From a virus (taxonomy: Duplodnaviria; Caudoviricetes), in the IMG/VR virus record IMGVR_UViG_2639762716_000004, positions 100,522 through 164,521 of that record: DNA of 64,000 nucleotides; one strand, written 5' to 3'. Under the pieces are notes generated by a model. The model worked only from the letters and a program-made list of their open reading frames with translations, searched no databases and was not told where the DNA came from. A program made the position numbers and the translations under genes. Below are positions 1-64,000 of this stretch, piece after piece. How positions within the stretch are numbered: the first letter of the stretch is position 1; the number at the start of each line of letters is the position of its first letter.

Positions 1-58
1 CCATCAACATTTCTCCTTTTAATTAATTTATCAGCGTTTTCTCGATTGTCATTAATTA

Positions 59-970
59 TTAAAATGGCAGATCATCTTTAGAGATTGACTTAGAAGAGCT
101 TGTACTTGCTTTTCCTCCGAATCCCGTTTTCTTCTCGTTTTTTTTGCTTTTCTTACTGTCATTCTTCATTTCCTCTAGCTGCAGCTCTCTCTCAGTCAAT
201 GCTGCTTTAACTGCATTAGCGTCAAAAGCTGCTTTATCATCTTCGTCATATGGTTTAAAGCCACCTGTAATTAGAAATTCACGCTTTGTGTTATATGTAA
301 CGTTTTCTTTGTCTTTTCCAAATGCCGATTCTTGAACTGTCACTTTCTTTTCTTTAAAATTGATAATATTCCCGAATACTTTAACAGTGCTGCCCTTTTC
401 ATAATTGTTTTCTACATAATCAGATCCTTCTTTTGTTACCGCAAATGTAAAAGGAATGATCTTTCCACCATATAGAGGGATGTACCCTTCCAATAGAACT
501 CTGCCCGTTTCTTCGCCTTTAATTTTTTCTTCTCTAACGCCTTTGACAAATAATTCGACTTCAAATTCTGCTCTCGGATTGTATTCTTCATCCGACTTTA
601 AACGGTTAACAAAGTTAGTAGACAATTGCGGGTACGATTTTAAATTATCCTGGACAAAATATTCATTCAACCCAATTTTACCTTGGGTTACTCTAACTCT
701 ATCCGCCTCTTCTTTTCCATGAGTAGCTGCAGACTTATAGTCATTAATAATTGTTTTGTAACCTTTAGCGACCCCATTGTCCGAGCCATCTTCTTTTTTA
801 TACTTCGACATTCCAGTGATAGTATGTACCTCATTTGGAGCTGTTTCAATGTCTAACTCAATATTTAGCCCCTCCCCACTTTTCCATTCATTGTGGCGAA
901 CTTCTAGAAGTAATCCTTCTAAAACTACTTTGTTTTCCGCTTCTCTTAATACTGTTTGATTTTCTTCCAT
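59..970 (-). CDS. Single-stranded DNA-binding-like protein (YorF-like)
   Basis: 303 aa, beta-rich, flexible tail ending in SSB-type acidic DDLPF; the RBS and ATG of the next replication gene lie at the window start. Confidence 0.7.
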
Positions 971-1200
971 TCAGCAACTCTCCTTTGCTTTATTTATATT
1001 TTTAATTAGCTTAATAATGCATCAATATACTCCCTGTATACCAGATCTCAATAATCTCAATATGTGTTTTTGCATTTTGTTCTTTGTGAAATTGCTAAGG
1101 CTGCTTCAAGACGTTGCCATTAACTTGATTATTCAAACTGACCTCAGCAAATACAACAAGAGAATATTTCATCAGTTACCTTAGAAAATGTTTATGTACG

Positions 1201-1533
1201 CTACCTGGCTATACAATGCTTTCTGTAATACTTTATGTCTTTGATGCCTAAAACTTTCGATAATTCTATGTATCTTTTCTTCGAAAATCTTGGTCTCTTA
1301 TGGTTTACAATTTTAATAACCTTCCCATTCCTCACCGTTATGTGTAGATCATGGTACATATAAACCTTTGAAAAGAGCCCACTTCTTAGTACACGCTCCG
1401 GTGCTTCTTCTTGAACCAGTTTTACATTTCGTGTAAGCTTCGCTCTTGCCTGTTCTTCCGTTATGTTTTTATTCCCCTTGACGCTTTCCCTGTAGTAATT
1501 TAAAGCATCGTTTGTAACTTTTAACATCTTCAT
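1201..1533 (-). CDS. Hypothetical phage protein (YorE-like position)
   Basis: 110 aa basic ORF, RBS GAGGTG, first gene after the promoter at 1565-1593. Confidence 0.7.
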   Translation of the reverse strand: MKMLKVTNDALNYYRESVKGNKNITEEQARAKLTRNVKLVQEEAPERVLRSGLFSKVYMYHDLHITVRNGKVIKIVNHKRPRFSKKRYIELSKVLGIKDIKYYRKHCIAR

Positions 1534-1564
1534 TTTTTCACCTCTCTCTCAATGGGTTGATTTC

Positions 1565-1593
1565 ATTATATACTTTTAATTTGTTTATGTAAA
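1565..1593 (-). promoter_or_regulatory. sigmaA promoter with repeated operator in spacer
   Basis: TTTACA-taaacaaattaaaagta(17)-TATAAT on the minus strand. Confidence 0.75.
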
Positions 1594-1714
1594 TACAAAT
1601 TGAAAATTTTTTTAGATAAAATGACAGTTTTATTTGAAACAATCGAGCTACAACACACAGCTCGATATTAGCCAATTTAATCCCAACCTTATCACGGCTC
1701 TCCTTCTCCGTAGT

Positions 1715-2380
1715 TTATTTGTTTGAAATTGATATCGTAAACAATAAACCTAATTTTTCACTAGAATAATTAAATGAATATCTTAATTTACCATAAGTTT
1801 CTGATTCAACTTTGGATGATTTAACTTCATGCTCATTTATTACATTATTCACGTCCAATTTATTGTATATCATACTCGTTATTTCATTCGTTGTCATATA
1901 TGGATTAAATACTTTCACTATAACCCCAACAACCTGAAGATAACTTTTAAGGTTGTCGCCTTCTAATTCATCTTTTGTCACTAATATTAATTCTGCAATT
2001 TTATTAGTATCCTTTTCAAATCCACCTACCAATATCAAATTATTATTAAACTCATAAGAAAAATTATTCAATTTATCTCCATCACTATATTCAAGACTTA
2101 TTGATTTACCATTTTCGCCTAAAAGCTTCTTCGCTTCTTTATTAAAGCGCTGTTCAAATTCATCAGGCGTCATCCCAATTTCATCCTGTCCGATTGTTTC
2201 AGATTCGCTTGAAGAAACACTTTGTACATCATTTGAGTTCTCTTCAGATGTGTTCTCAGAAGAAGCATTATCATCAGCAGATTCTTTGTCAGTATTATGT
2301 AAGACATTATAGATGATAATCCCCCCTCCTAATACTACAATTACCCCTAAAACGGATAAATACTTAACTAATGGTCTCAT
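1715..2380 (-). CDS. Membrane-anchored exported protein
   Basis: N-terminal TM segment, S/E/N-rich linker, globular C-domain; RBS GGAGG. Confidence 0.75.
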   Translation of the reverse strand: MRPLVKYLSVLGVIVVLGGGIIIYNVLHNTDKESADDNASSENTSEENSNDVQSVSSSESETIGQDEIGMTPDEFEQRFNKEAKKLLGENGKSISLEYSDGDKLNNFSYEFNNNLILVGGFEKDTNKIAELILVTKDELEGDNLKSYLQVVGVIVKVFNPYMTTNEITSMIYNKLDVNNVINEHEVKSSKVESETYGKLRYSFNYSSEKLGLLFTISISNK

Positions 2381-2580
2381 GACTTTCCTCCTTAACTTAT
2401 CACAAGACCATTATACTACATATTCTGCACATTTTTACTAATCAGGCGATTTTGTCTTCCTTCAATTAAGTTGTTTACGGATCGTCGATGCAGTTTTTCC
2501 TTAAGAGCATTAAAATGGCACTGAGACTTTTGCAGTCTTTATTAAAGATGAACATTCACGTATAATATTCATAAAAAGGA

Positions 2581-2976
2581 ATGAAAGGATATTTTATGAA
2601 TGTAATCAAAAAGATTGTTGTAGGATTTTTTATCTTCCATTTTACTTTTTTGTCTTTGATTTATTTGAATCTTTACCGTCTTGGTCAAGCTGATCTATGG
2701 ATTAGTACTGGTTCTTTCAATTACTTAGCAATCGTATTGTCTTATATTCCAATATTGGCATTAATCGAGTATTTCATCTTTTATTTCGTTTTAAAGCTCA
2801 TTAATTTAAAATTCTCAGTTAGAGTAACCTTAGTTGCATTATTAACGACCTTGGTCAATAGCTCGATTCTCTATTTTCAATCAAAAGAAATTTTAATTGC
2901 AGGCATGACAGCAATAAGCACTTTACTAATGAGCCTAATTTTACCTTTTATAAAGACGAAACGCACTGACTCTTAA
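2581..2976 (+). CDS. Small integral membrane protein (~4 TM)
   Basis: Highly hydrophobic 131 aa; convergent with the secreted DUF3238-like gene. Confidence 0.7.
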   Translation: MKGYFMNVIKKIVVGFFIFHFTFLSLIYLNLYRLGQADLWISTGSFNYLAIVLSYIPILALIEYFIFYFVLKLINLKFSVRVTLVALLTTLVNSSILYFQSKEILIAGMTAISTLLMSLILPFIKTKRTDS

Positions 2977-2994
2977 AAAGCCAGTGCGTTTTTA
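2958..2994. terminator. Bidirectional intrinsic terminator
   Basis: AAACGCACTG...CAGTGCGTTT stem between convergent genes, T-tract on the plus side. Confidence 0.65.
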
Positions 2995-2999
2995 ATGTT

Positions 3000-4358
3000 T
3001 TATATGCTTACATTTATACGAGCATTAGGCATTGGTGGCGCAAGATATTCAAAGCCCTTATTGTTTGCTTTAAATAGCGGAACCATTGCATCAGAATACG
3101 GAATATAGGCGTACATTTCATGGCTTGGCGCCTGGTCTCTGCTTCCGGTTGCCGTTAACCGGCCATTTTTATAGACTACTACGCCTACAGTATAAGTTAT
3201 ACCGGGAGTAACCCAACCAAAATCATTAAAAGCTACTTTGGCATTATGATTAATAAGAAAGTAATTCTGGCTCTTGTTTTTATTTCCTTGCTGTAAAGTG
3301 ATATCCTTAGACGAGGCTCGCTTTTGTTTTTTGAATTTTCCGTTTTTATCATATAATTTTGTCAAACCAACATGCTTCCTAAAGTATGTTGTTGATCCAC
3401 TTGATGTAAATCTAGCTACTGCCTCAACTTGAGTGCGATGAGATCCACCCGAAAAACTAAAAGATCTGTTATCACCACCAAATTTATCACTCCCAACAAG
3501 CCCACTCCAAATCGATTTAGCAGGTACAAGTTTGTCAGGAATAAAAGTTCTATACATTATACCTGTCTGGTTGGGATGTGGGCCAACTGGAGGTTCCCAA
3601 GCTAGGCTATTCACTTTTTCATTCTGCTCAGGAATCTTAATCGCTTTAATGTATTCATGTGGTCTAAAATAATAATCTTTCATTTGATCAAATCTGATTG
3701 TTTCCCCTCTTTTTTCAAACTCCTTGTTCACCTGTTCAATTTCAGATTCACTTAATTTTTCTAAAGCAACAAATTTATAAACATAAATTTCCCCAGGTTT
3801 AACATCTTCATCTACGAATGTCTCTTCAGCGTCATCGTCTAAGAGTTTTTCATCTTTGTATACTTCAAGTTTTCCATCAAAATCATCTTGGACATTTCCT
3901 CTTAATTTTAAAGTCAGCACATTATCATTAATCGTACTGTCTATGTACCCATCAGACTGTAATGGATTAGGCGCTTCTTCATCAGAGACATTTTTAATCG
4001 CTGCTTGCTTTTCTGGCAATGTCCTAGTATCAACATTAATCGTGTCCACTTTCTTACCAGCTTTATATGCTACAATATCATATTTTTGTGGACTAGACGG
4101 AGACAAGTCTTTTTGAATATAGTTCGACTCAGTTCCCTTCCATACCAGCTTACCTTCAGAATAAACTTCATACCTATCCCCAACATCATTCCAATCCAAC
4201 ATTACTTCCTTTGATTTTGGATTAATCTCCGTTTCTAGTTCTTCTCCTTTTGCCTGAGCAATTGGTGCTGTAAAAATGAGCGACATTGAAGCAAGAGTAA
4301 TCAATACCTTTTTATTCAAACAATCCCCTCCTTTGACATTACTACTATAAATTAACAT
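3000..4358 (-). CDS. Secreted protein, FN3-like N-region plus C-terminal DUF3238-like domain (true start probably TTG ~4319)
   Basis: Signal peptide (KKVLITLASMSLIFTAPIAQA); motifs YRTFIP, FGGDNRSF and APSHEMY typical of DUF3238. Confidence 0.65.
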   Translation of the reverse strand: MLIYSSNVKGGDCLNKKVLITLASMSLIFTAPIAQAKGEELETEINPKSKEVMLDWNDVGDRYEVYSEGKLVWKGTESNYIQKDLSPSSPQKYDIVAYKAGKKVDTINVDTRTLPEKQAAIKNVSDEEAPNPLQSDGYIDSTINDNVLTLKLRGNVQDDFDGKLEVYKDEKLLDDDAEETFVDEDVKPGEIYVYKFVALEKLSESEIEQVNKEFEKRGETIRFDQMKDYYFRPHEYIKAIKIPEQNEKVNSLAWEPPVGPHPNQTGIMYRTFIPDKLVPAKSIWSGLVGSDKFGGDNRSFSFSGGSHRTQVEAVARFTSSGSTTYFRKHVGLTKLYDKNGKFKKQKRASSKDITLQQGNKNKSQNYFLINHNAKVAFNDFGWVTPGITYTVGVVVYKNGRLTATGSRDQAPSHEMYAYIPYSDAMVPLFKANNKGFEYLAPPMPNARINVSI

Positions 4359-4493
4359 ACGAACAACCCAAAAACAACTATTTTTTTGTTTTTTTGGATA
4401 TTGACATCCATTTATATATGTTTATTTCCAAAGATGTTTAAATGAAAAAAGGATCTAAAAAGATCCTTTCTTTGGAATTTTATTATTCTCCTA

Positions 4494-4748
4494 TCAAAAT
4501 TCCTCTTCATACAAGGCTTTCTCTAAACAATCCAGTTCCTCAAGCTCACACTGTATCTTTCCTAATTTACATTTAACCTTTTCAAGGTTGTCATTTTCTA
4601 ATTGCAGTAAATCTGTCAGACGTCTAATCTTAGCCTCAATGTTTGCTTTTTGAGTGAGTAAGGAATTTTGTTGCTGCAGTAATTGCTTTCTAACCAATTC
4701 AATTGTTTCTTCTGTACATTGTCCTCCGCATAGTTGTTCTACTGACAT
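4494..4748 (-). CDS. Coiled-coil hypothetical protein
   Basis: 84 aa with heptad pattern, RBS AAGGAG. Confidence 0.6.
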   Translation of the reverse strand: MSVEQLCGGQCTEETIELVRKQLLQQQNSLLTQKANIEAKIRRLTDLLQLENDNLEKVKCKLGKIQCELEELDCLEKALYEEEF

Positions 4749-4807
4749 ATTACTTCTCCTTTTTTATTTTTAATTGGTTTATGAATCCTATAAAAGATTG
4801 TTTTTAT

Positions 4808-5062
4808 TCAAAAGTTGTGTGATAATTTCCACCCCACCTCGCAATAACATTCACTTTCTAGTTCACCGCATCCCTCGCAAAACTTTTCTATTTCAAACCC
4901 AATAAATTCATATTTTGGGTTCGCATAATATCCCTTTCCGCACCAAGAACAATACACATAGTCATCACCATCCCAGTTGGCTCGTTCATCCGATTTCTCG
5001 TGTTCGCAGTAAGGACAAATTTGTTCTTTCGAATATTCACTCATTATTCTGCCGCCTCCCAT
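4808..5062 (-). CDS. Small zinc-ribbon protein (start probably ~5044)
   Basis: Three CxxC pairs (CPYC, CSWC, CEGC). Confidence 0.6.
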   Translation of the reverse strand: MGGGRIMSEYSKEQICPYCEHEKSDERANWDGDDYVYCSWCGKGYYANPKYEFIGFEIEKFCEGCGELESECYCEVGWKLSHNF

Positions 5063-5256
5063 CCGATCTTTTCCTTGTACTCTGCTGCCGTACCCTCCAT
5101 AACGAATGAATCGCCATTTTTGAACGATACTTCGCAGCCTTCTTCTGTGTCGGTAATGCTTTTGATATCGTCATATTTGAAATGGTAAAACGGCGTTAGC
5201 TCTCCGTTTTTAAGTTGTCGGTAGATCACAAATTCCTTAAATATTGGATTACTCAT
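5044..5256 (-). CDS. Hypothetical phage protein
   Basis: 70 aa, translationally coupled to its neighbours. Confidence 0.6.
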   Translation of the reverse strand: MSNPIFKEFVIYRQLKNGELTPFYHFKYDDIKSITDTEEGCEVSFKNGDSFVMEGTAAEYKEKIGWEAAE

Positions 5257-5684
5257 TCCGCCGCCTCCAATAGATCAGGATTTCGGTATACGTCGCCGAT
5301 GACTTCATAATCTTCTTCGCAGTAATTTATATCCCCGATCCAGCAAATACCTTTCCCGTTTTCTTCCGCTGTATAATCTGAATAATAACGGCTATTAATA
5401 TTCTCCAAAGTAAATGATCCATCCCGAAATCCGACTGAAGCAGTAAAGTGTTCTTCTATTTCGTTTCCATCAAAGAACCAGTGAACACAATGAATAATAT
5501 CCCCCTCGTAAATCTCCCGGCCGTTTTTGTCCTTTAATCCGGTGTATTGCATAATATTTTCGAAAAATCCCGTTATATCCGCATTCCCGTAATATAATTT
5601 TCCATCAAAACCAACTGCATTTAAAGGGCTGTAATCCATTTTTTTAAGTGGAGCATTCCACGCCCGGAATTTAATTTCTCTCAT
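5253..5684 (-). CDS. YopX-family protein
   Basis: MREIKFRAW...MQYTGLKDKNGREIYEGDI...EVIGDVYRNPDLL signature. Confidence 0.9.
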   Translation of the reverse strand: MREIKFRAWNAPLKKMDYSPLNAVGFDGKLYYGNADITGFFENIMQYTGLKDKNGREIYEGDIIHCVHWFFDGNEIEEHFTASVGFRDGSFTLENINSRYYSDYTAEENGKGICWIGDINYCEEDYEVIGDVYRNPDLLEAAE

Positions 5685-5823
5685 CCGTTCTACCTCCCGT
5701 CATCTTGTAACCATTGTTCGATCTGTTTTTCCCTGTATCCGGCCTGCAGCAGAATCGACAGCAGCGCTTTGACTTCTTTCATAAACGTCTATATATCATT
5801 TTAATTTGTATAAAATTTCTGTT

Positions 5824-6186
5824 TTATCTAATTTTCAGTGCTTTTAATGCCGCTAAGCATGTTGCTTTCTCTGGCTTTTCTGCCCAAGCTTCATACTCAT
5901 CAAAAGAAGCACACCAATCTTCCAGACCGATAAAATCGTGTTCTCTTGATAAATAAAAATTCAGTCCATAATCTTTTTGTAGCTTCTCAACCACCTGTAA
6001 TGCTAAACTCATTTCTCCTGCAAAATTTTTAAGATTAACCACTTTCCCATCATTATCAAAAGCCAATTCATCGGCCACAATATCCCCTAAAAACTCAAAA
6101 CATTCATCTGGAGTGATTTTCTTCTTCTTGTAACCGTTGAATAATCGGTCTTGAATCAATTCATTAATTACAGCATTACTTCTCAT
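5824..6186 (-). CDS. Phage ABA-sandwich (BC1872-like) domain protein
   Basis: ALQVVEKL...WCASF...[13 protein letters not shown] pattern. Confidence 0.6.
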
Positions 6187-6407
6187 CTAATCCCTCTTCT
6201 CAATTTGTTTTTATCCATCACATCAACAACAAAAGCTTCAAATTCCTCATCCCAATACGGTTCTGTTCTTGCTATGTATTTCTTAAAAACTCCATCTTCC
6301 TCTATCATAAACGTCTGGCCGCGCTCTATTTCAGTGAATTTCTTCTTTGTCCAGATTCCCCTAATCAATACTTTCACATCTTTGAGCTGCACTGTTGCTT
6401 GGTGCAT
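6183..6407 (-). CDS. Hypothetical phage protein
   Basis: 74 aa, RBS AAGGAGG. Confidence 0.65.
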
Positions 6408-6499
6408 TACATCCCTCCTTTTAATCCATTAAGTACCATCAGCATTTTACTTTAAATAACATCTCCCCTTAGATAAGATATTTAAATGGAGGTGGTTTT

Positions 6500-7312
6500 T
6501 TGTTTATAGCTCCAATGCTGCTTGATTCAGCCAAAGAGCCCTTTGATGATGAAGACTACATTACTGAGCTTAAATTTGATGGAATACGAATCATCCTATC
6601 TAAGCAAGATGGTAAGATTAAGCTCTACACGCGCCATAATAATGAAGTCACAAATAAATTCCCTGAGCTGCATGATATTGATATTCCCGAAGGGACAGTC
6701 TTAGATGGGGAAATTATCGTTACTAATTCAGATGGGTTACCCGATTTTGAATCTGTTATGGAACGTTTTCAATCAAGCAAATCTTCTCATCAAATTGTTT
6801 ATTGTGTGTTTGATGTCATAAGACTAAATGAAATTTCAATAGCTTCAGAGCCACTTGTTAAACGCAAGGAATTCCTAAGATCGCTAAACCTTAACCATCC
6901 GAATGTCTTCACTGTTGAAGGAATTCAAGGTAAAGGCAAAGCTTATTTTGAAATGGCCAAAGAAAAGAATCTTGAAGGAATCGTACTTAAGAAAGCAAAT
7001 TCCCCTTACGAGATCAACAATAGATCAGTAAACTGGATCAAGATTATAAATTATCAGTACACTGACGTGCTTATTACTGGATACACTAAGGAGGATATCA
7101 AGTTTTTTCTAAGTTATCCTGACGGTTTAGCTGCCGGATTCATGGAATTTATGCCATTCGATGAGCGCAAATACTTCCATTCTATCAAGCAAATAGAATA
7201 TGAAACTGATGATTATGTATTCATTAAGCCTTTATTATGTAATGTGAAGCACCGTTTTAAGACTAAAAATGGCAAGCTTCGTATCCCCTCATTTAATTCT
7301 TGGAGAGATTAA
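6500..7312 (+). CDS. ligB: ATP-dependent DNA ligase (SPbeta LigB/YoqV-like)
   Basis: Motif I ELKFDGIR, LDGE, VFDV, EGIVLK; 270 aa. Confidence 0.93.
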   Translation: MFIAPMLLDSAKEPFDDEDYITELKFDGIRIILSKQDGKIKLYTRHNNEVTNKFPELHDIDIPEGTVLDGEIIVTNSDGLPDFESVMERFQSSKSSHQIVYCVFDVIRLNEISIASEPLVKRKEFLRSLNLNHPNVFTVEGIQGKGKAYFEMAKEKNLEGIVLKKANSPYEINNRSVNWIKIINYQYTDVLITGYTKEDIKFFLSYPDGLAAGFMEFMPFDERKYFHSIKQIEYETDDYVFIKPLLCNVKHRFKTKNGKLRIPSFNSWRD

Positions 7313-7378
7313 TGCTCTCCATTACATAAACCTCTTGCTACAATCCATCCTCCATTTCCTAAGTGAAAATTTAATACA

Positions 7379-7582
7379 TTATTCAATTAGTTTTTGTTTT
7401 CTCATCCACTTTTGAGTTTCTTCATCTCTCCCCAACGCCATGTCTACTGCTTCTTCTATCTCTGTTACATTATTCATATCTACTCCGTGTCTACGTGCTC
7501 TGTTGCAAATCCATTCAATCTGTTGTATGGCTGTAATATAATCATGCATCCTTTGTTCTTTTGATCGTTGATTTGGTAACAA
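7379..7582 (-). CDS. Hypothetical phage protein
   Basis: 67 aa, RBS GGAGGG. Confidence 0.55.
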   Translation of the reverse strand: MLPNQRSKEQRMHDYITAIQQIEWICNRARRHGVDMNNVTEIEEAVDMALGRDEETQKWMRKQKLIE

Positions 7583-7647
7583 TACTACCCTCCCCTATCT
7601 CACCTTTTCCAATAAAATAACTATTTAACTAGAACGTAAGAGGTATT

Positions 7648-7676
7648 TAGACTAATTGATTAAAATATGGTACATT
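7648..7676 (+). promoter_or_regulatory. sigmaA promoter (extended -10) for the putative rod-shaped RNA
   Basis: TAGACT-17nt-TACATT with TG at -15/-14; predicted start ~7683. Confidence 0.6.
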
Positions 7677-7683
7677 ATGTACA

Positions 7684-7896
7684 AGCTCAAATATTCAAGG
7701 CTGCTCCTACACCCAAAACAAACCAGCTTTAAAATTCACTTTTTTGACATTCTTAATCTTAGCAACAAATTTTTTAACTGGGGCTGATTTTATGTATTTG
7801 ACAAACCACTCTTTAGAACTTATGAGTAATGTATCTACAGTTGTTGATTTTGCTGGTATTGTAGATGCGGTGGGCTCTGCCTTGAGTATTTGAGCT
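7684..7896 (+). ncRNA. Putative ~213-nt rod-like structured RNA (6S-like architecture)
   Basis: 18-bp closing stem 7684-7701/7879-7896 plus further nested stems; begins at the predicted TSS. Confidence 0.55.
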
Positions 7897-7906
7897 AAAA
7901 CCATAT

Positions 7907-8434
7907 TTATTTGGTTTTAATTGAATCCCAATCAAACGTCTCTAATATTTTCATTAAGCGCTCAACTTTTGGTGCTCTCCAAGCTGTCATAGCGTATGTA
8001 TGTACCTTTTTAGTGTAATGGTGTCGATTTCTTTTGATATGTTCTTTTGCTTCTTTTTTTGTCAGAAACATAGTGTTAGGAACAATAAATGATTCTTCTA
8101 TTTCAAAAATCGGAAAAGTTTCATCATTAACATTTTGAGCTATCCATTCCAGCATTTCGCTTTCATCATCCAGGTCATAGAGTTCTCTAAGCTCTTCAAG
8201 CATTTCCTCTGCGTACATGTTGTATTTATCATCGAGAATATCTTCAGCATATTCGCTTAACTCATAACATTCGGCTTCATCGGAAGAATAAATGCTTACC
8301 CTTTCATGTTCTCCCTCTGTGGTTTCTCTCCACCTGTAGTCCATCAATGCCCAAAAACGAGGTGCTGCCTGGCAATCTGTGTCTTGTGTTCGTAGTTCTT
8401 CCTGCAGCTCCTTTAAAAATTGAATATCCTTCAT
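7907..8434 (-). CDS. Hypothetical phage protein
   Basis: 175 aa, acidic middle, C-terminal HTYAMTAWRAP. Confidence 0.75.
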   Translation of the reverse strand: MKDIQFLKELQEELRTQDTDCQAAPRFWALMDYRWRETTEGEHERVSIYSSDEAECYELSEYAEDILDDKYNMYAEEMLEELRELYDLDDESEMLEWIAQNVNDETFPIFEIEESFIVPNTMFLTKKEAKEHIKRNRHHYTKKVHTYAMTAWRAPKVERLMKILETFDWDSIKTK

Positions 8435-8475
8435 TAATTTTCCCCTTTTAATTACTTTCAGATAAAAACATGCTT

Positions 8476-8879
8476 TTATCTAAACTCCAATGGTTCATTT
8501 AATTCATGTGCTAGTCTGCAGCCAGCAATAAACTGTTTTGTACACACTATGTATCCACCATCACGTAATATATGACCATGAGACATTTCTTTTTTCGCTA
8601 ACTCTTCTACATATGGCAAGATGGCTTCTAATTCATCCGCAACAATTTTACACATTTCAGGACTAATTTCACCATCACAATCTGAATGACCGAAAAACGC
8701 AGTTAGCCCCTTATGCGTTTTTGTGGAATAACCATCACCAAAATACCAATAGCCATCCTTTAATTTTTTATCATCGTGAGGCGGCCAACTACCTCCAATT
8801 GATCTTAATAAAAACCTTCTAAGATTATTAAACGCGAGTATGCCCCACTGAAGGCGCCATGTGTTACATCTAAACCCAT
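8476..8879 (-). pseudogene. Frameshifted phage gene (MGLDVTHGAFSGAYS//AFNNLRRF...)
   Basis: Strong RBS GGAGGAGG before ATG 8879; that frame stops after 24 aa while the body (GHSDCDGEISPE motif) is in another frame; one base is missing near 8835. Confidence 0.6.
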
Positions 8880-8934
8880 ATAATCCTCCTCCCACTCGAT
8901 GAAGTAATCTTTTAATTTGTTTAAAATGACGATT

Positions 8935-9744
8935 TTATTGACTTTTCAGCTCCACACTTATGTTGAGGTTATTTGCAATTCGTTTGCCTACCTCATTAGA
9001 TACTGTTTGAGACACTCTTTCTTTAAAGCCGTAGAGCAACCTTCCTCCATCTCCAAATCCCTCTTCTATAAGTGAGTCAATTTTTGAACTTATAAATGAC
9101 TGAAATTCCCCTGACTCTGCTGCTTTTTTAACTTCATTTGATACTGCAATACGAATCATTTCTTGAATGTCATCTTTCGTTATACCTAATTCATTATGTA
9201 TAAAGTTTTTTACTTCTTTGTATCCCCTTTTCTTATCTTTGAATTCTTGATATTCATTTTCTTTAGGCAATGGAACAAGGACACGGTAACATCCGTGTGA
9301 AAATCCGCATGTAATCTCCCCGTCTGAATCTTCGTATTCGATTACGTCAATCATGCCAACGCCCACATCAGTGACCTCCGTTACCGTTCCTTCCGATTTA
9401 CCGTCGTTCATATGAATAACCTTCTCGCCTACTTCCGCCTTGCGGTCGACCATTTCGTAGCGCTCTCCGTCAATGTGGACGACGTTGGTCGGTTCGAGTG
9501 TACGGTATTCATAATTACCAACAAGGTGACCGCATTCTGTTGCTACGCCACTACCATAACCCGTGTAGAGCTCGACCGTAAATACATCCCCATTTGAATA
9601 ATGATCTCCATAACCTGGGTCAGCATCGACAATTACGATCTTCTCGCCCAATTTCGCCTTCCTATTGACCTCTACATACTCACGTTTGATTCCCCCAAGT
9701 GATTCGTCAGAAAATACATGAGTTTTTTCGTTAGTTCTCGTCAC
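8935..9744 (-). CDS. Hypothetical protein with tandem SH3-like repeats
   Basis: Two repeats of YxxVxRKAxxGEK(I/V); RBS GGAGG. Confidence 0.75.
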   Translation of the reverse strand: MTRTNEKTHVFSDESLGGIKREYVEVNRKAKLGEKIVIVDADPGYGDHYSNGDVFTVELYTGYGSGVATECGHLVGNYEYRTLEPTNVVHIDGERYEMVDRKAEVGEKVIHMNDGKSEGTVTEVTDVGVGMIDVIEYEDSDGEITCGFSHGCYRVLVPLPKENEYQEFKDKKRGYKEVKNFIHNELGITKDDIQEMIRIAVSNEVKKAAESGEFQSFISSKIDSLIEEGFGDGGRLLYGFKERVSQTVSNEVGKRIANNLNISVELKSQ

Positions 9745-9757
9745 TTATTCATCCTCC

Positions 9758-9997
9758 CTATTCCTTATCATAAATTCCGGAGTCTCCAAGTTCATATGCT
9801 ATTCTTTCAATCAATTCAGTAACGTTTTGTCCTTCTAAGATATCACTTATGTTTTTCAATGCGATCTTGTATTGTACAGCCTTTTCAACCTGCTCGATAA
9901 GCCATTCCATATCATCGCGCTCGATTTCATCTTCATTAAATCGTTCTTTGATTTCTCTTAACTTGTCCATATTCGTTCTCCTCCCTATTTCTGTCAC
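9758..9997 (-). CDS. Hypothetical phage protein (start probably MDKL)
   Basis: RBS GGAGG before the internal ATG. Confidence 0.6.
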   Translation of the reverse strand: MTEIGRRTNMDKLREIKERFNEDEIERDDMEWLIEQVEKAVQYKIALKNISDILEGQNVTELIERIAYELGDSGIYDKE

Positions 9998-10209
9998 TGT
10001 TTAAACGAACTGCACATTAAAAATCTTCTTCTTCAAAAATTAAACTGTCAATCATTGTTCCGCATTCTTTGCATTCATAAATCCCTTGATTCCAGTGCTC
10101 CATTTCTTCACCACAAGCAGTACAAAAAAATTCACGCATAATTTTTCATTCCTTCACATTTAATGTCTACCCTCTATCATTTAAACAGCCGCTCTGGGTA
10201 CTTCCCGGC

Positions 10210-10446
10210 CTATTCCGTAAATCCTTCACTTTTCCACCCGCACTTACAATGGAACTCCCAGTAAGTTGTATTGCCCTCTTTCTCCTTTTGAAGCATCCTG
10301 CCTGTTGCTACCGAACGAACATAAATTATAGACATGTTGCCGACTTCCTTAATTCTTTTGTTGCCGCATTCAGGGCATTCTGTGTAATTCATTTCACTTC
10401 TCCTTCCGGCTCCGGCCGCTGATTTGTGTAAGTGCGAATTAATCAA
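10210..10446 (-). CDS. Zinc-ribbon protein (start probably MNYTEC)
   Basis: CPEC...CKCG. Confidence 0.6.
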   Translation of the reverse strand: MINSHLHKSAAGAGRRSEMNYTECPECGNKRIKEVGNMSIIYVRSVATGRMLQKEKEGNTTYWEFHCKCGWKSEGFTE

Positions 10447-10603
10447 TATGCTGTTTTAATTAAGCTTTTTATAAAAATAAAAGTATCTAAACCCTGATAC
10501 TTCTATTTTCATTTTGTCTTTATCCCCTAAACGTTTACACATATCACACTTAATTTTAATACTCTTTTCTCCTTGTCTCTTTCGCTGTTTTGGCGAGACT
10601 ACA

Positions 10604-10828
10604 TTATTTATATTCAAAAATAAATCCCTCTTCTTCTTTTGGAATTTGTGAACATTCGTTTGTTTTCGGCTTAGAATTGACATATATGAACTCTTTATCC
10701 TCGCTTAATATTTCATATTCCTTACCCTTTTTAAAAATAGGATTATTGTGTTCATCCTCAAAGAAAACATCTCTTTTAAAGACAACTAAATCCATTCTTT
10801 TCACCCTTTCCTTTTTTCGCTTTATCAT
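10604..10828 (-). CDS. Hypothetical phage protein
   Basis: 74 aa, coupled to the upstream ORF. Confidence 0.6.
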   Translation of the reverse strand: MIKRKKERVKRMDLVVFKRDVFFEDEHNNPIFKKGKEYEILSEDKEFIYVNSKPKTNECSQIPKEEEGFIFEYK

Positions 10829-11046
10829 TTAACAGCTAACAGCGCCTTCACTTTCGCATATTTTGTTCTGTGCGGTCTTTTATGTATGAATTCAGGTATA
10901 TCTATACGCTTATTAATTTTTGATTTAGTTCTTACAAGAACACGGTTTTCAAGAAACTGAACTTCTTCCACTTTCTGACCATGAGACTCAAAATAAAAAT
11001 CAAAAATCTCTTTAAGCGTCTCATCATTAAGATTGTAATTCATCAT
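10825..11046 (-). CDS. Hypothetical phage protein
   Basis: 73 aa, RBS GGGGAGG. Confidence 0.65.
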   Translation of the reverse strand: MMNYNLNDETLKEIFDFYFESHGQKVEEVQFLENRVLVRTKSKINKRIDIPEFIHKRPHRTKYAKVKALLAVK

Positions 11047-11212
11047 TGTCCCTCCCCTTGGATTCTATATAATCTTTCCAGCTGCAATTCTCAAATACTT
11101 TGATATCTGCTTTCAAATGCCATTTAAACCAGACTAAGTTGAACCAGGCTGTTTCAAATATGTATTTGATGTAACCGATACTTTCATCTCCTCTCTGGAT
11201 AAAATAATCCTT

Positions 11213-11503
11213 TTATTTTAATTCCAATCGTTTAATTAGTTCTGGAGCAATACACGCGGCTAATGACTCTTCATATGTAACCGGGTTTCTCTTTATAGGG
11301 ATATTTCTGATGTGGTTCTTAGCAGCATGTATAAGTGCTTCATCATTTAGTTTGGGATAAAGTGCTTCAAATCCATCAGAATTTGCCCTGGTATTCTTAT
11401 ATCGTTCTAGAGTTACACTGCCTTCTTCAAGTGAATTTACATCAACTCTTTCCCCATTGATTTCAACATGAACCTCATCGCAGCTCTTATTTTTAAAATT
11501 CAC
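11213..11503 (-). CDS. Hypothetical phage protein
   Basis: 96 aa, RBS AAGGGGG; flanked by palindromic sites at 11199 and 11522. Confidence 0.65.
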   Translation of the reverse strand: MNFKNKSCDEVHVEINGERVDVNSLEEGSVTLERYKNTRANSDGFEALYPKLNDEALIHAAKNHIRNIPIKRNPVTYEESLAACIAPELIKRLELK

Positions 11504-11546
11504 GTGCTTTCCCCCTTTTCTTTAAAACAGTCTTTTTATTTTAATT

Positions 11547-12185
11547 TTATTCATAAATCTCTAATCTTCCCCAGCAAGATTCCCATTTAAACTTTATTCC
11601 TAGAATATCATTAATGTCATCATGAAATTTATTCATCATTCTAGTCGCAAAGTGTCTTGCATCCCGCTCGCTTTTCTGTGCAAAATAGCCAGGTTGATCT
11701 CCATCTATATAATTCGAATCTTTAACGCAAGTCATAAACTCATCTTGGTAAGCGTGTCTAAGTTCATGATACAGTGTTTCGAGAATAAAGAGCTTTATAG
11801 TCTGTCTGTAGCAAGTTAAATCTTTTGGATAATTGAATGGATAAATGTGAATAACCCCAAACCCATTTAAACCAACCAGTTGTTTTCTAAAGATCCTTCT
11901 GATGGTTTTTAAGCAAAAAGGTGCTCCAAGTGGGTTCAAAAAATTAAGTAATGCTTGAATTTTATTTTGAAACACAAATATTCTAATCCCTAAGTTATGA
12001 TAATCCTTATGTAGCAGCTGTATACACTTCTCAATCTCTTTTGCACTTATTACAGATGATTTATTCTCTATCAAATTACTTTTTAGGTCTTGCCCCGTTA
12101 TCAATCGAAAATGATTTTGATATAACCTTGCTATATCATCCTCTAAATACATCTTTACTAAGGCATTAGTTTTTTCAGCAATCAC
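11547..12185 (-). CDS. HExxH zinc-metallopeptidase-like protein (DUF3920-like)
   Basis: ETLYHELRHAYQ...SERDAR. Confidence 0.7.
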   Translation of the reverse strand: MIAEKTNALVKMYLEDDIARLYQNHFRLITGQDLKSNLIENKSSVISAKEIEKCIQLLHKDYHNLGIRIFVFQNKIQALLNFLNPLGAPFCLKTIRRIFRKQLVGLNGFGVIHIYPFNYPKDLTCYRQTIKLFILETLYHELRHAYQDEFMTCVKDSNYIDGDQPGYFAQKSERDARHFATRMMNKFHDDINDILGIKFKWESCWGRLEIYE

Positions 12186-12220
12186 TGATCACCTCCTGTA
12201 TTTCATTTAAAACTTCAATT

Positions 12221-12517
12221 TTATTTGATTTCACGCTCATGTATTGTAAAGAGGACAAATGGACAATCATTAAAGTATGAACCCCTTTCAGATTCTTGCA
12301 CTTTAGTCGTCTGATAAAGTTCTTTAAACCTCTTTACTTCCTCATCGTTACGCAATTTAAGTTCAAAGAGAGGCATCCCTACAACGCTCACTCTTGTGTT
12401 CCCAGACCATCCCTCTTGTTCCAGTCGCTTGATTGTTTCCCACATCTCATCCAAGGAATTATGAAACACTTCTATAACCATCTTTTTGGTTTGTTTTTTA
12501 ATAAACATCCTAACCAT
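12221..12517 (-). CDS. Hypothetical phage protein
   Basis: 98 aa ORF in operon. Confidence 0.65.
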   Translation of the reverse strand: MVRMFIKKQTKKMVIEVFHNSLDEMWETIKRLEQEGWSGNTRVSVVGMPLFELKLRNDEEVKRFKELYQTTKVQESERGSYFNDCPFVLFTIHEREIK

Positions 12518-12536
12518 CCTTTTAATTATTTTGAAA

Positions 12537-12809
12537 CTAATTCTTCATCCACGACTTTATGTTTTCTTTGAGCAGGACAACAACCACTACAACCCCCAAC
12601 AAAGTCATGGCCGCGATAAAAGCCTTTTTGTTTCCCAGGAAAAACTCAGCCAGATCCGCATCCATCTGATCTAGTTCTTTTTGAGCTTCCCTTACCAGAT
12701 CTCTTTCAAGAATTTGATCTACAAAAACCATCTTCATTCCTGCCAGAAATCCAATGGCTAACCAAATGAATAAAGCGATTCCCAAGTAGAACACATAATC
12801 ACCTGTCAC
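12537..12809 (-). CDS. Two-TM membrane protein
   Basis: Two hydrophobic segments flanking a charged loop. Confidence 0.65.
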   Translation of the reverse strand: MTGDYVFYLGIALFIWLAIGFLAGMKMVFVDQILERDLVREAQKELDQMDADLAEFFLGNKKAFIAAMTLLGVVVVVVLLKENIKSWMKN

Positions 12810-12812
12810 ACA

Positions 12813-13160
12813 TTATTTTTGAAAGCCTAACCATGGAATCTTATTGGAAGAATCATTTTCTAACAATTCATCACACACCTTGCAAAGAGTCGACTTTGTT
12901 ATTGTCTGATAAAAAGAGTCTTTTCTACCGCAGCATTGGCAACTCAAATCAAATGCATTAGATTCTCTCTTTTGCTTCCTTTGCATGGCATTCCCAGTTA
13001 ATATTATTTCTGATTGATATAAATCCCCGCTCTTTACACGTGCTTCCGTACTCCAAGGAAAAACTGATTTTTTCAGCACTCTATAAACTGACAAGTTCAA
13101 GGGGCTTTGTTTAATTTTCTGAAAATCCCTGTTGTCCGTAAGATCTACGTTTCTTTTCAT
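12813..13160 (-). CDS. Hypothetical protein with C-terminal zinc finger
   Basis: CQCC...CKVC. Confidence 0.65.
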   Translation of the reverse strand: MKRNVDLTDNRDFQKIKQSPLNLSVYRVLKKSVFPWSTEARVKSGDLYQSEIILTGNAMQRKQKRESNAFDLSCQCCGRKDSFYQTITKSTLCKVCDELLENDSSNKIPWLGFQK

Positions 13161-13894
13161 TGCTTATTCCCAAAAAGCTTTTTTAACCAACTTGAACGTT
13201 TATGTAGTTTATGTAGCTTACGTTCTCGATTTATTCTGAACCCGTCAACGCTGTCATCCATATTATTTAGTTGATTTTTTAATTGCTTTATGTCTTGAGG
13301 AGTACTGATTGTTATTGAAATATCCTTGTTCTTAGATCTCTTGACTTCAGAAATCATTTTGTCCAAAGTTAAATCGCAATACTCGTCTTCCCAATCACCT
13401 ATGTAATAAAACCGTTCAATTAAAGTACCACTAGATTCATCTTGAAATGTTCCAAAAAGAATTGGATCTTTATCCCGCCTTTCTTTCTCCACCTGTTTTT
13501 CGATCCTCCCTGTATAGTCAGTAAACACAACGTAAAATCGGTCGAATTTATCGCTTACTTTTTCATATTTATGAATCACGTCATCAGGGATCTCTCGTTC
13601 ATAGTTCTCAAGCTCAATGATCTTTACAGTGTTTTTTGCAATATTGTCTATGAATTCCTCAATATCATCTCTATAAATAAAAGTATCGATTCCCAGCTTC
13701 ACAATTTCACGTTCTTTTTCAATTGTTTCAAGATGAAAAATCAGCTTTTTTGCTGCCTTAACTTGGTTAGTTCTGTTATATTTGTTTAATAACACTAAAC
13801 AATTATCGTAATATTGCTGAAGAACTTCATCTGTAACTTTGTTTTGTTTCGACTTAACCATTTCGAAATATTGACTTGGTTGCAAAACCTCCAT
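13157..13894 (-). CDS. Conserved phage protein
   Basis: 245 aa, KDPILFG...FYYIGDWEDE motif, RBS GGGAG. Confidence 0.8.
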   Translation of the reverse strand: MEVLQPSQYFEMVKSKQNKVTDEVLQQYYDNCLVLLNKYNRTNQVKAAKKLIFHLETIEKEREIVKLGIDTFIYRDDIEEFIDNIAKNTVKIIELENYEREIPDDVIHKYEKVSDKFDRFYVVFTDYTGRIEKQVEKERRDKDPILFGTFQDESSGTLIERFYYIGDWEDEYCDLTLDKMISEVKRSKNKDISITISTPQDIKQLKNQLNNMDDSVDGFRINRERKLHKLHKRSSWLKKLFGNKQ

Positions 13895-13962
13895 GAATCA
13901 TACTCCCTTTTTAATTTGTTTAAAATACATCTTTTATTTAAAACGATGATTCAATCATACTT

Positions 13963-14202
13963 TTAATTAACTTTAGATTTCTTCATTATCACAAAATATT
14001 CGAATCGACTTGAATATGTACGTTTATTGCAGTTATGTAGTACTGTTTCTACACATCTTTTTGAAATACGTTGAGCGCACTCCCATCCTACTGCCTCTTT
14101 TTCTCTAATTCTTTTTAATAAGCTAATTTTATTGTAATCTTTCATAAAAATTTTCGTTGGGTATGCTGCAATCATTCTCTTCCCTCTCCTCAAGTAGTTC
14201 AT
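13963..14202 (-). CDS. Hypothetical phage protein
   Basis: Basic ORF overlapping the upstream gene. Confidence 0.5.
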   Translation of the reverse strand: MNYLRRGKRMIAAYPTKIFMKDYNKISLLKRIREKEAVGWECAQRISKRCVETVLHNCNKRTYSSRFEYFVIMKKSKVN

Positions 14203-14359
14203 TTAGTATGTATGTTGCTTCCTGGGCGTTTTCGATGACAAAATGCAAATCCCCGATTGCCCGTCTGAAATCCCCTTGTTTCATGTCATGTAGTGCTCTA
14301 CTGTGTGAATCAAGTATCTTCTTCATCTTTTGAAAAACAATCTCTATCTTTAACACCAC
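14129..14359 (-). CDS. Hypothetical phage protein
   Basis: 76 aa, follows an operator-containing promoter region. Confidence 0.55.
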   Translation of the reverse strand: MVLKIEIVFQKMKKILDSHSRALHDMKQGDFRRAIGDLHFVIENAQEATYILNELLEEREENDCSIPNENFYERLQ

Positions 14360-14474
14360 CCTTATTATACTTTTAATTTGTTTATATTGTATTATACAGA
14401 AAATGTTTAGTCAATAGGGATTTGAAAAGTCATTAAATTTATTTACTTTCATCCATCCCTATTGACATTGACTG

Positions 14475-14669
14475 TCATCTGATTTTGAAGATGAACTCGT
14501 TGATTTCATTTCTTAACTTCACTATATCTTCAGTGGTAATCGTTAATTTCAAATTGCTCTCGGTTTTGTCATGAAGGACTATCACGGCCGAAAACTTATT
14601 AGACGAAAGACTTTTGCTCTTCAATTTGATTTCAATGTTATCTAAGGCAATATCAATTGATATATCCAT
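14475..14669 (-). CDS. Hypothetical phage protein
   Basis: 64 aa, RBS AAAGGA. Confidence 0.6.
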   Translation of the reverse strand: MDISIDIALDNIEIKLKSKSLSSNKFSAVIVLHDKTESNLKLTITTEDIVKLRNEINEFIFKIR

Positions 14670-14682
14670 TTCAGTTGTCCTT

Positions 14683-14961
14683 TTAAATTTTAATCATTTG
14701 ATTCAATGCTGCATCTGTATCCTCTATATAGCCGTCTTCCCATTCTTCTGTGTCTTCAACTTCATACTCAAGGTTACAGATATCAAACTCTTCAGCTTCC
14801 CCGTCTATATTTATAAAAACAATTTTGTAAGCCTCTTGCAATTTCTCAAGTAAAAATTCAGCTTTGTTTTTTGAAGATTTCACAGAGTCTGCTGAATTCT
14901 CAATGAAAATGTCAATCTGTAGCAAGCAATTGTTTAGATATTTTTGTTGTGCCATTATCAT
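14683..14961 (-). CDS. Acidic hypothetical protein downstream of an SOS box
   Basis: 92 aa, very acidic C-half. Confidence 0.65.
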   Translation of the reverse strand: MIMAQQKYLNNCLLQIDIFIENSADSVKSSKNKAEFLLEKLQEAYKIVFINIDGEAEEFDICNLEYEVEDTEEWEDGYIEDTDAALNQMIKI

Positions 14962-14985
14962 TTCCCCTATATAATGAATTTCCGG

Positions 14986-15005
14986 AACAGAACGCTTGTT
15001 CTGTT
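14986..15005. promoter_or_regulatory. LexA (SOS/Cheo) box
   Basis: AACAGAAC-GCTT-GTTCTGTT contains GAAC-N4-GTTC with perfect 8-bp arms. Confidence 0.65.
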
Positions 15006-15310
15006 TTGTTCGTGAGTTTATTATACCTCTTTTTGCTAAACATTTCTAGAGGTATTTTTATATCCTCAAATCACTAGGCTAAAAGACCTTATTTATAATA
15101 TTCTGAAAGTATATCCTAAATAAAAAGGACTTATGACTTATTATACTCACCAACATCTCTTTGTTCCGTATGACTATGTTACTATATGTCAATTCTTAAG
15201 AGAATAGCTATTTTTGTCTCATTATGTCGAATAGACTCATTTGAATGGATTTCTCCGATAAATCTACTCAAAATTTTATTGAATTTTCAAATCTGATTTT
15301 TAGTAAAATA

Positions 15311-15337
15311 AAAAAGCACCCCTACTCTGGGCGCTCA
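15311..15337 (-). terminator. Intrinsic terminator after the yopR-like gene
   Basis: GAGCGCCC-AGAGTA-GGGGTGCT followed by a T-run. Confidence 0.65.
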
Positions 15338-15342
15338 TTTCA

Positions 15343-16356
15343 TTAACGCATTTTAATGCCGTCTTTAATTCCAAGTTCTTTAGCGTAATACTTTTTAATC
15401 TCTTCTTCATTTACATACTGTTTGATGCTATAAATTTTTTTAGATAAGTCATCATACCGTTCACTTCTTTTGTTGATGATCTGCTCATAATCCTTTTTCT
15501 CTAATTTACCCTTTTCCTTATATATTTTATAGCCTTCATACAAAACACCAGATCTATTTATCCTTGTCGGATTTAAGAAAGGGTAATCATTAACTTCTGG
15601 GGCCAATACAGTCCTCATCGTATAAACAACAACATTAAAAGAAGATCTCTCTAAGTCTTTTTGGGTACTTGTTTTTTTATTCCGAATAACATATTCATTA
15701 TCCGCTAATGTAAACATACTCCCTTTTGATGATTCTGAAGCTCCATTCTTGTTATGATATTTATTTTCATCTGCTGAAAGAATGCATTCATTTAGACATT
15801 TATCGCTGACCTTGATTTCCCTTGAGCCATATTTATCATCATGCACAGTTAAGATGTTTCCGTTTTCTTTGGCTTTTAGAACATCGGCTTTTTTTAAATT
15901 ACGTATTTCACTACATCTATGCCCCTGAACTCCATCAAACAGCAGCATAAACATAGCTCTATCCCTATGATTTACTAAAGTGTCAATAATCCCTTCAAAT
16001 TCATTAGCAGTAATATAAAGTTTTTTTCCTTCGTCAATACAATTTTTAACATCTTCAATTGTCAGATCTCTAGACAAGTTTGTAGTGCCTTTAGTTATTT
16101 TTTGATAAATCGCCCAATCAATATACTTTGTAATGTGTGACCAGCAGCTCAATAAAGATGAAGTTGTAGATCTATTCAAGAGTGTCAAATAATCAAGGAT
16201 TTCATTAGAGTTAAAATCATAAAGATCTTTCTTTAAAAATTTTTCCACCTCTGCTCCTCTTCTAAATATAGAAAGGATTTGAGGCACCTCTTTCTCATTG
16301 ACTATTTCTAAAAATTTATTCTTTATATCCTCATTATATAATTTCATTATAAGCAC
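15343..16356 (-). CDS. yopR: Master repressor MrpR/SroF (integrase fold, catalytically degenerate)
   Basis: Integrase-like fold (RDRAMFMLLFDGVQG) lacking the canonical R and HxxR residues; last gene of the arbitrium-downstream operon. Confidence 0.8.
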   Translation of the reverse strand: MLIMKLYNEDIKNKFLEIVNEKEVPQILSIFRRGAEVEKFLKKDLYDFNSNEILDYLTLLNRSTTSSLLSCWSHITKYIDWAIYQKITKGTTNLSRDLTIEDVKNCIDEGKKLYITANEFEGIIDTLVNHRDRAMFMLLFDGVQGHRCSEIRNLKKADVLKAKENGNILTVHDDKYGSREIKVSDKCLNECILSADENKYHNKNGASESSKGSMFTLADNEYVIRNKKTSTQKDLERSSFNVVVYTMRTVLAPEVNDYPFLNPTRINRSGVLYEGYKIYKEKGKLEKKDYEQIINKRSERYDDLSKKIYSIKQYVNEEEIKKYYAKELGIKDGIKMR

Positions 16357-16364
16357 CTCTAAAC

Positions 16365-17741
16365 TTAGACATCTAACTTGGAAAAGTAATCAATCACATG
16401 TTTTAAGCCGTACCTAAACTGAACATGCTTTTTATTATTTAATACTTTTAGACTTTTCCATAAATCGTTATCCATGGAAAAATCAACATTCAAAAGTGCC
16501 TTATCGATTTCCTCGGCAGATTTTGACTCCTGTTTCATTTTTACTCCTAATGCTAAAATGCCTATTATAACAGGAGACGCGGTGATTAGACTTCTTCTCT
16601 CTTTACCAAATGAATGATTTGTAAAATCATCAATATATGAATTAAAAACAGTGTTGAACACTTCTGTAAGATACATGCCCAACTTTCTTGCCTCAGCTAA
16701 ATTATCCACTTTGTAATTTAAAGCATTGAGAACCATTTTTAATCCCGAAACAAACCTTTGGAATGTAATGACGAATTTTTCATTTCTAAAAATTTCATCA
16801 CTATTTACTTTAATGTACTCACCTATATCACTGTTATCTCTAATAAAATTAATAATAGTTGACAGATAATCATTCTCACTCATTTCTGCAACTTTAGATT
16901 TTGCTACAGGGTTGATGGTGTTTTGTTGTCCAAAATGTTTTCTCGCTTTTTTCATTGTATAGTTATACAAATCAACTTTCAAATAAAAATCGTTAACGCT
17001 TGGATTCCTTCTGAATGCTCTATTTATACCGTTCAATCTGTGCCATCCATCAATCACATCTAATTGCGTCCCTTTAGTGACAGTTAATTTTCTCTCTTCC
17101 GGATCAAATAACAGTTCAATTCCCTCTTCTGAGCTGCCTAATAAGGCGTTGAAAGTCAATACTGATTTATTTAAATCATTTTGTTCCACTAATTTTGCAA
17201 TTGCTTCAACCGAAGCCTCAACAAGATCGGGAACTGGTATTTCATCTTCAATCTCTTCGATATAAAGTGTTTTATCTGTTCTCTGAGCTTTTGGATTATA
17301 GCGCAATAACTGTGATTCATATAGTTTATGCAGTTCACTTGCCTTAACAAGAAAAATAAAATTATCTTCTGAAACCTTTGTTACATCTGTAAATGTATAA
17401 GGAAATGAAACCTCTTCACTCTCGTAACCCTCCCAATTTAATTCCATCTCCTTAATACGGTTAGGGGGAAAATAATTTTCCGGTGAAATTGTTTCATCTC
17501 TTGTTAAAGTATACAAATTTTTTGCAAGAAAATATTTTTCAATTGTTGTAAAAACAGCATTTGGATTACTCAATTGTTTAAAAAGCTCCTGCGTTTTACC
17601 AGGCTGGAATTTATCTTTAGCCATCAAATTTCTAAAAGAAATCATTAATTTATTATCGTGTTGTATTTTTAATTTAATATCAAGTAGCCCATCCATTAAT
17701 TTTTTATCTGCTTCCGCATCAAAAATGATTGGAGAATTCAT
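16365..17741 (-). CDS. yopQ: DndB/ParB-like domain regulator SroE
   Basis: VIDGWHR motif, 458 aa, synteny. Confidence 0.8.
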   Translation of the reverse strand: MNSPIIFDAEADKKLMDGLLDIKLKIQHDNKLMISFRNLMAKDKFQPGKTQELFKQLSNPNAVFTTIEKYFLAKNLYTLTRDETISPENYFPPNRIKEMELNWEGYESEEVSFPYTFTDVTKVSEDNFIFLVKASELHKLYESQLLRYNPKAQRTDKTLYIEEIEDEIPVPDLVEASVEAIAKLVEQNDLNKSVLTFNALLGSSEEGIELLFDPEERKLTVTKGTQLDVIDGWHRLNGINRAFRRNPSVNDFYLKVDLYNYTMKKARKHFGQQNTINPVAKSKVAEMSENDYLSTIINFIRDNSDIGEYIKVNSDEIFRNEKFVITFQRFVSGLKMVLNALNYKVDNLAEARKLGMYLTEVFNTVFNSYIDDFTNHSFGKERRSLITASPVIIGILALGVKMKQESKSAEEIDKALLNVDFSMDNDLWKSLKVLNNKKHVQFRYGLKHVIDYFSKLDV

Positions 17742-17798
17742 TACATCACCTCATTTAATCTAAATTAAATGTAGCAGATCGCCTTTTTTTAATCAAGA

Positions 17799-18899
17799 TT
17801 ATAATGGTTTAACCGCGAAAAAATGTAATGCCTTTCTTAAAGTTTGTTTATCACACTGCTCAAAAAAACGTAAGAATTCTTCTTTTGTAATGTCTTTCAA
17901 AATTGATACATCTAATTCTTCATCCATTATAATACCTGCAGTCTGTGAAATGTCTTTATTATCATTTAAATAACGTAGTGTTGTGTCGAATCTGCTGTGG
18001 TCTGCTTGCTTCATTGCAGCTCTATAATCTTTCCCTGTCGCCTCAAATACTTCAGTTATTCCCACACCCCTAAATGAATGAGGCACTATACCTTTTTCTT
18101 CTGGTATTCCAAGTCTTTTTAATGCACGCTTTAGAGATTCTCTAAAAGCGTCTTCAGAAAGTCCTTCAAACACTCTGTCAGTGTCTTTTGTTTCTTCGCT
18201 CCTTAATGCAAGTAACTGTTCATAGAACACTCTGTGTATACCTGTAGTACGCAATTTCGCCCCCTTGTCAATGACAGTGACTCTAAACCAATCTGGGTTT
18301 TCAGCAGAAACCTCAAAATCACACCATCTAACGTACAGGGCAGCCGATATTCTGAAAGATGATCTAAGCAAAAAACCTCCGAACAATTTTTTTAAAAGTG
18401 GTTTTTGCTTTTCATAAATGAACATATTTTCACAGATCATCTCTGCTTGAATTTGGGAAGTGTTTGCCCTAGTTCTCTTTATTTCAGGACTTCTTTTAAT
18501 TTTATAGAAAGCATCATCGTCTACAAATTCAGGATACAGTCTCTTGAGTTCCGAGTGAAGCGATTTCAATGCCGCGATCTTTCGATTAATTGTTGTGTTA
18601 GCTAATCCCTTCTGTGCAAGATGGTGTTTAAATGCCAAAACATCTGACCTTTTAAAAGACAGATGCTCCTCTTTTAAAAATTCAATTTCAGTTTTACAAT
18701 AAAATCTAAAGAACTGCTTTATATCACCTAAATAATTTATTGCTGTGTTTGATTGAAGTCCATACTTGGATTTTTTCTTTTGTTTTCTGTCAAATCCTTT
18801 AACATTCCCGGCCAAGCTTTCGGTGTCTTTCTCTCTTAAATAGGTTAAAATATCATTAAAGACCGAGTATTCCCGGATAGGCTTAACTTCAGCACCCAT
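17799..18899 (-). CDS. yopP: Tyrosine recombinase-family protein SroD
   Basis: Full catalytic set: SSFR, DKG, HSFR, DH...RY; synteny. Confidence 0.85.
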   Translation of the reverse strand: MGAEVKPIREYSVFNDILTYLREKDTESLAGNVKGFDRKQKKKSKYGLQSNTAINYLGDIKQFFRFYCKTEIEFLKEEHLSFKRSDVLAFKHHLAQKGLANTTINRKIAALKSLHSELKRLYPEFVDDDAFYKIKRSPEIKRTRANTSQIQAEMICENMFIYEKQKPLLKKLFGGFLLRSSFRISAALYVRWCDFEVSAENPDWFRVTVIDKGAKLRTTGIHRVFYEQLLALRSEETKDTDRVFEGLSEDAFRESLKRALKRLGIPEEKGIVPHSFRGVGITEVFEATGKDYRAAMKQADHSRFDTTLRYLNDNKDISQTAGIIMDEELDVSILKDITKEEFLRFFEQCDKQTLRKALHFFAVKPL

Positions 18900-18941
18900 T
18901 ACCCGTGCCCCCCTTTTTATAAGCTATATTATGTATTCAAT

Positions 18942-19262
18942 TTATACTTTTAATTTGTGTTTATTTTGATAAAAAACTCCAAATTCGTTTAATGCGTCTT
19001 CTTTTATGTCTAATAAAAATTTTAGAGCTTCTTTATTTTTTTCTTTCTTTTCAAAGAGATCACTACAAGTTATTCTAATAATTTTAATCGATTCGTTTAT
19101 TTGCTTAAAAAATTCATCTATTCTTAATTTCGCTCTAAACAACTCCATTGAGCTGTTGGATTGTAATAATTGATGTCTAATATGTAGCCTTTCGTCTTCA
19201 AACGTTTTTAAAACCTCTTCATAATCATTATCTACTTTTAATTTATTTTTTATACTTCTCAT
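18942..19262 (-). CDS. Arbitrium-operon small protein (YopN/SroB position)
   Basis: 106 aa helical protein directly upstream of yopP. Confidence 0.6.
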   Translation of the reverse strand: MRSIKNKLKVDNDYEEVLKTFEDERLHIRHQLLQSNSSMELFRAKLRIDEFFKQINESIKIIRITCSDLFEKKEKNKEALKFLLDIKEDALNEFGVFYQNKHKLKV

Positions 19263-19468
19263 TTATTTTCCCCTATTTGTGCACTTAGTAGCGCCATATA
19301 ACCTTTAGTGAGTTCTTTTCTAATATTTTTTCTCTTTTCTTTATCTAGCAGCTCTGTTTCATGTTCAACATCAAAAATCCATTTATCTCCATACTTTCTC
19401 AATTTATTTTCATATGCTTGTTTAAAGTACTCAATTGTGTTATTGCTTTGTTGGCCGCATGGAACCAT
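19259..19468 (-). CDS. Arbitrium-operon small protein (YopM/SroA position)
   Basis: 69 aa, RBS GAGGGG; sigmaA promoter TTTACA-17-TAAAAT at 19513-19541. Confidence 0.6.
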   Translation of the reverse strand: MVPCGQQSNNTIEYFKQAYENKLRKYGDKWIFDVEHETELLDKEKRKNIRKELTKGYMALLSAQIGENK

Positions 19469-19570
19469 ATTCTAAACCCCTCTCTAACTAAACTATTTAT
19501 TAATATATTATCATTTTAATTGATATAAGAAGCTTTGTAAACCCTTTTAGATTATTTTTCCACGGCAAAT

Positions 19571-19602
19571 AGCACATTCTTTTTGGCTTTTTTGAATGTG
19601 CT
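19571..19602. promoter_or_regulatory. Inverted repeat in the aimX region (candidate AimR operator or RNA hairpin)
   Basis: AGCACATTC-N14-GAATGTGCT between the aimP terminator and the downstream operon promoter. Confidence 0.45.
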
Positions 19603-19663
19603 GCATGAGTTATTAATTTACTGAAATGGTGAACTTGAATTTCAATAAAAATTATAAGAAAAT

Positions 19664-19696
19664 GGAAAAGACGCTTGACTTAAATGTCAAACGTCC
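19664..19696 (-). terminator. Terminator after aimP
   Basis: GACGTTTGAC-ATTTAA-GTCAAGCGTC-TTTT on the minus strand. Confidence 0.65.
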
Positions 19697-19725
19697 AGTT
19701 ATGTATAAAGTGCTTTTATTTAATT

Positions 19726-19842
19726 TTATGCTCCAACTGTAAACCCTGCAATGGAATAGCCGCTGTTGTTAACTTGGGAAGCAACGTATCCTACTGCCAG
19801 AAGAGTAGCTGAAACAAAGATTCCGATCAATAATTTCTTCAT
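19726..19842 (-). CDS. aimP: Arbitrium pro-peptide AimP, 38 aa, predicted mature peptide GFTVGA
   Basis: Manual translation MKKLLIGIFVSATLLAVGYVASQVNNSGYSIAGFTVGA*, RBS AAAGGAGGTG, directly after aimR; not in the ORF track. Confidence 0.93.
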   Translation of the reverse strand: MKKLLIGIFVSATLLAVGYVASQVNNSGYSIAGFTVGA

Positions 19843-19870
19843 AGTATCACCTCCTTTGAAGGATAATGAA

Positions 19871-21040
19871 TTACATTACCATTATCTCTAAAATTCCTTT
19901 GTCTACACCCAATTTCTCCAACTCTATTAAAGGCAGTCTACAAGAGAATTTATCACCACTCATTTTAAAATACTTAACTGATTTTAAGAAATAATCTTTA
20001 GAATTTTCAATAAGTCCTTTGTAATAATAATGCAATCCCAATTCATTAGCGTCTTGCTCTACAACCTCTAATTCAGAAAGCATTTTTTTGGCCTGTCCAA
20101 TATGCCCTTTTCTGATAAGATAATGAACAATCTCTTGTCTATCTATAATTTCCTTGGAGTCTACATTTAAATATTTATTTTCTTTATTCCATAAGTTCTC
20201 TAAAAAACAAAGGTTCCTAATAGCAAATCGTTCATTAAAGGTATCCCCTTTTACAACAGCTAACCCTTTTAGAAAACTACTTTTAGATTTCACATAATCA
20301 GTCATCATTAAAGAACTCCCATAGGTAAGAAGCGAGAAAAAATTTATTCTTTTTACATTTGAGTTTTCTATTCCATATTTGGCATACTCCCGTGCTTTTT
20401 CAAGCTCATTAGTTCCAAAAAAACAGTTAGCTAACAACAGCATATATCTACTTTTAAATGAATAATAAACATAATTCTGGTTCCTAATGATGTCTAAGAC
20501 TACGTTCTCACTCATATCTCTAAGTCTGGTAAACTGCCTTGATGCAAGTATGGAATACATAGGAATCAACCTTGAAAAGACCTTCATTTCAGGTGATTTG
20601 GGATTAATTTCTCCTAGAATCCTTATACACTCTTCAATGCTTATCTTTCCGTTATCAAGCTCTCTTTGAAGGGAGTATACCTTTCCCCATTCCTTACTGA
20701 TTGTATTATTAGCAGCTCTTAAGTTCTCGATATGAGTATCTAAAGCATCGTATAACTGATTTACACTTAAATATTCTAAACCTTGTCTTGCTGCAGACTT
20801 ATTAGGATCTAAAGTCAATATGTATTCACTCATTAATTCAAATTCATTATCAGGGGAGACCCTTTGAACAACATCTATTAAGCCTTGGATGTTATCCATT
20901 TCTTTTTTATCGTTAAAAATAAACTGATGAAACCCAGATGAATTAGAATATCCAGCTACTCTAGCGAGTTCTTTTTCGAGTCCTCGCTCTTCTTCGCATT
21001 TGTTCTTTAATAACCTTTTCAACTCCAATTCTTTCACCAC
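19871..21040 (-). CDS. aimR: Arbitrium receptor AimR (HTH + TPR)
   Basis: LARVAGYSNSSGFHQF HTH, ARQGLEY, NLCFLENLW, YFKMSGDKF; probable GTG start at 21040 with RBS AAGGGG. Confidence 0.93.
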   Translation of the reverse strand: MVKELELKRLLKNKCEEERGLEKELARVAGYSNSSGFHQFIFNDKKEMDNIQGLIDVVQRVSPDNEFELMSEYILTLDPNKSAARQGLEYLSVNQLYDALDTHIENLRAANNTISKEWGKVYSLQRELDNGKISIEECIRILGEINPKSPEMKVFSRLIPMYSILASRQFTRLRDMSENVVLDIIRNQNYVYYSFKSRYMLLLANCFFGTNELEKAREYAKYGIENSNVKRINFFSLLTYGSSLMMTDYVKSKSSFLKGLAVVKGDTFNERFAIRNLCFLENLWNKENKYLNVDSKEIIDRQEIVHYLIRKGHIGQAKKMLSELEVVEQDANELGLHYYYKGLIENSKDYFLKSVKYFKMSGDKFSCRLPLIELEKLGVDKGILEIMVM

Positions 21041-21172
21041 GTTTCCCCTTTTAATATACATTAATAATATCATGGCGCCCACTTTTGGTCAATTATTATT
21101 TTTAATTTGTTTATAATTTTTAAATGCACAGAAGATCACTCTCCCCTGCGCATCACAGGTTATATAATATCT

Positions 21173-21400
21173 TCAATTTTCTTTTTTCATTAAGATATTT
21201 AAGTGCTCTCTAAGAAACTTTTCGAACTCTTCATCATTATTAAGGTCATTGAGATCCGTTTCTTTCTTTAATATAATTTGCTGACTGTTATACTCACTTT
21301 TCAAAGTCTCAATAAGCTGCAGAAAGCTTTTGTCGTGCTGTCGCTCCCAGATTTGAGTAATCAACCCTGCTATTCTGTTAATTCGCTCACCGTCTCTCAT
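21173..21400 (-). CDS. Small protein, DUF1040/YihD-like pattern
   Basis: MRDGERINRI...QIWERQHDKSFLQLI; RBS GGAGG. Confidence 0.55.
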   Translation of the reverse strand: MRDGERINRIAGLITQIWERQHDKSFLQLIETLKSEYNSQQIILKKETDLNDLNNDEEFEKFLREHLNILMKKEN

Positions 21401-21443
21401 GAAACACCTCCAAATGACTTTAAAACAATTATTTTATTAAAAG

Positions 21444-22103
21444 TTACCATTGTACTGCCTCTTCAATATTTAAACCAAATACACATAAGAAAAGATCAAA
21501 TAGATATTGGCATTCCTTTTCACCACCACAATGCTCGGGTGATAATGCAACAGTAATCATATCCCAATCCCACATATATTTCTTTATGTTTTCTAATTGT
21601 GTCTTTATAGCATTTTGGGGCAATAAAACCGCATTGGAATTATAATCCATGTAGTTTTTATTAAAATAATCTAAATCAAGGTCAAGGATCATACTTGTCC
21701 CCTCTGTTTCTTTATACCACTTGTCTCTTAATATTTGTTGATAGTGATTAAGGGTGTATGCTCTCTGAAAATTAATGCTTTGCTCTACGTCTACTTCATC
21801 ATCACTAATCGCAAAACAACGTTCTATGGTACCCTTTCTTTGTGCAGGAATTATAAATTCTGCAATATCTAAATTCCTTGCAATTTCAATCGCTTTTTCT
21901 TCATTATCTATCCCTGTAATATCAATAGGATTGTCACAATAATCAAGATGTGCATCTATATGAATTAGGGACGCACCAGGTTTAATATATCCTCTTAGCC
22001 TTCCTATCTCCCATGCTGCAAACGCAAAGTTATGATCTCTTGAAACAAATATTTTCTTGTCTGGAAAATAAATACGATATTCTCTGGGGAACAATTCTTT
22101 CAA
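21444..22103 (-). CDS. UPF0489-family (arginase/deacetylase-fold) protein
   Basis: DHN, LIHIDAHLD, ILDLDLDYF, ITVALSP motifs. Confidence 0.8.
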   Translation of the reverse strand: MKELFPREYRIYFPDKKIFVSRDHNFAFAAWEIGRLRGYIKPGASLIHIDAHLDYCDNPIDITGIDNEEKAIEIARNLDIAEFIIPAQRKGTIERCFAISDDEVDVEQSINFQRAYTLNHYQQILRDKWYKETEGTSMILDLDLDYFNKNYMDYNSNAVLLPQNAIKTQLENIKKYMWDWDMITVALSPEHCGGEKECQYLFDLFLCVFGLNIEEAVQW

Positions 22104-22148
22104 AATAAATACCTCGCAACTTTAAAATTGTCAGATGTGCTTCAATTT

Positions 22149-23135
22149 TTACTCAATCATTCCAACATCTCTTAATTCAAGCATTATATCTCTGTACAGT
22201 TCATCAATTTTATCCGTAAATTGTTTTTGTATTACACCTTGAAAGTCCGAAAAAATTTCAATGCTTTTACCTTTTTGCAAAATAAGACTAACATTTCTTC
22301 TGCCTAATCTTGAAACAAACCATCCTAACTCAAATATAACATTAGGCCTTGCTTGCAAGTATTGTTTTCCACTATTTTCAACAACATCATCTGGTGTGAA
22401 TAGTGCAAATGCATAGGAACACTGGTCGGCATAAAATTCAAATTTATCTATTAAGGTCATTCCCCTATCAGGTTGCTCAGACAATATTATAGGGTTCAAT
22501 TTAAAATCTTCTTTGAGTAACTTATATAATTGCCAAAGTCTTGCTTGATCATGACCGTGAATTATAAATACGTTCTTGTTATTTTTAGCTAGTTTAGTAT
22601 CAAGTTCCACTGTACTTTCCTCCATGTATTCCATTTCCTTTCTCACTAAAAATTGATAAATTTGCGATCTAATTGATTCTAAAACACTTTGCAAGTGCTT
22701 CAATAAGATATGTAGCATTTCATCCTCTTCATTTTTTTTACTTTCCAGTGAATTTTTAATGCCTTCGATTCTTTCTTCGATCTCATATAAAGGAATAAAA
22801 GCAACTTTATCTTCATCAATATCGTAATATGAATGACGAGTAATATAATCTTCAATCATGGAATTCCAGTATTTCGTTATTGCTTCTTCATCAATATTTG
22901 GTTTAAGCTTTTTTAGATTCTCTACAAACTCTAATTGAATTCTTTTTCTTTCATATGTATTGTCTAATTTTGCAGTTTCCATCCTAAGCATCGTTAGAGA
23001 GATTGGATCTTTTGACAAAATCGCAATTCTTATAGCCTTATGAAGCACCAAACTCAAACGTACTTTTCCTTCCTCTAAATCTCTGACAGCATCCCTAATT
23101 AAATTTAATATATTCAAAATCAACACCCTTAGCAA
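22149..23135 (-). CDS. TIR-like (CAP12/Pycsar-effector type) domain protein with an AbiTii-like N-terminus
   Basis: NVFIIHGHD, AFALFTPDD, QARPNVIFELGWF; N-terminal LSLVLHKAIRIA. Confidence 0.8.
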   Translation of the reverse strand: MLRVLILNILNLIRDAVRDLEEGKVRLSLVLHKAIRIAILSKDPISLTMLRMETAKLDNTYERKRIQLEFVENLKKLKPNIDEEAITKYWNSMIEDYITRHSYYDIDEDKVAFIPLYEIEERIEGIKNSLESKKNEEDEMLHILLKHLQSVLESIRSQIYQFLVRKEMEYMEESTVELDTKLAKNNKNVFIIHGHDQARLWQLYKLLKEDFKLNPIILSEQPDRGMTLIDKFEFYADQCSYAFALFTPDDVVENSGKQYLQARPNVIFELGWFVSRLGRRNVSLILQKGKSIEIFSDFQGVIQKQFTDKIDELYRDIMLELRDVGMIE

Positions 23136-23236
23136 TAGTAATTAAAACGTTGTTTTTATTCATTTCATTGCATTCAAATATAAGTTAAGGTATTCTTCCT
23201 CTGGAGTTTCCCCCTTACCTTCTAATGAACTTGAAC

Positions 23237-23587
23237 TCAGACGAAATAATTCGTTAAGTTTTTGTTTGATTGAATAGTGACAATAAAATTTTGCGGGTAT
23301 AGTCTATCTAATTCTTTTATAATTTCTAAATCACTTTCTGGGGCATTCAAGTAAAGGGCAATCCATTCAAATTTTGAGAATGTTTTTTCGTAATTTGCCT
23401 TAAACGCAAGTATAAGTTCTTCTGTCGATTGATTGACATCAGCATACCAAATGTTCATCCAGCCTGGGTCAAGAAACTTTCGTTCACCAACTGCATCAAT
23501 AACTAATAAATTTGAATTTAATAATTCCATTCTTATAAATCTCTCTAACCTAATTGACTTTTCTCTTTTCCCCTCTATGACAAGCAT
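23237..23587 (-). CDS. Hypothetical protein
   Basis: 116 aa, RBS GAGGTG. Confidence 0.65.
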   Translation of the reverse strand: MLVIEGKREKSIRLERFIRMELLNSNLLVIDAVGERKFLDPGWMNIWYADVNQSTEELILAFKANYEKTFSKFEWIALYLNAPESDLEIIKELDRLYPQNFIVTIQSNKNLTNYFV

Positions 23588-23645
23588 AAATGCACCTCAA
23601 ATTGATTGTTTTATCTTGATTACCATTATACAACAAAGGAAAGAA

Positions 23646-23738
23646 TTATTGTCCAAAATAAGCAAGAGATAATATAAACGCAGCCAATCCCAAACTCATA
23701 ACACCAATAAAAATTAAACTGTCTTTCCAATTTTCCAT
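23646..23738 (-). CDS. Putative 30-aa single-TM peptide
   Basis: Manual translation MENWKDSLIFIGVMSLGLAAFILSLAYFGQ*. Confidence 0.4.
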   Translation of the reverse strand: MENWKDSLIFIGVMSLGLAAFILSLAYFGQ

Positions 23739-23943
23739 AGTCAACTCAACCATCCCTCATTTATGCTTTTAATTTGTTTTAATTTGATAAAAGTAGCCGC
23801 AATTATTATCCGCGGCTGTTATGTCATTTCTATATTGTTTATTTGTGTTTTTAATTAGTGTATATAGTTTAATTTAAACTGATTTTATTATCCTTACCAT
23901 AAAATAGATCTGTATTTGAGTATCAAGATTTGTTATTCTTATA

Positions 23944-24153
23944 ATGCTGACTTTATTTTATGAAGGTGATTTCGTGGAAGCAAAGTTTGAAACAAAAGGC
24001 TATGATATATCAATTGTCTACGACTACAAAGAGTATCCAGACGTTCATCATGGCCGCTGTGACAATTGTGACAATACCTTGTTTAAAAGCTCGGTGAAGG
24101 ACGGTATATTCCTACGCGAATGTCGCCGCTGCGGGATGAAGAAGAGTATTTGA
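23944..24153 (+). CDS. Small zinc-ribbon protein (start probably GTG ~23974)
   Basis: CDNC...CRRC; lone plus-strand gene in the region. Confidence 0.65.
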   Translation: MLTLFYEGDFVEAKFETKGYDISIVYDYKEYPDVHHGRCDNCDNTLFKSSVKDGIFLRECRRCGMKKSI

Positions 24154-24204
24154 CCGCTCTTCTTCCGCTGCTCTGTTATGTTAAAATGCTTCTTTTATTT
24201 AAAG

Positions 24205-24426
24205 TTACTTAACGGGAAACATGTAGCTAACATAAACGTCAATATCCCCATTCTTAAATACTGCAACTTTATCAACATCAGGCTCAATTTTGTTTATAAT
24301 CTCTTTAGCATCCTTATTTTTCTTCGGTGTATTTGCAGTAACAATCCAATTCCAGTAATTCCATTCAGAAATACATGCCTTGATCTCTTCAGGGATTCTA
24401 TGTCCGACTGTATAAGCCTTAATCAT
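24205..24426 (-). CDS. Hypothetical protein
   Basis: 73 aa, coupled to the DUF262 gene. Confidence 0.55.
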   Translation of the reverse strand: MIKAYTVGHRIPEEIKACISEWNYWNWIVTANTPKKNKDAKEIINKIEPDVDKVAVFKNGDIDVYVSYMFPVK

Positions 24427-24935
24427 CCTGCAGCCTCCAATTCGTTCAACATATTCTTAACCCTTGCAATCTCTTCTTCTGATTGAACAGTACCGCCTGT
24501 GTTCAATTCAATATACCACTTAAGAACATCTTTCTTTGTAGGAAGATCGTTTATAACAAACTCTAATGCAATCAAATTACTCAAACTATCTTCGTATTCA
24601 CTTAAAAAGTGCCCAAATACAGGGATTTCATTATTGAGGAATCTTAAACATGACGTTATTCTTTGTAAACCATCAACACATACAAATTCACCTTCGGGCT
24701 TTTTCATCCAACCTTTTTGATTCAGATAGACTGGAGTTGTTTTTCCTCCCCTCAACAAATGTTCAACGAATTTAACTTGCTGCTCTTCAGTCCATACATG
24801 ACCGCGCTGAAAGTCTGGGTTAAGCTGCAACCCTTCTTCAATATACGTTTCTATGGTGCTTTTTAGATATTTTAAAGGATGGTGTACTCTATAGTTGCCA
24901 TCTTTCGTATAAGGTTTGATATCCGAAAATTTCAT
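24423..24935 (-). CDS. Stand-alone DUF262 (GmrSD N-terminal/ParB-like) protein
   Basis: LNPDFQRGHVW...VDGLQRITS motifs. Confidence 0.85.
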   Translation of the reverse strand: MKFSDIKPYTKDGNYRVHHPLKYLKSTIETYIEEGLQLNPDFQRGHVWTEEQQVKFVEHLLRGGKTTPVYLNQKGWMKKPEGEFVCVDGLQRITSCLRFLNNEIPVFGHFLSEYEDSLSNLIALEFVINDLPTKKDVLKWYIELNTGGTVQSEEEIARVKNMLNELEAAG

Positions 24936-24979
24936 AAGTGCTCCCCTCTCTATGTATTAAATCAAATGAAAGACTGGTT

Positions 24980-25444
24980 TTAATCAAAAAATTCATCATC
25001 AATAAAATCATTTTCTCTTGCAAGTTTTCTCGGAGATTTATTGAATAAAAGTTGTTTTAATTTTTCAAACGCTGTAAGCTTTTTGTTTTTGTCTTGACAG
25101 ATATGGCATACATAATCGCCGTTATCTGAAAGGTATACTAGTAGTTTAGTTACTCCTGATCTTTTACAAATACACATTCTATGCTGGCCATCACTAAAGG
25201 AAATATGCCCACAAGCATTTATGCTTGCAAATATCCCAGAGTGTTTTTTATGCATATCAGGTTTTATATAGTGTGCTGCCAATCTTCTACACCGAAGTGC
25301 ATATTCGTATTCTTTTCCTTCTAAAGATTTAAATTCCTCATCACTAAGATCCAAAGAACATCTACCTGTACGAACTTTATAACAGTCTCTTTCACTTAAT
25401 CTAAAATAAAATGAATGTTTCGTTGGATTTATAAGCTGATCCAA
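24980..25444 (-). CDS. ParB/Srx-like domain protein
   Basis: FSDGQHR motif, Cys-rich. Confidence 0.55.
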   Translation of the reverse strand: MDQLINPTKHSFYFRLSERDCYKVRTGRCSLDLSDEEFKSLEGKEYEYALRCRRLAAHYIKPDMHKKHSGIFASINACGHISFSDGQHRMCICKRSGVTKLLVYLSDNGDYVCHICQDKNKKLTAFEKLKQLLFNKSPRKLARENDFIDDEFFD

Positions 25445-25482
25445 GGATATCCCCCCTTTTTGTCATAAAAGTATGATTTCAT

Positions 25483-25800
25483 TCAGATATTCGGCAGCTC
25501 TTCAACGAACTTAACAAATTCATCTACGCTATCAAAAATATGATATTTTTCTAAACCATTAGCAAAGCACCATTGAGGAGTTTCAAAATCATCTCGAATC
25601 TCAACAACGAATTCAATACCTGTACAATCGAAGTCCTCTTCCTCTTCTAACGGTTCATAAAACTTGTCAATGAACCCTTTTACAATCCCAGGATCACTAT
25701 ATGTAACTGTATAAAATGTAAGTCCTTGATCTTCATATGTCTTTAAAGCAAATCCTTTACGTTTCAATAAATTCAATACATCTTCTCTTGATTTCACCAT
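25483..25800 (-). CDS. Hypothetical acidic protein
   Basis: 105 aa, own sigmaA promoter at 25850-25878. Confidence 0.7.
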   Translation of the reverse strand: MVKSREDVLNLLKRKGFALKTYEDQGLTFYTVTYSDPGIVKGFIDKFYEPLEEEEDFDCTGIEFVVEIRDDFETPQWCFANGLEKYHIFDSVDEFVKFVEELPNI

Positions 25801-25849
25801 ATTTCATCCCCCTTTAAATTATTTTTAATTCGTTTAACCTCATAACTCA

Positions 25850-25878
25850 ATTATATCACGGCTATTTAAAATAGTCAA
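25850..25878 (-). promoter_or_regulatory. sigmaA promoter with GACTAT-N5-ATAGTC-type operator (one of 6)
   Basis: TTGACT-17-TATAAT; same layout at 26120, 28448, 30457, 33331 and 34255. Confidence 0.8.
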
Positions 25879-25893
25879 TAATAAAATAGAAAT

Positions 25894-26109
25894 TTATTCA
25901 TCTTTTTCAAATTTTATTAAATCTCCTGGTTCACAGTTGAAATGCTTACAAAGCTTATCAAGCAATTCCCGTGGGTATCGTTCCATGTCATCGTTGTACA
26001 TTTTTCTAACGGTTTCTTTCCCATGATTTATTTCGGCACTTAATCGAGAAATTGAAATACCTGCCTCATCTGCAATAGCCTTCAAATTTGATCTAATCAT
26101 TTTTCTCAC
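25894..26109 (-). CDS. XRE/Cro-family HTH regulator (YopB-like)
   Basis: [22 protein letters not shown]...[16 protein letters not shown]. Confidence 0.88.
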
Positions 26110-26398
26110 CTCTTATACAACTTTACTTTGACTATTTAAAAAAGTCAATCAAAATTTTCCTATTTAAGAAAATGCCCGCGATTTTTCAAGTTGGCTGTTA
26201 TATCGTTTCCGCAAAAATTGCCCGCAACTTTTTACCGCTGCTGTTATACTGTTTTAATTTTTTTAGTGAGCTATGTGGCATCTTAAAAAATCCATTTGTG
26301 TATCAAAATTTTGCCCGCAATAAAGGATAAGAGCTGTTATACGCTTTATAAAGGGTATCCCTTTTTAGTTGCTTTAAACTCTTTTTAAAATGGTGTTT

Positions 26399-26692
26399 TT
26401 ATTCAATTCTGCCACCTTTCTTTTTTGCTTTTCTTAGAACAACACGATCACCATTTTCGTCAATAATAGTACGGCCGTGTAAATGTGGTTCAAGATCAAC
26501 CTTATAAACGATTTTCGTTTTTTGTTTGTTAACTTTTTTAGCTTTATCAGCAGACACTTTTATCCTTTCACTAACCTGCTTAAATTGTTCTTTCGCCTCT
26601 GGGGTCTCTAAAGCTCCAAAGAACTCATCAGCAAACTCATCTCCCAAAGACTCCGTCAACCGTTTCTTAAATTCTTCTTTATCCTTATCCAA
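26399..26692 (-). CDS. Hypothetical protein
   Basis: 97 aa, RBS GGGAGGG. Confidence 0.65.
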   Translation of the reverse strand: MDKDKEEFKKRLTESLGDEFADEFFGALETPEAKEQFKQVSERIKVSADKAKKVNKQKTKIVYKVDLEPHLHGRTIIDENGDRVVLRKAKKKGGRIE

Positions 26693-27170
26693 ACTTTAAA
26701 CCCTCCCACTCTTTTTGTTGCTTAAATATTAACATCTTTAACGGCATCATTCATTAATTATATTACACTTTATAAGCAGTTTTAATGGTAGCAAGGCAAC
26801 TCGCCATACCATTCAAGATAATCGTTAATAATGCCGCCGAATCCCTCTTTATATTCAATATATCCCTCAGTAAGTTCATCAAGCACTTGCTCCTGCGTCC
26901 CCCATTCTTTGGTCATGTCACAGGATTCTGGGGTAAGTAAGTATGATTTGTTCTGTCGTTTCGTGGAATAGGGTGTTATGTAAGTTCATTTTAAGCCGCT
27001 CCTTTAAGTTCGATTTGTTTATGCATAAAAGACAGCAAGTTCTTTTGTTGTTATACAACCGTTAGGACACTTCACAGTTTTAGGATATTCCTTTCCTAAC
27101 TCTTTCAGCATTTTCTTTTTACACTTTGGACATATCCTATAAGTCATTTCAGCATATTCTTTTTCTGTCT

Positions 27171-27407
27171 TCATATTTGGCTCTCCCTTTCTGCTTTCAT
27201 TTGCTCTATCCAACAGAAAACCTTGTCCCCTACTTCTGTATCATTCCATCCCCATTGTTCAGCAAGGAATTTAATTTCTGCGGGCAAAGTCTTAGCAATA
27301 ATTTTTAATTCCATTTTATTTGGAACTCTTCCATAAACACTTACAAAACAATCATGTATATGATCAAGCAATTTTACTGAACCCCTTTTTATTTGTTTAA
27401 AACTCAT
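27171..27407 (-). CDS. Hypothetical protein
   Basis: LAEQWGWNDTEV motif; start probably at an internal GTG. Confidence 0.6.
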   Translation of the reverse strand: MSFKQIKRGSVKLLDHIHDCFVSVYGRVPNKMELKIIAKTLPAEIKFLAEQWGWNDTEVGDKVFCWIEQMKAERESQI

Positions 27408-27415
27408 GTTTTATT

Positions 27416-27715
27416 TCAACCAAGTTTATTTATTTTCTTGAGCTCGGCCGCCAACTCTCTAAAGTTCCTAAACCACGCTCCGTATTTAGTATCACCGTTG
27501 CCACAATAAACGTTTACGCAAGTTTCCTCTCCCTCTGAATAGTAACCTTCCCCATCAACAAATACAAAATATTTAATGTACATTGATTTTAGAAAGATAT
27601 ATGTCAATTTCTGATTTCTATTTCTTCTACTTCTTACAGCTTCGATAATCATATTTTCTTGTTCTAACTCTTCTTTTAATTTGAGATAATCCAGTGTACA
27701 TTTATTTGTTTTCAT
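27416..27715 (-). CDS. Hypothetical protein
   Basis: 99 aa, bounded by sites at 27397 and 27735. Confidence 0.65.
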   Translation of the reverse strand: MKTNKCTLDYLKLKEELEQENMIIEAVRSRRNRNQKLTYIFLKSMYIKYFVFVDGEGYYSEGEETCVNVYCGNGDTKYGAWFRNFRELAAELKKINKLG

Positions 27716-27748
27716 TTTGCTCTCTCCATTCAGTTTAAAATTGTTGTT

Positions 27749-28018
27749 TTATGCAATCTGAATCACATGTGAAATGCAATCAAGTCCTTCAAACTCTATA
27801 ACGGTCATAACTGTTTCAGTGTAATAAATGCCCTTAACCAGTTCATGGATTTCAATACCTCTAGATGACAAATAATCTAAGGCATTACCACTTCTATTGT
27901 TCAATGAAAATACAATTCCGTTTGCACATTCGAACCGTTTTGGATTTGTTGAAATCTTACCTCTCAAAATTTCCTCAATGGTTTTTAAATCTAAATGTCT
28001 CATGTTTAACCGCTCCAT
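27749..28018 (-). CDS. Hypothetical protein
   Basis: 89 aa. Confidence 0.55.
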   Translation of the reverse strand: MERLNMRHLDLKTIEEILRGKISTNPKRFECANGIVFSLNNRSGNALDYLSSRGIEIHELVKGIYYTETVMTVIEFEGLDCISHVIQIA

Positions 28019-28024
28019 TCTTTT

Positions 28025-28375
28025 TCAATTAACATATGTTTCAAATTCATCTGCTAAGCTAGCATTAAAAAATCTTACACCGTCAATAAAATAGTGCACT
28101 CTATTTTCAAACTCTTTTACGTCCCCTAAATCACTTCTTTCTTTAGCTAAGTTTAGCCAATTTAATTCCTCATTGAATTGCTTTCTTATTTCATCATCGG
28201 ATAGAATGACATCTCGTTCATAATCTCTAACGGGCTGGTTAGTTTCATCGTTTTTAACTCCAAACGCTTGTCTAATTATTGCGATTTGTATCATTACCCT
28301 CAAACTCTGCTCTCTTGTTCGTAAAACTTGCGTATCTAAATCAATTACTTTTTTCATTAACTTTTTATTTCTCAT
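28025..28375 (-). CDS. Hypothetical protein
   Basis: 116 aa, RBS GGGAAG, own operator-promoter at 28448-28476. Confidence 0.7.
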   Translation of the reverse strand: MRNKKLMKKVIDLDTQVLRTREQSLRVMIQIAIIRQAFGVKNDETNQPVRDYERDVILSDDEIRKQFNEELNWLNLAKERSDLGDVKEFENRVHYFIDGVRFFNASLADEFETYVN

Positions 28376-28543
28376 TTTCTTCCCCTATTTGTTTTTTCTT
28401 TTAATTTGTTTATAGTGTTTTTTAATAACGCTTTCTCTTATGATTTTATTATACTACGGCTATTTTAAATAGTCAATACTTATTTTTAATTTGTTTATGA
28501 TATTTTTGTATTGGATTGATTTATTAAATAGGTCGCGTATTTC

Positions 28544-30415
28544 TTAGCGTTCTGTTGTTAGCATTGTATGGACTTCATTTCCTTTATAAAAAATCCTAAA
28601 AGCCCCACATGTCTTGCAGATAAACCAATCCCCATGAGTGTAAACCCGCTTTTTTTCTAGATTATTCATAAAAGTAAATTCTTTATTTTCTGCTTTAAAC
28701 TCAATAACATTATTAATCTTCGAAACCAGTTTTTTGATTTTTTCTTTCTTTGTATGTCTAATTCTGTCCTTTGCTTCGGATAGTTTTCTTTTAAATTCCT
28801 CCGGAATTCCCGTAAACTCAAGCATTACGGAGTTTTCTCTGTCTACTAGCTTGTTATATCTATTCATATTACGCCCAGCACGTCCAGTTACCGCCCAGGA
28901 AGGGTTATTTCCCCTTAAAGTTAAATACTTCACGTACAGATCATAATAACGCTTTTTGAACCGCTGCAAGTCCTTTTTAAGATGGTATATAATGCTTTGA
29001 TTATCAGTTGTTTTAATTAGCTTTTTAACTTCATCATTCCAAGAATTAAACAGGTTTTGTATTTCCTTTGTGTGATCTCTTTTAGTTGTTCTAAAAATCC
29101 AATGTGCATCATGTTCGCGATCTTGTATTGTTTGATCAATGACATATGTTTCAACATCATCAATATCTATTTCAGGATATTCAAAGGCGTTTTCTTGGCT
29201 TTCAAGATCATTCGAGCTTAGTTTTTTAGCAAGTGAAATTGTACTGTCTGACTGTTTAGCATACCAACACTTAGAATAACGTGACCACCGGAACCCGACC
29301 GCTTTCATCTGCTCCCGTATCTCTTCGGATGGTTTAGAGCTGAAACGGATTTCAACACCGTTTTTCTCTTCGTTAAGTGTATATGTAACTGTTTCTTGTT
29401 CTGTTGTTTCTTGCACGTTTTCATTTGCCGCTTTGTTTGTTGTTTCGACTGATTCACCTGTTAAAAGGTTTTCTTTTTGGGCTGTGTCTCTTTTTGCCTT
29501 TACATATACAGTCTTTTCCGTGACCTCTTCCACCTCTTTCAACTCTGCAAAGTGAAAGCACCCTTTTTCAAAAAGTCTTTTGAAATTAGATTCGGAAAAG
29601 TACATAGTGTTTGCTGGATTGCTTGAACCCGTAAGCTCTTTATTTAATTTTTTATTCATTCTTACGAAAGATACAGACAATTTACCGTTAAACATTTGTT
29701 TTCTAGTTAATTTATAAACATATCCTTGTTGTACACCATATGTCAAAGGCTTATCAATTACAAGGTATGTCTGTCCCTCTTGAGCTTCTTCAATAGTCAG
29801 ATCAATTGATACAGGTTTGACAACTTTTTTGATAACTTGTTTTTTGACTGGAATTAGTTTTGATTGTTCATTGATTTTGTTTTCTAAACCGTCGATGAAT
29901 TTCACAAGTTTAGCTTGTGATTCTTCTTTATTATTCCAATCAAAGAAAGAAAAAGCGCGGTTACCTTTAGCAATGATTTCCCCATCTTTTTCGATATGCC
30001 AATTTGTTCGGCTTGGGTTGGCATGTTTAAAGACTGGATATTGAGAGACAACAACAGTTTCCATTTCTTCTTTCTGTCTCATTTTTTCAATGATTTTTCT
30101 GGACGTTTCTTTTTCATTTTCACTTGCTGCACTATCGTTAATTGTTGCTTGAAGTTTTGCAATTTTAGCATGATCAATAGTGTAACCTTTTTTTGTTACC
30201 TTTTTGCCTGACATACTTAGATCGTGTTTATAAATATCAATCAGAATTATGTAGCCGTCTTTTTCTGCAATACCATCCCATGATGCAGGATCAAAATAGT
30301 CAGTCATTGGATCACTGTTGTCCGGTTTATATCCGAATACATTCCAACCCCTTTTTTTAAGTTCACACATGATTTCAACTTTTGCCGTTCTTTTATCATA
30401 ATAAGATAATGCCAT
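28544..30415 (-). CDS. Large polyvalent-type early protein (YopA-like position)
   Basis: 623 aa, multidomain; GVEIRFSSKPSEEIREQMKAVGFRWS and PSWAVTGRAG motifs typical of polyvalent proteins. Confidence 0.65.
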   Translation of the reverse strand: MALSYYDKRTAKVEIMCELKKRGWNVFGYKPDNSDPMTDYFDPASWDGIAEKDGYIILIDIYKHDLSMSGKKVTKKGYTIDHAKIAKLQATINDSAASENEKETSRKIIEKMRQKEEMETVVVSQYPVFKHANPSRTNWHIEKDGEIIAKGNRAFSFFDWNNKEESQAKLVKFIDGLENKINEQSKLIPVKKQVIKKVVKPVSIDLTIEEAQEGQTYLVIDKPLTYGVQQGYVYKLTRKQMFNGKLSVSFVRMNKKLNKELTGSSNPANTMYFSESNFKRLFEKGCFHFAELKEVEEVTEKTVYVKAKRDTAQKENLLTGESVETTNKAANENVQETTEQETVTYTLNEEKNGVEIRFSSKPSEEIREQMKAVGFRWSRYSKCWYAKQSDSTISLAKKLSSNDLESQENAFEYPEIDIDDVETYVIDQTIQDREHDAHWIFRTTKRDHTKEIQNLFNSWNDEVKKLIKTTDNQSIIYHLKKDLQRFKKRYYDLYVKYLTLRGNNPSWAVTGRAGRNMNRYNKLVDRENSVMLEFTGIPEEFKRKLSEAKDRIRHTKKEKIKKLVSKINNVIEFKAENKEFTFMNNLEKKRVYTHGDWFICKTCGAFRIFYKGNEVHTMLTTER

Positions 30416-30731
30416 TATAAATATCTCCTTTTAATTTGTTCATTCGACCTACCATTATATTATCATGACTATTTTAGATAGTCAATAATTATTTATGTAT
30501 TATTTTTAATTTATTTATGTATTAGTCTGTGAAGGGTTTGGGATGGTGCAGACCAAAACATTTAAGGCAGCGAAGCTGTTTTAAATGTTTGTCAGCATCC
30601 CAAGGCTTTCATTTGTTTATTCTTTTAATTTATATATTTAAATTATTTTCGTCTTCTTTAAAGAGATGGATATAAAAAACCATTGATATGACTGAACTTT
30701 TTTAAATGGTTAAGAGGTTTTTCCTCTTTAG

Positions 30732-31949
30732 CTATCCATTTAACCAGTTTATGAGTAGCTTCCTCATTCTTGAAGATGGTATGAATAATGTTATATCCTC
30801 ACCGTTTCTAATTGCTGATCTCCATATCCATTGAAGTAATTCAGATAATGCAAAAGCATCCTGATCAATTGATACGTTATACTTCTCTTTAAAATAATTG
30901 TATAGAACAGTGTTAACATATCTATTTATTGTATACGCTAAGTGTTTTTTATGTATAAATTCATTTGTAGCTCTTGCATTACATGAAACAAAACCTTTAG
31001 TATAACCGTTACCCTTAATCTTGCTTTTATGTTCTGCGTATGTTGTCCACATTGCTTCATTACTTGTTGACTTGACTATATTATTAAAATAATTAAATAC
31101 ATTATTCTTCACTTTTTTGAGTGTATAAGATGATTTATTTTTATACCAACTGGATGACAATGAAAAGTCTAATTGTCCAATCGCATTTAAGTTTCCTTCA
31201 TAAATATTAATCTTATCCCTTATTTTTTCCTTGAGCTTCTTCTCATATTCATTATTATAATCAGTAAATGTATGCTGTTCGTTTCTAAATTCAGTGATGC
31301 ATTTTTGATATTTGATATTGTTTACATCGTAATAATACCTTTGTATTTGTGCGTCAAACATGTATGTAAGTATGTACACCTCGTTAAATAAAGCGAATAC
31401 ATCTGAAGGGAAATTCCATATCAATATATTATCTTTAAAGTAAATTAGATTATTATTTAAAGCCATGTCACGTATATCATCGTATCGTGTCTCATAGTCC
31501 TTTTTCTCTTCATTCCATTTAACAAATCCGTCCTCAACATAAATTAATTCAGAATCAAACAATGTGGTTAAATCATGTTTCTTTACTTGTAATTGCTCCA
31601 CAACTTCCATGACCTCATCTAATATTAAAGTATAGTTCCCTGAAAGAATAAGCTCCTTTGTTTCGTCATTTGCATTTTTGAAAAGGTTATGAGTGGCAAC
31701 AATGTTTTTATTCTGCGATAAGAGTTCATGAAATGACTCAAACTTATATTGTGTTTTGTCTCCTTTCTTCTTCACCTTTGGTTCATACATTTGTCTATTG
31801 TTTACGCTTTTTTTGATACGTTCAACTTCATTTAAGTATGGTGTTATGAATATAAAGTTTTCATCTTTACTTGCGTTATTCATTAGATTGATTGCGACCG
31901 ATGTTTTTCCACTACCCATAATCGAATCCACAACTTTAATACTTTTCAT
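30732..31949 (-). CDS. yonV: SF2 helicase-like ATPase (YonV-like)
   Basis: Walker A MGSGKT, LILDEV, QWIWRSAIR; synteny. Confidence 0.75.
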   Translation of the reverse strand: MKSIKVVDSIMGSGKTSVAINLMNNASKDENFIFITPYLNEVERIKKSVNNRQMYEPKVKKKGDKTQYKFESFHELLSQNKNIVATHNLFKNANDETKELILSGNYTLILDEVMEVVEQLQVKKHDLTTLFDSELIYVEDGFVKWNEEKKDYETRYDDIRDMALNNNLIYFKDNILIWNFPSDVFALFNEVYILTYMFDAQIQRYYYDVNNIKYQKCITEFRNEQHTFTDYNNEYEKKLKEKIRDKINIYEGNLNAIGQLDFSLSSSWYKNKSSYTLKKVKNNVFNYFNNIVKSTSNEAMWTTYAEHKSKIKGNGYTKGFVSCNARATNEFIHKKHLAYTINRYVNTVLYNYFKEKYNVSIDQDAFALSELLQWIWRSAIRNGEDITLFIPSSRMRKLLINWLNG

Positions 31950-31962
31950 TCTAATCCTCCTT

Positions 31963-32814
31963 TTAATTATTGTTTTTTAACCATTGTGACAATAATTTCT
32001 CCATTCTAAGCGAAGGAACAAATATGGTTATTGGGTTCTTAATATCACCACAATTTACAATCCATTTCAGCATTAATGATAAAGCATATGTATCCTCATC
32101 TAAGTTCGATAGTTCTTTATATTTCCTAGTCAAAAATGAATTAGGAAAACAGTTTGCGGCAAAACATAAATGGGTTTTCTTATCCTTTTCTGATAGCTGC
32201 CCATTAAGTGGAACAAATCTTTTTTTATTCCCCTTAAATTCTAATTGTCTAGCAAACTGTGTGAATGTTGTCCAGCAACGCTCTTTACTTTTTGAATTAG
32301 TCTGATGGTAAAAATAATTATTCATATTCCATTTTAATTGCCGAACATCATTAGCATTTTTGGTGAACCATGTTTTGCTGTAATCATATTTACTGTTTCC
32401 GCTTTGAAGAAGCTTTCCTTTTTTCTCATGAATTTTTAGGTTATTTCTTAAAAGTTGTTTAGCTTCATTGGGAATGTTATTGCAATAGAACACATCTTCC
32501 ATAAAATTAGATGGTGCTGAAATGCTGTGAATTGTAGTCGAAGTTAGAACATTATAAAGGGTTGATACATCTTCCCCATCTATCCACATTTGTTCGATTT
32601 TTAATAAGTCTTTCTTGTCCTCAACATATTCCAACACTTCAAAAGTGAAATCATTCAAATTGTATTTTTTCCAATCTTTTTGTAACAGGTGTGAATGATG
32701 CAACCCATAGTGCAGATCAGTCACATGCTGTTCCCATCTTTTGAATACATTTGAACTACTGCCTATATACTTCTTCCCGTTTTGTTTATTTGTTATTTGG
32801 TAAACGCCTTTCAT
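31963..32814 (-). CDS. GIY-YIG nuclease fused to a paralogue of the YonV C-terminal domain
   Basis: GVYQI...YIGSS...RW...H; C-half aligns by eye with the adjacent helicase C-half. Confidence 0.8.
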   Translation of the reverse strand: MKGVYQITNKQNGKKYIGSSSNVFKRWEQHVTDLHYGLHHSHLLQKDWKKYNLNDFTFEVLEYVEDKKDLLKIEQMWIDGEDVSTLYNVLTSTTIHSISAPSNFMEDVFYCNNIPNEAKQLLRNNLKIHEKKGKLLQSGNSKYDYSKTWFTKNANDVRQLKWNMNNYFYHQTNSKSKERCWTTFTQFARQLEFKGNKKRFVPLNGQLSEKDKKTHLCFAANCFPNSFLTRKYKELSNLDEDTYALSLMLKWIVNCGDIKNPITIFVPSLRMEKLLSQWLKNNN

Positions 32815-32864
32815 TCACTATCTCCTTTTAATTATTATATGTATTGATGAGCGATTACCATCAC

Positions 32865-33053
32865 TCATCTTTTTTGATTACGCTTGATTCCAAAGTAAAC
32901 AAACCATGAAACCGCAATTAGAACAAGCGTAACAATAAACACCGTATAAATAATGATCTGTGTTGTGCTGCTGAAGTATTGTTTGTTGAACAAGAATAGA
33001 ACAAAGCAAACAATAAACAATAAATATGTTAGCCACAATGGATTACGCTTCAT
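32865..33053 (-). CDS. Small two-TM protein (YoyJ-like position)
   Basis: Hydrophobic 62 aa immediately downstream of yonT. Confidence 0.6.
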   Translation of the reverse strand: MKRNPLWLTYLLFIVCFVLFLFNKQYFSSTTQIIIYTVFIVTLVLIAVSWFVYFGIKRNQKR

Positions 33054-33087
33054 GTTTTATCATGTGCTTGATTGTGTTATACTGTAG

Positions 33088-33190
33088 GTGAAGCTAAGGG
33101 AGAAGTCTCCCCTAGCCTTGCTGTATTATTGGCGTGTACGTCTGCGATGCCTTGCCCGGATTCGCTTATGTATACGCCTTTTCTTTTGCT
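33088..33190 (+). ncRNA. SR6-like antisense antitoxin RNA (ends approximate)
   Basis: Plus-strand TG-TATACT -10 at ~33077-33085; hairpin GCTAAGGGAGA/TCTCCCCTAGC; overlaps the yonT 3' end. Confidence 0.5.
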
Positions 33191-33305
33191 GTTTTTGGCG
33201 TTCCTTTCTTATCGCTGTCAGCTTCTCCATAATCGTTAGAATATTGAGTGTTAACGTTGATAAAGAAATGACGGTAGCCAATACAACACCTACCTTATCA
33301 AGCAC
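33126..33305 (-). CDS. yonT: Type I toxin YonT homolog, 59 aa
   Basis: Manual translation MLDKVGVVLATVISLSTLTLNILTIMEKL...KKRRIHKRIRARHRRRTRQ*: TM plus Arg/Lys tail; RBS GGAGGGG. Confidence 0.85.
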   Translation of the reverse strand: MLDKVGVVLATVISLSTLTLNILTIMEKLTAIRKERQKQQKKRRIHKRIRARHRRRTRQ

Positions 33306-33573
33306 ATTTTCCCCTCCTTTCTATATATTAATTTTATCACGACTCCTTTAAATAGTCAATAATTATTTTTAATTTGTTTATAATTTTTAGGATGATAGAT
33401 AAAGAGTGTTTACGTTCGATATAACAAGGATTAAAGTTGATGAGTGTATTTGGGTTAGGATTTGATTGTAACGTCTGTATGAGGCTGTAAAGGTGGTTAG
33501 AATAGAAATAAAAAAGACCCAGTTATAAAACTGAGTCGTGTTTCATTTCTATTTTTAATTTGTTTTTGTCATT

Positions 33574-33841
33574 TTATGAATCCCTTTCTTGTTTCGTTCC
33601 TTTACTAGACCTTTCAGTCTTCGTGTTGCTTTGATTTCCTGGCATTCACCTTTTGCAACTGACAGCCTATACTTTGCCCATTGTTTAGTTGAATCATCTA
33701 AGCCCCAACAGAAACGCAAAAGAGTCATAACGTTTAGATCGTTATTATATTCAGCATGGGCAAACTCTTTAAACCATTTACCGGATTGGATAAGTCTTAA
33801 CGAACGCTTGCGAGATTTTTCGCGAATGATTAATGATTCAA
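33574..33841 (-). pseudogene. 86-aa gene broken by a 7-bp tandem duplication
   Basis: RBS AAGGAGG then TTG AAT CAT TAA; removing one AATCATT copy restores an 87-codon frame. Confidence 0.6.
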
Positions 33842-33924
33842 AATTATCCTCCTTCCTCTAAACATATTATATATTCAATGAGTATGAAATAAAAGAGAAA
33901 AATTTAAAGGGCCATATCCCTTTT

Positions 33925-34206
33925 TTAAAAGATCCTATACATTGCTTTCTCATCATCGTTTTCAATGTGATTTTTCCACCTGGAAAGGAATTTATCTACT
34001 TTGTTGATGTGTTTTGAAGGCACATTCGTATGTCCCTCAATCGCAAGGTCGCGCTCAGATAAAACCTTAAACATTACACTAGAAATCGTTTTGCTTTCAA
34101 GGTTATCAAGTTCGGGCGCGAATTCATCTAAATGCAGCCCCCACGCTTCATTTAAACATTTCTCGAATTTTTCATTTTGACCCATAAATTTGATCGCTTT
34201 TGCCAT
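33925..34206 (-). CDS. Hypothetical early protein
   Basis: 93 aa, operator-promoter at 34255-34283. Confidence 0.65.
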   Translation of the reverse strand: MAKAIKFMGQNEKFEKCLNEAWGLHLDEFAPELDNLESKTISSVMFKVLSERDLAIEGHTNVPSKHINKVDKFLSRWKNHIENDDEKAMYRIF

Positions 34207-34444
34207 TTTTCATTTCCCCTTTCGGTTATATATGTATCGATTAACTATATTTAAATTGTATCACGACTATTAAAGATAGTCAATATATATCATGTAATTA
34301 TTTTTAATTTGTTTATGTTTGGATTCTCAACACACATAAAATACCAATCTATTGACACATTGAATTAAGAGAGTTGCTAGGCTATGATTTCATCAGATGG
34401 AATTATTTATGTAAAGTTCCATCAAAAAGGAGGAGAGTTAAGAG

Positions 34445-34882
34445 ATGAAAAAAGTATTAAAACTATGTGTGTTGTTCGGTGTGAGTATGGCGATCTTATT
34501 AGGGTTCTCACCTCAGAATGCTTCTGCGGCTTGGTCAGATTGGCAAAGCTTTAATGGATTTAAACAAGGATGTCAAGTTCGCGTGTATACTGATGCATTG
34601 AACTACTCATCTAGAGCTAAGACAGTTGATGTGAAAGCCGAACAGAACGGTAAATGCGGGACTATTTATTATGAAATGTTTTTGTCTTGGAAAGGAGATT
34701 GGTCAATAGGAATGGGTGAAAATCTGCCAACAGGTTCGTTTACTTCCGTTACTCCTTTGAAATCTATAACTATCATACATCCGGAAGAAAAAACAGATGC
34801 TATTGTATATGTAGGCTTGAAAAAATCATCAAACGGAGAGAATTTATATGAAGCTAGGTCGAAATGGTTAACTATAGAATAA
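34445..34882 (+). CDS. Secreted protein of unknown function
   Basis: Sec signal ending ASA-AW; two Cys; terminator at ~34890-34921. Confidence 0.75.
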   Translation: MKKVLKLCVLFGVSMAILLGFSPQNASAAWSDWQSFNGFKQGCQVRVYTDALNYSSRAKTVDVKAEQNGKCGTIYYEMFLSWKGDWSIGMGENLPTGSFTSVTPLKSITIIHPEEKTDAIVYVGLKKSSNGENLYEARSKWLTIE

Positions 34883-35644
34883 ATAACAAAGGGGATCAGT
34901 CTTGTGGCTGGTCTCTTTTTTAATGTGAGGATTATGATACATGTGTGTTGGTGTAATGATGAGAGGATTAATTAATATAGTACAAATGTGTTAAAAAGAA
35001 AATAAGTCTTCGGCTCGCGGCTTGCTGTTATTCTCACGATTATAAATAAAAAAGAAATGTTTCAGGGTTATTGTGAACATTAATAAAATTTTTTTGAAAA
35101 ATATTCACACAAACTATTGACTTTTCATTAATATGTGATCTCAGTTAATTCCTGAATAACGGTTCAATAAATCCAGTTATAACAGTCCTTATAACCGTAA
35201 GTGGATTCCATATATTAGGTTATAGAGGGGTTATATTAACATCCAAATTGCGTCAAATAGGGTTATATTCGCCCCTAGCACTTCCATTTCCACACCAGGA
35301 TCATTTTTTCGATTTCAGCCAAAATTCAATCGTAATTGCTATCGTAAAATTCATTAATATCAACACATTTCATCGTATCCCCTCCCCCTAAAACACTCTA
35401 AATCCTATGTCAAATCATTCCCAATCCCTTCTCCCCCAAATGTTTTACGATTAACTTCCCTCATATCTCCTAAAAAAACTTAGAAAACTATTGTCACCGT
35501 TGCCTTTCCTCAAATTTTCTTATCTCATCACGATGGCATCTTTGACCATAATAAACAAAAAAAGAGATGATCATTGCTGATCACCTAAATAAAATTCAGA
35601 TTATTGACAAGTTCTGTTTTAAAAAATCGCACATTCCTTCAGTG

Positions 35645-36646
35645 TTATTTTCTCTCTAATAAAACTTTTCTGCGTTTTTTTCGAATAAAGAAAAAAACAA
35701 TAACTAAAGTTGTCAATAAAAATAACATCCCTCCAGTTTCAATATTTTTAAGCAGTTTTATTTTATTAGACTGATCTAAAGCTTTACTAATACTTAACAC
35801 CCCATTGCCATATTCTAATTTGCTTCCTATAGGTATAGCTGTTTTTGAGAGTATGTTTTTAATCTCATCATTTGATAGACTTTCATTCTGTTCCATAATA
35901 AGAGCAACGACGCCTGCCACATATGCTGCGGCTATTGAAGTACCACTTCTTTTTATGTATTTCCCATCTAGAGAGTTACTTAATATATCTTCTCCTGGCG
36001 CCAAAATATCAATGCCATTTCCTCGACTAGTTCTAAACCATCTTTTCTTATTTTTCCCTAGAGCCCCAACACCTATAACTTCATCATATTTAGCTGGGTA
36101 TGTAACTGTATCATTTATAGAAAAACCATTATTCCCTACAGATGATATTACTATGATTCCTTTATCATGCGCTTCTTTTATAGCTTTATGTAAGCTTTCA
36201 GATTCCTTCTCACCTCCCAAACTCATAGAAATGATATCGATATTATTGTCAATTGCCCATTCAATACCTTTAATCAAATCATCATAACTTCCTGAAAGTC
36301 TCTTGTCTAAAACCTTTACCGCATATATATCTGCCTTCGGGGCAATTGAATTAATAACTCCTGCTAAATGTGTCCCATGCCCGTTTAAATCCTCATAATT
36401 ATTCGTTTCTTTAAATGATATTCCACCTTTCATAGTTATTTCTTTGTTCTTTTTTTTACTAAAGCCTGAGTCAAGCAAGGCAATTGATATTCCATCTCCG
36501 TTAACATTATATTTTTCTCTATTTCCTATCACTTCTTTATATTGATTTTTTAAATACACTTCGTTAGATAATCCATATGTCTCGCGAAACGGGCAAACCA
36601 AAAAAATAACAGTTAAAATCAATGATAAAATTAATTCTTTTTTCAT
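35645..36646 (-). CDS. Membrane-anchored S8 (subtilisin-like) peptidase
   Basis: Catalytic D (LLDSG), H (HGTH), S (SGTS); signal peptide; C-terminal TM plus basic tail. Confidence 0.92.
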   Translation of the reverse strand: MKKELILSLILTVIFLVCPFRETYGLSNEVYLKNQYKEVIGNREKYNVNGDGISIALLDSGFSKKKNKEITMKGGISFKETNNYEDLNGHGTHLAGVINSIAPKADIYAVKVLDKRLSGSYDDLIKGIEWAIDNNIDIISMSLGGEKESESLHKAIKEAHDKGIIVISSVGNNGFSINDTVTYPAKYDEVIGVGALGKNKKRWFRTSRGNGIDILAPGEDILSNSLDGKYIKRSGTSIAAAYVAGVVALIMEQNESLSNDEIKNILSKTAIPIGSKLEYGNGVLSISKALDQSNKIKLLKNIETGGMLFLLTTLVIVFFFIRKKRRKVLLERK

Positions 36647-36755
36647 CTATTTCTCCTTTTATTATGAAATTAAGAATAAAAGTTCCTTTACACTATTGAA
36701 TAATAAACCAATGATGGTATAATAATCTAGTATTTTTTATTTTAGGAGGAGAAGG

Positions 36756-37451
36756 ATGCTTAAAAGTTCAAAAAAACTTATTTTTTCTTTAACTGCTTTT
36801 GTAATGTTCTTTAGTGTTATTGGAACATCAGTAGCAGAAGCAATTCAGAGTACACCAGAAAAAGTCATAACTCAACCAGAAAATCAGACAAACCTATCTA
36901 ACAAAGAGTTGCTGGATCTTGACATTGATGACTTAATTAAAGATAAAAAGTTAGTGTCTTACATTGAAGATGAAAACCCTAGTCCAACTACAACAGAAGT
37001 AAATAAAGCTGAAAAGAAAATAGAAGAAAATTTAACTGAATCAGATATTCTGATTGATGATGAAACTTTAGCCTACATAGACACTATTAATCCAGATATA
37101 GACCTAGATAGTCTTGATCAAATGGATAAAGATATAGATGAAGAACAATTTACAGAGGTTAAGGGGCAATTTGCAGGATTAGCAGTAAGGCTTTTGCTTG
37201 CTCAAACTAAATCTTTATTAAAAAAGTTTGGATTTAAAGCCGTTAAAGTTTCATTTCATTTGGTAGTACGTATGGTTCAACGAAATATATCTCCAGGTGA
37301 TGTACTTGACGCTCTTAGAAAAGGAAAAAAATACTATGATCCAAAGTATAAATCAACAGTTTATTATTATAAAGGTGTTGCAGTGGCAAAAAAAGGTGGT
37401 ACTTTAACGACTACTTACCGTTCAAAAACACCGAAAAAACGATGGAAATAA
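36756..37451 (+). CDS. Secreted pro-toxin with a C-terminal DUF4258-like (putative RNase) domain
   Basis: Signal peptide, acidic pro-region, basic C-domain SFHLVVRMVQRNISPGDVLDAL. Confidence 0.7.
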   Translation: MLKSSKKLIFSLTAFVMFFSVIGTSVAEAIQSTPEKVITQPENQTNLSNKELLDLDIDDLIKDKKLVSYIEDENPSPTTTEVNKAEKKIEENLTESDILIDDETLAYIDTINPDIDLDSLDQMDKDIDEEQFTEVKGQFAGLAVRLLLAQTKSLLKKFGFKAVKVSFHLVVRMVQRNISPGDVLDALRKGKKYYDPKYKSTVYYYKGVAVAKKGGTLTTTYRSKTPKKRWK

Positions 37452-37465
37452 GAAGGAGGTTCTAA

Positions 37466-37879
37466 ATGAGATCACTAATAACATTTGACATGGAAGCCGA
37501 GTTAGGATATATATATGTTTTACCCCCTTCCAGGAAATCTAAAATTGAATCTACAGATGAATTAGAAGTCAATGAGGATATCATGCTTGATATTGACAGT
37601 GAGGATAGAATTGTCGGGATGGAGTTATTTGGAGATACAGCACATGCTTTAGCCAATTTTGCAGGTGCTAAAAAAATATATTCCAAATCTTTAAATAAAG
37701 ATAACAATAGTCTAATTTATAGTTTTAGACTATCTGATAAAGAAATAAATAAAACTTATAACGCTTTTGGGATTTCCTTTTGTTTTAATGATGATAAATT
37801 TCAAGAATTTGTTGGCTTTGATATTATTGATATATCAAAATACGATGAAAAATTATTAGACAAAATGACAAAAAAATAA
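37466..37879 (+). CDS. DUF2283-family protein, putative immunity
   Basis: ITFDMEAELGYIYV...IMLDIDSEDRIVGMEL; directly follows the toxin gene. Confidence 0.75.
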   Translation: MRSLITFDMEAELGYIYVLPPSRKSKIESTDELEVNEDIMLDIDSEDRIVGMELFGDTAHALANFAGAKKIYSKSLNKDNNSLIYSFRLSDKEINKTYNAFGISFCFNDDKFQEFVGFDIIDISKYDEKLLDKMTKK

Positions 37880-38338
37880 CGAGTTTTTATAGAGGGACTG
37901 ATACAGAAGCCATATTTATGAATCAGTCCCTTAACTTTAATTCACCTCCTGGGTACAAACATTTTTCATCCTCCCCCTTCCCCAATAAAAAAACACATAA
38001 ATCCTTTGTCGTTGTAGTCTTTTCATCTATTCTCTCTCCTCATTACGATAGCATCATAATTCATTACAAATAATTCAACGATAATCAACCAAGTTCACTA
38101 TCCAATCCTTGGATAAAAAGTTACAATACCCTTATTAGTTACTAAATGAAAATAAGGAGGTTGTTGTATGGAAGGTAAGGTTCTAACCAAAAAAGAATTA
38201 GAGAATACAGAAAAAAGGGTTATTGTAGCTCTCCCCCATCACTTCCATATGCTATAAGATTAATGTCTGTCCTAAATTGTGAGCTATCCGATTTATTTGA
38301 AATTATTGAGCTGGATGAATAATTCAGCTCAATAATTA

Positions 38339-38367
38339 TAGACATAAGCAAATTAAAAGTATATAAT
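38339..38367 (+). promoter_or_regulatory. sigmaA promoter of the yonO operon with operator in spacer
   Basis: TAGACA-taagcaaattaaaagta(17)-TATAAT; spacer nearly identical to 1565-1593. Confidence 0.75.
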
Positions 38368-38499
38368 GTATATAGAAAGGTAAGCAGGGAGTGATTTGAT
38401 ATATAATTGGGATCAGTTGATTAGTGTTAAACGCCCTAAAGAATATTCAATAGGAGTGTGATTCAGTGAAAAATAAATCGAAAATTTTGGAGGAGAAGC

Positions 38500-38952
38500 A
38501 TGTTACTACATAATACAGAAGGATATACATTAACAAAAGACATTCAAATCAAAGAAAACGGTCATACATACATTAAACGAGAAGTATTAAACCGTGCTCT
38601 CAACATAGGTGAAGCAGCCTTTGTTGGTAATAGCAGGAACAAGATTAAGAGATTAAGTGAAAAAGAATATATGTTTATTAGAAAAGAACCTGTTACCAGT
38701 GAAAACACTGTTGTTTCAAAAAGGTTATTAAACAAATTAAAAGGATTGATCGAAGATGAATTTGGAGATGATATTTGTCTTTCTTCAGAAGAGAAAGTGA
38801 AACACGTTAAATTGATCATCAAGAGGAATCCTTGGATTGAAGATATGTCATTTATTTCTTGTCCATCCGATATGAGTAATGAAGATCTTCACTATTTGCT
38901 TGATCAGATTGCATCATACATAACTGAAATTGAATTATTTAAAACAAATTAA
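38500..38952 (+). CDS. Hypothetical protein upstream of yonO
   Basis: 150 aa, RBS GGAGGAG. Confidence 0.7.
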   Translation: MLLHNTEGYTLTKDIQIKENGHTYIKREVLNRALNIGEAAFVGNSRNKIKRLSEKEYMFIRKEPVTSENTVVSKRLLNKLKGLIEDEFGDDICLSSEEKVKHVKLIIKRNPWIEDMSFISCPSDMSNEDLHYLLDQIASYITEIELFKTN

Positions 38953-38982
38953 AAATACATAGTGTAAAAGGAGGGGTGCCTA

Positions 38983-41757
38983 TTGGACAATCAACAATTT
39001 TATACATATAAATTTAATTCTTCCCGCCTAAAAGAATTTGGATACAACATTACTCTTTCTTTTCAAGAAGCACAGGAATACAACGAGGTAATTGCCTTAT
39101 TTGATAATCAAATTTTAAGATCAATAAGAGACATTAAGAACGAAATCATCGATTATGCTTACCTTGAGACTCTTAACAAAGAGAAAGAGCATTTACAAAA
39201 ACAAAAGCATTCTCAAGAAATCTCTAAAAGATTAAAAGAAATTCAATCAGAAATCAATGAGATGCTTTTCGTACCAGAATACATAACGATCAAAATGGAT
39301 CACAACAGCCATTATAGAGACTTACATAAAAATGGATTGATCTTAAATAACAAACGGTTTGTCCGCTTCTCTTCTTCTGCAGGTCAAGCAAGAGTGTCCA
39401 CTGTCGTATTTATCGAAGAAGAGACCTCCAAAAGACTTAATGAAATCCTGGATAACGGAAGAGATTTAAATAAAGCTCTAGTCCCTTCTAAGTTTAATGC
39501 TTATAAGGGATTGGCTGGCAGCGCCACTCAAGTAGTTAGCGCTCCCCGGTTTTGTTTAGTCCCTGATTATTATAGCGACACTAAAGTAAAAGTAAACTTT
39601 GTGACAGAAACAGATTATGAAGATGATGACATTATCGAAGTTAAAGATATTGTTGAATCATTTAACCGTTTTGATGGCCAAGGCTTGATTAGCTATGAGA
39701 TGGCGAAAAAATGGGCAGATGAATTAGGCTTAGATTATGTACCTGCACAATGGTGTATCAGACAGAACTTCATCAAAGGAATGCTTAACACCTTCCCCAT
39801 TCATGAGTTTTGTGAAAAAGTCAATAACGGCAATTACAGAATAAGAACTTCATATAAGGACGGGAATGGGAAACCAAAAATTGTTGACTTAAGAGACATC
39901 GATGTAATCCTTACCGAAAGCCAATTTAAACTTTGGGACAGCTTCCCTTCTATTGAAGTTTACGAACATAATTGCGAAAAGAACAATTTGAAATGGGGAG
40001 TATCACTGCATAGTCCTAAAAAAGATAAAGACATTTTGAAAATGAACTATCAATTTTTGCAGACACTGAACCTTAACAACGAGGACATTGAAATGATATG
40101 TGAGAAGTTTGTAAATTGGATTACTGGTGTTAATTCAGGGAACATATATTACACCATTCTGTTCTTGCTTGGAACTGACGTTACAGACGAAAAAATCATG
40201 AATTACTTAGAGAAATCTGAAAATCATTGGGTTAAGTCCTTAATCGTGAACCCCAATTTAATCAATGACAAATACATAAAAAAGAAAATATATGACCTTA
40301 TGAAAAAGAAAATCCAACGTGGCTGCTTAGGGGATATTATCTTAGACGGGAACTTTCAAACACTTGTCAGCGACCCCTATGCAATGATGCAGCACGTTTG
40401 TGGCTTAGAGGTAACAGGGCTTTTAGGTAAGCGTGAATACTACTCAAATTATTGGAATCAAAAAGGGGTCAAATATGTTGACAGTATGCGCGCTCCCCTC
40501 ACCTATCGCAGCGAACATTTGATTTTGAATCTTAAGCGAAATGAGGATTTGGATTATTGGTACAGATACAATTACACAGGCATCATTGTGAATGTGCATG
40601 GATCTGAAACAATGAATTGGGCTGGTAGTGATTTTGACTATGACATTATTGCAACCACGTCCAATGAAACAGTATTAAGAGGGGTTTATAAAGATGAGCT
40701 GCCAGTTGCATACACCCCTCCCACTTCGACTAAAAAGGTTTTAACAGAGGAAGATTTGTTTAATGCAGACCTGTTTTCGTTTGGGTCAATCATTGGCTCG
40801 ATAACAAATAAAAGCACGAGTGGATATGCCCTTCTTTCGCAATTAGACGTTGATTCTGATGAATATTTGACTACATTGAACCGTGTAAAGATGTGTACGA
40901 AATTGCAAAGTGCTCAAATTGACAAAGCAAAAATTGGGAGAGAAGTTAAAGGGATTCCTTCCCGTTGGATCAATTATCAAAAGATCAAAAAAGATGATCC
41001 GGAGAAAATAAAACTGGAAAAGGAATTTCACAATAAAATCTTATTGGATAAGCATCCCTACTTCTTTATTTATTTGTATAAAGGCACAAAGAATAAGTAT
41101 AAAAAACATGTCAAAACCTACGATATCACTTGCAAGCAGAAGTTTGGAATTAGCCTTGAGGAGCTAAGGAAAGTAAAACGAAAGACAAAGGAGCAACATG
41201 AATTCCTTAAGCTATTTGAAAGGTTTAACCCTGTGATTGAGAGCGACTGTGTAATGAATAGGCTATGTAAATACATTGAATCTGTTGATTTCGGTATAAG
41301 AAGCATTGTAAACAAGGATGTTGACTATGAGATTTACAAGCTTTACATGGACGACACTATTGATTTTGATGAATCGCGTTACAAAAAAATAATGAAAGCA
41401 TACCAAAAACATAAGAAGAGCATTAATCAATCCTTTTCATTTGGAACAAGTAATGAATCTGATAAGAATCTCTATGATGCTGAGCTCTGTAACAATTTCT
41501 CAAACTCCCTAGAATTATTCAAGCAAAAAATCAATGATATCTGCTCCAATGTTTATGAAGCAGTTAATTACCTTATTCGCTTATTCTATGTTGATGAGAA
41601 GAGCTCCAATAAAGAGATTCTATGGCATTTATACGGCCAATACATATTTGAAAACGTAAAAAGAAAGCAAGACAGTTTCCACATCCCTGTTTTGGATCAA
41701 GACGGAGATATTAATTACCTTAATAAACACTATTCATTAAGAAAGGTGTGTCTATGA
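38983..41757 (+). CDS. yonO: Single-subunit DNA-dependent RNA polymerase, YonO family
   Basis: FDGQG, IKGML, MRAP, catalytic GSDFDYD and IDKAK; located before HU and the late operon. Confidence 0.85.
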   Translation: MDNQQFYTYKFNSSRLKEFGYNITLSFQEAQEYNEVIALFDNQILRSIRDIKNEIIDYAYLETLNKEKEHLQKQKHSQEISKRLKEIQSEINEMLFVPEYITIKMDHNSHYRDLHKNGLILNNKRFVRFSSSAGQARVSTVVFIEEETSKRLNEILDNGRDLNKALVPSKFNAYKGLAGSATQVVSAPRFCLVPDYYSDTKVKVNFVTETDYEDDDIIEVKDIVESFNRFDGQGLISYEMAKKWADELGLDYVPAQWCIRQNFIKGMLNTFPIHEFCEKVNNGNYRIRTSYKDGNGKPKIVDLRDIDVILTESQFKLWDSFPSIEVYEHNCEKNNLKWGVSLHSPKKDKDILKMNYQFLQTLNLNNEDIEMICEKFVNWITGVNSGNIYYTILFLLGTDVTDEKIMNYLEKSENHWVKSLIVNPNLINDKYIKKKIYDLMKKKIQRGCLGDIILDGNFQTLVSDPYAMMQHVCGLEVTGLLGKREYYSNYWNQKGVKYVDSMRAPLTYRSEHLILNLKRNEDLDYWYRYNYTGIIVNVHGSETMNWAGSDFDYDIIATTSNETVLRGVYKDELPVAYTPPTSTKKVLTEEDLFNADLFSFGSIIGSITNKSTSGYALLSQLDVDSDEYLTTLNRVKMCTKLQSAQIDKAKIGREVKGIPSRWINYQKIKKDDPEKIKLEKEFHNKILLDKHPYFFIYLYKGTKNKYKKHVKTYDITCKQKFGISLEELRKVKRKTKEQHEFLKLFERFNPVIESDCVMNRLCKYIESVDFGIRSIVNKDVDYEIYKLYMDDTIDFDESRYKKIMKAYQKHKKSINQSFSFGTSNESDKNLYDAELCNNFSNSLELFKQKINDICSNVYEAVNYLIRLFYVDEKSSNKEILWHLYGQYIFENVKRKQDSFHIPVLDQDGDINYLNKHYSLRKVCL

Positions 41758-42554
41758 TAGACAAATTTAAGTTTAAAGAGAAAGAATATGCAGAAGCAAT
41801 TATTGAAAATGGATTTATTTCAAAAAACCTGAATTATGAATTGAAGCTATTGGCCAAGTATTATAAAGAATTAGGATATAAACCTAAAAAACGAGAAGAA
41901 CTCCTTTATGATTTCTGTGAAAAAAACATAGAGAATTTTAGCCGGGTGCTATATTACAAAAAAATTAATACAGTACTCAATCATGCAAGAAAAAAAGAAA
42001 ATATTTTAATCAATATAGATGAAATTGATATAACCGAGAATGAACTTCGATTTATTGATTCTTTAGATATCAACCATCAACAAAAAAAGCTCTGCTTTAC
42101 CCTTCTCGTCTTAGCAAAATTATATTCGACAGTTCATCACATCAAATACGGGGAGCATACAACAGAACACTATTTTGGCGGAAACAACAAAAGATACAAA
42201 GAACTTATAGATGCTTCTCATACTTCGCTAACTGCCAACAAGCTGCATCAAAACATTGGAGAGTTGGCCACGAAAGACATTGTTGAGATTCGAAATAAAG
42301 GATTCATTAAATTAAGTTTTATCTATGGTATTGAACCTGGCGGAGAAACGGCTATCAAAATAAGATCGTTTGACAGTATCGGCCTTTATTATGATCTGCA
42401 CACTGATCAAAAGAAAGTTAAACCATGTGTCAATTGTCAAACCCCATTTAGATTTAAAAGTAACAAATCTAAATACTGCCCTTTTTGTGCATCCGTTATA
42501 GCAAAAGAAAAAACAAGGGCAAGAGTAAGAAAATATCGAAATGTAACGCTTTAG
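41748..42554 (+). CDS. Hypothetical protein with C-terminal zinc ribbon, coupled to yonO
   Basis: CVNC...YCPFC; overlaps the yonO stop. Confidence 0.75.
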   Translation: MSMIDKFKFKEKEYAEAIIENGFISKNLNYELKLLAKYYKELGYKPKKREELLYDFCEKNIENFSRVLYYKKINTVLNHARKKENILINIDEIDITENELRFIDSLDINHQQKKLCFTLLVLAKLYSTVHHIKYGEHTTEHYFGGNNKRYKELIDASHTSLTANKLHQNIGELATKDIVEIRNKGFIKLSFIYGIEPGGETAIKIRSFDSIGLYYDLHTDQKKVKPCVNCQTPFRFKSNKSKYCPFCASVIAKEKTRARVRKYRNVTL

Positions 42555-42659
42555 AAAAACGCTAAAACCCTTGATATATAAGCGTTTTTGAACCATACAT
42601 AAATTTTTATTATATGGAAGGATACATAAAATTAAACTTACATTTAGGAGGAAATAAGA

Positions 42660-42935
42660 ATGAATAAAAAAGAACTAATTGGTGCAGTTGCAGAGGCTAC
42701 AGGACTAACAAAGAAAGATGTGGAATTGGTTGTTGACTCAACATTTGATGTAATCACATCTGCTCTAAAAGATGGTGAAAAAGTTAAAGTGCACGGTTTT
42801 GGCAGTTTCGAAGTGCGAGAGCGTGCTGCACGCAAGGGGCGTAACCCTCAATCAGGGGAAGAAATTGAAATCCCAGCAACAAAAGCACCAGCATTTAAAG
42901 CTGCTAAAGCTCTTAAAGATGCTATCAAACAATAA
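42660..42935 (+). CDS. yonN: HU-family DNA-binding protein
   Basis: MNKKELI...[24 protein letters not shown]. Confidence 0.95.
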
Positions 42936-42954
42936 TTAAAAGGAGTTTGTTCAT

Positions 42955-43101
42955 TTGCGATTTAGTTATGATGAATTGGAAAAGGTGATATGGAAAATTG
43001 CACAGAAGCGCAACATCGCGATCACCAAGGAACAAATTGAACTTTTCTTCGATTCCGAGGAAGAGTATATGAGGAGTATTGGGTTAATCCTTTCAGAATA
43101 A
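42955..43101 (+). CDS. 48-aa hypothetical protein
   Basis: RBS AAAGGAG, TTG start, MRFSYDELEKVIWKIAQKRNI...; not in the ORF track. Confidence 0.55.
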   Translation: MRFSYDELEKVIWKIAQKRNIAITKEQIELFFDSEEEYMRSIGLILSE

Positions 43102-43116
43102 TTACTCCTCTTTCCT

Positions 43117-43850
43117 CCACTTCAATTTGAAGTGGGTCGGATAATAGTCATTTGCGAGGGATCGAGGTTAGCTTGGTCGCCTGTATCTCTAGGAGACAGG
43201 CAAGTGGCTATTATCGGACGAAAACTGTCAATAAGACCTTTGCTACTAACTACTTTGTAGGGTGAACCCATCACAGTCTTATTATGGGCGACAGTTTTGT
43301 CTATAAATTAATTGCGGTGTACAGCTTCGGCTTACACTTTAGGTGAGGCGGATGCGTCTTCCTCCCCTAAAATACTGCCCTTCGACCATTCGAATGAGGC
43401 CACAAAATTTTTCCGGGTTAGCGATTTTTCTATAATCGTAAAATAAGTGAATAGGCTTGAGCGATTGATCACCGCTCCCATTTCACAGAAAAGGATTATT
43501 TTCGGTCTTGCCTTTTCAATACATATGCGGTGGCGGAATAAGGTAGACGCTAGGTGCAAATGAATCTCTTTGAGGAAAAGCCATCCATAACACGCTAAGT
43601 GAATCCATGGAGCATAAAGGGATGGCAGTATCCATGGACACATGCAAGGTGCAAATCCTTGCCCGCATACACAAAACCACGCTGCCCAGCCTTGAGGCGG
43701 CGGGTGTTAATATCCGATAGCGACGTCGGGTTCATTAATCATTGTCGCATGGCAGCCGCAGAGGCTATACCGCATGGGACGGGACGAGATGAATATCCCA
43801 ACGCAATCAGAACGAGGCTGCTGAGAGTTGTCGGCAGTCTTTTTGTTTTT
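43117..43850 (+). ncRNA. GC-rich array of stem-loops (large ncRNA or ncRNA cluster) ending in a terminator
   Basis: About 10 consecutive hairpins, including a 20-bp stem 43136-43155/43200-43219 and a UUCG loop; terminator GAGGCTGCTGA/TCGGCAGTCTT-TTT. Confidence 0.6.
43524..43670 (+). ncRNA. tRNA-like RNA with an expanded, pseudoknotted anticodon domain
   Basis: Acceptor TATGCGG/CCGCATA, Leu-type D arm GGCGGAATAAGGTAGACGC, T arm GCAAGG-TGCAAAT-CCTTGC, ~90-nt insert. Confidence 0.6.
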
Positions 43851-43879
43851 GCGTTAAATACGGTAAAAGGAGATGCTGC

Positions 43880-44110
43880 ATGAAAAAAAGTTTAACATAT
43901 GAGGAAGTTCGCGACTGGGTTATGTCCAATCCTTTTGGCGATCGAACGATGTCCCCTATCGCAATTAAGTATCGATATATGATTTCGTATATGGACGCTG
44001 CAAAATTCCTAGAACGACTTGAACAAGATGGCATTGTTAGTCAATGGGATGAAGTCGTGGGAAGTCCACGTACCATTTTAAAAACAAGTCAATCCAGCGG
44101 TAATGTGTAA
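43880..44110 (+). CDS. Stand-alone FtsK/SpoIIIE gamma-domain-like protein
   Basis: YEEVRDWV...IKYRYMISYMDAAKFLERLEQDGIVS...PRTIL resembles the gamma consensus IGYNRAARLIDQLEEEGIV...PREVL. Confidence 0.7.
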   Translation: MKKSLTYEEVRDWVMSNPFGDRTMSPIAIKYRYMISYMDAAKFLERLEQDGIVSQWDEVVGSPRTILKTSQSSGNV

Positions 44111-44175
44111 TAGTTGGCAATTTATCAAAATTATATTAAGATCAGTCTATAAACCCATAAAGGAGTCGATAGTAA

Positions 44176-44691
44176 ATGACGAAAATCGCACTATTCGAGG
44201 CTCTTCCTTTAAGGAATACTATTTCTAAACGTATTCAGGAACTCTTGCAAGAACGTGACAGTGTTGCATATGTTGAGTATGATAAAGGTGAAGAATACAT
44301 CAAACCTACAAAAAGTGTAGATCAAATCACATCTGAGCTGGAAGAGGCTAGAAAAGATTATCGAGATCTGGTAGTATTAATGTCCGAAGCCAACCTTAAT
44401 GCTAAAGTTGTATGGGATGAAAAAGAATTGTCTATTACTGAAGCTCTTGAGTTAGCTCAGCAACTTAGAGGTGAAGCTAATAGACTTAAAAGCTACGGCC
44501 GTTCTAAAGAAACTGAACGATTATCATCTTACTCTGATGTTATTAGCTATCGTAAAGCAATGTTTGATCCTGAAAAAATGCAATCTAAAGGATTAAAACT
44601 TGAAAGAATGGCGAATCGCTTATCAAATGCAATTGAAAAAGCAAATCATAACTATGAAATTGAGTTTGAGGCTGCTGATAAGTATCTATAA
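44176..44691 (+). CDS. DIP1984/DUF6847-family coiled-coil protein
   Basis: LFEALPLRNTISKRIQEL...EAN...SITEAL...LSNAIEKAN pattern. Confidence 0.7.
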   Translation: MTKIALFEALPLRNTISKRIQELLQERDSVAYVEYDKGEEYIKPTKSVDQITSELEEARKDYRDLVVLMSEANLNAKVVWDEKELSITEALELAQQLRGEANRLKSYGRSKETERLSSYSDVISYRKAMFDPEKMQSKGLKLERMANRLSNAIEKANHNYEIEFEAADKYL

Positions 44692-44692
44692 A

Positions 44693-44965
44693 TGCTGGGG
44701 TTTTACCTTAGCTATGAGGGTGAAACTGATTTTCACCTTGATAGCTGATGTAAAATCATCAGCACGGAGCATCAGAGAAGTAGAGAGCCGCCTTGGTTTG
44801 GAGCGTATCCGAACTGTAAGATAAAATTACAACATTTATTTGTAGGGTGGAAAACGGATAACGTTTAACAGCTTACGGTTCACGTGCTTTACGATTAAAC
44901 GGACGTTAGATATTTAGTGTGGTCATATTTTGATGAAAAACTTTAACTCTGTTCTCTGTTGCTTC
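44693..44965 (+). ncRNA. Structured RNA after the DIP1984 gene: long hairpin, then a closed-stem domain with ACG repeats
   Basis: Hairpin 44693-44764; closing stem 44766-44785/44947-44965; ACG at 7-nt spacing. Confidence 0.55.
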
Positions 44966-45335
44966 ATTATTTAGCTCATCTACCATGCGTAGAAGGAGTT
45001 TCTGAAGGCGCTGCTAAAGCGTCTTTTGCTATTTCGGCTTACTTAAATTTTGCCGACTATAAAGGTTTTTGGCTAACCCGTAAGCAGCCATATTCCCTGT
45101 CGATCCGAAGGCTTGCGTTCCTCACGTGAGCTACTTACGTAGGTGAGATGGGGTTTTTATTTTTTGTAAATTCCTTCGGGTGTTTTCCCTCAACACCTAT
45201 CCGATTTATTCATTTCTTATTATTCCCCTTCATCCCCTCTTTTCGGATTGGCCGATGTTATCGGATCATCGGACTTCCGAAGGAATTTATTTCAGTTATA
45301 TATCAATTAAAAGGATAATAAGGAGGAAATTTTAT

Positions 45336-45527
45336 ATGGCAAGCAAAAAAGTTCATCAAGTTAATTTGAAAGGTTTTTTTGATATGGATGTAATGGAAAT
45401 TACCGAACAAACCAAAGAAGCTGAGTATACTTACGATTTTAAAGAAATTCTTTCTGAGTTTAGTGGGAAAAACGTGTCAATCACAATTAAGGAAGAAAAT
45501 GAACTTCCTGTTAAAGAAGATGAGTAG
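45336..45527 (+). CDS. yonK: YonK-family protein, 63 aa
   Basis: RBS AAGGAGG, MASKKVHQVNLKGFFDM. Confidence 0.8.
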   Translation: MASKKVHQVNLKGFFDMDVMEITEQTKEAEYTYDFKEILSEFSGKNVSITIKEENELPVKEDE

Positions 45528-45539
45528 GATGGTGATTGA

Positions 45540-46730
45540 ATGACAGCAGTTTTGAATCCCGCTCTTCAACGTGATAAAGATGAATCGTTTACTGATTACC
45601 ACATTAGATTATTTAAAAATAAAGATACATACAATATTGATACAAAAACTATTGCAGAGCTGCTTAATAAGGAACATGGCTCTCATTATGATGAGAGTAA
45701 GTGGCGTAAAGATTATAAGCAATACGAGCGCTGGTATACTTATATAATGTCTAAAAACATTGACAAAGAAATTCAAGATAAATACGAAGAACTCTATATT
45801 GAATCTGAAAAAGCGAAAGTCAGGAAACGTGATCAAAATAGAGAATTTGCTAAAAAAATTCGTAACCAGGCTCGTTTTGAAAAGATTAAAGATGATGTAG
45901 TTGAAGCTATTTTAAACTTAGAATCAAAGCGACCACTCAATTTCACTTCCCCATCGCCTGTCGCAACTGAAAAGCATGGACTTGCTCTTTTTAGTGACTG
46001 GCATTTTGGAATGGAGATTGATAACCGAATTAACAAATTTAACAAAGAAATTTTCAATGAACGAGTGGAGCATTTAACAAGTAAAGTTATTGAATATGGA
46101 AGGTTGAATCACATTTCTACGCTGCATGTTGCAAACCTCGGTGATTTAATCAGTGGGCTCATTCATGTTTCAACGAGAGTGCAAGCAAATGAAGATGCTG
46201 TTGAACAAATTAAATATGTGTCAGAAACTCTTTCTGAAGTCTTGGCTAAACTTGCTTCTGAATTTCAAAACATTAAATTTTATAACGTTGCAGGAAATCA
46301 TGGCCGCCTCTCCCCTTCTAAAAATGATGTTGGAATCAAGGAGAATTTTGAATACCTTATCAATTGGTATTTAGAAGCCAGATTAAGAGACATTGACAAC
46401 ATCTTTATTGAACCTGAGCAAGATGGTTTTATTCCAGCAAAAATCAATAATAGTGAAGTCGTTTTTGTTCACGGACACTATGATCGAGTTGATCAGTGTG
46501 TTACGCGCTTACCTCAATTATTAGGTTATATTCCTTCATACATATTCGGTGGGCATATTCACCACAATTATGAAAAAGAATACGGCAGCACGACCGTCGT
46601 AGTAAATGGCGCTTTAGTTGGTGCTGACGATTACGCAATGCAAGGTCGTTTTGGTACAAAGCCTTCTCAGAAATTCATGGTTTTTGATGATGAAGGCATT
46701 GAAGCTACATACATAATTCGTTTTACATGA
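45540..46730 (+). CDS. yonJ: Calcineurin-like metallophosphoesterase (YonJ-like)
   Basis: SDWH, LGD, GNHGR, VHGH, GHIH. Confidence 0.85.
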   Translation: MTAVLNPALQRDKDESFTDYHIRLFKNKDTYNIDTKTIAELLNKEHGSHYDESKWRKDYKQYERWYTYIMSKNIDKEIQDKYEELYIESEKAKVRKRDQNREFAKKIRNQARFEKIKDDVVEAILNLESKRPLNFTSPSPVATEKHGLALFSDWHFGMEIDNRINKFNKEIFNERVEHLTSKVIEYGRLNHISTLHVANLGDLISGLIHVSTRVQANEDAVEQIKYVSETLSEVLAKLASEFQNIKFYNVAGNHGRLSPSKNDVGIKENFEYLINWYLEARLRDIDNIFIEPEQDGFIPAKINNSEVVFVHGHYDRVDQCVTRLPQLLGYIPSYIFGGHIHHNYEKEYGSTTVVVNGALVGADDYAMQGRFGTKPSQKFMVFDDEGIEATYIIRFT

Positions 46731-46753
46731 GAAAAACTTTAGGAGGAATTCAA

Positions 46754-46885
46754 ATGAAACTAAGAAGGTTTTTAATTGAAAAGTTGGCTGGAAATCGACC
46801 CGTAGCCCTAAATTTAAAAGTAAATGGAAAATTGGAGGTAGATAAAACAAAAGACGGTTTGTTTAAAAACATTCATTGTATCTGA
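46754..46885 (+). CDS. 43-aa hypothetical protein
   Basis: RBS AGGAGG, MKLRRFLIEKLAGNRPV...; ends at palindromic site 46886. Confidence 0.55.
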   Translation: MKLRRFLIEKLAGNRPVALNLKVNGKLEVDKTKDGLFKNIHCI

Positions 46886-47010
46886 ATAAATCTTTAATTT
46901 TATTTAAAAACACCTTTTTAGAACGCCCAGTGTGATTGAGGTTTCTCCCATCCTCCCTATTGCTGGGCGTTTTATAAAACGTGTTTAACTTAAGTATTGG
47001 AGGTGAATTA

Positions 47011-47943
47011 ATGGCTACACAAAAAATTATGTGCTCTTGTTGTGGGAAAGTTCAAGCACCCACTCAGTTTTACAAATCTGAATCATTATTTAATGCTGCC
47101 ACTGGGAAGCTCACAGTTTGCAAAACATGTCTTCAAACTGAATACAAAAAAGATCCTGAAAACTTAAAACATGTACAAAGTATTTTACGCATGATTGATC
47201 GTCCTTTTATTTATGATATTTGGACAGCTTCAATTGACGAAGCAAAAACAAAATCTAAAAATGGCGATGCCAATGTTTTTGGTGTTTACATGAAAAACAT
47301 TGGGATGAAAGATTTCATCGCTAAAAACTGGTCAGACAGTGAATATGATTTTGAAGATGATCAAGAACATACTACAAAAATGCTGCTCGCTAAAAGTAAT
47401 GAAGATGTAACTCCAGAAGATATTGAGGAGTTTATTCAATTTTGGGGACGCGGTTTATCGGTTGAGGACTATTTGTGGCTTCAAAATGAGTACATTGATT
47501 TTACAAATCGGTATGAGTGCGATTCTAAAGGAATGGAACTGCTTATAAATCAAATCTGTCTTACAATGTTGGATATTCGTAAGCGCCGTGAAAATGGAGA
47601 GAAAGTCGATCAGCAACAAAAAACACTCCAAGACTTATTGGGTTCAAGTAATTTGAAGCCGGTTCAAGAATCAGGGGCTAGTGGCGTTGAGCAAGAGACC
47701 TTCGGAACATTGATAAAGAAATATGAAAACGAAAGGCCAATTCCAGAACCTGAGCCACGCTGGAAAGATCCTGATAAGATCGGTAAGTACATAAAAGTAT
47801 TTTTCTTAGGTCACTTATCAAGGATGCTTGGTATCAAGAATGAGTATTCAGATGAATATTGGAGCGAAATGCAAAAGCACACTGTTGAAGAGCCTGTAGA
47901 TGATGAAGAAGACGAGGTAACAGAAAATGGCCTCATACAGTAA
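47011..47943 (+). CDS. yonG: YonG-like protein (zinc finger; possible small terminase)
   Basis: RBS GGAGGTG before ATG 47011; CSCC/CKTC; overlaps the terminase gene. Confidence 0.75.
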
Positions 47944-49696
47944 CTTCACAACAGACCGTAAAAAACATAGTAAAGGTATTAACCTCTTCAATAAAGGCAG
48001 GAACTTCAACAAGAAATCTAAATCAGAAAGACTAATGGATGGTATTGGTGCTTGGGCTTCTTTTTATCGAGCAAATCCCCATCGTTTTGTAAAAGAATAC
48101 TTAGGGATAACCCTTAAACTATTTCAATGTATTTTGATTTACATGATGGTACATAACCATTATTTTATGTATTTAGCTAGTCGTGGACAGGGTAAAACTT
48201 GGTTAACGTCGGTGTACTGCTGTGTTCAAGCCATACTATTTCCTGGCACAAAGATAGTCATTGCTTCAGGAACTAAAGGACAAGCAAGAGAAGTTATTGA
48301 AAAGATTGATGATTTGCGAAAAGAGTCTCCGAATTTAAGACGAGAAATTGAGGACTTAAAAACTTCAACTAATGACGCAAGGGTTGAATTTCATAATGGT
48401 AGTTGGATTAAAATTGTTGCATCAAACGACGGAGCTCGCTCAAAACGTGCAAACCTTTTGATTGTGGACGAGTTCAGAATGGTCGATATCGAGATCATCA
48501 GTAAAGTATTAAGAAAGTTCCTTACCGCTCCAAGATCTCCAAAATATCTTGAAAAAGAAGAATATGCTCATCTAAAAGAACGAAACAAAGAAATTTACTT
48601 ATCATCCTGCTGGTATAAGGTTCACTGGTCATATAATAGATTTGTCACCTATTTTAATGCAATGATGAAAGGATCAAAATATTTTGTATGTGGCCTTCCT
48701 TATCAAATTGCCATTAAAGAAGGATTGCTTGATAAGGATCAAGTAAAAGACGAAATGTCAGAAGAAGACTTTGACCCAATTGGCTGGTCAATGGAAATGG
48801 AAGCATTGTGGTTTGGAGAATCAGAAAAGGCTTATTTTAAATTTGAAGATCTCGAAAAAAATCGAAAACTCGCCTCTCCCCTTTTCCCACCTGATTATTA
48901 TGACATCATTAAAGATTCAAATTTTAAATTTGAAAATAAAAAACCTGGTGAACTAAGGCTAATTAGCAACGACATTGCTGGCATGGCAGGTAAAGATAAT
49001 GACGCCAGTGTTTATACTATTTTCAGATTAATTCCAAATTCAAATGGTTATGATAGACACATTGTTTATATGGAGAGCATAGTTGGTGGACACACAGGTT
49101 CACAAGCAACAAGGATAAGACAATTATTTGAAGATTATTCATGTGACTATATTGTGCTAGATACTCAAAGCATTGGTCTAGGTGTATATGATGCTCTTTG
49201 TCAGCCTCTATATGATAAAGAAAGAGCTAAAGAATATGAACCACTCTCTTGTATCAATGACGAAAAAATGACTGAACGTTGCACGTATCAAAATGCCGAA
49301 AAACTCATTTACAGCATTAAAGGTAACGCTCAGTTAAATAGTGAGATTGCAGTTCTTCTTAAAGACGGATTTAAACGAGGAAAAATTAAAATCCCTATAA
49401 ATGAAAATGAAGGTCGAGAGTATTTGAAGCGATTCAAGGGATACGAAGCCTTACCAGAAGAAACCAAGGCCAAATTTGTTTCATCTTATGTTCAAATCAC
49501 CTTGTTGATCAATGAAATGATAAACCTTGAAGCTGAATACAGCGATAACGGACAAATCAAGCTAAAAGAACCTAAGAGTAAACGAAAAGACAGATATAGT
49601 TCCGTGGCGTATGGGAATTATGTTGCTACCCTTTTAGAACGAAAACTCAACAAACAAACAGAATATGACATTGATGATGATCTTGTCTACTTTTAA
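47927..49696 (+). CDS. yonF: Terminase large subunit
   Basis: Walker A ASRGQGKT, Walker B LIVDE, nuclease DIA...KDRYSS. Confidence 0.9.
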
Positions 49697-49713
49697 AAGA
49701 AATGAGGTGAATT

Positions 49714-51234
49714 ATGGCTGGTATTAATAAAATCGATATTGAATCAGAGGAGTACCAAAAGCTGCTAAACGATTACAGTACCTATGTGTCTACTTTTGCA
49801 TCTGGCTTCGTTTCTAACCTATTTTCTCAAGGTATTATAAGTGAAGTAGATGCTAAGCAGTTAAAAGAATACTTTTCTAACCCTGATAAGTTTCAGGAAG
49901 AGATAGAAAATCTTGCTCAATATTTCTATATTTCAACCGCTGAGATCCACCAACTTTTTGAGTTAATCGAAGCTCTCCCAACTTTGAATTATAAAATTGA
50001 TTCCTTTGTGAAAAGCAAGTCCTCTGATAAGCACATCTCCCTTTTAAATAAATCCCTCCATAGAGTAAAACATAAAAGATTAACACGCGACTTGCTAAAA
50101 CAAACTGCAGCAGCAGGAACACTCGTTGGAATTTGGCTAGGAGATGAAAAATCCCCCTACCCTTTTGTGTTCGACAGCGTTAAATATGTTTTTCCAGCTT
50201 TCAGAAGAAATGGTGATTGGGTTTGTTTAATCAATATGGAGTATTTCAGCAACTTCAAAGAGGACTATAGAAAAGAGTTGCTAAACAGCTTTTCCCCTTT
50301 CATTAAGAATTCAGATTATGAAAACTTCCTAAAAGATCGTGAGAAATACAGATATAAGGAACTCCCACAAGAACGGACATTCCCGCTTCGAACCGGAACT
50401 TTAAAAAGGAATCAAGGGTTAGGTACATCTTGGGTAACACCAGGTTTATATGATGTTCTACATAAGAAGAAACTTAAAGACGTTGAAAGAGCTATCGCCA
50501 ATAAAATCATTAATGCAGTTGCTGTTTTAACCATCGGGACTGATAAAGTTAAAGGCGAGTACACAAATCTTAAGCTTCCAAGACCAGTAAAGCAAAAAAT
50601 TCATTCTGGAGTGAAGGCTGCTTTAGAAAAAAACAATAGAGATGGAGTTACAGTCGTTTCCATCCCCGACTTTGCAAATTTGGAGTTCCCGGATGTAAAA
50701 GCCGATGGATTAGACGGAACAAAATTTGATCACATCAACAGTGACATACAATCTGCTTATGGTTTATCAGGATCTTTGCTAAATGGTGATGGCGGCAACT
50801 ATGCAACTTCCTCATTAAACTTAGATACCTTTTACAAAAGAATTGGCGTCTTAATGGAGGAAGTTGAACAGGAAGTATATCAAAAACTCTTTAACCTTAT
50901 CCTTCCTGCAGGTCAAAAAGATAATTATTACATGAACTATGACAAAGATAAGCCTTTAACTCTTAAAGAAAAGATGGACATTCTCATTAAGCTTAATGAT
51001 AAAGGTTGGTCAATTAAACATGTAATCGACAATATTGCAGGCGTGTCATGGGAAAGTTATTTGGAACAAACTTTATATGAAACAGATGAATTGAATCTTC
51101 AAGATAAGATAAAGCCTTATCAAACATCCTATACATATACAGGCAATGAAGCTGGACACCCTGTTGTAGATGAAAGTACTAATGAAAACACTATTAAATC
51201 TGCAACATCAAATGGAAACAGCTTACCAGACTAA
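49714..51234 (+). CDS. yonE: Portal protein
   Basis: 506 aa immediately after terminase; SPbeta synteny. Confidence 0.8.
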   Translation: MAGINKIDIESEEYQKLLNDYSTYVSTFASGFVSNLFSQGIISEVDAKQLKEYFSNPDKFQEEIENLAQYFYISTAEIHQLFELIEALPTLNYKIDSFVKSKSSDKHISLLNKSLHRVKHKRLTRDLLKQTAAAGTLVGIWLGDEKSPYPFVFDSVKYVFPAFRRNGDWVCLINMEYFSNFKEDYRKELLNSFSPFIKNSDYENFLKDREKYRYKELPQERTFPLRTGTLKRNQGLGTSWVTPGLYDVLHKKKLKDVERAIANKIINAVAVLTIGTDKVKGEYTNLKLPRPVKQKIHSGVKAALEKNNRDGVTVVSIPDFANLEFPDVKADGLDGTKFDHINSDIQSAYGLSGSLLNGDGGNYATSSLNLDTFYKRIGVLMEEVEQEVYQKLFNLILPAGQKDNYYMNYDKDKPLTLKEKMDILIKLNDKGWSIKHVIDNIAGVSWESYLEQTLYETDELNLQDKIKPYQTSYTYTGNEAGHPVVDESTNENTIKSATSNGNSLPD

Positions 51235-51255
51235 TTTGCAATGTTTTGAAAGGAG

Positions 51256-52707
51256 GTGAATAAACGTTTGGCCAAAGAGCAAAAGAAAAAAGTTTTTCAA
51301 TTGCAGCTAAATGAGATAAAGAAAACAGATGATCCCACAAAGCTCCCCTGCACTTTTATCATTTTTGACTTTGAGGCATCTCATAACAATACAGTCATTT
51401 CTAAGGAAGTTGCTTTGGACGCCTCCCCTACTATTATCAATAAGCCTATTGTTGCAAAATACCATGAGGTTGAAGAAAACAACACTGCTACTGATGCTCT
51501 TGGATCTCATGAAGCATATTTAGGCACTGATAAACACGGTGAACTTGAAGTAAAGACGGATACCACCCCAATCGGCGTGTTTACTTCTGAAGGATACATC
51601 ATGGAGATCGATACTCCAGAAGGGAAAAAGGAAGTTTTGGCCGCCGATGCAGTTTTATGGAGTTCGCGTTTCAGCGATGCCTGTGAGCTTTTATTGGAAT
51701 GGTATTCGCGGGGCATCAATATAAACACAAGCTGTGAAATTCTATACTCAAATTACTCTGTTAAAGATGGAATAGAGTACATTGAAACACCTATTTATTT
51801 AGAAGGTCATGCGATCTTGAATTCTGAGAAACGAGGAGAACACGATATCGTCCTCCCTGCTTATGATTCATCTCGTTTAGTGAGCTTTAATGAGATGGTA
51901 AAATTCGAGAAATTAATAGCGCAAGCCGCTATCCAAGAAAAACAAAAGGAAGGTGAAAAAGTGGATAAATTTAAAAAAGTCTTTGAGTTATCACATTCAG
52001 ACATAAGAGCACTTATCTATAATCAGCTTGATCCAACTCTCGAATCAAATGAGGAATCATATATTGCTGATGTGTATGATTCATATTTTATTGTAAACAT
52101 TTATAGTTGGTCTGAAGATAATTCTTACGACAAATATTACAAAATTAACTACACCAAAAATGGGGATACACTGACAATTGATTTGGACTCTAAAACAGAA
52201 GTCTTCTTAAAAAGAAACTGGGAAGAAGTTGTCCCTGAAGAAATTGTTAGTCAGTTAAATGAAAAAGACACAACAATTTCAGAGCTCTCTAATCAGTTTA
52301 ATGAAATAAAAGAGAGTAAATCCAAGCTTGAAGAGCAGTTCAATGCGGCAAGTGAAAAGCTCGTTCAATTAAACTCTGTTGTAGAAGAGCTAAAACCTTT
52401 CAAGGAAAAACATGAAAAAGCAGAGTTCGAAAAAAGAGCTCAAGAAAAGAAAGAATTCTATAAGTCTAAATTTGAAGCTCTTAATGCTGAAGAGAAATAT
52501 GAAACTGAAGAAGTTCAAAATCTTATTCTAGCATCTGCTAAAGACAACGAAGAAGCCGATAAAGCAGTTCTTCAATTGAATTCAATGTTGGTCGAACTTG
52601 TTGATCATGCAACTGATCAAGATGGAATTTTTATTAGAGAGATGTCCAGCAAACGTGAAAAATTACTAAAAGATGATGATTCGTTTGAATCGCGTTATTC
52701 ATCTTAA
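51256..52707 (+). CDS. yonD: Prohead protease/scaffold
   Basis: Protease-like N-half (NTSCEI) plus coiled-coil C-half; synteny. Confidence 0.75.
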   Translation: MNKRLAKEQKKKVFQLQLNEIKKTDDPTKLPCTFIIFDFEASHNNTVISKEVALDASPTIINKPIVAKYHEVEENNTATDALGSHEAYLGTDKHGELEVKTDTTPIGVFTSEGYIMEIDTPEGKKEVLAADAVLWSSRFSDACELLLEWYSRGININTSCEILYSNYSVKDGIEYIETPIYLEGHAILNSEKRGEHDIVLPAYDSSRLVSFNEMVKFEKLIAQAAIQEKQKEGEKVDKFKKVFELSHSDIRALIYNQLDPTLESNEESYIADVYDSYFIVNIYSWSEDNSYDKYYKINYTKNGDTLTIDLDSKTEVFLKRNWEEVVPEEIVSQLNEKDTTISELSNQFNEIKESKSKLEEQFNAASEKLVQLNSVVEELKPFKEKHEKAEFEKRAQEKKEFYKSKFEALNAEEKYETEEVQNLILASAKDNEEADKAVLQLNSMLVELVDHATDQDGIFIREMSSKREKLLKDDDSFESRYSS

Positions 52708-52732
52708 AAAACTTAAAATGGAGGATTTATAA

Positions 52733-53335
52733 ATGGCTACTAGACTACAAACTGCCCTCACAGAAGTAGGCACACACACTACTGGTAACTTGAATTCATT
52801 AAAAATCAAAACTCTTGCTCACGGTGCTAAGGTGTCTGGATCAGATATCGACAACTTTATGCTTGTGGAACTCGGTTTTGATGAAGAAGGAAATCGCATT
52901 GCAAAAAAACTTTCCGACAAAAAGCACAGAGCTTATTTAATTGCAGCTCCAGAAGTTCGTTATTTGGGCGAGTCCTTGACTGATTTCTATAATGCTAAAG
53001 GTGAACATGCTCGTATCGTTATTTTGGAACCAGGATACACACGTTTTGATGTTTCTGCTTTTTCTCTGAATGAAGGCGTCAAAGAAGTTAAACGAGGACA
53101 AGTGGCGCACTTTGATATTAAAACTGAAAAATACATTTTAAGTGACCCCGCTTCACCACATGCTGACTTTGCAGACTCTTCTGCTAAATTCCTTGTTGTA
53201 AACAGCGAGGATGATCTCCAATACACAATGGGACAAAAGCTCGTACGTCTCGAAGTAATCACAGGATCAGAAACAGGATTAGTCCCAGGAACAAGTGTAG
53301 AAACTCAAACTAAAGCCGTAGACATTGGTGATTAA
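52733..53335 (+). CDS. yonC: Head decoration/structural protein
   Basis: Between scaffold and capsid genes. Confidence 0.7.
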   Translation: MATRLQTALTEVGTHTTGNLNSLKIKTLAHGAKVSGSDIDNFMLVELGFDEEGNRIAKKLSDKKHRAYLIAAPEVRYLGESLTDFYNAKGEHARIVILEPGYTRFDVSAFSLNEGVKEVKRGQVAHFDIKTEKYILSDPASPHADFADSSAKFLVVNSEDDLQYTMGQKLVRLEVITGSETGLVPGTSVETQTKAVDIGD

Positions 53336-53379
53336 TACATAAATTTGAACAAACACTTATTTGAAAAGGAGTACGTTAT

Positions 53380-54396
53380 ATGAAACTTGACACTGTAAAA
53401 ATTAAAGGCTTATTCAGCCGTGTGGTTAACAATAAGATGGAAGCCACAGATAAATCAGACATCGAAACTTATATTAAAAAAGTATTTGGTGATGGAACTG
53501 TAACTCCTGACCCTTCCATGTTGCATCAGTTTAATACACTTGTTGTCCAACAGGCTGATGAGATCGCAAAACCGATGGTAACGAATCTTCTTTCGTTATT
53601 TGCAAATCTCGAACAAGAGAAGCCAGGGAATCTAAAACTAATCAAAATCCCTAAGAAAAACAAAGCAAAAGTGATTTGGTCTGCTAGTGGATCAGGCGTT
53701 GATCTGGTTCGAGTTGAAGGTCGGGAAAATGTACCTGCTGTTCCTCGTATACTATCTACTGGTTTTTACTATGAACCGCTTGATCTTGTAACTGATTCTG
53801 TCGAGTATTTCAACAAATTAGTTAATGACATTGCCAATGCAAAAGTTCGTTTGTATTTGGATAATATTCATCAATTAACGGCTGCTGCTATTGCTAAAGG
53901 GAAAATTCCGCCAAAAAACGTGGCTGTTGGTTCAAACCTTACATTACAAAAATATTATGAAGTTGCTTCAGTTCTTCAACGTTATGGAGGTAGGCCAGTA
54001 TTTGTTGGAGACTCCCTTCTTATTGATTACTTTGCTTTCCAACAAGCTACAGATTCTACATATAAAAACCTTCTAACTGATGGCATTAAAAATGAGCTTC
54101 TAACTGCTTTAAACCCTACTACAATTGGAAGAACTACTGCAGTAAACCTCACAAACCCATTCACTGATGAAACTAACTCAAAAGTTGAGTTGCCTGTAAA
54201 CAAAGGTTATATGTTTGCTGGTGGAGTGTCACAAAAACCATTCTCTATCGTTGAGTACGGTGGACTTAAACAGTTAACTGAACAGGATATTGAAGATGAA
54301 AGAATTAAAATGAAAATCACTCAATCTGCTTCTGTTAACCTTCTGTTTGGTGAAGCGATTGGAATTATCGAGGAACAAGCAGCAGTATCTATCTAA
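53380..54396 (+). CDS. yonB: Major capsid protein
   Basis: 338 aa, synteny. Confidence 0.75.
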   Translation: MKLDTVKIKGLFSRVVNNKMEATDKSDIETYIKKVFGDGTVTPDPSMLHQFNTLVVQQADEIAKPMVTNLLSLFANLEQEKPGNLKLIKIPKKNKAKVIWSASGSGVDLVRVEGRENVPAVPRILSTGFYYEPLDLVTDSVEYFNKLVNDIANAKVRLYLDNIHQLTAAAIAKGKIPPKNVAVGSNLTLQKYYEVASVLQRYGGRPVFVGDSLLIDYFAFQQATDSTYKNLLTDGIKNELLTALNPTTIGRTTAVNLTNPFTDETNSKVELPVNKGYMFAGGVSQKPFSIVEYGGLKQLTEQDIEDERIKMKITQSASVNLLFGEAIGIIEEQAAVSI

Positions 54397-54430
54397 GTAT
54401 TTATTTTAAAGGATAAACTAGGAGGAAATT

Positions 54431-54901
54431 ATGTCTGATAAAGTTAAATTGGCTCGTTATAGAAACACTTCTTATTTTGTTGGGTACACTGGAGATGGTG
54501 GACTTAAACAATTCACTTGGTCAGGTAGTAAAAATGGTAAGGCTGAGATCAAAGAAGTTCCTAGAGATGTTGTTGACTGGTTAACAATGAACAGCGTCTG
54601 CTTTGATAAAGGTGAATTGGTTATTGTCGATGAAGGTGATTCGACAAGAGAAATTAAGGAGTCTATTGTTAATGCGGAAGCATATACAAACAACACTCAC
54701 ACAAAAGAAGAAATCACAAAAATGATCAAAACAGGTAACATTGCACAGATGAAAAGTAAACTCGAAAAGATAACAGTTGACTCGGAAAAACAGTTTGTTA
54801 TTGATGTTGCCTCTGAATTTAGTGATGATATCCCTGCTGGAAAACTTAAAGCATTAGCTGAATGGATGGGTGTCGAAGATCCTTCCTTGCTTTTTGACTA
54901 G
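54431..54901 (+). CDS. yonA: Virion morphogenesis protein
   Basis: Synteny, 156 aa. Confidence 0.7.
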
Positions 54902-54912
54902 GAGGTTCCATA

Positions 54913-55311
54913 ATGACTTCTTATGATGAAATTTGGGAGTTCTTCTTGCTAAACTGCAAAACGTCTGATATCAATTTACCCACAGACGAAACTCTAATTT
55001 ATAAGTCTATAAGGAATGCAGTTCTTCGATTCAACAACAGACTTCGCGACAAAAAATTAAAGTGTAACGATGAAACCGAAACAGTAGATAGAGTAATGAA
55101 CGAGGACGATTTATTGATTCTCGTTCATTATTTACGTCTAATTTTTTTAACTAATGAACAGACTTTTTTCCAGACAACATGGCAGCCATTTGCAAAAGAC
55201 GTTGGCGTTACTAACTATGGTACACAAATCAATTCATTAGGAAAGTCTATCGAAGAGCAAAAAGCAGAAATTGATCGCCTCATTATGAATACAGAGGTGG
55301 ACTATTTATGA
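54913..55311 (+). CDS. yomZ: Putative head-tail adaptor
   Basis: Synteny, 132 aa. Confidence 0.65.
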   Translation: MTSYDEIWEFFLLNCKTSDINLPTDETLIYKSIRNAVLRFNNRLRDKKLKCNDETETVDRVMNEDDLLILVHYLRLIFLTNEQTFFQTTWQPFAKDVGVTNYGTQINSLGKSIEEQKAEIDRLIMNTEVDYL

Positions 55312-55550
55312 GCAACAAAAGTGTTTTTCAACCCTTTAATGAAGGACAGGCACCTTTCTCATTGCAAGAACACTGCATAAGATTAAGTAAGAAAAACAAC
55401 TCTGTTCTTTATAAAGTAGAGCAATATCTAAATAAGAAAATGCTTGCTGATGCAGAACTGGCTGAAATTCGGGAAATTATTTTGGACGTGAGTGCTGAAA
55501 TCGTAAGATTAGGTCAATACCTATCCGGTGATTTGAATGAAAGACTTTAG
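55308..55550 (+). CDS. yomY: Hypothetical morphogenesis protein
   Basis: Synteny, 80 aa. Confidence 0.6.
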   Translation: MSNKSVFQPFNEGQAPFSLQEHCIRLSKKNNSVLYKVEQYLNKKMLADAELAEIREIILDVSAEIVRLGQYLSGDLNERL

Positions 55551-56196
55551 GAATTATCATCAGATTGATACTAATAAAAAAATAGAACATGATGGAAAAT
55601 TGATTTTTCAGGCTGGTCTAAAAGGATTTCAATCCGAGACTGTATCAATTGACGGGAAAGAATCGATACATTGTTTGATTACCTCGAAGTATTCCAATGG
55701 CGATGGAATGACTAAATACATTCTTGGACTGCCCGAAGATATCTATATTGGAGGAGTTGTTAAATGGGGTACTGAGCAATGGTTAATCAGTACATTCCCA
55801 AGCTTTAATAAAATTTATAAAAAAGCAGAAATTAGACTGTGCAACTCCTCAATAAAGATAACCACAAATGACAAATGGATTGATTCAGACAAGATAAGTG
55901 AAGTTACTGGTAAACCAATCAAAGTTAAAGTGCCTGGAGAAGTTATTGAAATACCCTGCATTTTTGAACGATCCACATCTATAAATGGGACTGACCTCGC
56001 TGTAAATCTCCCTGACGGCCAAGCGAACATCACAATTCCAAATGTAAATAACGACAAAATTAAAATTGGGCTCCTCCTCTCTTTCTTTGGTGAGGATTAT
56101 CTTGTTAATGACATTGATTACTCTAAGGTTTATGGAGATCACGGCACAATAAAATTAATTGCTAAAAAGAAAGTCAGAGGTGATGGTAGTGCATGA
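55537..56196 (+). CDS. yomX: Putative head closure protein
   Basis: Synteny, 219 aa. Confidence 0.65.
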   Translation: MKDFRNYHQIDTNKKIEHDGKLIFQAGLKGFQSETVSIDGKESIHCLITSKYSNGDGMTKYILGLPEDIYIGGVVKWGTEQWLISTFPSFNKIYKKAEIRLCNSSIKITTNDKWIDSDKISEVTGKPIKVKVPGEVIEIPCIFERSTSINGTDLAVNLPDGQANITIPNVNNDKIKIGLLLSFFGEDYLVNDIDYSKVYGDHGTIKLIAKKKVRGDGSA

Positions 56197-56723
56197 GCAA
56201 TATGGTTGAACACATGACCAAGATTTTCAGAACATTGATTAATGATTCTGAGCTCAACAGGCTTCTGTATTATAAGGACAACCCCCTCTCCCCTGACCTC
56301 CCTGATGTTCAGGACTTAGAAGGCTATGAAGTCGAAACAACTGTTGAAGAAGATGGAAAAGTCCGCATTATCCCCCCTATTTTCAAGACAATCTTCAAAA
56401 GAGCTCCCAAAACCGATGACATTACTGAATCACCAATCTGTAGAGTATGCATGTATTTGGGAAGTGGCTTATCAAAGCCCTCTAATCAAAGCTATTTGCT
56501 TATGGATCAAGACCTTCATATTGATGTCTACACTCATATTGAGACATATGAAGAAAATGAATTTAGATCTTTAAAAATTTTGGACAGGTTATCTGAGCTT
56601 CTTTTCAATAAAAATATCGCTGGCTTCGGAAAGGCTATGGCTCCTAAAAGAATGCTGATCGGAAACCCACCTGCTGGGTATTTGGGTTATAAAATGATTT
56701 TCACATTCGGAGCAATGAAATGA
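56193..56723 (+). CDS. yomW: Putative tail terminator
   Basis: Synteny, 176 aa. Confidence 0.65.
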   Translation: MSNMVEHMTKIFRTLINDSELNRLLYYKDNPLSPDLPDVQDLEGYEVETTVEEDGKVRIIPPIFKTIFKRAPKTDDITESPICRVCMYLGSGLSKPSNQSYLLMDQDLHIDVYTHIETYEENEFRSLKILDRLSELLFNKNIAGFGKAMAPKRMLIGNPPAGYLGYKMIFTFGAMK

Positions 56724-57439
56724 ACGAAAATTCTCAAAAACTATTTATCTTAGGTATCCCCGTTGACACTCCTATTGGTAAGTGCCATTTCCTCAAAATG
56801 AAGGATTACAACGACTATGCGGCATACCTGAACTTAATAAAGATGAGCAAAAATGAGATTGTTTATAGATATAGCCAGCTTAATAAAAACGGTGAATTAA
56901 ACGAGTTTATTGAAGAAATGAAGAAGCTACCTCTTTTTGATATCGTTAATCAATTACCAAATTTCAATGAGGCTTATTCTGAAGTGTTCCAAAAGGTCTT
57001 TCAGAATGAGGATATATTTGAATTAATTGATCGAGATAATTTCATTTCAATAAGAAAACTCATTATAGAAATGCACTGTCTCAAAGAAGAAAAGATTAGC
57101 CCAAACCCAGAAGTTCAACGAAGAATCGAGCAAAGCAAAAGATTAAAAAGACAAGAACAAGAGCTGCTTGAAGTGTATGACATGATTAGTTCAATTATGG
57201 CCTTTACAGGTGTCCCATACAAAGAAATTGCAGAGATGACAATGTATCAAATGTATATGACCTTTTATCGCATTGATAGGATCAAGGATTACGATACATC
57301 TATTTTATTTGCAACAGTATCCCCTGAAGCAGGTAAAAATATCAAACACTGGAGTGAACATGTTGACCTCTTTGAAGAAGAGAGTCATGCACTGACAGAT
57401 GAACAAGTCAAAAACTTAAAAAGATTGCTTCAAGGCTGA
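56720..57439 (+). CDS. yomV: Tail assembly-related protein
   Basis: Synteny, 239 aa. Confidence 0.65.
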   Translation: MNENSQKLFILGIPVDTPIGKCHFLKMKDYNDYAAYLNLIKMSKNEIVYRYSQLNKNGELNEFIEEMKKLPLFDIVNQLPNFNEAYSEVFQKVFQNEDIFELIDRDNFISIRKLIIEMHCLKEEKISPNPEVQRRIEQSKRLKRQEQELLEVYDMISSIMAFTGVPYKEIAEMTMYQMYMTFYRIDRIKDYDTSILFATVSPEAGKNIKHWSEHVDLFEEESHALTDEQVKNLKRLLQG

Positions 57440-57483
57440 TTAATCATCAGTCTTTTTTTATTTAAATTCAAGGAGGATATTTA

Positions 57484-58290
57484 ATGACCAAGAAAACAGT
57501 TATTCATGATACAGCAGATGTCTATTGGAAAAGAAAATCCGATGGACATGTAATTTCTGCTGCCGAAGCTCAATTGGCTTCTATTTCTCAATCAATTTCA
57601 GAAGAAGAGTTAAAAGGTGGTATTGGGAATAAAACTCTTTATCTCCTTCGTTCTGATAAGTCAATTGATGCAAAGGTTAAAAATGCATTCTTTGACATGG
57701 AATTCATGGCAATGACTCAAGGGGTTGCAATTGAAGAAAACAAATTCAATGTATTTGAACGTGAAGATGTAACAGTTGATACAGATAAGACAGTTAAACT
57801 ACAGAAAACTCCTGTTGGTACGGTATCACTTAAAAATAGCAAAGGTGCAACTGTACAAGCTGAATTTAAAGATGGCGTAGTTACGGTTCCTGAAGGTTTT
57901 GCTAAAAAGGGAGATGTACTAACTGCAGTATACAAAGTTGAAGTAACTGGTGAAACAGTTGAAATCAACACGAACAAATTCTCTGAAATGTACGAGCTTG
58001 AATATCACACTATTGAGTATGATCCGGACACTGGTGTTGTTTATAGTGACCTCTATATTCAATTTGACAAAGTTGCACCATCTGGTGAATTTGAAATGTC
58101 TCTTGAAAATGGCTCTGCCTACACGCCGGAGCTTTCATTTAAGGTTCTTGCAGCAGACAGCAAAGGTAAAATTGGTAGGTTCGCACGAGTACCTCGGATT
58201 GAAACCGGCACACCTGTAACCCCCTCCCCTGCTCCAGATACAGGTTCAGATACAGAAACTCAAACTAAAGCTGTAGGTATTGGTGACTAA
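57484..58290 (+). CDS. yomU: Major tail (tube) protein
   Basis: 268 aa, beta-rich, Pro/Thr linker tail; synteny. Confidence 0.7.
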   Translation: MTKKTVIHDTADVYWKRKSDGHVISAAEAQLASISQSISEEELKGGIGNKTLYLLRSDKSIDAKVKNAFFDMEFMAMTQGVAIEENKFNVFEREDVTVDTDKTVKLQKTPVGTVSLKNSKGATVQAEFKDGVVTVPEGFAKKGDVLTAVYKVEVTGETVEINTNKFSEMYELEYHTIEYDPDTGVVYSDLYIQFDKVAPSGEFEMSLENGSAYTPELSFKVLAADSKGKIGRFARVPRIETGTPVTPSPAPDTGSDTETQTKAVGIGD

Positions 58291-58329
58291 AATAATCAAA
58301 ATTTAAAACATAAGTAAGGAGAGAATATA

Positions 58330-58773
58330 TTGGCAAATCAATTTCTAAATGAAAGTAATGGTGTTTTTACTTCCTCAAGGGACAATGGGCAAGGTAAGCC
58401 TGTTACAGACGTTCATCTTTTAGGTATGGCTGATGGCATCCTTTCTCCACGTGTTATTCCAGAAACCTATCTTGAAAACGCAACGGTTAAAGCTGGAGAA
58501 TCGGTTTATCTGAATATTGACGCCAAAGGAAACGGCCTGGGATTGGGTATTTATTTAAATCAAAAGACTAATCTTACCGTTAAGCTTACCTATATCATCC
58601 CTGGAACAAGTAACTACACAATTAAAGAGTATGAAGATGTGTTGACACTCCAAGACAATGATAGGGGTCTTAATAAAGTAGATGTTCTCTCTTCATCTCC
58701 ACGAATCATGATTACAAACAGTGGAACTGCAGACGTCAGCATTAAAAGCCTGGTTATCACCCATTTTGCATAA
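58330..58773 (+). CDS. Putative virion accessory protein
   Basis: 147 aa, beta-rich; followed by a terminator at ~58786-58812. Confidence 0.65.
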   Translation: MANQFLNESNGVFTSSRDNGQGKPVTDVHLLGMADGILSPRVIPETYLENATVKAGESVYLNIDAKGNGLGLGIYLNQKTNLTVKLTYIIPGTSNYTIKEYEDVLTLQDNDRGLNKVDVLSSSPRIMITNSGTADVSIKSLVITHFA

Positions 58774-58861
58774 AGCGAGACAAATGAGGGGACTTCTCCC
58801 CTCTCCTTTTTTATTTAAATAAAATACAAGTTTTATACAAATCAATGTAAGGAGGCTGTAG

Positions 58862-59227
58862 ATGTCAGTTTGCGATTATAAGAAATTGCCTCGAAAAATT
58901 GAACCCTTAGTTACCCCCTTCACCTTTCACGATTCCGTCACTGAAGCCGGGGAAGGAGAAAAATTCATTGTTGGGTCACATCGAACACTAACAGTAGAGA
59001 TTACAGGTGACTGCACTTCAAGAGAAGTTAAGTTTTATGCTGTCACTCAAGATGCGAAAAAGATCACTCTTGAAGGAATAAACTCTTCTAATCACATGTT
59101 TGGAGCAAGTACACTCGGCATTGATGAGATTTGGGAATTCGATATTGCTGGGAAAACCGCAATTCTATTTGAAGTAACAAAGATTAATGGTGGTTCAATT
59201 ACCATCAAAGGAAATGCGGTGACATAA
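58862..59227 (+). CDS. yomS: YomS-like virion protein
   Basis: 121 aa, synteny. Confidence 0.6.
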   Translation: MSVCDYKKLPRKIEPLVTPFTFHDSVTEAGEGEKFIVGSHRTLTVEITGDCTSREVKFYAVTQDAKKITLEGINSSNHMFGASTLGIDEIWEFDIAGKTAILFEVTKINGGSITIKGNAVT

Positions 59228-59229
59228 CG

Positions 59230-60885
59230 ATGGATAATCTCTCAAGAGCACAGAACAAAGAAAATGAAATTAAGATTGAAAACCTAAAAGGGACATTTTC
59301 TGGTTTTGAAAAACACAGTCTTGATACAGAAAAAGAATTAAAGTCAACAATCGATCAGCTTACAGACTTGATGAATTATCACATAAATAATAAATCAAAC
59401 CCTCATAATGTTACATCAGAGCAAGTCACGATCATCAGTGACCCATCACCATTTCAAGATGCTTCTTACTCTGGAGATAACTATCCAATGGGAATTTCAA
59501 CATTTCATCTCTCATCTGGTTCAACTGGATATCCAAGTTCCTATGGTGAGTGTTTAAATGTAAAGACAACTAAATATCGATTTGCTCAGCTTTTCTTTCA
59601 TGCTGGTAATCGTGATGATCCAAGAATTTATCTTCGGCATTGGTATCCATCTACGGGATGGACAGAATTCATTACTGTCCCCTCTTCTTCTGATCTAGAT
59701 TCTGCTTTAGCTGCTGCAAAAGCTTATACAGATGATCATGCGAATAACAAAGAAAATCCACATTCAGTTACAAAAGCTCAGGTCGGCCTCGGAAACGTTG
59801 ATAACATACAGCAGGCAGCAAAGTCCGACTTTGATAAACACGATTCAGATAACACACGTCATATCACTTCTGATGAACGAAAAAAATGGAGCGCTGCTCA
59901 ACTCTTTAAAATAACAGCCGATTCGGGCACGCAAAAAATAAACCTTACATCTGGAACGTTTTATGATGCTTTGAAAGACGTCGGAACTGTCTCTTTTTTT
60001 GGTACGAACGCTGTTACAGATTCCCCCTCCAAGAGTAGTCTTAGAGGAATGCAGTTAGTAGGACAAGCTGGAATAGGCATGGGATATGCGGCAGATGCAA
60101 GTGGCAGTGCCTGGTGGTTTTACTATAACGGAAATCAGACGGCAATTAACTGGATTCCTATAGAATCAACCACAGGAGCACAGGCAAGAGTTGATGTCCA
60201 TGCGAAAAATACGACCATCCACGTTACACAATCGGAAAAAGACAAATGGAACGCTGGACAGCTATCTAAAATAACCAATGACGCCGGGGGTGTTTTTGTT
60301 TCGATTGGTGACACTGACGATTTTTACACCAAAATTGTTCAAAGTGGTAAACGGTTTGGAACATTTTACTCAACTGGCAAGCCAACAAATGCCCCCACTT
60401 CCCTATCAACGCGGGGATTTTTTCATTTTACCGTAGAAGATAGTGAGGGAAAAGGCACTTATGGTTACGTTGTGGCAATTGATTATAGGAATAATATGTA
60501 TACAAATTATTTAGACCCTACCTTAGGCTGGCAGGGATGGAGTCGTGTTCTTTCTGATACTGATTTATCCCCCTCTTGGAACAACGTAACACTAATTAAT
60601 GGGGTAAAACAGGACGCGAACTATCCATTGAAATTCTCTATCAGCAATAATATTCTGTGGCTCCGCGGAACTTTCGGCACATTGCCAGCTATAGGTACTT
60701 CTGTCGCTAAATTTACGAATAAACCGACACAACTAATCGATTTCGTTGTACCGACAATTGGATCTTATGGAACGGCTCGATTCGCTTTTACTACTGATGG
60801 AGATTTGAGATTTGATGGTATGATGGCAAATGATAACGCTAGTGTGACTCGTGTTTCATTTAATGTTGGAATTCCGCTATGGTAA
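59230..60885 (+). CDS. yomR: Tail fibre/receptor-binding protein with pyocin-knob-like domains
   Basis: NPHxVT repeats, VTKAQVGLGNVDN, HIT/HVT..KxKW repeats. Confidence 0.75.
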   Translation: MDNLSRAQNKENEIKIENLKGTFSGFEKHSLDTEKELKSTIDQLTDLMNYHINNKSNPHNVTSEQVTIISDPSPFQDASYSGDNYPMGISTFHLSSGSTGYPSSYGECLNVKTTKYRFAQLFFHAGNRDDPRIYLRHWYPSTGWTEFITVPSSSDLDSALAAAKAYTDDHANNKENPHSVTKAQVGLGNVDNIQQAAKSDFDKHDSDNTRHITSDERKKWSAAQLFKITADSGTQKINLTSGTFYDALKDVGTVSFFGTNAVTDSPSKSSLRGMQLVGQAGIGMGYAADASGSAWWFYYNGNQTAINWIPIESTTGAQARVDVHAKNTTIHVTQSEKDKWNAGQLSKITNDAGGVFVSIGDTDDFYTKIVQSGKRFGTFYSTGKPTNAPTSLSTRGFFHFTVEDSEGKGTYGYVVAIDYRNNMYTNYLDPTLGWQGWSRVLSDTDLSPSWNNVTLINGVKQDANYPLKFSISNNILWLRGTFGTLPAIGTSVAKFTNKPTQLIDFVVPTIGSYGTARFAFTTDGDLRFDGMMANDNASVTRVSFNVGIPLW

Positions 60886-60897
60886 GGAGGGATTAAA

Positions 60898-61215
60898 ATG
60901 CATGTTCTTTTTTATGATGAGAATTTCAAATATGCTGGTGAAGGTGACATCGATGTTAACCTTGAAGCTGGCGAAAAACTTCCGCCTAATTGTACATCAA
61001 CTTTATCTTCCGGTAATTTAATCGATCCTAAATACGATCCGGAAAAAGATAAGTGGATCGAAGCAGCTACACCAGAATATATCGAACAAATAAAACCGTC
61101 TAAACCTGCACCAAGTGAATTGGAATTATTGAAAAAACAAAACGCACTACTCTCCTATCAGCTAGCTCAAGTTCAAGCAGAAATTGAAAAATTGAAAGGT
61201 AGCGTCGCATCATGA
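60898..61215 (+). CDS. yomQ: XkdW-like tail-fibre chaperone
   Basis: PKYDPEKDKWIE...SELELLKKQNA. Confidence 0.65.
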   Translation: MHVLFYDENFKYAGEGDIDVNLEAGEKLPPNCTSTLSSGNLIDPKYDPEKDKWIEAATPEYIEQIKPSKPAPSELELLKKQNALLSYQLAQVQAEIEKLKGSVAS

Positions 61216-61403
61216 AGTATCCTGATTATGCTACGATTAAACAATTTTATGATTGGGGCTGCTATGAAGACGATTCTATTATGAGAGATTACGTTGAGTG
61301 GGGTCATATTACTCCTGCTGAGTATGAAGAAATTACAGGCAGAAGTTATGATAAACCGTTCATTAATGTCAGTGTGGATTTAGGAATGTGTGTGACACCT
61401 TAA
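61212..61403 (+). CDS. yomP: XkdX-family protein
   Basis: IKQFYDWGCY...YVEWGHITPAEYEEITG. Confidence 0.85.
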   Translation: MKYPDYATIKQFYDWGCYEDDSIMRDYVEWGHITPAEYEEITGRSYDKPFINVSVDLGMCVTP

Positions 61404-61438
61404 GAGGTGTTTTTATTTTGGATTTAAAAGGAGGAAGC

Positions 61439-61924
61439 ATGATGACAACGCAAAAATTAACGCTCAGTCATATTAAAGAGGATAATAAAAAATACAATGA
61501 GAAGCAAAGAATTGAATTGAATGATCAATTTCACACTTATATTTATCCGAATTTCGATCCAACAAGAGTAAACAAAATGATCAAAACTCTTATTAAAGAC
61601 TATGTTGAGATTCAGTCGGAAAAAGGAGTCAAGACTGACTTAGGCGCTGGAGATTTAGCTTATCTCTATACGGTTATTGAATTTAGTGATATTTGTGATA
61701 TGCCTAAAACCTTGACATCTAAAGTTAAAATGCTTGAAGAAGTTGCTAAATCAGAGCATATCAGAACTATTCATGATTCATTCCCTGAAGAAAGTTTAAA
61801 AAAAGTTGAAGATGCTGCTAATGGTTTTGTTGATTTTATATCAAGAGCAGCAGATAAAAATGCAGACAAAATAAATGAAGATATCTTAAAAAAAGTTGAA
61901 GAGCTTACTCAAGAGGACAGATAA
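61439..61924 (+). CDS. yomO: Putative tail assembly chaperone
   Basis: RBS AAGGAGG before ATG 61439; synteny. Confidence 0.65.
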   Translation: MMTTQKLTLSHIKEDNKKYNEKQRIELNDQFHTYIYPNFDPTRVNKMIKTLIKDYVEIQSEKGVKTDLGAGDLAYLYTVIEFSDICDMPKTLTSKVKMLEEVAKSEHIRTIHDSFPEESLKKVEDAANGFVDFISRAADKNADKINEDILKKVEELTQEDR

Positions 61925-62343
61925 TGGCGGCTTACAAAGATCTCGCCATTTTAGTTCAGAAAGAAGCTTTAAAGGCCATCCAACAGTCAAATAGCAGCAC
62001 AAAGCAAACGTTAATTAAAACTGGAGAAGATCATGTTGAAACAGATGTTTATGACGCATATGATCCCCTAGTTTATGAACGGACGCATGAGTTAAAGAGC
62101 TCTTTTGTAACTGAGAATGAAGTAAACGGAATCTCATTGGATAACATTTGTGAAGATGATGGCCGTGATGTTGCAACGATTGTTGAAACTGGGCAAGGTT
62201 ATCAGTTCCCTGATGAACATGGTTATGGATATGGAAAACCAAGACCTTTCATGGCTAATACTGCTGAATCTTTAAAGGATGGCCGCTTAGTTGAAGCTGT
62301 GTCCAGAGATGTGAACAGGCTCGGACATAAGACAATAAAATAG
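61924..62343 (+). CDS. yomN: HK97-gp10-like tail completion protein
   Basis: YERTHELKSS...VETGQGY...PRPFM. Confidence 0.65.
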   Translation: MAAYKDLAILVQKEALKAIQQSNSSTKQTLIKTGEDHVETDVYDAYDPLVYERTHELKSSFVTENEVNGISLDNICEDDGRDVATIVETGQGYQFPDEHGYGYGKPRPFMANTAESLKDGRLVEAVSRDVNRLGHKTIK

Positions 62344-62357
62344 TCGGTGGTGGATTA

Positions 62358-63359
62358 ATGGCGAAAGAAATCAAAAAAAATATGATACGCCCCCGTGCAA
62401 AGAAACTGCCTGAAGTTACTGATGAAATGTGGTCTCAGGTTGATGAAGAGCACAGAAATTTAACACAAGAATTTTTAGACGCTCACTCATTCCGTGATAA
62501 AACAAGAAAACAGTACACCTCCTCCCTTCGGCAATTCTTCTGGTGGGTGCATAATTCTCTCAATGGGAAGAAATTATACAAAATCACTAAACGTGACTTC
62601 ATTAGGTATCAAAGTTTCCTAAAAAATAGGGGCATGTCTTCTAGTGGTATTGCGCTTAAAAAAGCTGGTGTTTCTTCTTTAAACAACTATATTGAAAACG
62701 TCGTGGCTGAAGATGATGACAATTATAAAACATTCAGGAACTTTACTCGTGGCCTCCCTGCTATTCCTAAGACAGTCACTTACGATAAAGTAAAGATTAC
62801 ATATGAAGACTATCAAACAATGATGCAAACACTTGAAGAAGATGAGAACTATTTAGGAATGGCCTGGCTTGCAACGGCTTTTAATGTAGGAGCAAGAAGA
62901 GCAGAAATCATTCAATTTAAAACAGAAATTTTAGACTACCCTATCCCTGAAGGGCAATCATATGTAATGTCCCATCAAGTCTTCGGAAAAGGTGGCGGTG
63001 AAGGAAAAGCTCTAAAATATATGATCAATACAGAAGCTCTACAATATTTGAAGTTATGGCATGAAAAACGTGGATATGACCACGAATACCTCTTTACCAC
63101 TACATATGGTGGACAACCAAAACAAATGTCAGAAACATGGGCTGATTATTTTTGCTCCGATGTTTTATCAGACATTCTTGGCCGTAGAATCAACCCTCAC
63201 CTTTTTAAAGCTTCCTGTATCACCTACTTACTCGAAGTCAAGAAAATCAAACTTGAACTTGTCAGTAAACACATTGCTCAACACGAAGATGTCTCAACCA
63301 CAGTCAAACATTATGATCTTCGTGATTTTAAAGAAGAAAAGAACCAGATTTTCATGTAA
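62358..63359 (+). CDS. yomM: Tyrosine recombinase inside the late operon
   Basis: GARRAE (R), GKG (K), PHLFK (HxxK), QH...HY. Confidence 0.88.
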   Translation: MAKEIKKNMIRPRAKKLPEVTDEMWSQVDEEHRNLTQEFLDAHSFRDKTRKQYTSSLRQFFWWVHNSLNGKKLYKITKRDFIRYQSFLKNRGMSSSGIALKKAGVSSLNNYIENVVAEDDDNYKTFRNFTRGLPAIPKTVTYDKVKITYEDYQTMMQTLEEDENYLGMAWLATAFNVGARRAEIIQFKTEILDYPIPEGQSYVMSHQVFGKGGGEGKALKYMINTEALQYLKLWHEKRGYDHEYLFTTTYGGQPKQMSETWADYFCSDVLSDILGRRINPHLFKASCITYLLEVKKIKLELVSKHIAQHEDVSTTVKHYDLRDFKEEKNQIFM

Positions 63360-63497
63360 AATCCCTCTTTTATTCAAAATCAAATTCCCTCTCTTGAGGG
63401 GTTTTGCTTTTGAGTGAAATGAAATTTTTGCAAAAAAGAAGGTATTTCCTCCTATTCTGTCGAATTGTAGTTATGTATTCAATTAAGGATGGGAGTA

Positions 63498-64000
63498 TGA
63501 AAATGAATTCAATTGGTATTAGAGTAACACCTAGGGAAATATACTATACGATTATTGATACTCATAACGATTCAAGTCTAACACAAAAACTTTCTATCTC
63601 TGCTGCTCTAGAAAATGATGTGCCGCGGCAGCTTTCACTAATTAGAACCACACTTTCATCAATAATTTATGACTATGATGTTTCTTACGCTGGAATTAAA
63701 ACCGCAGAAGGAAATGCCAAAAGTTATAATACTTTCAGAATTCATATCGAAGGAGTCGTCCAAGAACTCTTTGCTGACAGTACGGTTATTAGCTATTTTG
63801 CTGGCACTATTAATAGTCTAGCCTCAAGACTACGGATTCCCTCTAAAGTGGTATCAGGTTTTCTCAAAGGAGATAATAGTATAAAAATAAATCAGTGGAA
63901 ATCAGAATGGGATAAAATAAGCAATAAAGAACATAAAGAAAGTTTACTTGCTGCTTTAGCTGCTTTCCCTTGGCTTGAGGAAGGGGAAAAACATGCATAA
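63498..64000 (+). CDS. Accessory protein, possible RNase H/RuvC-like fold
   Basis: SIGIRVTPREIYYTII beta pattern, EGVVQE helix; RBS GGGAG; next gene's ATG overlaps its end. Confidence 0.55.

Follow-up and report, generated by a model that had tools for sequence, protein, structure and literature searches.

A repeated palindrome marks points of gene swapping between related SPbeta-like Bacillus phages and prophages

The window analysed here, a 64,000-nucleotide stretch of DNA from an SPbeta-like phage, carries a short palindrome, two six-base arms around a six-base spacer, at gene boundaries, together with two genes for proteins of the tyrosine-recombinase fold, one YomM-like and one YopP (SroD)-like. 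The sites and genes are listed in Table 1. The first-pass annotation had proposed that the palindromes delimit an integron-like array of gene cassettes, a claim that we evaluated by comparing the window with related phages, proviruses and contigs of public sequencing runs.

Table 1. Palindromic sites and candidate recombinase genes in the window
Feature	Position	Strand	Details
Exact site	1616..1633	-	Spacer CTGTCA (coding strand); between ORFs 1201-1533 and 1715-2380
Exact site	4790..4807	-	Spacer ACAATC (coding strand); abuts stop of ORF 4808-5062; replacement joint 4816>5255 in X4, X7
Exact site	5810..5827	-	Spacer CAGAAA, also in L004, L005 and L007 with other flanks; stop of ORF 5824-6186 within arm; 603-nt insertion adjoining in X4, X7
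Exact site	8462..8479	-	Spacer GCATGT; stop of ORF 8476-8895 within arm; BLAST block edges at 8462
Exact site	8921..8938	-	Spacer TCGTCA; stop of ORF 8935-9744 within arm; replacement joint 8937>10601; flanks in L004, L005 unlike the window's
Exact site	11199..11216	-	Spacer GGATTA; joint 11222>11519 to next site in X3
Exact site	11522..11539	-	Spacer AGACTG; address common to SPbeta 88399; homology lost on one or both flanks in 11 of 12 same-spacer partners
Exact site	12207..12224	-	Spacer TTGAAG; address common to SPbeta 87598
Exact site	13920..13937	-	Spacer GATGTA; degenerate copy 13938-13955 (2 arm mismatches) abuts upstream
Near-match site	14115..14132	-	1 arm mismatch; weight matrix
YopP (SroD)-like Xer-type integrase, 366 aa	17799..18899	-	Second candidate
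Exact site	21420..21437	-	Spacer TAATTG
Exact site	23142..23159	-	Spacer ACAACG
Exact site	24181..24198	-	Spacer GAAGCA
Near-match site	24966..24983	-	1 arm mismatch
Near-match site	25465..25482	-	1 arm mismatch
Exact site	26385..26402	-	Spacer ACACCA; stop of ORF 26399-26692 within arm
Exact site	27397..27414	-	Spacer CATGAG
Exact site	27735..27752	-	Spacer CAACAA; stop of ORF 27749-28018 within arm
Two abutting near-match sites (46886, 46904)	46886..46921	+	1 mismatch each; followed by terminator-like hairpin
Exact site, late region	58819..58836	+	Spacer TACAAG; terminator-like hairpin before; ribosome-binding site and ORF 58862-59227 after
YomM-like tyrosine-recombinase-fold protein, 333 aa	62358..63359	+	Candidate binder
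Near-match site	63356..63373	+	Over stop of YomM-like gene; spacer TCCCTC (other strand GAGGGA), common to SPbeta 39885, phi3T 29375 and BUCT082 27282

An exact scan of the window for WTAAAA-N6-TTTTAW gave 22 strand-matches at 16 places, since the fully palindromic arms at 6 of these places match on both strands, while dinucleotide shuffling of the window gave a mean of 0.58 (maximum 6), with 22 or more in none of 100 shuffles. When the spacer length was varied, 16 matches were found at N6, one at N4 and none at N0-N3, N5 or N7-N10, and in SPbeta 33 were found at N6 as compared with 0-2 at other lengths. Five matches at N11 in the window we read as the same sites seen from the TTAAA left flank, and no enrichment was seen in the spacer scan for arms in everted or direct orientation. 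Two intergenic-only null models predicted 0.07 and 0.17 sites, and no more than 2 in any of 1000 trials, and the 7 wholly intergenic sites all have a six-base spacer. A weight-matrix scan added one further site, at 14115. The coordinates and spacers of the 16 exact copies listed by the first-pass annotation were all correct and its five near-matches were real, with one arm mismatch each; the spacer test that it had proposed showed enrichment at N6 only.

With its flanks, the motif extends to a 28-bp palindrome, TYTnnATAAAA-N6-TTTTAWnnARA. Among 120 distinct instances, position 23 was A in 114 and position 22 was A or G in 114, and the mirror positions from -5 to -3 were T, then T or C, then T. 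The resulting layout, with symmetric 11-bp half-sites around a fixed 6-bp spacer, is that of a tyrosine-recombinase core site, as had been suggested.

The palindrome was present at 33 copies in SPbeta, 30 in phi3T and 37 in BUCT082, and SPbeta-like genomes carried about 20 to 60 copies each, nearly all of them intergenic. The SPbeta-like genomes W03 and W04, whose YomM is 86% identical, had 37 and 30 sites, respectively, and up to 61 were found in distant proviruses with a YomM-like recombinase. When distant YomM-bearing records were scanned whole for the core (TAAAA or TGAAA arms, N6), matches exceeded both the control and the expected number in 10/10, the excess being modest in G004 (7 vs 2). 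In the host genome G006, 27 of the 52 distinct sites lay within 109 kb of prophage contig, and the Herelleviridae phages W01 and W02, in which no YomM match was found, had one site each, which is the control level. W01 and W02 are Bacillus phages with AT-rich genomes of about 150 kb. The motif is thus phage-specific. Intergenic DNA is 69% A+T and the arm includes TAA, so that A/T runs and stop codons could in principle generate such matches; the intergenic nulls, the enrichment at N6 only and the control-level counts in these two phages refute an origin by chance or base composition, to which we assign practically no weight.

All 16 exact sites lie between genes. Under a crude gene model, 14 of them reached into coding sequence by no more than the stop codon and a single sense base, and the remaining two (1616 and 27397) overlapped short doubtful ORFs only and are located between listed ORFs. 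When exact and near-match sites were taken together, the upstream stop ended no more than 8 bases before the site or 3 bases into it in 14/20, and the stop was a TAA within the arm in 8/20; the 12 ORF ends that the first-pass annotation had named as lying in or against an arm were all found. The ribosome-binding site of the next gene lies 3' of the other arm, giving the site a near-fixed placement just upstream. The sites are found inside long operons with few terminators, oriented with transcription, and some also lie after terminators or between divergent genes (e.g. SPbeta 57147). Site density is highest in the early region. The head and tail region contains only 58819 and the near-matches 46886, 46904 and 63356, all between ORFs, in agreement with the claim that no head or tail gene is interrupted.

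The palindrome is a short duplex element in which an RNA hairpin is negligible. Folding gave a mean minimum free energy of -0.25 kcal/mol for the 18-mer and -1.34 for the 28-mer, and 5/15 28-mers were predicted to be unfolded. It is therefore very unlikely to us that the palindrome acts after transcription, as a hairpin or protein-binding RNA element between cistrons that controls processing, stability or translation of the next gene, although its location after a stop codon and ahead of the next ribosome-binding site and its orientation with transcription would suit such a role. The arm variant TGAAA...TTTCA of G005, G011 and G012, in which both arms are altered together as in a base pair, also points that way, while the arms within one genome are fixed in sequence rather than covarying, the mismatches of the near-matches being uncompensated. 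The outer symmetric positions that stretch the palindrome to 28 bp and the sites located after terminators or between divergent genes also argue against an RNA element.

Comparison between phages showed that each junction has its own 6-bp spacer, which is kept across phages in a conserved order while the neighbouring genes are replaced; within one genome all spacers differ, and the order of these addresses is common to SPbeta and L006-L012. Among 356 cross-genome pairs of sites with identical spacers, neither flank was homologous in 159, one flank in 140 and both in 57, so that flank homology was lost at the site in 299/356, counts that are inflated because the L006-L012 loci resemble each other. 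For the window's own sites, homology broke at the site in 33/36 same-spacer pairs, whereas pairs with different spacers shared a flank in 4/1376 (15% subsample). Conversely, the spacer was identical in 197/258 between-phage pairs of junctions sharing a flank. It was identical in 73/87 pairs with a shared upstream flank and in 67/107 with a shared downstream flank, a weak hint that the site may go with the upstream gene.

The edges of BLAST blocks falling within 14 bp of a junction were counted at site-bearing and site-less junctions. Block edges were observed at 7/13 site-bearing vs 5/38 site-less junctions in the window, 7/16 vs 8/73 in SPbeta, 8/8 vs 7/30 in L009 and 8/8 vs 10/25 in L007; breakpoints of gene presence, absence and replacement are far more frequent at sites than at site-less junctions. 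In contigs of public runs, at least one end was, by our reading, within about 12 bp of a site in 8 of the 15 joints listed. The 212-aa gene at 11547-12185 is boxed between the sites at 11522 and 12207; contigs of runs from two studies had 11541-12200 replaced between these two sites, with 425 other letters at the joint 11540>12201 in X4 and X7. Site-to-site insertions and deletions with exact ends were also found (e.g. SPbeta 87598-88399 compared with L014), the unit consisting of genes plus one site and lying between sites of different spacer. The expectation that breakpoints between aligned relatives would fall at the sites was thus upheld as a concentration and not as a rule, since 7 of the 15 listed joints lay away from sites, as did the breakpoints of the published phi3T 's' replacement (101,429-102,694).

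Integron arrays have an attC that folds as an imperfect single-strand hairpin, an attI/Pc platform and an IntI-type integrase. The palindromes resemble such arrays in that co-directional small genes are parted by site-like repeats whose inverted ends are conserved and whose middle varies, and in that the indel unit is a gene with one site. They differ in having no folded attC (mean of -0.25 kcal/mol given above) and in that the address belongs to the position and is not borne by the cassette, as both flanks change around a retained spacer in 159/356 pairs. A mechanism in which gene plus site is excised as a circle and reinserted by a phage recombinase would account for the indel units and the upstream bias of spacer identity, and abutting sites look like the empty slots it would leave. 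The head-to-tail doubles taken for such slots do exist at 46886/46904 and 13920/13938, although 13938 has two arm mismatches and doubles with a gap of 0 are rare, with only three (in the window, L010 and L107) among SPbeta-like sequences. In addition, neighbouring spacers differ, and no circle junction was found among the listed public-run joints, which come from contigs only. Since the two integron features examined, a folded attC and a site that travels with its cassette, were absent and many breakpoints lie away from sites, the integron-like mechanism is unsupported, and we consider it extremely unlikely; the cassette array as a pattern is supported by the conserved addresses, the replaced flanks and the site-edged replacements.

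The motif is not described in the papers that we found. Among the closest precedents is PeSL of T4-type phages, described in the available part of the source as a sigma-70-like promoter with a terminator hairpin (Arbiol et al. 2010, PMC2839356). Like PeSL as described there, the palindrome is a short intergenic motif with many copies in variable early regions, beside small accessory ORFs, and related phages differ by insertions, deletions and replacements that end at its copies. Unlike PeSL, it has neither a sigma-A promoter nor a stable hairpin and follows a strict 6+6+6 plan (28 bp with flanks) with a position-specific spacer kept between phages. No fixed-distance promoter was detected, the upstream logo being flat from -30 to -9 with no conserved -35 or -10 element, and sigma-A-like matches were not enriched (62 vs 80.7 expected in shuffles); terminator-like sites numbered 9 vs 7.5 in shuffles.

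A second known element, SPBRE, is the operator of the SPbeta master repressor MrpR (YopR/SroF), for which the accessible portions of two reports describe 10 ChAP-seq peaks in SPbeta and a 26-bp asymmetric, monomer-bound box in phi3T (Kohm et al. 2023, PMC10516654; Chmielowska et al. 2025, bioRxiv). The 10 ChAP-seq targets have in common an upstream 15-mer of the AAAAAATATGTATAT kind. On those accounts SPBRE is, like the palindrome, a repeated intergenic element of SPbeta-like phages, with a binder of the tyrosine-recombinase fold, and sometimes lies 50-150 bp from a palindrome; the two differ in sequence, in shape and in number (10 peaks vs 33 palindromes). We rejected the identity of the palindrome with the MrpR operator because the motif differs and only 3/33 SPbeta palindromes lie upstream of one of the 10 bound genes at a distance of 150 bp or less.

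The palindrome might nevertheless be the operator of another dimeric phage regulator, such as an HTH protein, the ParB/DndB-like YopQ or a late shut-off factor, controlling early genes by blocking RNA polymerase or by silencing along long operons, with the mosaic edges as a by-product of short homology. General or phage-encoded homologous recombination would then use the 18-28 bp as the sole shared sequence at syntenic junctions, and short-homology recombination at such a conserved island would produce the same comparative pattern. The symmetry and phage specificity of the site are consistent with this, and a function in gene expression would fit both its placement directly 5' of ribosome-binding sites in long operons with few terminators and its peak density in the early region. 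Of the 10 SPbeta promoters bound by MrpR, three have a palindrome within 150 bp upstream, suggesting regulatory neighbourhoods, and laboratory phi3Ts-SPbeta hybrids were joined at regions of homology at 15/16 joining sites. For homologous exchange, 18 bp is very short. Also speaking against an operator are the lack of a fixed-distance promoter noted above, the MrpR peaks numbering 10 and not 33, and the sro-module regulators, which share only 38-42% identity between the window and SPbeta despite identical arms. PeSL, as far as its description extends, shows that regulatory motifs can mediate shuffling (PMC2839356). On balance we regard an operator as the main rival reading, a serious possibility if a somewhat doubtful one.

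Both candidate recombinases of the window contain generic Phage_integrase and SAM-like domains (Pfam). The YomM-like protein shares 86% identity with SPbeta YomM, compared with 29-56% for its neighbours, and the YopP-like protein is 42% identical to SPbeta YopP, with H-S-F-R in the window vs H-S-F-K in SPbeta; judged from sequence, conservation favours YomM over YopP as the candidate. In provirus G005, YomM was the best-conserved SPbeta protein (60%), and in provirus G001 it was the best conserved (67%) except for ribonucleotide reductase. The family gave 758 matches with 62-80% identity across Bacillales genera. A model of the YomM-like protein (pLDDT 77) had XerA, Cre, the Tn1549 integrase and XerH as its best Foldseek matches, with a probability of 1.00. 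The catalytic set of tyrosine recombinases is Arg, Lys, His, Arg, His/Trp and Tyr. By motif reading and alignment with Cre at the first Arg, we assigned R180, K211, H281, K284, H309 and Y319 of YomM, all invariant in 16/16 aligned sequences, so that in this family Lys replaces the second catalytic Arg. From its position in the SPbeta late cluster, YomM is probably a late gene; this and the Lys substitution both speak against YomM as the catalyst at the sites. The apparent link between YomM and the sites comes from co-occurrence and conservation only, and shared ancestry confounds both.

The core sites of dif/XerCD and lox/Cre consist of a 6-8 bp spacer flanked by inverted arms of about 11-13 bp and are expected to exchange only with sites of the same spacer, cassette exchange between lox sites of different spacers being the case for comparison. 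The palindrome agrees with them in its fixed N6 and symmetric 11-bp inverted half-sites and in the presence of two genes of the recombinase fold, and differs in occurring dozens of times per genome with a spacer particular to each site, in the Lys of YomM at the second catalytic Arg and in the indels between sites of different spacer.

We tentatively favour, with rather less than even confidence, the explanation that a phage tyrosine recombinase, for which YomM is the candidate, binds the sites and that they serve as recombination linkers; binding, catalysis and the identity of the protein are all inferred. The palindrome would be recognised as double-stranded DNA by a symmetric protein that the phage encodes, and exchange would occur inside it, mostly between same-spacer copies in two related phages or prophages, swapping gene cassettes while leaving the gene order unscrambled. 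More rarely, exchange between neighbouring sites would gain or lose a block of genes together with one site. The likeliest catalyst would be the conserved orphan tyrosine recombinase YomM, YopP being a weaker candidate. A classical tyrosine recombinase could not excise a cassette circle between sites of differing spacer, and the linker explanation is weakened because site-to-site indels between different spacers exist despite the rule of spacer identity.

What is new is the comparative result, namely conserved spacer addresses with replaced flanking genes. Taken together, our results indicate that a repeated palindrome marks exact points of gene swapping between related SPbeta-like Bacillus phages and prophages, and that a conserved and so far unstudied phage recombinase may act on it.

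There is good support for the palindrome WTAAAA-N6-TTTTAW as a duplex-DNA site with a function in SPβ-like phages and as a preferred point of exchange between them, with spacers that are specific to their positions. We recovered in the window the 16 exact copies located by the first-pass annotation, whereas 0.58 were expected and none of 100 shuffles reached that count; null models restricted to intergenic sequence gave 0.07-0.17 expected copies. The spacing was specific as well: in the window N6 yielded 16 matches and in SPβ it yielded 33, while any other spacer from N0 to N10 yielded 0-2. Five matches at N11 in the window were read as the same N6 sites entered via a TTAAA left flank, and the spacing scan detected no enrichment of everted or direct arm arrangements. 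The near-matches proposed earlier carried one arm mismatch apiece. The proximity of stop codons to the arms was also borne out: in 14 of 20 cases the upstream stop ended at most 8 bases ahead of the site or at most 3 bases within it, being a TAA inside the arm in 8 of the 20, and the next start codon followed 19-31 bases past the site in 11.

The window, an SPβ-like prophage, takes up the terminal 64 kb of a record of 164.5 kb that is classed as viral; the first ~89 kb of this record have a host-like G+C content of 0.43-0.48 and the remainder ~0.32-0.38. The genes as far as ~36.6 kb lie on the minus strand and make up the early and accessory cluster, while those from ~36.8 kb, mainly on the plus strand, make up the structural cluster, with 43-92% identity to SPβ (BLASTP against SPβ ORFs). 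The lysis-lysogeny module (15343-21082, minus strand) is a divergent allele, with YopR at 38%, YopQ and YopP at 42% each and AimR at 38% identity to SPβ. The 924-aa protein encoded at 38983-41757 shares just 25% identity (E 2e-29) with the SPβ RNA polymerase YonO, while the YonO homologues of two distant proviruses (G001 and G005) share 44-50% with it. YopX-family genes of SIOphi and other unrelated Bacillus phages of the Herelleviridae match a 186-bp segment at 5499-5684 with 92-98% identity, and position 5499 is the end point of several contig joints.

Coordinates of features in the window
Feature	Position	Strand	Basis or remark
MrpR/YopR-like repressor	15343-16356	-	Pfam
DndB/YopQ-like protein	16365-17741	-	Pfam
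YopP-like integrase	17799-18899	-	Pfam
AimR-like protein	19871-21082	-	BLASTP vs SPβ ORFs, 38% identity
GIY-YIG endonuclease-like gene	31963-32814	-	amid accessory genes
Subtilase-family peptidase gene	35645-36646	-	amid accessory genes
924-aa protein	38983-41757	+	no Pfam match
YomM-like integrase	62358-63359	+	Pfam

To describe the site, we aligned 120 distinct instances on the coding strand, taken from the window, SPβ and ten IMG/VR loci. Conservation reached past the 18-mer, with A at position 23 in 114 of 120 instances, A or G at position 22 in 114 and A at position 21 in 84, and it was mirrored upstream by T, T or C, and T at positions -5 to -3. This makes the site a 28-bp palindrome of two 11-bp half-sites around a 6-bp spacer, the positions of which held little information in this alignment. 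A purine-rich ribosome-binding signal followed at positions 27-35. We dropped the identification as a promoter, as the logo contained no -35/-10 elements at a fixed distance and sigma-A-like matches fell below those of shuffles; in addition, SPβ had no exact site between 57147 and 69423, where the YonO promoter region lies upstream of yonK. An RNA hairpin was likewise dropped, since the 18-mer was nearly unfolded as RNA (mean -0.25 kcal/mol). This weak fold, the uncompensated arm mismatches of the near-matches and the symmetry of the motif together lead us to predict that the motif is recognised as duplex DNA by a symmetric protein, and we consider a role at the RNA level improbable. At position 111028 of the SPβ record (locus L003) and at phi3T 101606, the palindrome and then a ribosome-binding site lie within the annotated yorM frame; the annotated yorM start may therefore be too far upstream.

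The motif is specific to phages. In the host chromosome outside the prophage it occurred at about the level of the control pattern, and a host regulon was dropped as an explanation; of the 52 distinct sites in B. rugosus (genome G006), 27 were located on 109 kb of the contig that bears the prophage. It is also family-wide in SPβ-like phages: the 16-base core was present 30 times in phi3T and 37 times in BUCT082, and 10 of 10 SPβ-like IMG/VR loci carried sites, at 4-11 per 10-21 kb. Proviruses that share nothing but a YomM homologue (58-69% identity) carry it as well, with 45 sites in G002 (control 1), 13 in G003 (control 0), 7 in G004 (control 2), 57 in G008 (control 3), 50 in G009 (control 1), 61 in G010 (control 4) and, counted by the core, 19 in G001 (2.1 expected). 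A symmetric arm variant, TGAAA-N6-TTTCA, was found in 14 copies in G005, 8 in G011 and 7 in G012 (expected or control 0-1.2), and in the latter two it coexists with the TAAAA form. We rejected the idea that the arm variant tracks the YomM clade, as there was no clean covariation and TAAAA is the form used by G008-G010, whose YomM identity is similar. In two B. subtilis phages of the Herelleviridae (~150 kb) we found a single site each, which is the control level, and no match to YomM. A pattern scan of the whole collection returned single chance matches among the matches listed and was uninformative. The 18-mer at window position 58819 is identical to one site in the distant G002, which may be chance, as a rough estimate gives ~0.7 expected. 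Upstream of and outside the window, at ~54.7-64.2 kb on contig C1 of the same record (G000), a low-GC island (local GC 0.34) in host-like surroundings has masked N runs at both borders and three exact sites (58628, 59857 and 62887), one of them with the full downstream extension known from the prophage. This island may be a second SPβ-like fragment.

We then compared junctions with and without a site, scoring the presence of a BLAST block edge within 14 bp. Edges occurred at 7/13 site-bearing vs 5/38 site-less junctions in the window, 7/16 vs 8/73 in SPβ, and 8/8 vs 7/30 and 8/8 vs 10/25 in the related loci L009 and L007, respectively. Contigs of four public runs, each from a different study, provided an independent view of window positions 1-20000. 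Two DNA runs showed replacement of 11541-12200 by 425 letters, of 8938-10600 by 441 and of 4817-5254 by 531, as well as a 603-letter insertion beside the site at 5810. Contigs of an RNA-library run (X3), the coverage of which over the early region is not evidence of expression, skipped from site to site (4811 to 5810, 4808 to 5791 and 11222 to 11519). By our count, 8 of the 15 listed joints end within ~12 bp of a site on at least one side, and the other 7 do not; no site-like sequence was found near the non-site joint ends. The palindrome was also not at the borders of the published phi3T 's' replacement (101,429-102,694). The sites are favoured as junctions without being obligatory.

The new result is that these junctions are addressed, in that the 6-bp spacers are non-random between phages. 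Spacer order is common to SPβ and the related loci L006-L012, with one shared run reading TTAACT, TGTAAG, GATGCA, GTAAAA, TTGAAG, AGACTG, ..., GATAGT, TATTTA or TAGTTA, ACGATA, GTAATT. A single address occurs with several unrelated flank versions in many combinations, similarity ending at the edges of the 18-mer; AGACTG, for instance, has three versions of its left flank and at least five of its right flank. We examined 100-bp flanks by gapped local alignment, with a threshold above all null scores. Among 356 same-spacer pairs from different genomes, a count that takes in related loci and is not one of independent events, homologous flanks were found on neither side in 159, on one side in 140 and on both in 57. 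In contrast, different-spacer pairs (a 15% subsample) shared a flank in just 4 of 1376. Ten of the 15 early-region sites of the window had a same-spacer partner, and homology was lost at the site in 33 of 36 such pairs. TTGAAG and AGACTG, at 12207 and 11522 in the window, correspond to 87598 and 88399 in SPβ, and between them lies one 212-aa gene in the window vs yoqH and yoqI in SPβ. Site-to-site indels between different addresses also exist, and in locus L014 a yoqG-like flank is fused straight to the AGACTG site and the 801-bp unit of SPβ is missing. Head-to-tail doubles, earlier taken for empty slots, were too rare to sustain that argument, and a true integron-like system excising its cassettes seems to us very improbable.

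The reading that we tentatively prefer is a recombinase-bound linker site at which like recombines with like. Its candidate protein is YomM. Although the arms of the site are the same in both genomes, the sro module proteins of the window (YopP, YopQ and YopR) are only 38-42% identical to those of SPβ; YomM stands apart at 86% identity to that of SPβ, while neighbouring proteins are at 29-56%. Of the SPβ proteins, YomM is the best conserved in G005 and, ribonucleotide reductase aside, in G001, and its family comprises 758 matches with 62-80% identity across Bacillales genera. R180, K211, H281, K284, H309 and Y319 were invariant in 16/16 aligned sequences, a set that we take to be that of tyrosine recombinases with Lys replacing the second Arg. 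The first catalytic Arg aligns to that of Cre, and all 16 have H-x-x-K at the H-x-x-R position of tyrosine recombinases. A structural model of YomM (pLDDT 77) matched XerA, Cre, Tn1549 integrase, XerH and lambda Int at probability 1.00. An invariant C-terminal Y-D-L-R-x-F tail is common to these 16, and YomM as a family shows unusual conservation between genera. Our full-text literature search surfaced nothing on YomM. The link between YomM and the site is circumstantial and confounded by shared ancestry. In the other recombinase-fold candidate, box II reads H-S-F-R in the YopP-like protein of the window vs H-S-F-K in SPβ YopP.

The main rival, which we regard as a realistic possibility, is an operator of a regulator that recombines through short homology, likened to the promoter-early stem-loop (PeSL) motifs of T4-type phages, for which PMC2839356 offers a precedent. 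PMC10516654 describes the SPβ repeated element (SPBRE) as the site to which the master repressor MrpR binds. We dropped it as an identity of the palindrome, because the 15-mer that we derived from the upstream regions of ten MrpR-bound genes, of the AAAAAATATGTATAT kind, and the phi3T repressor (SroF) box, given in bioRxiv 2025.11.27.690993 as 26 bp, asymmetric and monomer-read, both differ from it. Of the 33 palindromes in SPβ, only 3 are found in the 150 bp upstream of any of these ten genes. At positions 76170, 99497 and 129296 of the SPβ record (L002 and L003) a palindrome lies ~10-50 bp from an SPBRE-like box, at the aimR, yorE and yosX promoters, where the two may act jointly. No description of the palindrome surfaced in the full-text search; the 1999 SPβ genome paper, beyond the reach of that search, could mention it.

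A fuller form of the recombinase reading, which we consider unlikely as a whole, is a natural cassette-exchange system. A Cre-like YomM with a family-wide Arg-to-Lys change in its active site would recombine 28-bp sites only with same-spacer partners, and each large Bacillales temperate phage would carry 20-60 uniquely addressed sites. This would let co-resident relatives swap single genes precisely, with gene order undisturbed. After injection, the sites could in addition serve to close permuted, terminally redundant genomes into circles.

SPβ serves as a model for temperate phages. The exchange of single genes at clean boundaries in large phages is a long-standing question, and the modular theory invokes 'linker' sequences. 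Our finding supplies a concrete, countable sequence feature at exchange points, with 33 sites in SPβ and spacers that are position-specific across species, and it co-occurs with a very conserved recombinase, so that the question becomes directly testable in Bacillus subtilis 168. If a recombinase acts at the sites, phages would have a new route for exchanging cargo, for example genes for defence and counter-defence, and the sites would form a natural set whose members exclude one another in recombination. If the palindrome is instead an operator, it would define an unknown regulon of ~30 early junctions in a phage under active regulatory study.

Follow-up and report, generated by a model that had tools for sequence, protein, structure and literature searches.

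How modules swap at exact gene boundaries is an old question of phage mosaicism, and sequences that mark such boundaries are known from the lambdoid phages (boundary sequences) and from the T4-type phages (PeSL regulatory cassettes). Systems to compare where a recombinase acts on short specific sites are Xer/dif and Cre/loxP, including lox variants that are incompatible through their spacers, and integrons, whose hallmarks are an extra helix specific to the integrase IntI and an attI site beside the 5′ end of intI, with the promoter Pc. Prophages also have hot spots for accessory and defence genes. In SPbeta itself, a protein with a recombinase fold, MrpR, is a repressor that binds a repeated element termed SPBRE, with peaks at about 10 promoter sites (available part of PMC10516654).

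Here we consider a stretch of 64,000 nt of DNA from an SPbeta-like Bacillus prophage (the window, by which we mean the whole stretch analysed) in which the tyrosine recombinase gene yomM ends on a copy of a repeated symmetric element and is followed by accessory DNA. An initial annotation had compared this layout with intI/attI and proposed YomM as a cassette integrase; its observations hold, and its interpretation is borne out in part. The reading that we favour, at somewhat better than even confidence, is that the element serves as a gene-boundary anchor, or pivot, in SPbeta-like and related large siphoviruses, at which modules would be swapped in register rather than captured as cassettes.

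The yomM gene and its protein

The genes at the left of the locus are as follows.

61388-61924, + strand: yomO-like tail-module gene, 178 aa, 35% identity to SPBc2 YomO over 156 aa; phrog_7383
61924-62343, + strand: SPBc2p037-like gene, 139 aa, directly 5′ of yomM, 56% identity to the SPBc2 protein
62358-63359, + strand: yomM, tyrosine recombinase gene, 333-aa open reading frame

A megablast of positions 61900-64000 against the phage collection gave zero matches, and a protein search was used in its place: YomM is 85.9% identical to SPBc2 YomM and 86.8% identical to its best phage match. At the DNA level, yomM of this phage is about 75% identical to yomM of SPBc2 and SPR. High identity and the same neighbours (the yomO and SPBc2p037 homologues upstream) place the protein in the SPbeta YomM orthologue group; relatives likewise have the yomO-like gene two places ahead of yomM, and the SPBc2p037-like gene matches phrog_19892 (E 4e-54).

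YomM matches the integrase profile phrog_1 (E 1.1e-26), and the top Foldseek matches of its AF2 model (pLDDT 82.6) are XerA (5hxy), Cre, Tn1549 Int, XerH and lambda Int, at probability 1.0 and TM 0.42-0.48, with IntI at rank 45. Together, the model, Foldseek and phrog_1 indicate the core-binding and catalytic domains of Xer/Cre-type recombinases. The catalytic residues, whose positions were assigned from the family alignment and motif spacing without structure superposition, are R180, E183, K211/K217, H281, H309 and Y319; the second-arginine position (R-II) is Lys284, so that the full catalytic set is not present. This H281-x-x-K284 in place of HxxR had been pointed out in the initial annotation and is borne out by our alignment. 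K284 is invariant among the sampled close homologues (27/27), and HxxR is found in three distant ones, from PBC2, 949 and FADO. Among family models, PF00589 gave no match to YomM in Pfam at E <= 0.1 (many YomM homologues, of which 758 were found, carry this domain), PF13495 scored 26.9 bits, just under its cut-off of 27, and NCBIfam XerC scored 45.8 bits against a cut-off of 335, leaving YomM far under the XerC/XerD family cut-offs. PADLOC returned no match for YomM, nor for the gene that follows it. By its predicted fold and residues, YomM is a genuine two-domain tyrosine recombinase of the Xer/Cre type, in which K284 may weaken catalysis.

A repeated 28-bp element at gene boundaries

The inverted repeat TAAAA-N6-TTTTA occurs 19 times in the window, compared with 1.24 copies expected, and 0 of 100 shuffles of the window reached that number. 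The consensus extends beyond the core to T-Y-T-N-N-W-TAAAA, six free bases and the mirror image, giving a two-fold symmetric site of 28 bp with arms of about 11 bp each (11-6-11); left and right arms, taken separately, give the same outer consensus. The outer arms differ by lineage, with T-Y-T in SPbeta-like phages and C-T-R-R-A in FADO/PBC2. These dimensions equal those of dif and resemble those of loxP. Hairpin covariation between the arms is absent, the complementarity of the flanks being at or below expectation at 8/8 positions, and on this test a motif acting as an RNA or single-strand hairpin was rejected. Nor is the outer-arm consensus a mere echo of stop codons, the downstream arm being equally strong or stronger. 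With its 11-6-11 arms and no hairpin covariation, the element appears to be a double-stranded site for a protein dimer, and we infer a dimeric phage protein as its putative ligand.

Three matches in the late region need to be told apart.

58820-58835, symmetric: second late-region copy of the element, in the order terminator, motif, ribosome-binding site of a yomS-like gene
62918-62933, symmetric: motif match within the yomM coding sequence, in the conserved protein stretch QFKTEIL
63351-63378, symmetric: 28-bp element copy after yomM, core TAAAATCCCTCTTTTA at 63357-63372, holding the yomM stop codon

As originally noted, the TAA stop codon of yomM (63357-63359) lies within GTAAAATCCCTCTTTTAT at 63356-63373. 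This copy has G immediately before its left TAAAA, a position occupied by A or T in 99% of half-sites; its right outer arm, TTCAAA, agrees with the consensus. A stop codon inside the motif is no peculiarity of yomM but is seen at 8/19 copies in the window. The match inside yomM is probably incidental, produced by the conserved FKTEIL codons. An orthologue of the copy at 58820-58835 precedes yomS in 8 B. subtilis phages, and the replaced segment of one relative ends close to it, at 58786. Copies in general lie mostly between genes within operons and are densest where many small early genes lie; most stand between co-directional genes, 19-28 nt upstream of the next start codon. The spacer differs from copy to copy within a genome and is kept between genomes: at orthologous copies, spacer changes number 13/342, versus 273/3911 in the flanks.

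The same core is the most enriched inverted repeat with 5-nt arms in the window's own record and in five YomM-bearing relatives (SPBc2, FADO, PBC2, phi36 and SPbetaL6), so the suspicion that the site after yomM belongs to a repeat family was correct. There are 34 copies in SPBc2, about 34-43 spread through each SPbeta-like genome, and 19-43 per genome across phages, each copy with its own spacer; the element is common to phages of Bacillus, Geobacillus, Psychrobacillus and Mammaliicoccus that have little DNA in common. It is absent from SPP1, SPO1 and phi105, three B. subtilis phages without YomM. Phage 949, however, has both YomM and the second recombinase YopP, but no motif and no enriched inverted repeat. 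The proposed co-occurrence of yomM and motif therefore holds for the enriched phages and for the three that lack both, and fails in 949; as evidence it is further weakened by being confounded by common descent.

A description of the element was not found in the literature covered, which comprised, among others, the available parts of PMC10516654, PMC8270828, 10.1101/2021.11.22.469490 and PMC4191935, and did not extend to the 1999 SPbeta genome paper. Identity with SPBRE was rejected, MrpR having its peaks at about 10 promoter sites in the portion of the source at hand; the two were compared by description rather than by SPBRE sequence. Another repeat family in the window, D1 (GACTAT-N5-ATAGTC), fits the description of SPBRE.

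Re-assortment of flanking DNA around the element

Downstream of the yomM copy lie three further features.

63386-63411, + strand: intrinsic-terminator-like hairpin and T tract, stem-loop 63386-63401, tail TTTTGCTTTT
63420-63496, + strand: island leader, ending in the first island gene's ribosome-binding site
63497-64000, + strand: first island gene, coding for a DUF3010/RuvC-like protein of 167 aa, with its stop codon as the end of the record

The hairpin and non-structural gene that had been reported after yomM are thus both present. With its G+C-rich stem-loop followed by a T tract, the hairpin is a predicted intrinsic terminator; it is surrounded by a longer hairpin (extended stem about 63366-63421, -26.6 kcal/mol, z -4.3) and is kept in 13/13 phages. 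The first island gene matches phrog_3875, "RuvC-like" (E 5.6e-21), the closest clusters in the Atlas bear the name DUF3010 (score 0.96), and searches of Pfam, PADLOC and NCBIfam gave no match. SPbetaL6/L7, which carry a similar leader, have at this place a gene 32% identical to it, followed by a Ser/Thr kinase gene whose product resembles PD-T4-6 defence kinases; in phi3T, the island contents include an insertion sequence.

In relatives, the island lies between yomM and the yomJ/tape-measure genes and is bounded on the right by the conserved yomJ promoter block, which is without the motif; across the islands of 12 phages, no motif copy was found besides the pivot copy. The claim that the DNA after the site is accessory holds across relatives, among which it varies. 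The claimed interruption of the tail operon is seen in relatives and is not visible here, since the record stops at 64000 with the first island gene; a contig of run X9 continues for another 13,359 nt. Against an intI/attI-like layout, yomM adjoins the tape measure gene directly in 5/5 distant relatives, with no cargo between. This comparison of gene orders indicates that yomM ancestrally stood immediately upstream of the tape measure gene and that the island came to occupy the gap later.

At the yomM copy, we compared haplotypes across 13 phages. The 16-nt core is invariant in 12/13, and the spacer is identical in 13/13, this phage included. The flanks fall into three unalignable haplotypes on the left and five on the right (terminator plus cargo), in nine combinations; among them are all four A/B x a/b combinations, with discriminating sites at -1 and +2. 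These combinations imply that crossovers fell inside the core. The terminator variant travels with the cargo type. Contigs from runs X14, X16 and X17 show relatives of this phage diverging at 63419/63420 or 63464/63465, which places the start of unlike cargo beyond the terminator. One of these, the RNA-library run X17 (contigs only; DNA possible), covers yomM and continues past 63419 into other cargo, and its lack of cover at 63552-64000 reflects a strain with other cargo. The fixed junction that had been anticipated downstream of yomM is therefore found, in the form of a core around which haplotypes re-assort: as judged from aligned genomes, the yomM copy is a fixed pivot between yomM and the accessory island, with crossover confined to about 16-18 bp.

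Genome-wide junction tests were carried out on SPBc2, SPR, Goe11, SPbetaL6 and phi3Ts, related genomes in which junction and block counts are non-independent events; window DNA was not used for junction mapping because it is too distant from SPBc2 and SPR (14 and 17 pieces, 65-82% identity). Among homology-block ends near a copy, 44/123 fall 0-2 nt from the core edge, and the far spacer border accounts for only 5. The flanks vary on either side of 20/40 shared cores, and a core is present in 49/262 isolated identity islands; the remaining 213 compare with 174 chance matches. Junctions occur at 18/26, 18/30, 20/29 and 22/36 motif-bearing gene boundaries, compared with 55/190, 53/179, 58/172 and 56/175 motif-free ones (local permutation test, p 0.0008-0.02). 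In six pairs drawn from four SPbeta-like genomes, all homology blocks are collinear (35/35, 31/31, 34/34, 38/38, 34/34 and 37/37; 0 inverted, 0 translocated), so that replacement took place in situ.

Under the pivot reading, a core with its spacer would stay put while the DNA on both sides is replaced; yomM alleles and island types would be re-assorted through crossovers within the 16-18 bp core; and exchange would run in register, orthologous copy with orthologous copy, between related co-resident phages. A dimeric phage protein would bind the element, and recombination would presumably take place at the bound site. Several observations weigh against this reading. The excess of junctions is weak once motif boundaries are compared with size-matched co-directional gaps (OR 1.5-3.4, p 0.05-0.58 per genome), and of the 160 identity-shift boundaries found within homologous DNA, only 9 coincide with a core (2.4 expected), the other 151 lying elsewhere. 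In laboratory hybrids of phi3Ts and SPbeta, crossover intervals are too long to resolve, and one interval of 39 nt is without the motif; Dragos et al. place 15/16 recombination sites in homologous regions (10.1101/2020.05.06.055103, available part). Moreover, homology blocks would likewise end at the edge of any intergenic element that selection maintains for its function, and the yomM copy in the window has the rare G at -1.

Candidate actors at the element

Two further genes of the window bear on what acts at the element.

15361-16353, - strand: mrpR (yopR)-like gene, recombinase-fold repressor, 38% identity to the SPBc2 protein
17799-18899, - strand: yopP-like tyrosine recombinase gene, 41% identity to SPBc2 YopP

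The yopP-like protein matches Pfam PF02899 (1.1e-08) and PF00589 (1.2e-05), below cut-off, and the SPBc2 MrpR (YopR) protein matches PF22823/PF22822. YopP homologues were found in FADO, PBC2, phi36 and 949. YomM and YopP are both common to SPBc2, FADO, PBC2 and phi36, which otherwise have few proteins in common (39/217 SPBc2 ORFs match at least one of four distant phages), and across hundreds of homologues both keep their catalytic residues, unlike MrpR. The proposal of YomM as candidate, with YopP as alternative, survives to this extent: on sequence and site geometry, these two are the only conserved, catalytically plausible candidate enzymes. For the actor at the site, we consider YomM or YopP, as a phage-encoded tyrosine recombinase, about as likely as general short-homology recombination.

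A more specific mechanism, which we hold only tentatively and as less probable than its being wrong, has YomM or YopP bind the element as a dimer and exchange strands across the 6-bp spacer, so that each phage would carry 20-40 mutually incompatible lox-like sites. Copies within a genome could not recombine with each other, and the genome would remain intact, because the spacer differs at every copy; modules could be swapped in register because a co-infecting or resident relative carries an identical spacer at its corresponding copy. Such sites would account for the 11-6-11 geometry with like arms and no hairpin covariation, for crossovers confined to the core at the yomM copy, for strict collinearity, and for the spacer kept at orthologous copies in general and in all 13 phages at yomM. 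The sharing of both recombinases by four otherwise dissimilar phages, the absence of the motif from the three phages without YomM, the match of the YomM fold to XerA, Cre and XerH, and a conserved catalytic set (K for R in the SPbeta clade, R in distant members) also speak for it, but the co-occurrence is confounded by descent, 949 has both enzymes and no enriched inverted repeat, K284 may weaken YomM, and recent tract ends lie mostly away from cores (151/160). Exchange between unlike copies would also predict block ends both at the outer core edge and at the far spacer border; given 44 ends at the former and 5 at the latter, only exchange between like copies fits.

It is possible, though again on balance doubtful, that the element is regulatory punctuation and nothing more, bound as an operator or insulator by a DNA-binding protein of the phage (perhaps one with a non-catalytic recombinase fold like MrpR), with junctions abutting it through selection. 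Rare illegitimate or short-homology events would then replace the neighbours, and YomM would have another, unrelated late role, for example the resolution of genome multimers ahead of packaging. The position of most copies between co-directional genes shortly before a start codon is consistent with this, as are the weak gap-size-matched test, the prevalence of homologous recombination in the laboratory (10.1101/2020.05.06.055103, as far as available) and among recent tract ends, and the conserved place of yomM beside the tape measure gene, independent of cargo; MrpR supplies a precedent from the same phage for a recombinase fold on a repeated element (PMC10516654, available part). Against it, the four-gamete pattern at yomM needs a crossover inside 17-18 bp, for which selection alone is insufficient; cores make up most of the isolated identity islands above chance; and YomM and YopP, unlike MrpR, retain their catalytic residues. 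The integron-like reading, with YomM as cassette integrase, the site at its stop codon as attI and the downstream genes as captured motif-bounded cassettes, is very improbable: the order of recombinase gene, repeated site and variable genes suits it and IntI is among the fold matches, but the right edge carries no second site, the pivot copy is the only one in the islands of 12 phages, the arms lack the covariation that a folded single strand needs, 6/6 genome pairs show no translocation or inversion, the site lies at the 3′ end of yomM with about 34-43 copies throughout each SPbeta-like genome, and eight window genes end in the motif.

Across a whole group of large Bacillus-type phages, gene boundaries are marked by one symmetric 28-bp element. 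Crossover can be pinned to 17-18 bp at one of its copies, and two catalytically plausible recombinases are retained even where a serine integrase does the integration. If the lox-like account is true, these phages would carry their own site-specific machinery for mosaicism, with gene order left undisturbed; if the link to a recombinase fails, the element would still be a regulatory site that the literature covered does not describe. The question is testable in the laboratory system of SPbeta and Bacillus subtilis 168. As a practical rule, accessory and defence islands in these prophages may be sought between a core copy with its terminator and the next promoter.

Among known systems, the locus resembles an integron in that a tyrosine recombinase gene adjoins a specific site followed by variable, often defence-type genes; it differs in that the site stands at the 3′ end of the recombinase gene, the cargo lacks attC-like sites, folded-strand covariation is absent, replacement is collinear and in situ, and dozens of copies are spread genome-wide. 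Like a prophage hot spot, it offers a fixed slot between conserved genes with varying contents (an insertion sequence, a Ser/Thr kinase), here bordered by the pivot core and terminator on the left and by a promoter block on the right. With the lambdoid boundary sequences and PeSL, the element shares its nature as a short repeated intergenic sequence at the edges of interchangeable genes in a region of many small early genes, but it is a strict two-fold 28-bp site with a free spacer rather than a promoter plus stem-loop, and is common to phages of four host genera with little shared DNA. MrpR and SPBRE, from the same phage group, likewise pair a recombinase-fold protein with a repeated intergenic element, but in MrpR catalytic residues have been lost and the binding sites are promoters, about 10 of them (PMC10516654, available part), whereas the 28-bp element has another sequence, 34 copies in SPBc2 and a location mostly within operons. 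Xer/dif and Cre/loxP differ from it in that here 19-43 copies per genome carry their own spacers, the enzymes are only candidates, and YomM has Lys for the second Arg and scores far under the XerC/XerD cut-offs; in common are the two-domain recombinase fold, the 6-bp spacer flanked by inverted arms of about 11 bp each, and exchange that is seen here only between copies with the same spacer.

The junction behind yomM and its island

We read the 28-bp palindromic element as a conserved anchor, and as a pivot for in-register module exchange. Its copy at the end of yomM (63351-63378) is a clear example, and an accessory island follows it.

Features at the 3' end of yomM
62358-63359: yomM, 333 aa, product 85.9% identical to YomM of SPBc2
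63386-63401: terminator-like hairpin and T tract, forming the upper part of a longer hairpin (-26.6 kcal/mol, z -4.3)
63497-64000: first island gene, 167 aa, phrog_3875 'RuvC-like', Atlas clusters named DUF3010

The initial annotation placed the yomM stop within GTAAAA-tccctc-TTTTAT, followed by a hairpin and a non-structural gene, and all of this is borne out, with the TAA (63357-63359) inside GTAAAATCCCTCTTTTAT. It also proposed looking for a fixed junction across phages; the 16-nt core after yomM is indeed identical in 13 phages, save for one T missing in SPbetaL1, and the flanks re-assort around it. Three left states cannot be aligned with one another, and each of five right states (a-e) is a terminator variant bound to one cargo type, with the first difference at +2. 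Nine left-right combinations occur.

States at the yomM junction
Left A: yomM stop TAG plus T
Left B: yomM allele of 63% identity, 19-20 additional bases
Left A+ins: 399-nt insert carrying a reverse gene (SPBc2, phi3T)
A-a: SPR, SPbetaL2
B-a: Goe11
A-b: SPbetaL6
B-b: SPbetaL7

Because all four combinations of A and B with a and b are present, the four-gamete argument requires at least one crossover between -1 and +2, that is, within the core; counting haplotypes raises the number to at least two.

Non-homologous cargo begins 3' of the terminator, and contigs of this phage's relatives from metagenome and food samples depart from the window at 63419 in three runs and at 63464/5 in two. The YomM homologue lies 17-96 nt upstream of the tape measure gene, cargo-free, in a Staphylococcus SPbeta-like phage, Mammaliicoccus phi36, B. 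cereus PBC2, Lactococcus 949 and B. subtilis FADO; accessory genes occupy this gap in 12 B. subtilis SPbeta-like phages, Geobacillus E3 and Psychrobacillus Perkons. In E3, yomM is separated from a similar core, TAAAACTCCCCTTTTA, by a 66-aa gene, GP29 (5023-5238), and the core holds the stop codon of GP29 and not that of yomM. In the B. subtilis phages, the island ends on its right at a conserved promoter-like block that precedes yomJ and has no motif copy. This block, TGGTATAAT with a TTGGAA-like hexamer upstream, lies directly 5' of yomJ (8220-8270 in phage genome L001, and at the equivalent position in 10 more B. subtilis phages), which suggests that the tape measure section of the tail module has a host-type promoter of its own, although PMC8270828 describes the late cluster as a single YonO transcript.

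Among the cargo are yomL/yomK, an insertion sequence in phi3T and, in SPbetaL6 and SPbetaL7, a DUF3010/RuvC-like gene overlapping a Ser/Thr kinase gene (5149-6701 and 5176-6728, respectively). The kinase resembles PD-T4-6 defence kinases (Pfam PF00069 7e-41, PADLOC mad6 7.5e-45, PD-T4-6 2e-35), and the pair may form a defence or exclusion module of two genes. The window's first island gene has no match in Pfam, PADLOC or NCBIfam. Its phage may have the same pair, but the 164,521-bp provirus record, of which the window is the final 64 kb, stops before any second gene, at the stop codon of the 167-aa gene. An isolate contig spanning the entire stretch continues 13,359 nt further, and therefore it is the record, and not the phage, that ends at 64000. 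No homologues of SPBc2 genes beyond yomM, the tape measure gene included, were found in the record. Its first ~48 kb (1-48000, outside the window) are not SPbeta-like, carry a yomR/XkdV-like tail gene (20742-21635) and, at 1222-2235, a long coiled protein that weakly matches a tape measure, and are probably a second prophage merged into one provirus call.

A second variable spot lies in the late region at 58245-58785: a contig from an RNA library (X17) has 541 nt, with ORF 58330-58773, swapped for 488 other letters, and contigs from runs X9 and X16 have 3,664 additional letters after 58290, with 58254-58290 (37 nt) duplicated. A 50-nt direct repeat (53286 and 58241) marks the ends of two tail-region genes.

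Form and distribution of the element

The window has 19 copies of the core TAAAA-N6-TTTTA, where 1.24 would be expected. In eight of them the core's TAA serves as the stop of the gene upstream, and in five more a gene end lies within 8 nt, so ending in the motif is not peculiar to yomM; the following gene mostly starts 19-28 nt past the motif. A leader, TTTTAATTTGTTTA (coding strand AAACAAATTAAAAG), recurs just 5' of the ribosome-binding site of many early genes (e.g., 14365, 18942, 23761, 28393, 33547) and often adjoins the element.

With both halves folded together, the half-site consensus is T-Y-T-R-N-W-TAAAA. It is seen in each arm alone, and the downstream arm is equally strong or stronger, so a mere stop-codon effect is ruled out. 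Since each arm carries the consensus and no covariation between left and right flanks was seen, the element reads as a two-fold symmetric double-stranded site (28 bp, 11-6-11), a candidate site for a protein dimer.

Copies of the core pattern, with the reversed pattern as control
SPBc2: 34 (control 2)
SPR: 35 (control 0)
Goe11: 34 (control 1)
PBC2: 23 (control 1)
Staphylococcus SPbeta-like: 17 (control 8)
SPbetaL6: 43 (control 3)
SPbetaL3: 36 (control 1)
SPP1: 0 (control 2)
SPO1: 0 (control 0)
phi105: 0 (control 0)

The strict 18-mer ATAAAA-N6-TTTTAT is found 30 times in FADO, 18 in phi36, 17 in E3, 9 in Perkons and just twice in 949 (controls 0-1). Among all 5-nt-arm inverted repeats screened, the motif ranks first in SPBc2, FADO, PBC2, phi36, SPbetaL6 and the window's record; in 949 no such repeat reaches at least 8 copies. 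Of 217 SPBc2 ORFs, only 39 recur in one or more of FADO, PBC2, phi36 and 949; these include YomM and YopP (in all four) and an MrpR-like protein (absent from 949). The co-occurrence of recombinase and motif that the initial annotation anticipated thus holds in SPP1, SPO1 and phi105, which have no YomM match and no copies, and breaks down in phage 949 (NC_015263), the sole exception, which has YomM-like and YopP-like recombinases without an enriched inverted repeat.

The element differs from SPBRE, of which MrpR binds about ten promoter sites according to PMC10516654. A repeat family of the window, D1 (six copies: 21068, 25854, 28452, 30461, 33335 and 34259, spanning 21068-34318), carries the palindrome GACTAT-N5-ATAGTC next to promoter-like sequence, both TTGAC-like and A/T-rich; matched by description, it is probably this phage's SPBRE counterpart, an MrpR operator.

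The element as a module boundary

We compared SPBc2, SPR, Goe11 and SPbetaL6, adding phi3Ts for identity shifts, shared cores and identity islands; these genomes are related, and the counts below are not independent. Homology-block ends near a copy fall 0-2 nt outside the core in 44 of 123 cases and at the far spacer border in just 5. Junctions coincide with motif-bearing gene boundaries in 18/26, 18/30, 20/29 and 22/36 cases, against 55/190, 53/179, 58/172 and 56/175 at other boundaries (local permutation test, p 0.0008-0.02), an excess that weakens after matching for gap size and direction (OR 1.5-3.4, p 0.05-0.58). The core moves together with the gene downstream of it 15 times and with the one upstream 8 times, 11 of 26 cores serve both ways, and 20 of the 40 cores common to at least two of the five genomes have different flanks on both sides. 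Isolated identity islands hold a core in 49 of 262 instances, the remaining 213 comparing with 174 chance matches. Spacers are less changed than flanks (13/342 versus 273/3911).

A strong recombination role is weakened by the relatedness of the genomes, by the identity-shift boundaries within homologous DNA, of which only 9 of 160 lie at a core (2.4 expected), and by laboratory data: phi3Ts x SPbeta hybrids are uninformative, with one 39-nt interval lacking the motif, and Dragos et al. place 15 of 16 recombination sites in homologous regions.

Candidate mechanisms and comparison with integrons

We weigh two mechanisms about equally. The sites may be acted on by one of the two conserved recombinases of Xer/Cre type, in which case unlike spacers would bar recombination among copies of one genome and permit it between corresponding copies of related phages. 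The site geometry and a crossover window of 17-18 bp favour this, and phage 949, with both enzymes and no motif, speaks against it. Alternatively, the element may be a protein-bound regulatory site at whose edge rare short-homology events become fixed.

Nothing singles out YomM over YopP (17799-18899) as the candidate enzyme. YomM matches the phrog_1 integrase (E 1.1e-26), scores under both Pfam and NCBIfam cut-offs, and has 758 homologues at E <= 1e-10, the closest in the protein collection (94% identical) being named from Bacillus haynesii; a literature search found no paper that names yomM along with subtilis. Its AlphaFold model (pLDDT 82.6) matches XerA, Cre, Tn1549 Int, XerH and lambda Int, with IntI at rank 45. 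R180, E183, K211/K217, H281, H309 and Y319 were found; Lys284, invariant in 27/27 close homologues, replaces the second Arg, and the homologues of PBC2, 949 and FADO have HxxR.

The intI/attI-like layout with cassette capture proposed in the initial annotation fails on four points that define integrons: the second site (no motif at the island's right border), the folded strand (no flank covariation), cassette mobility (homologous blocks fully collinear in all six genome pairs, 0 inverted) and the position of the site, which lies at the 3' end of yomM.
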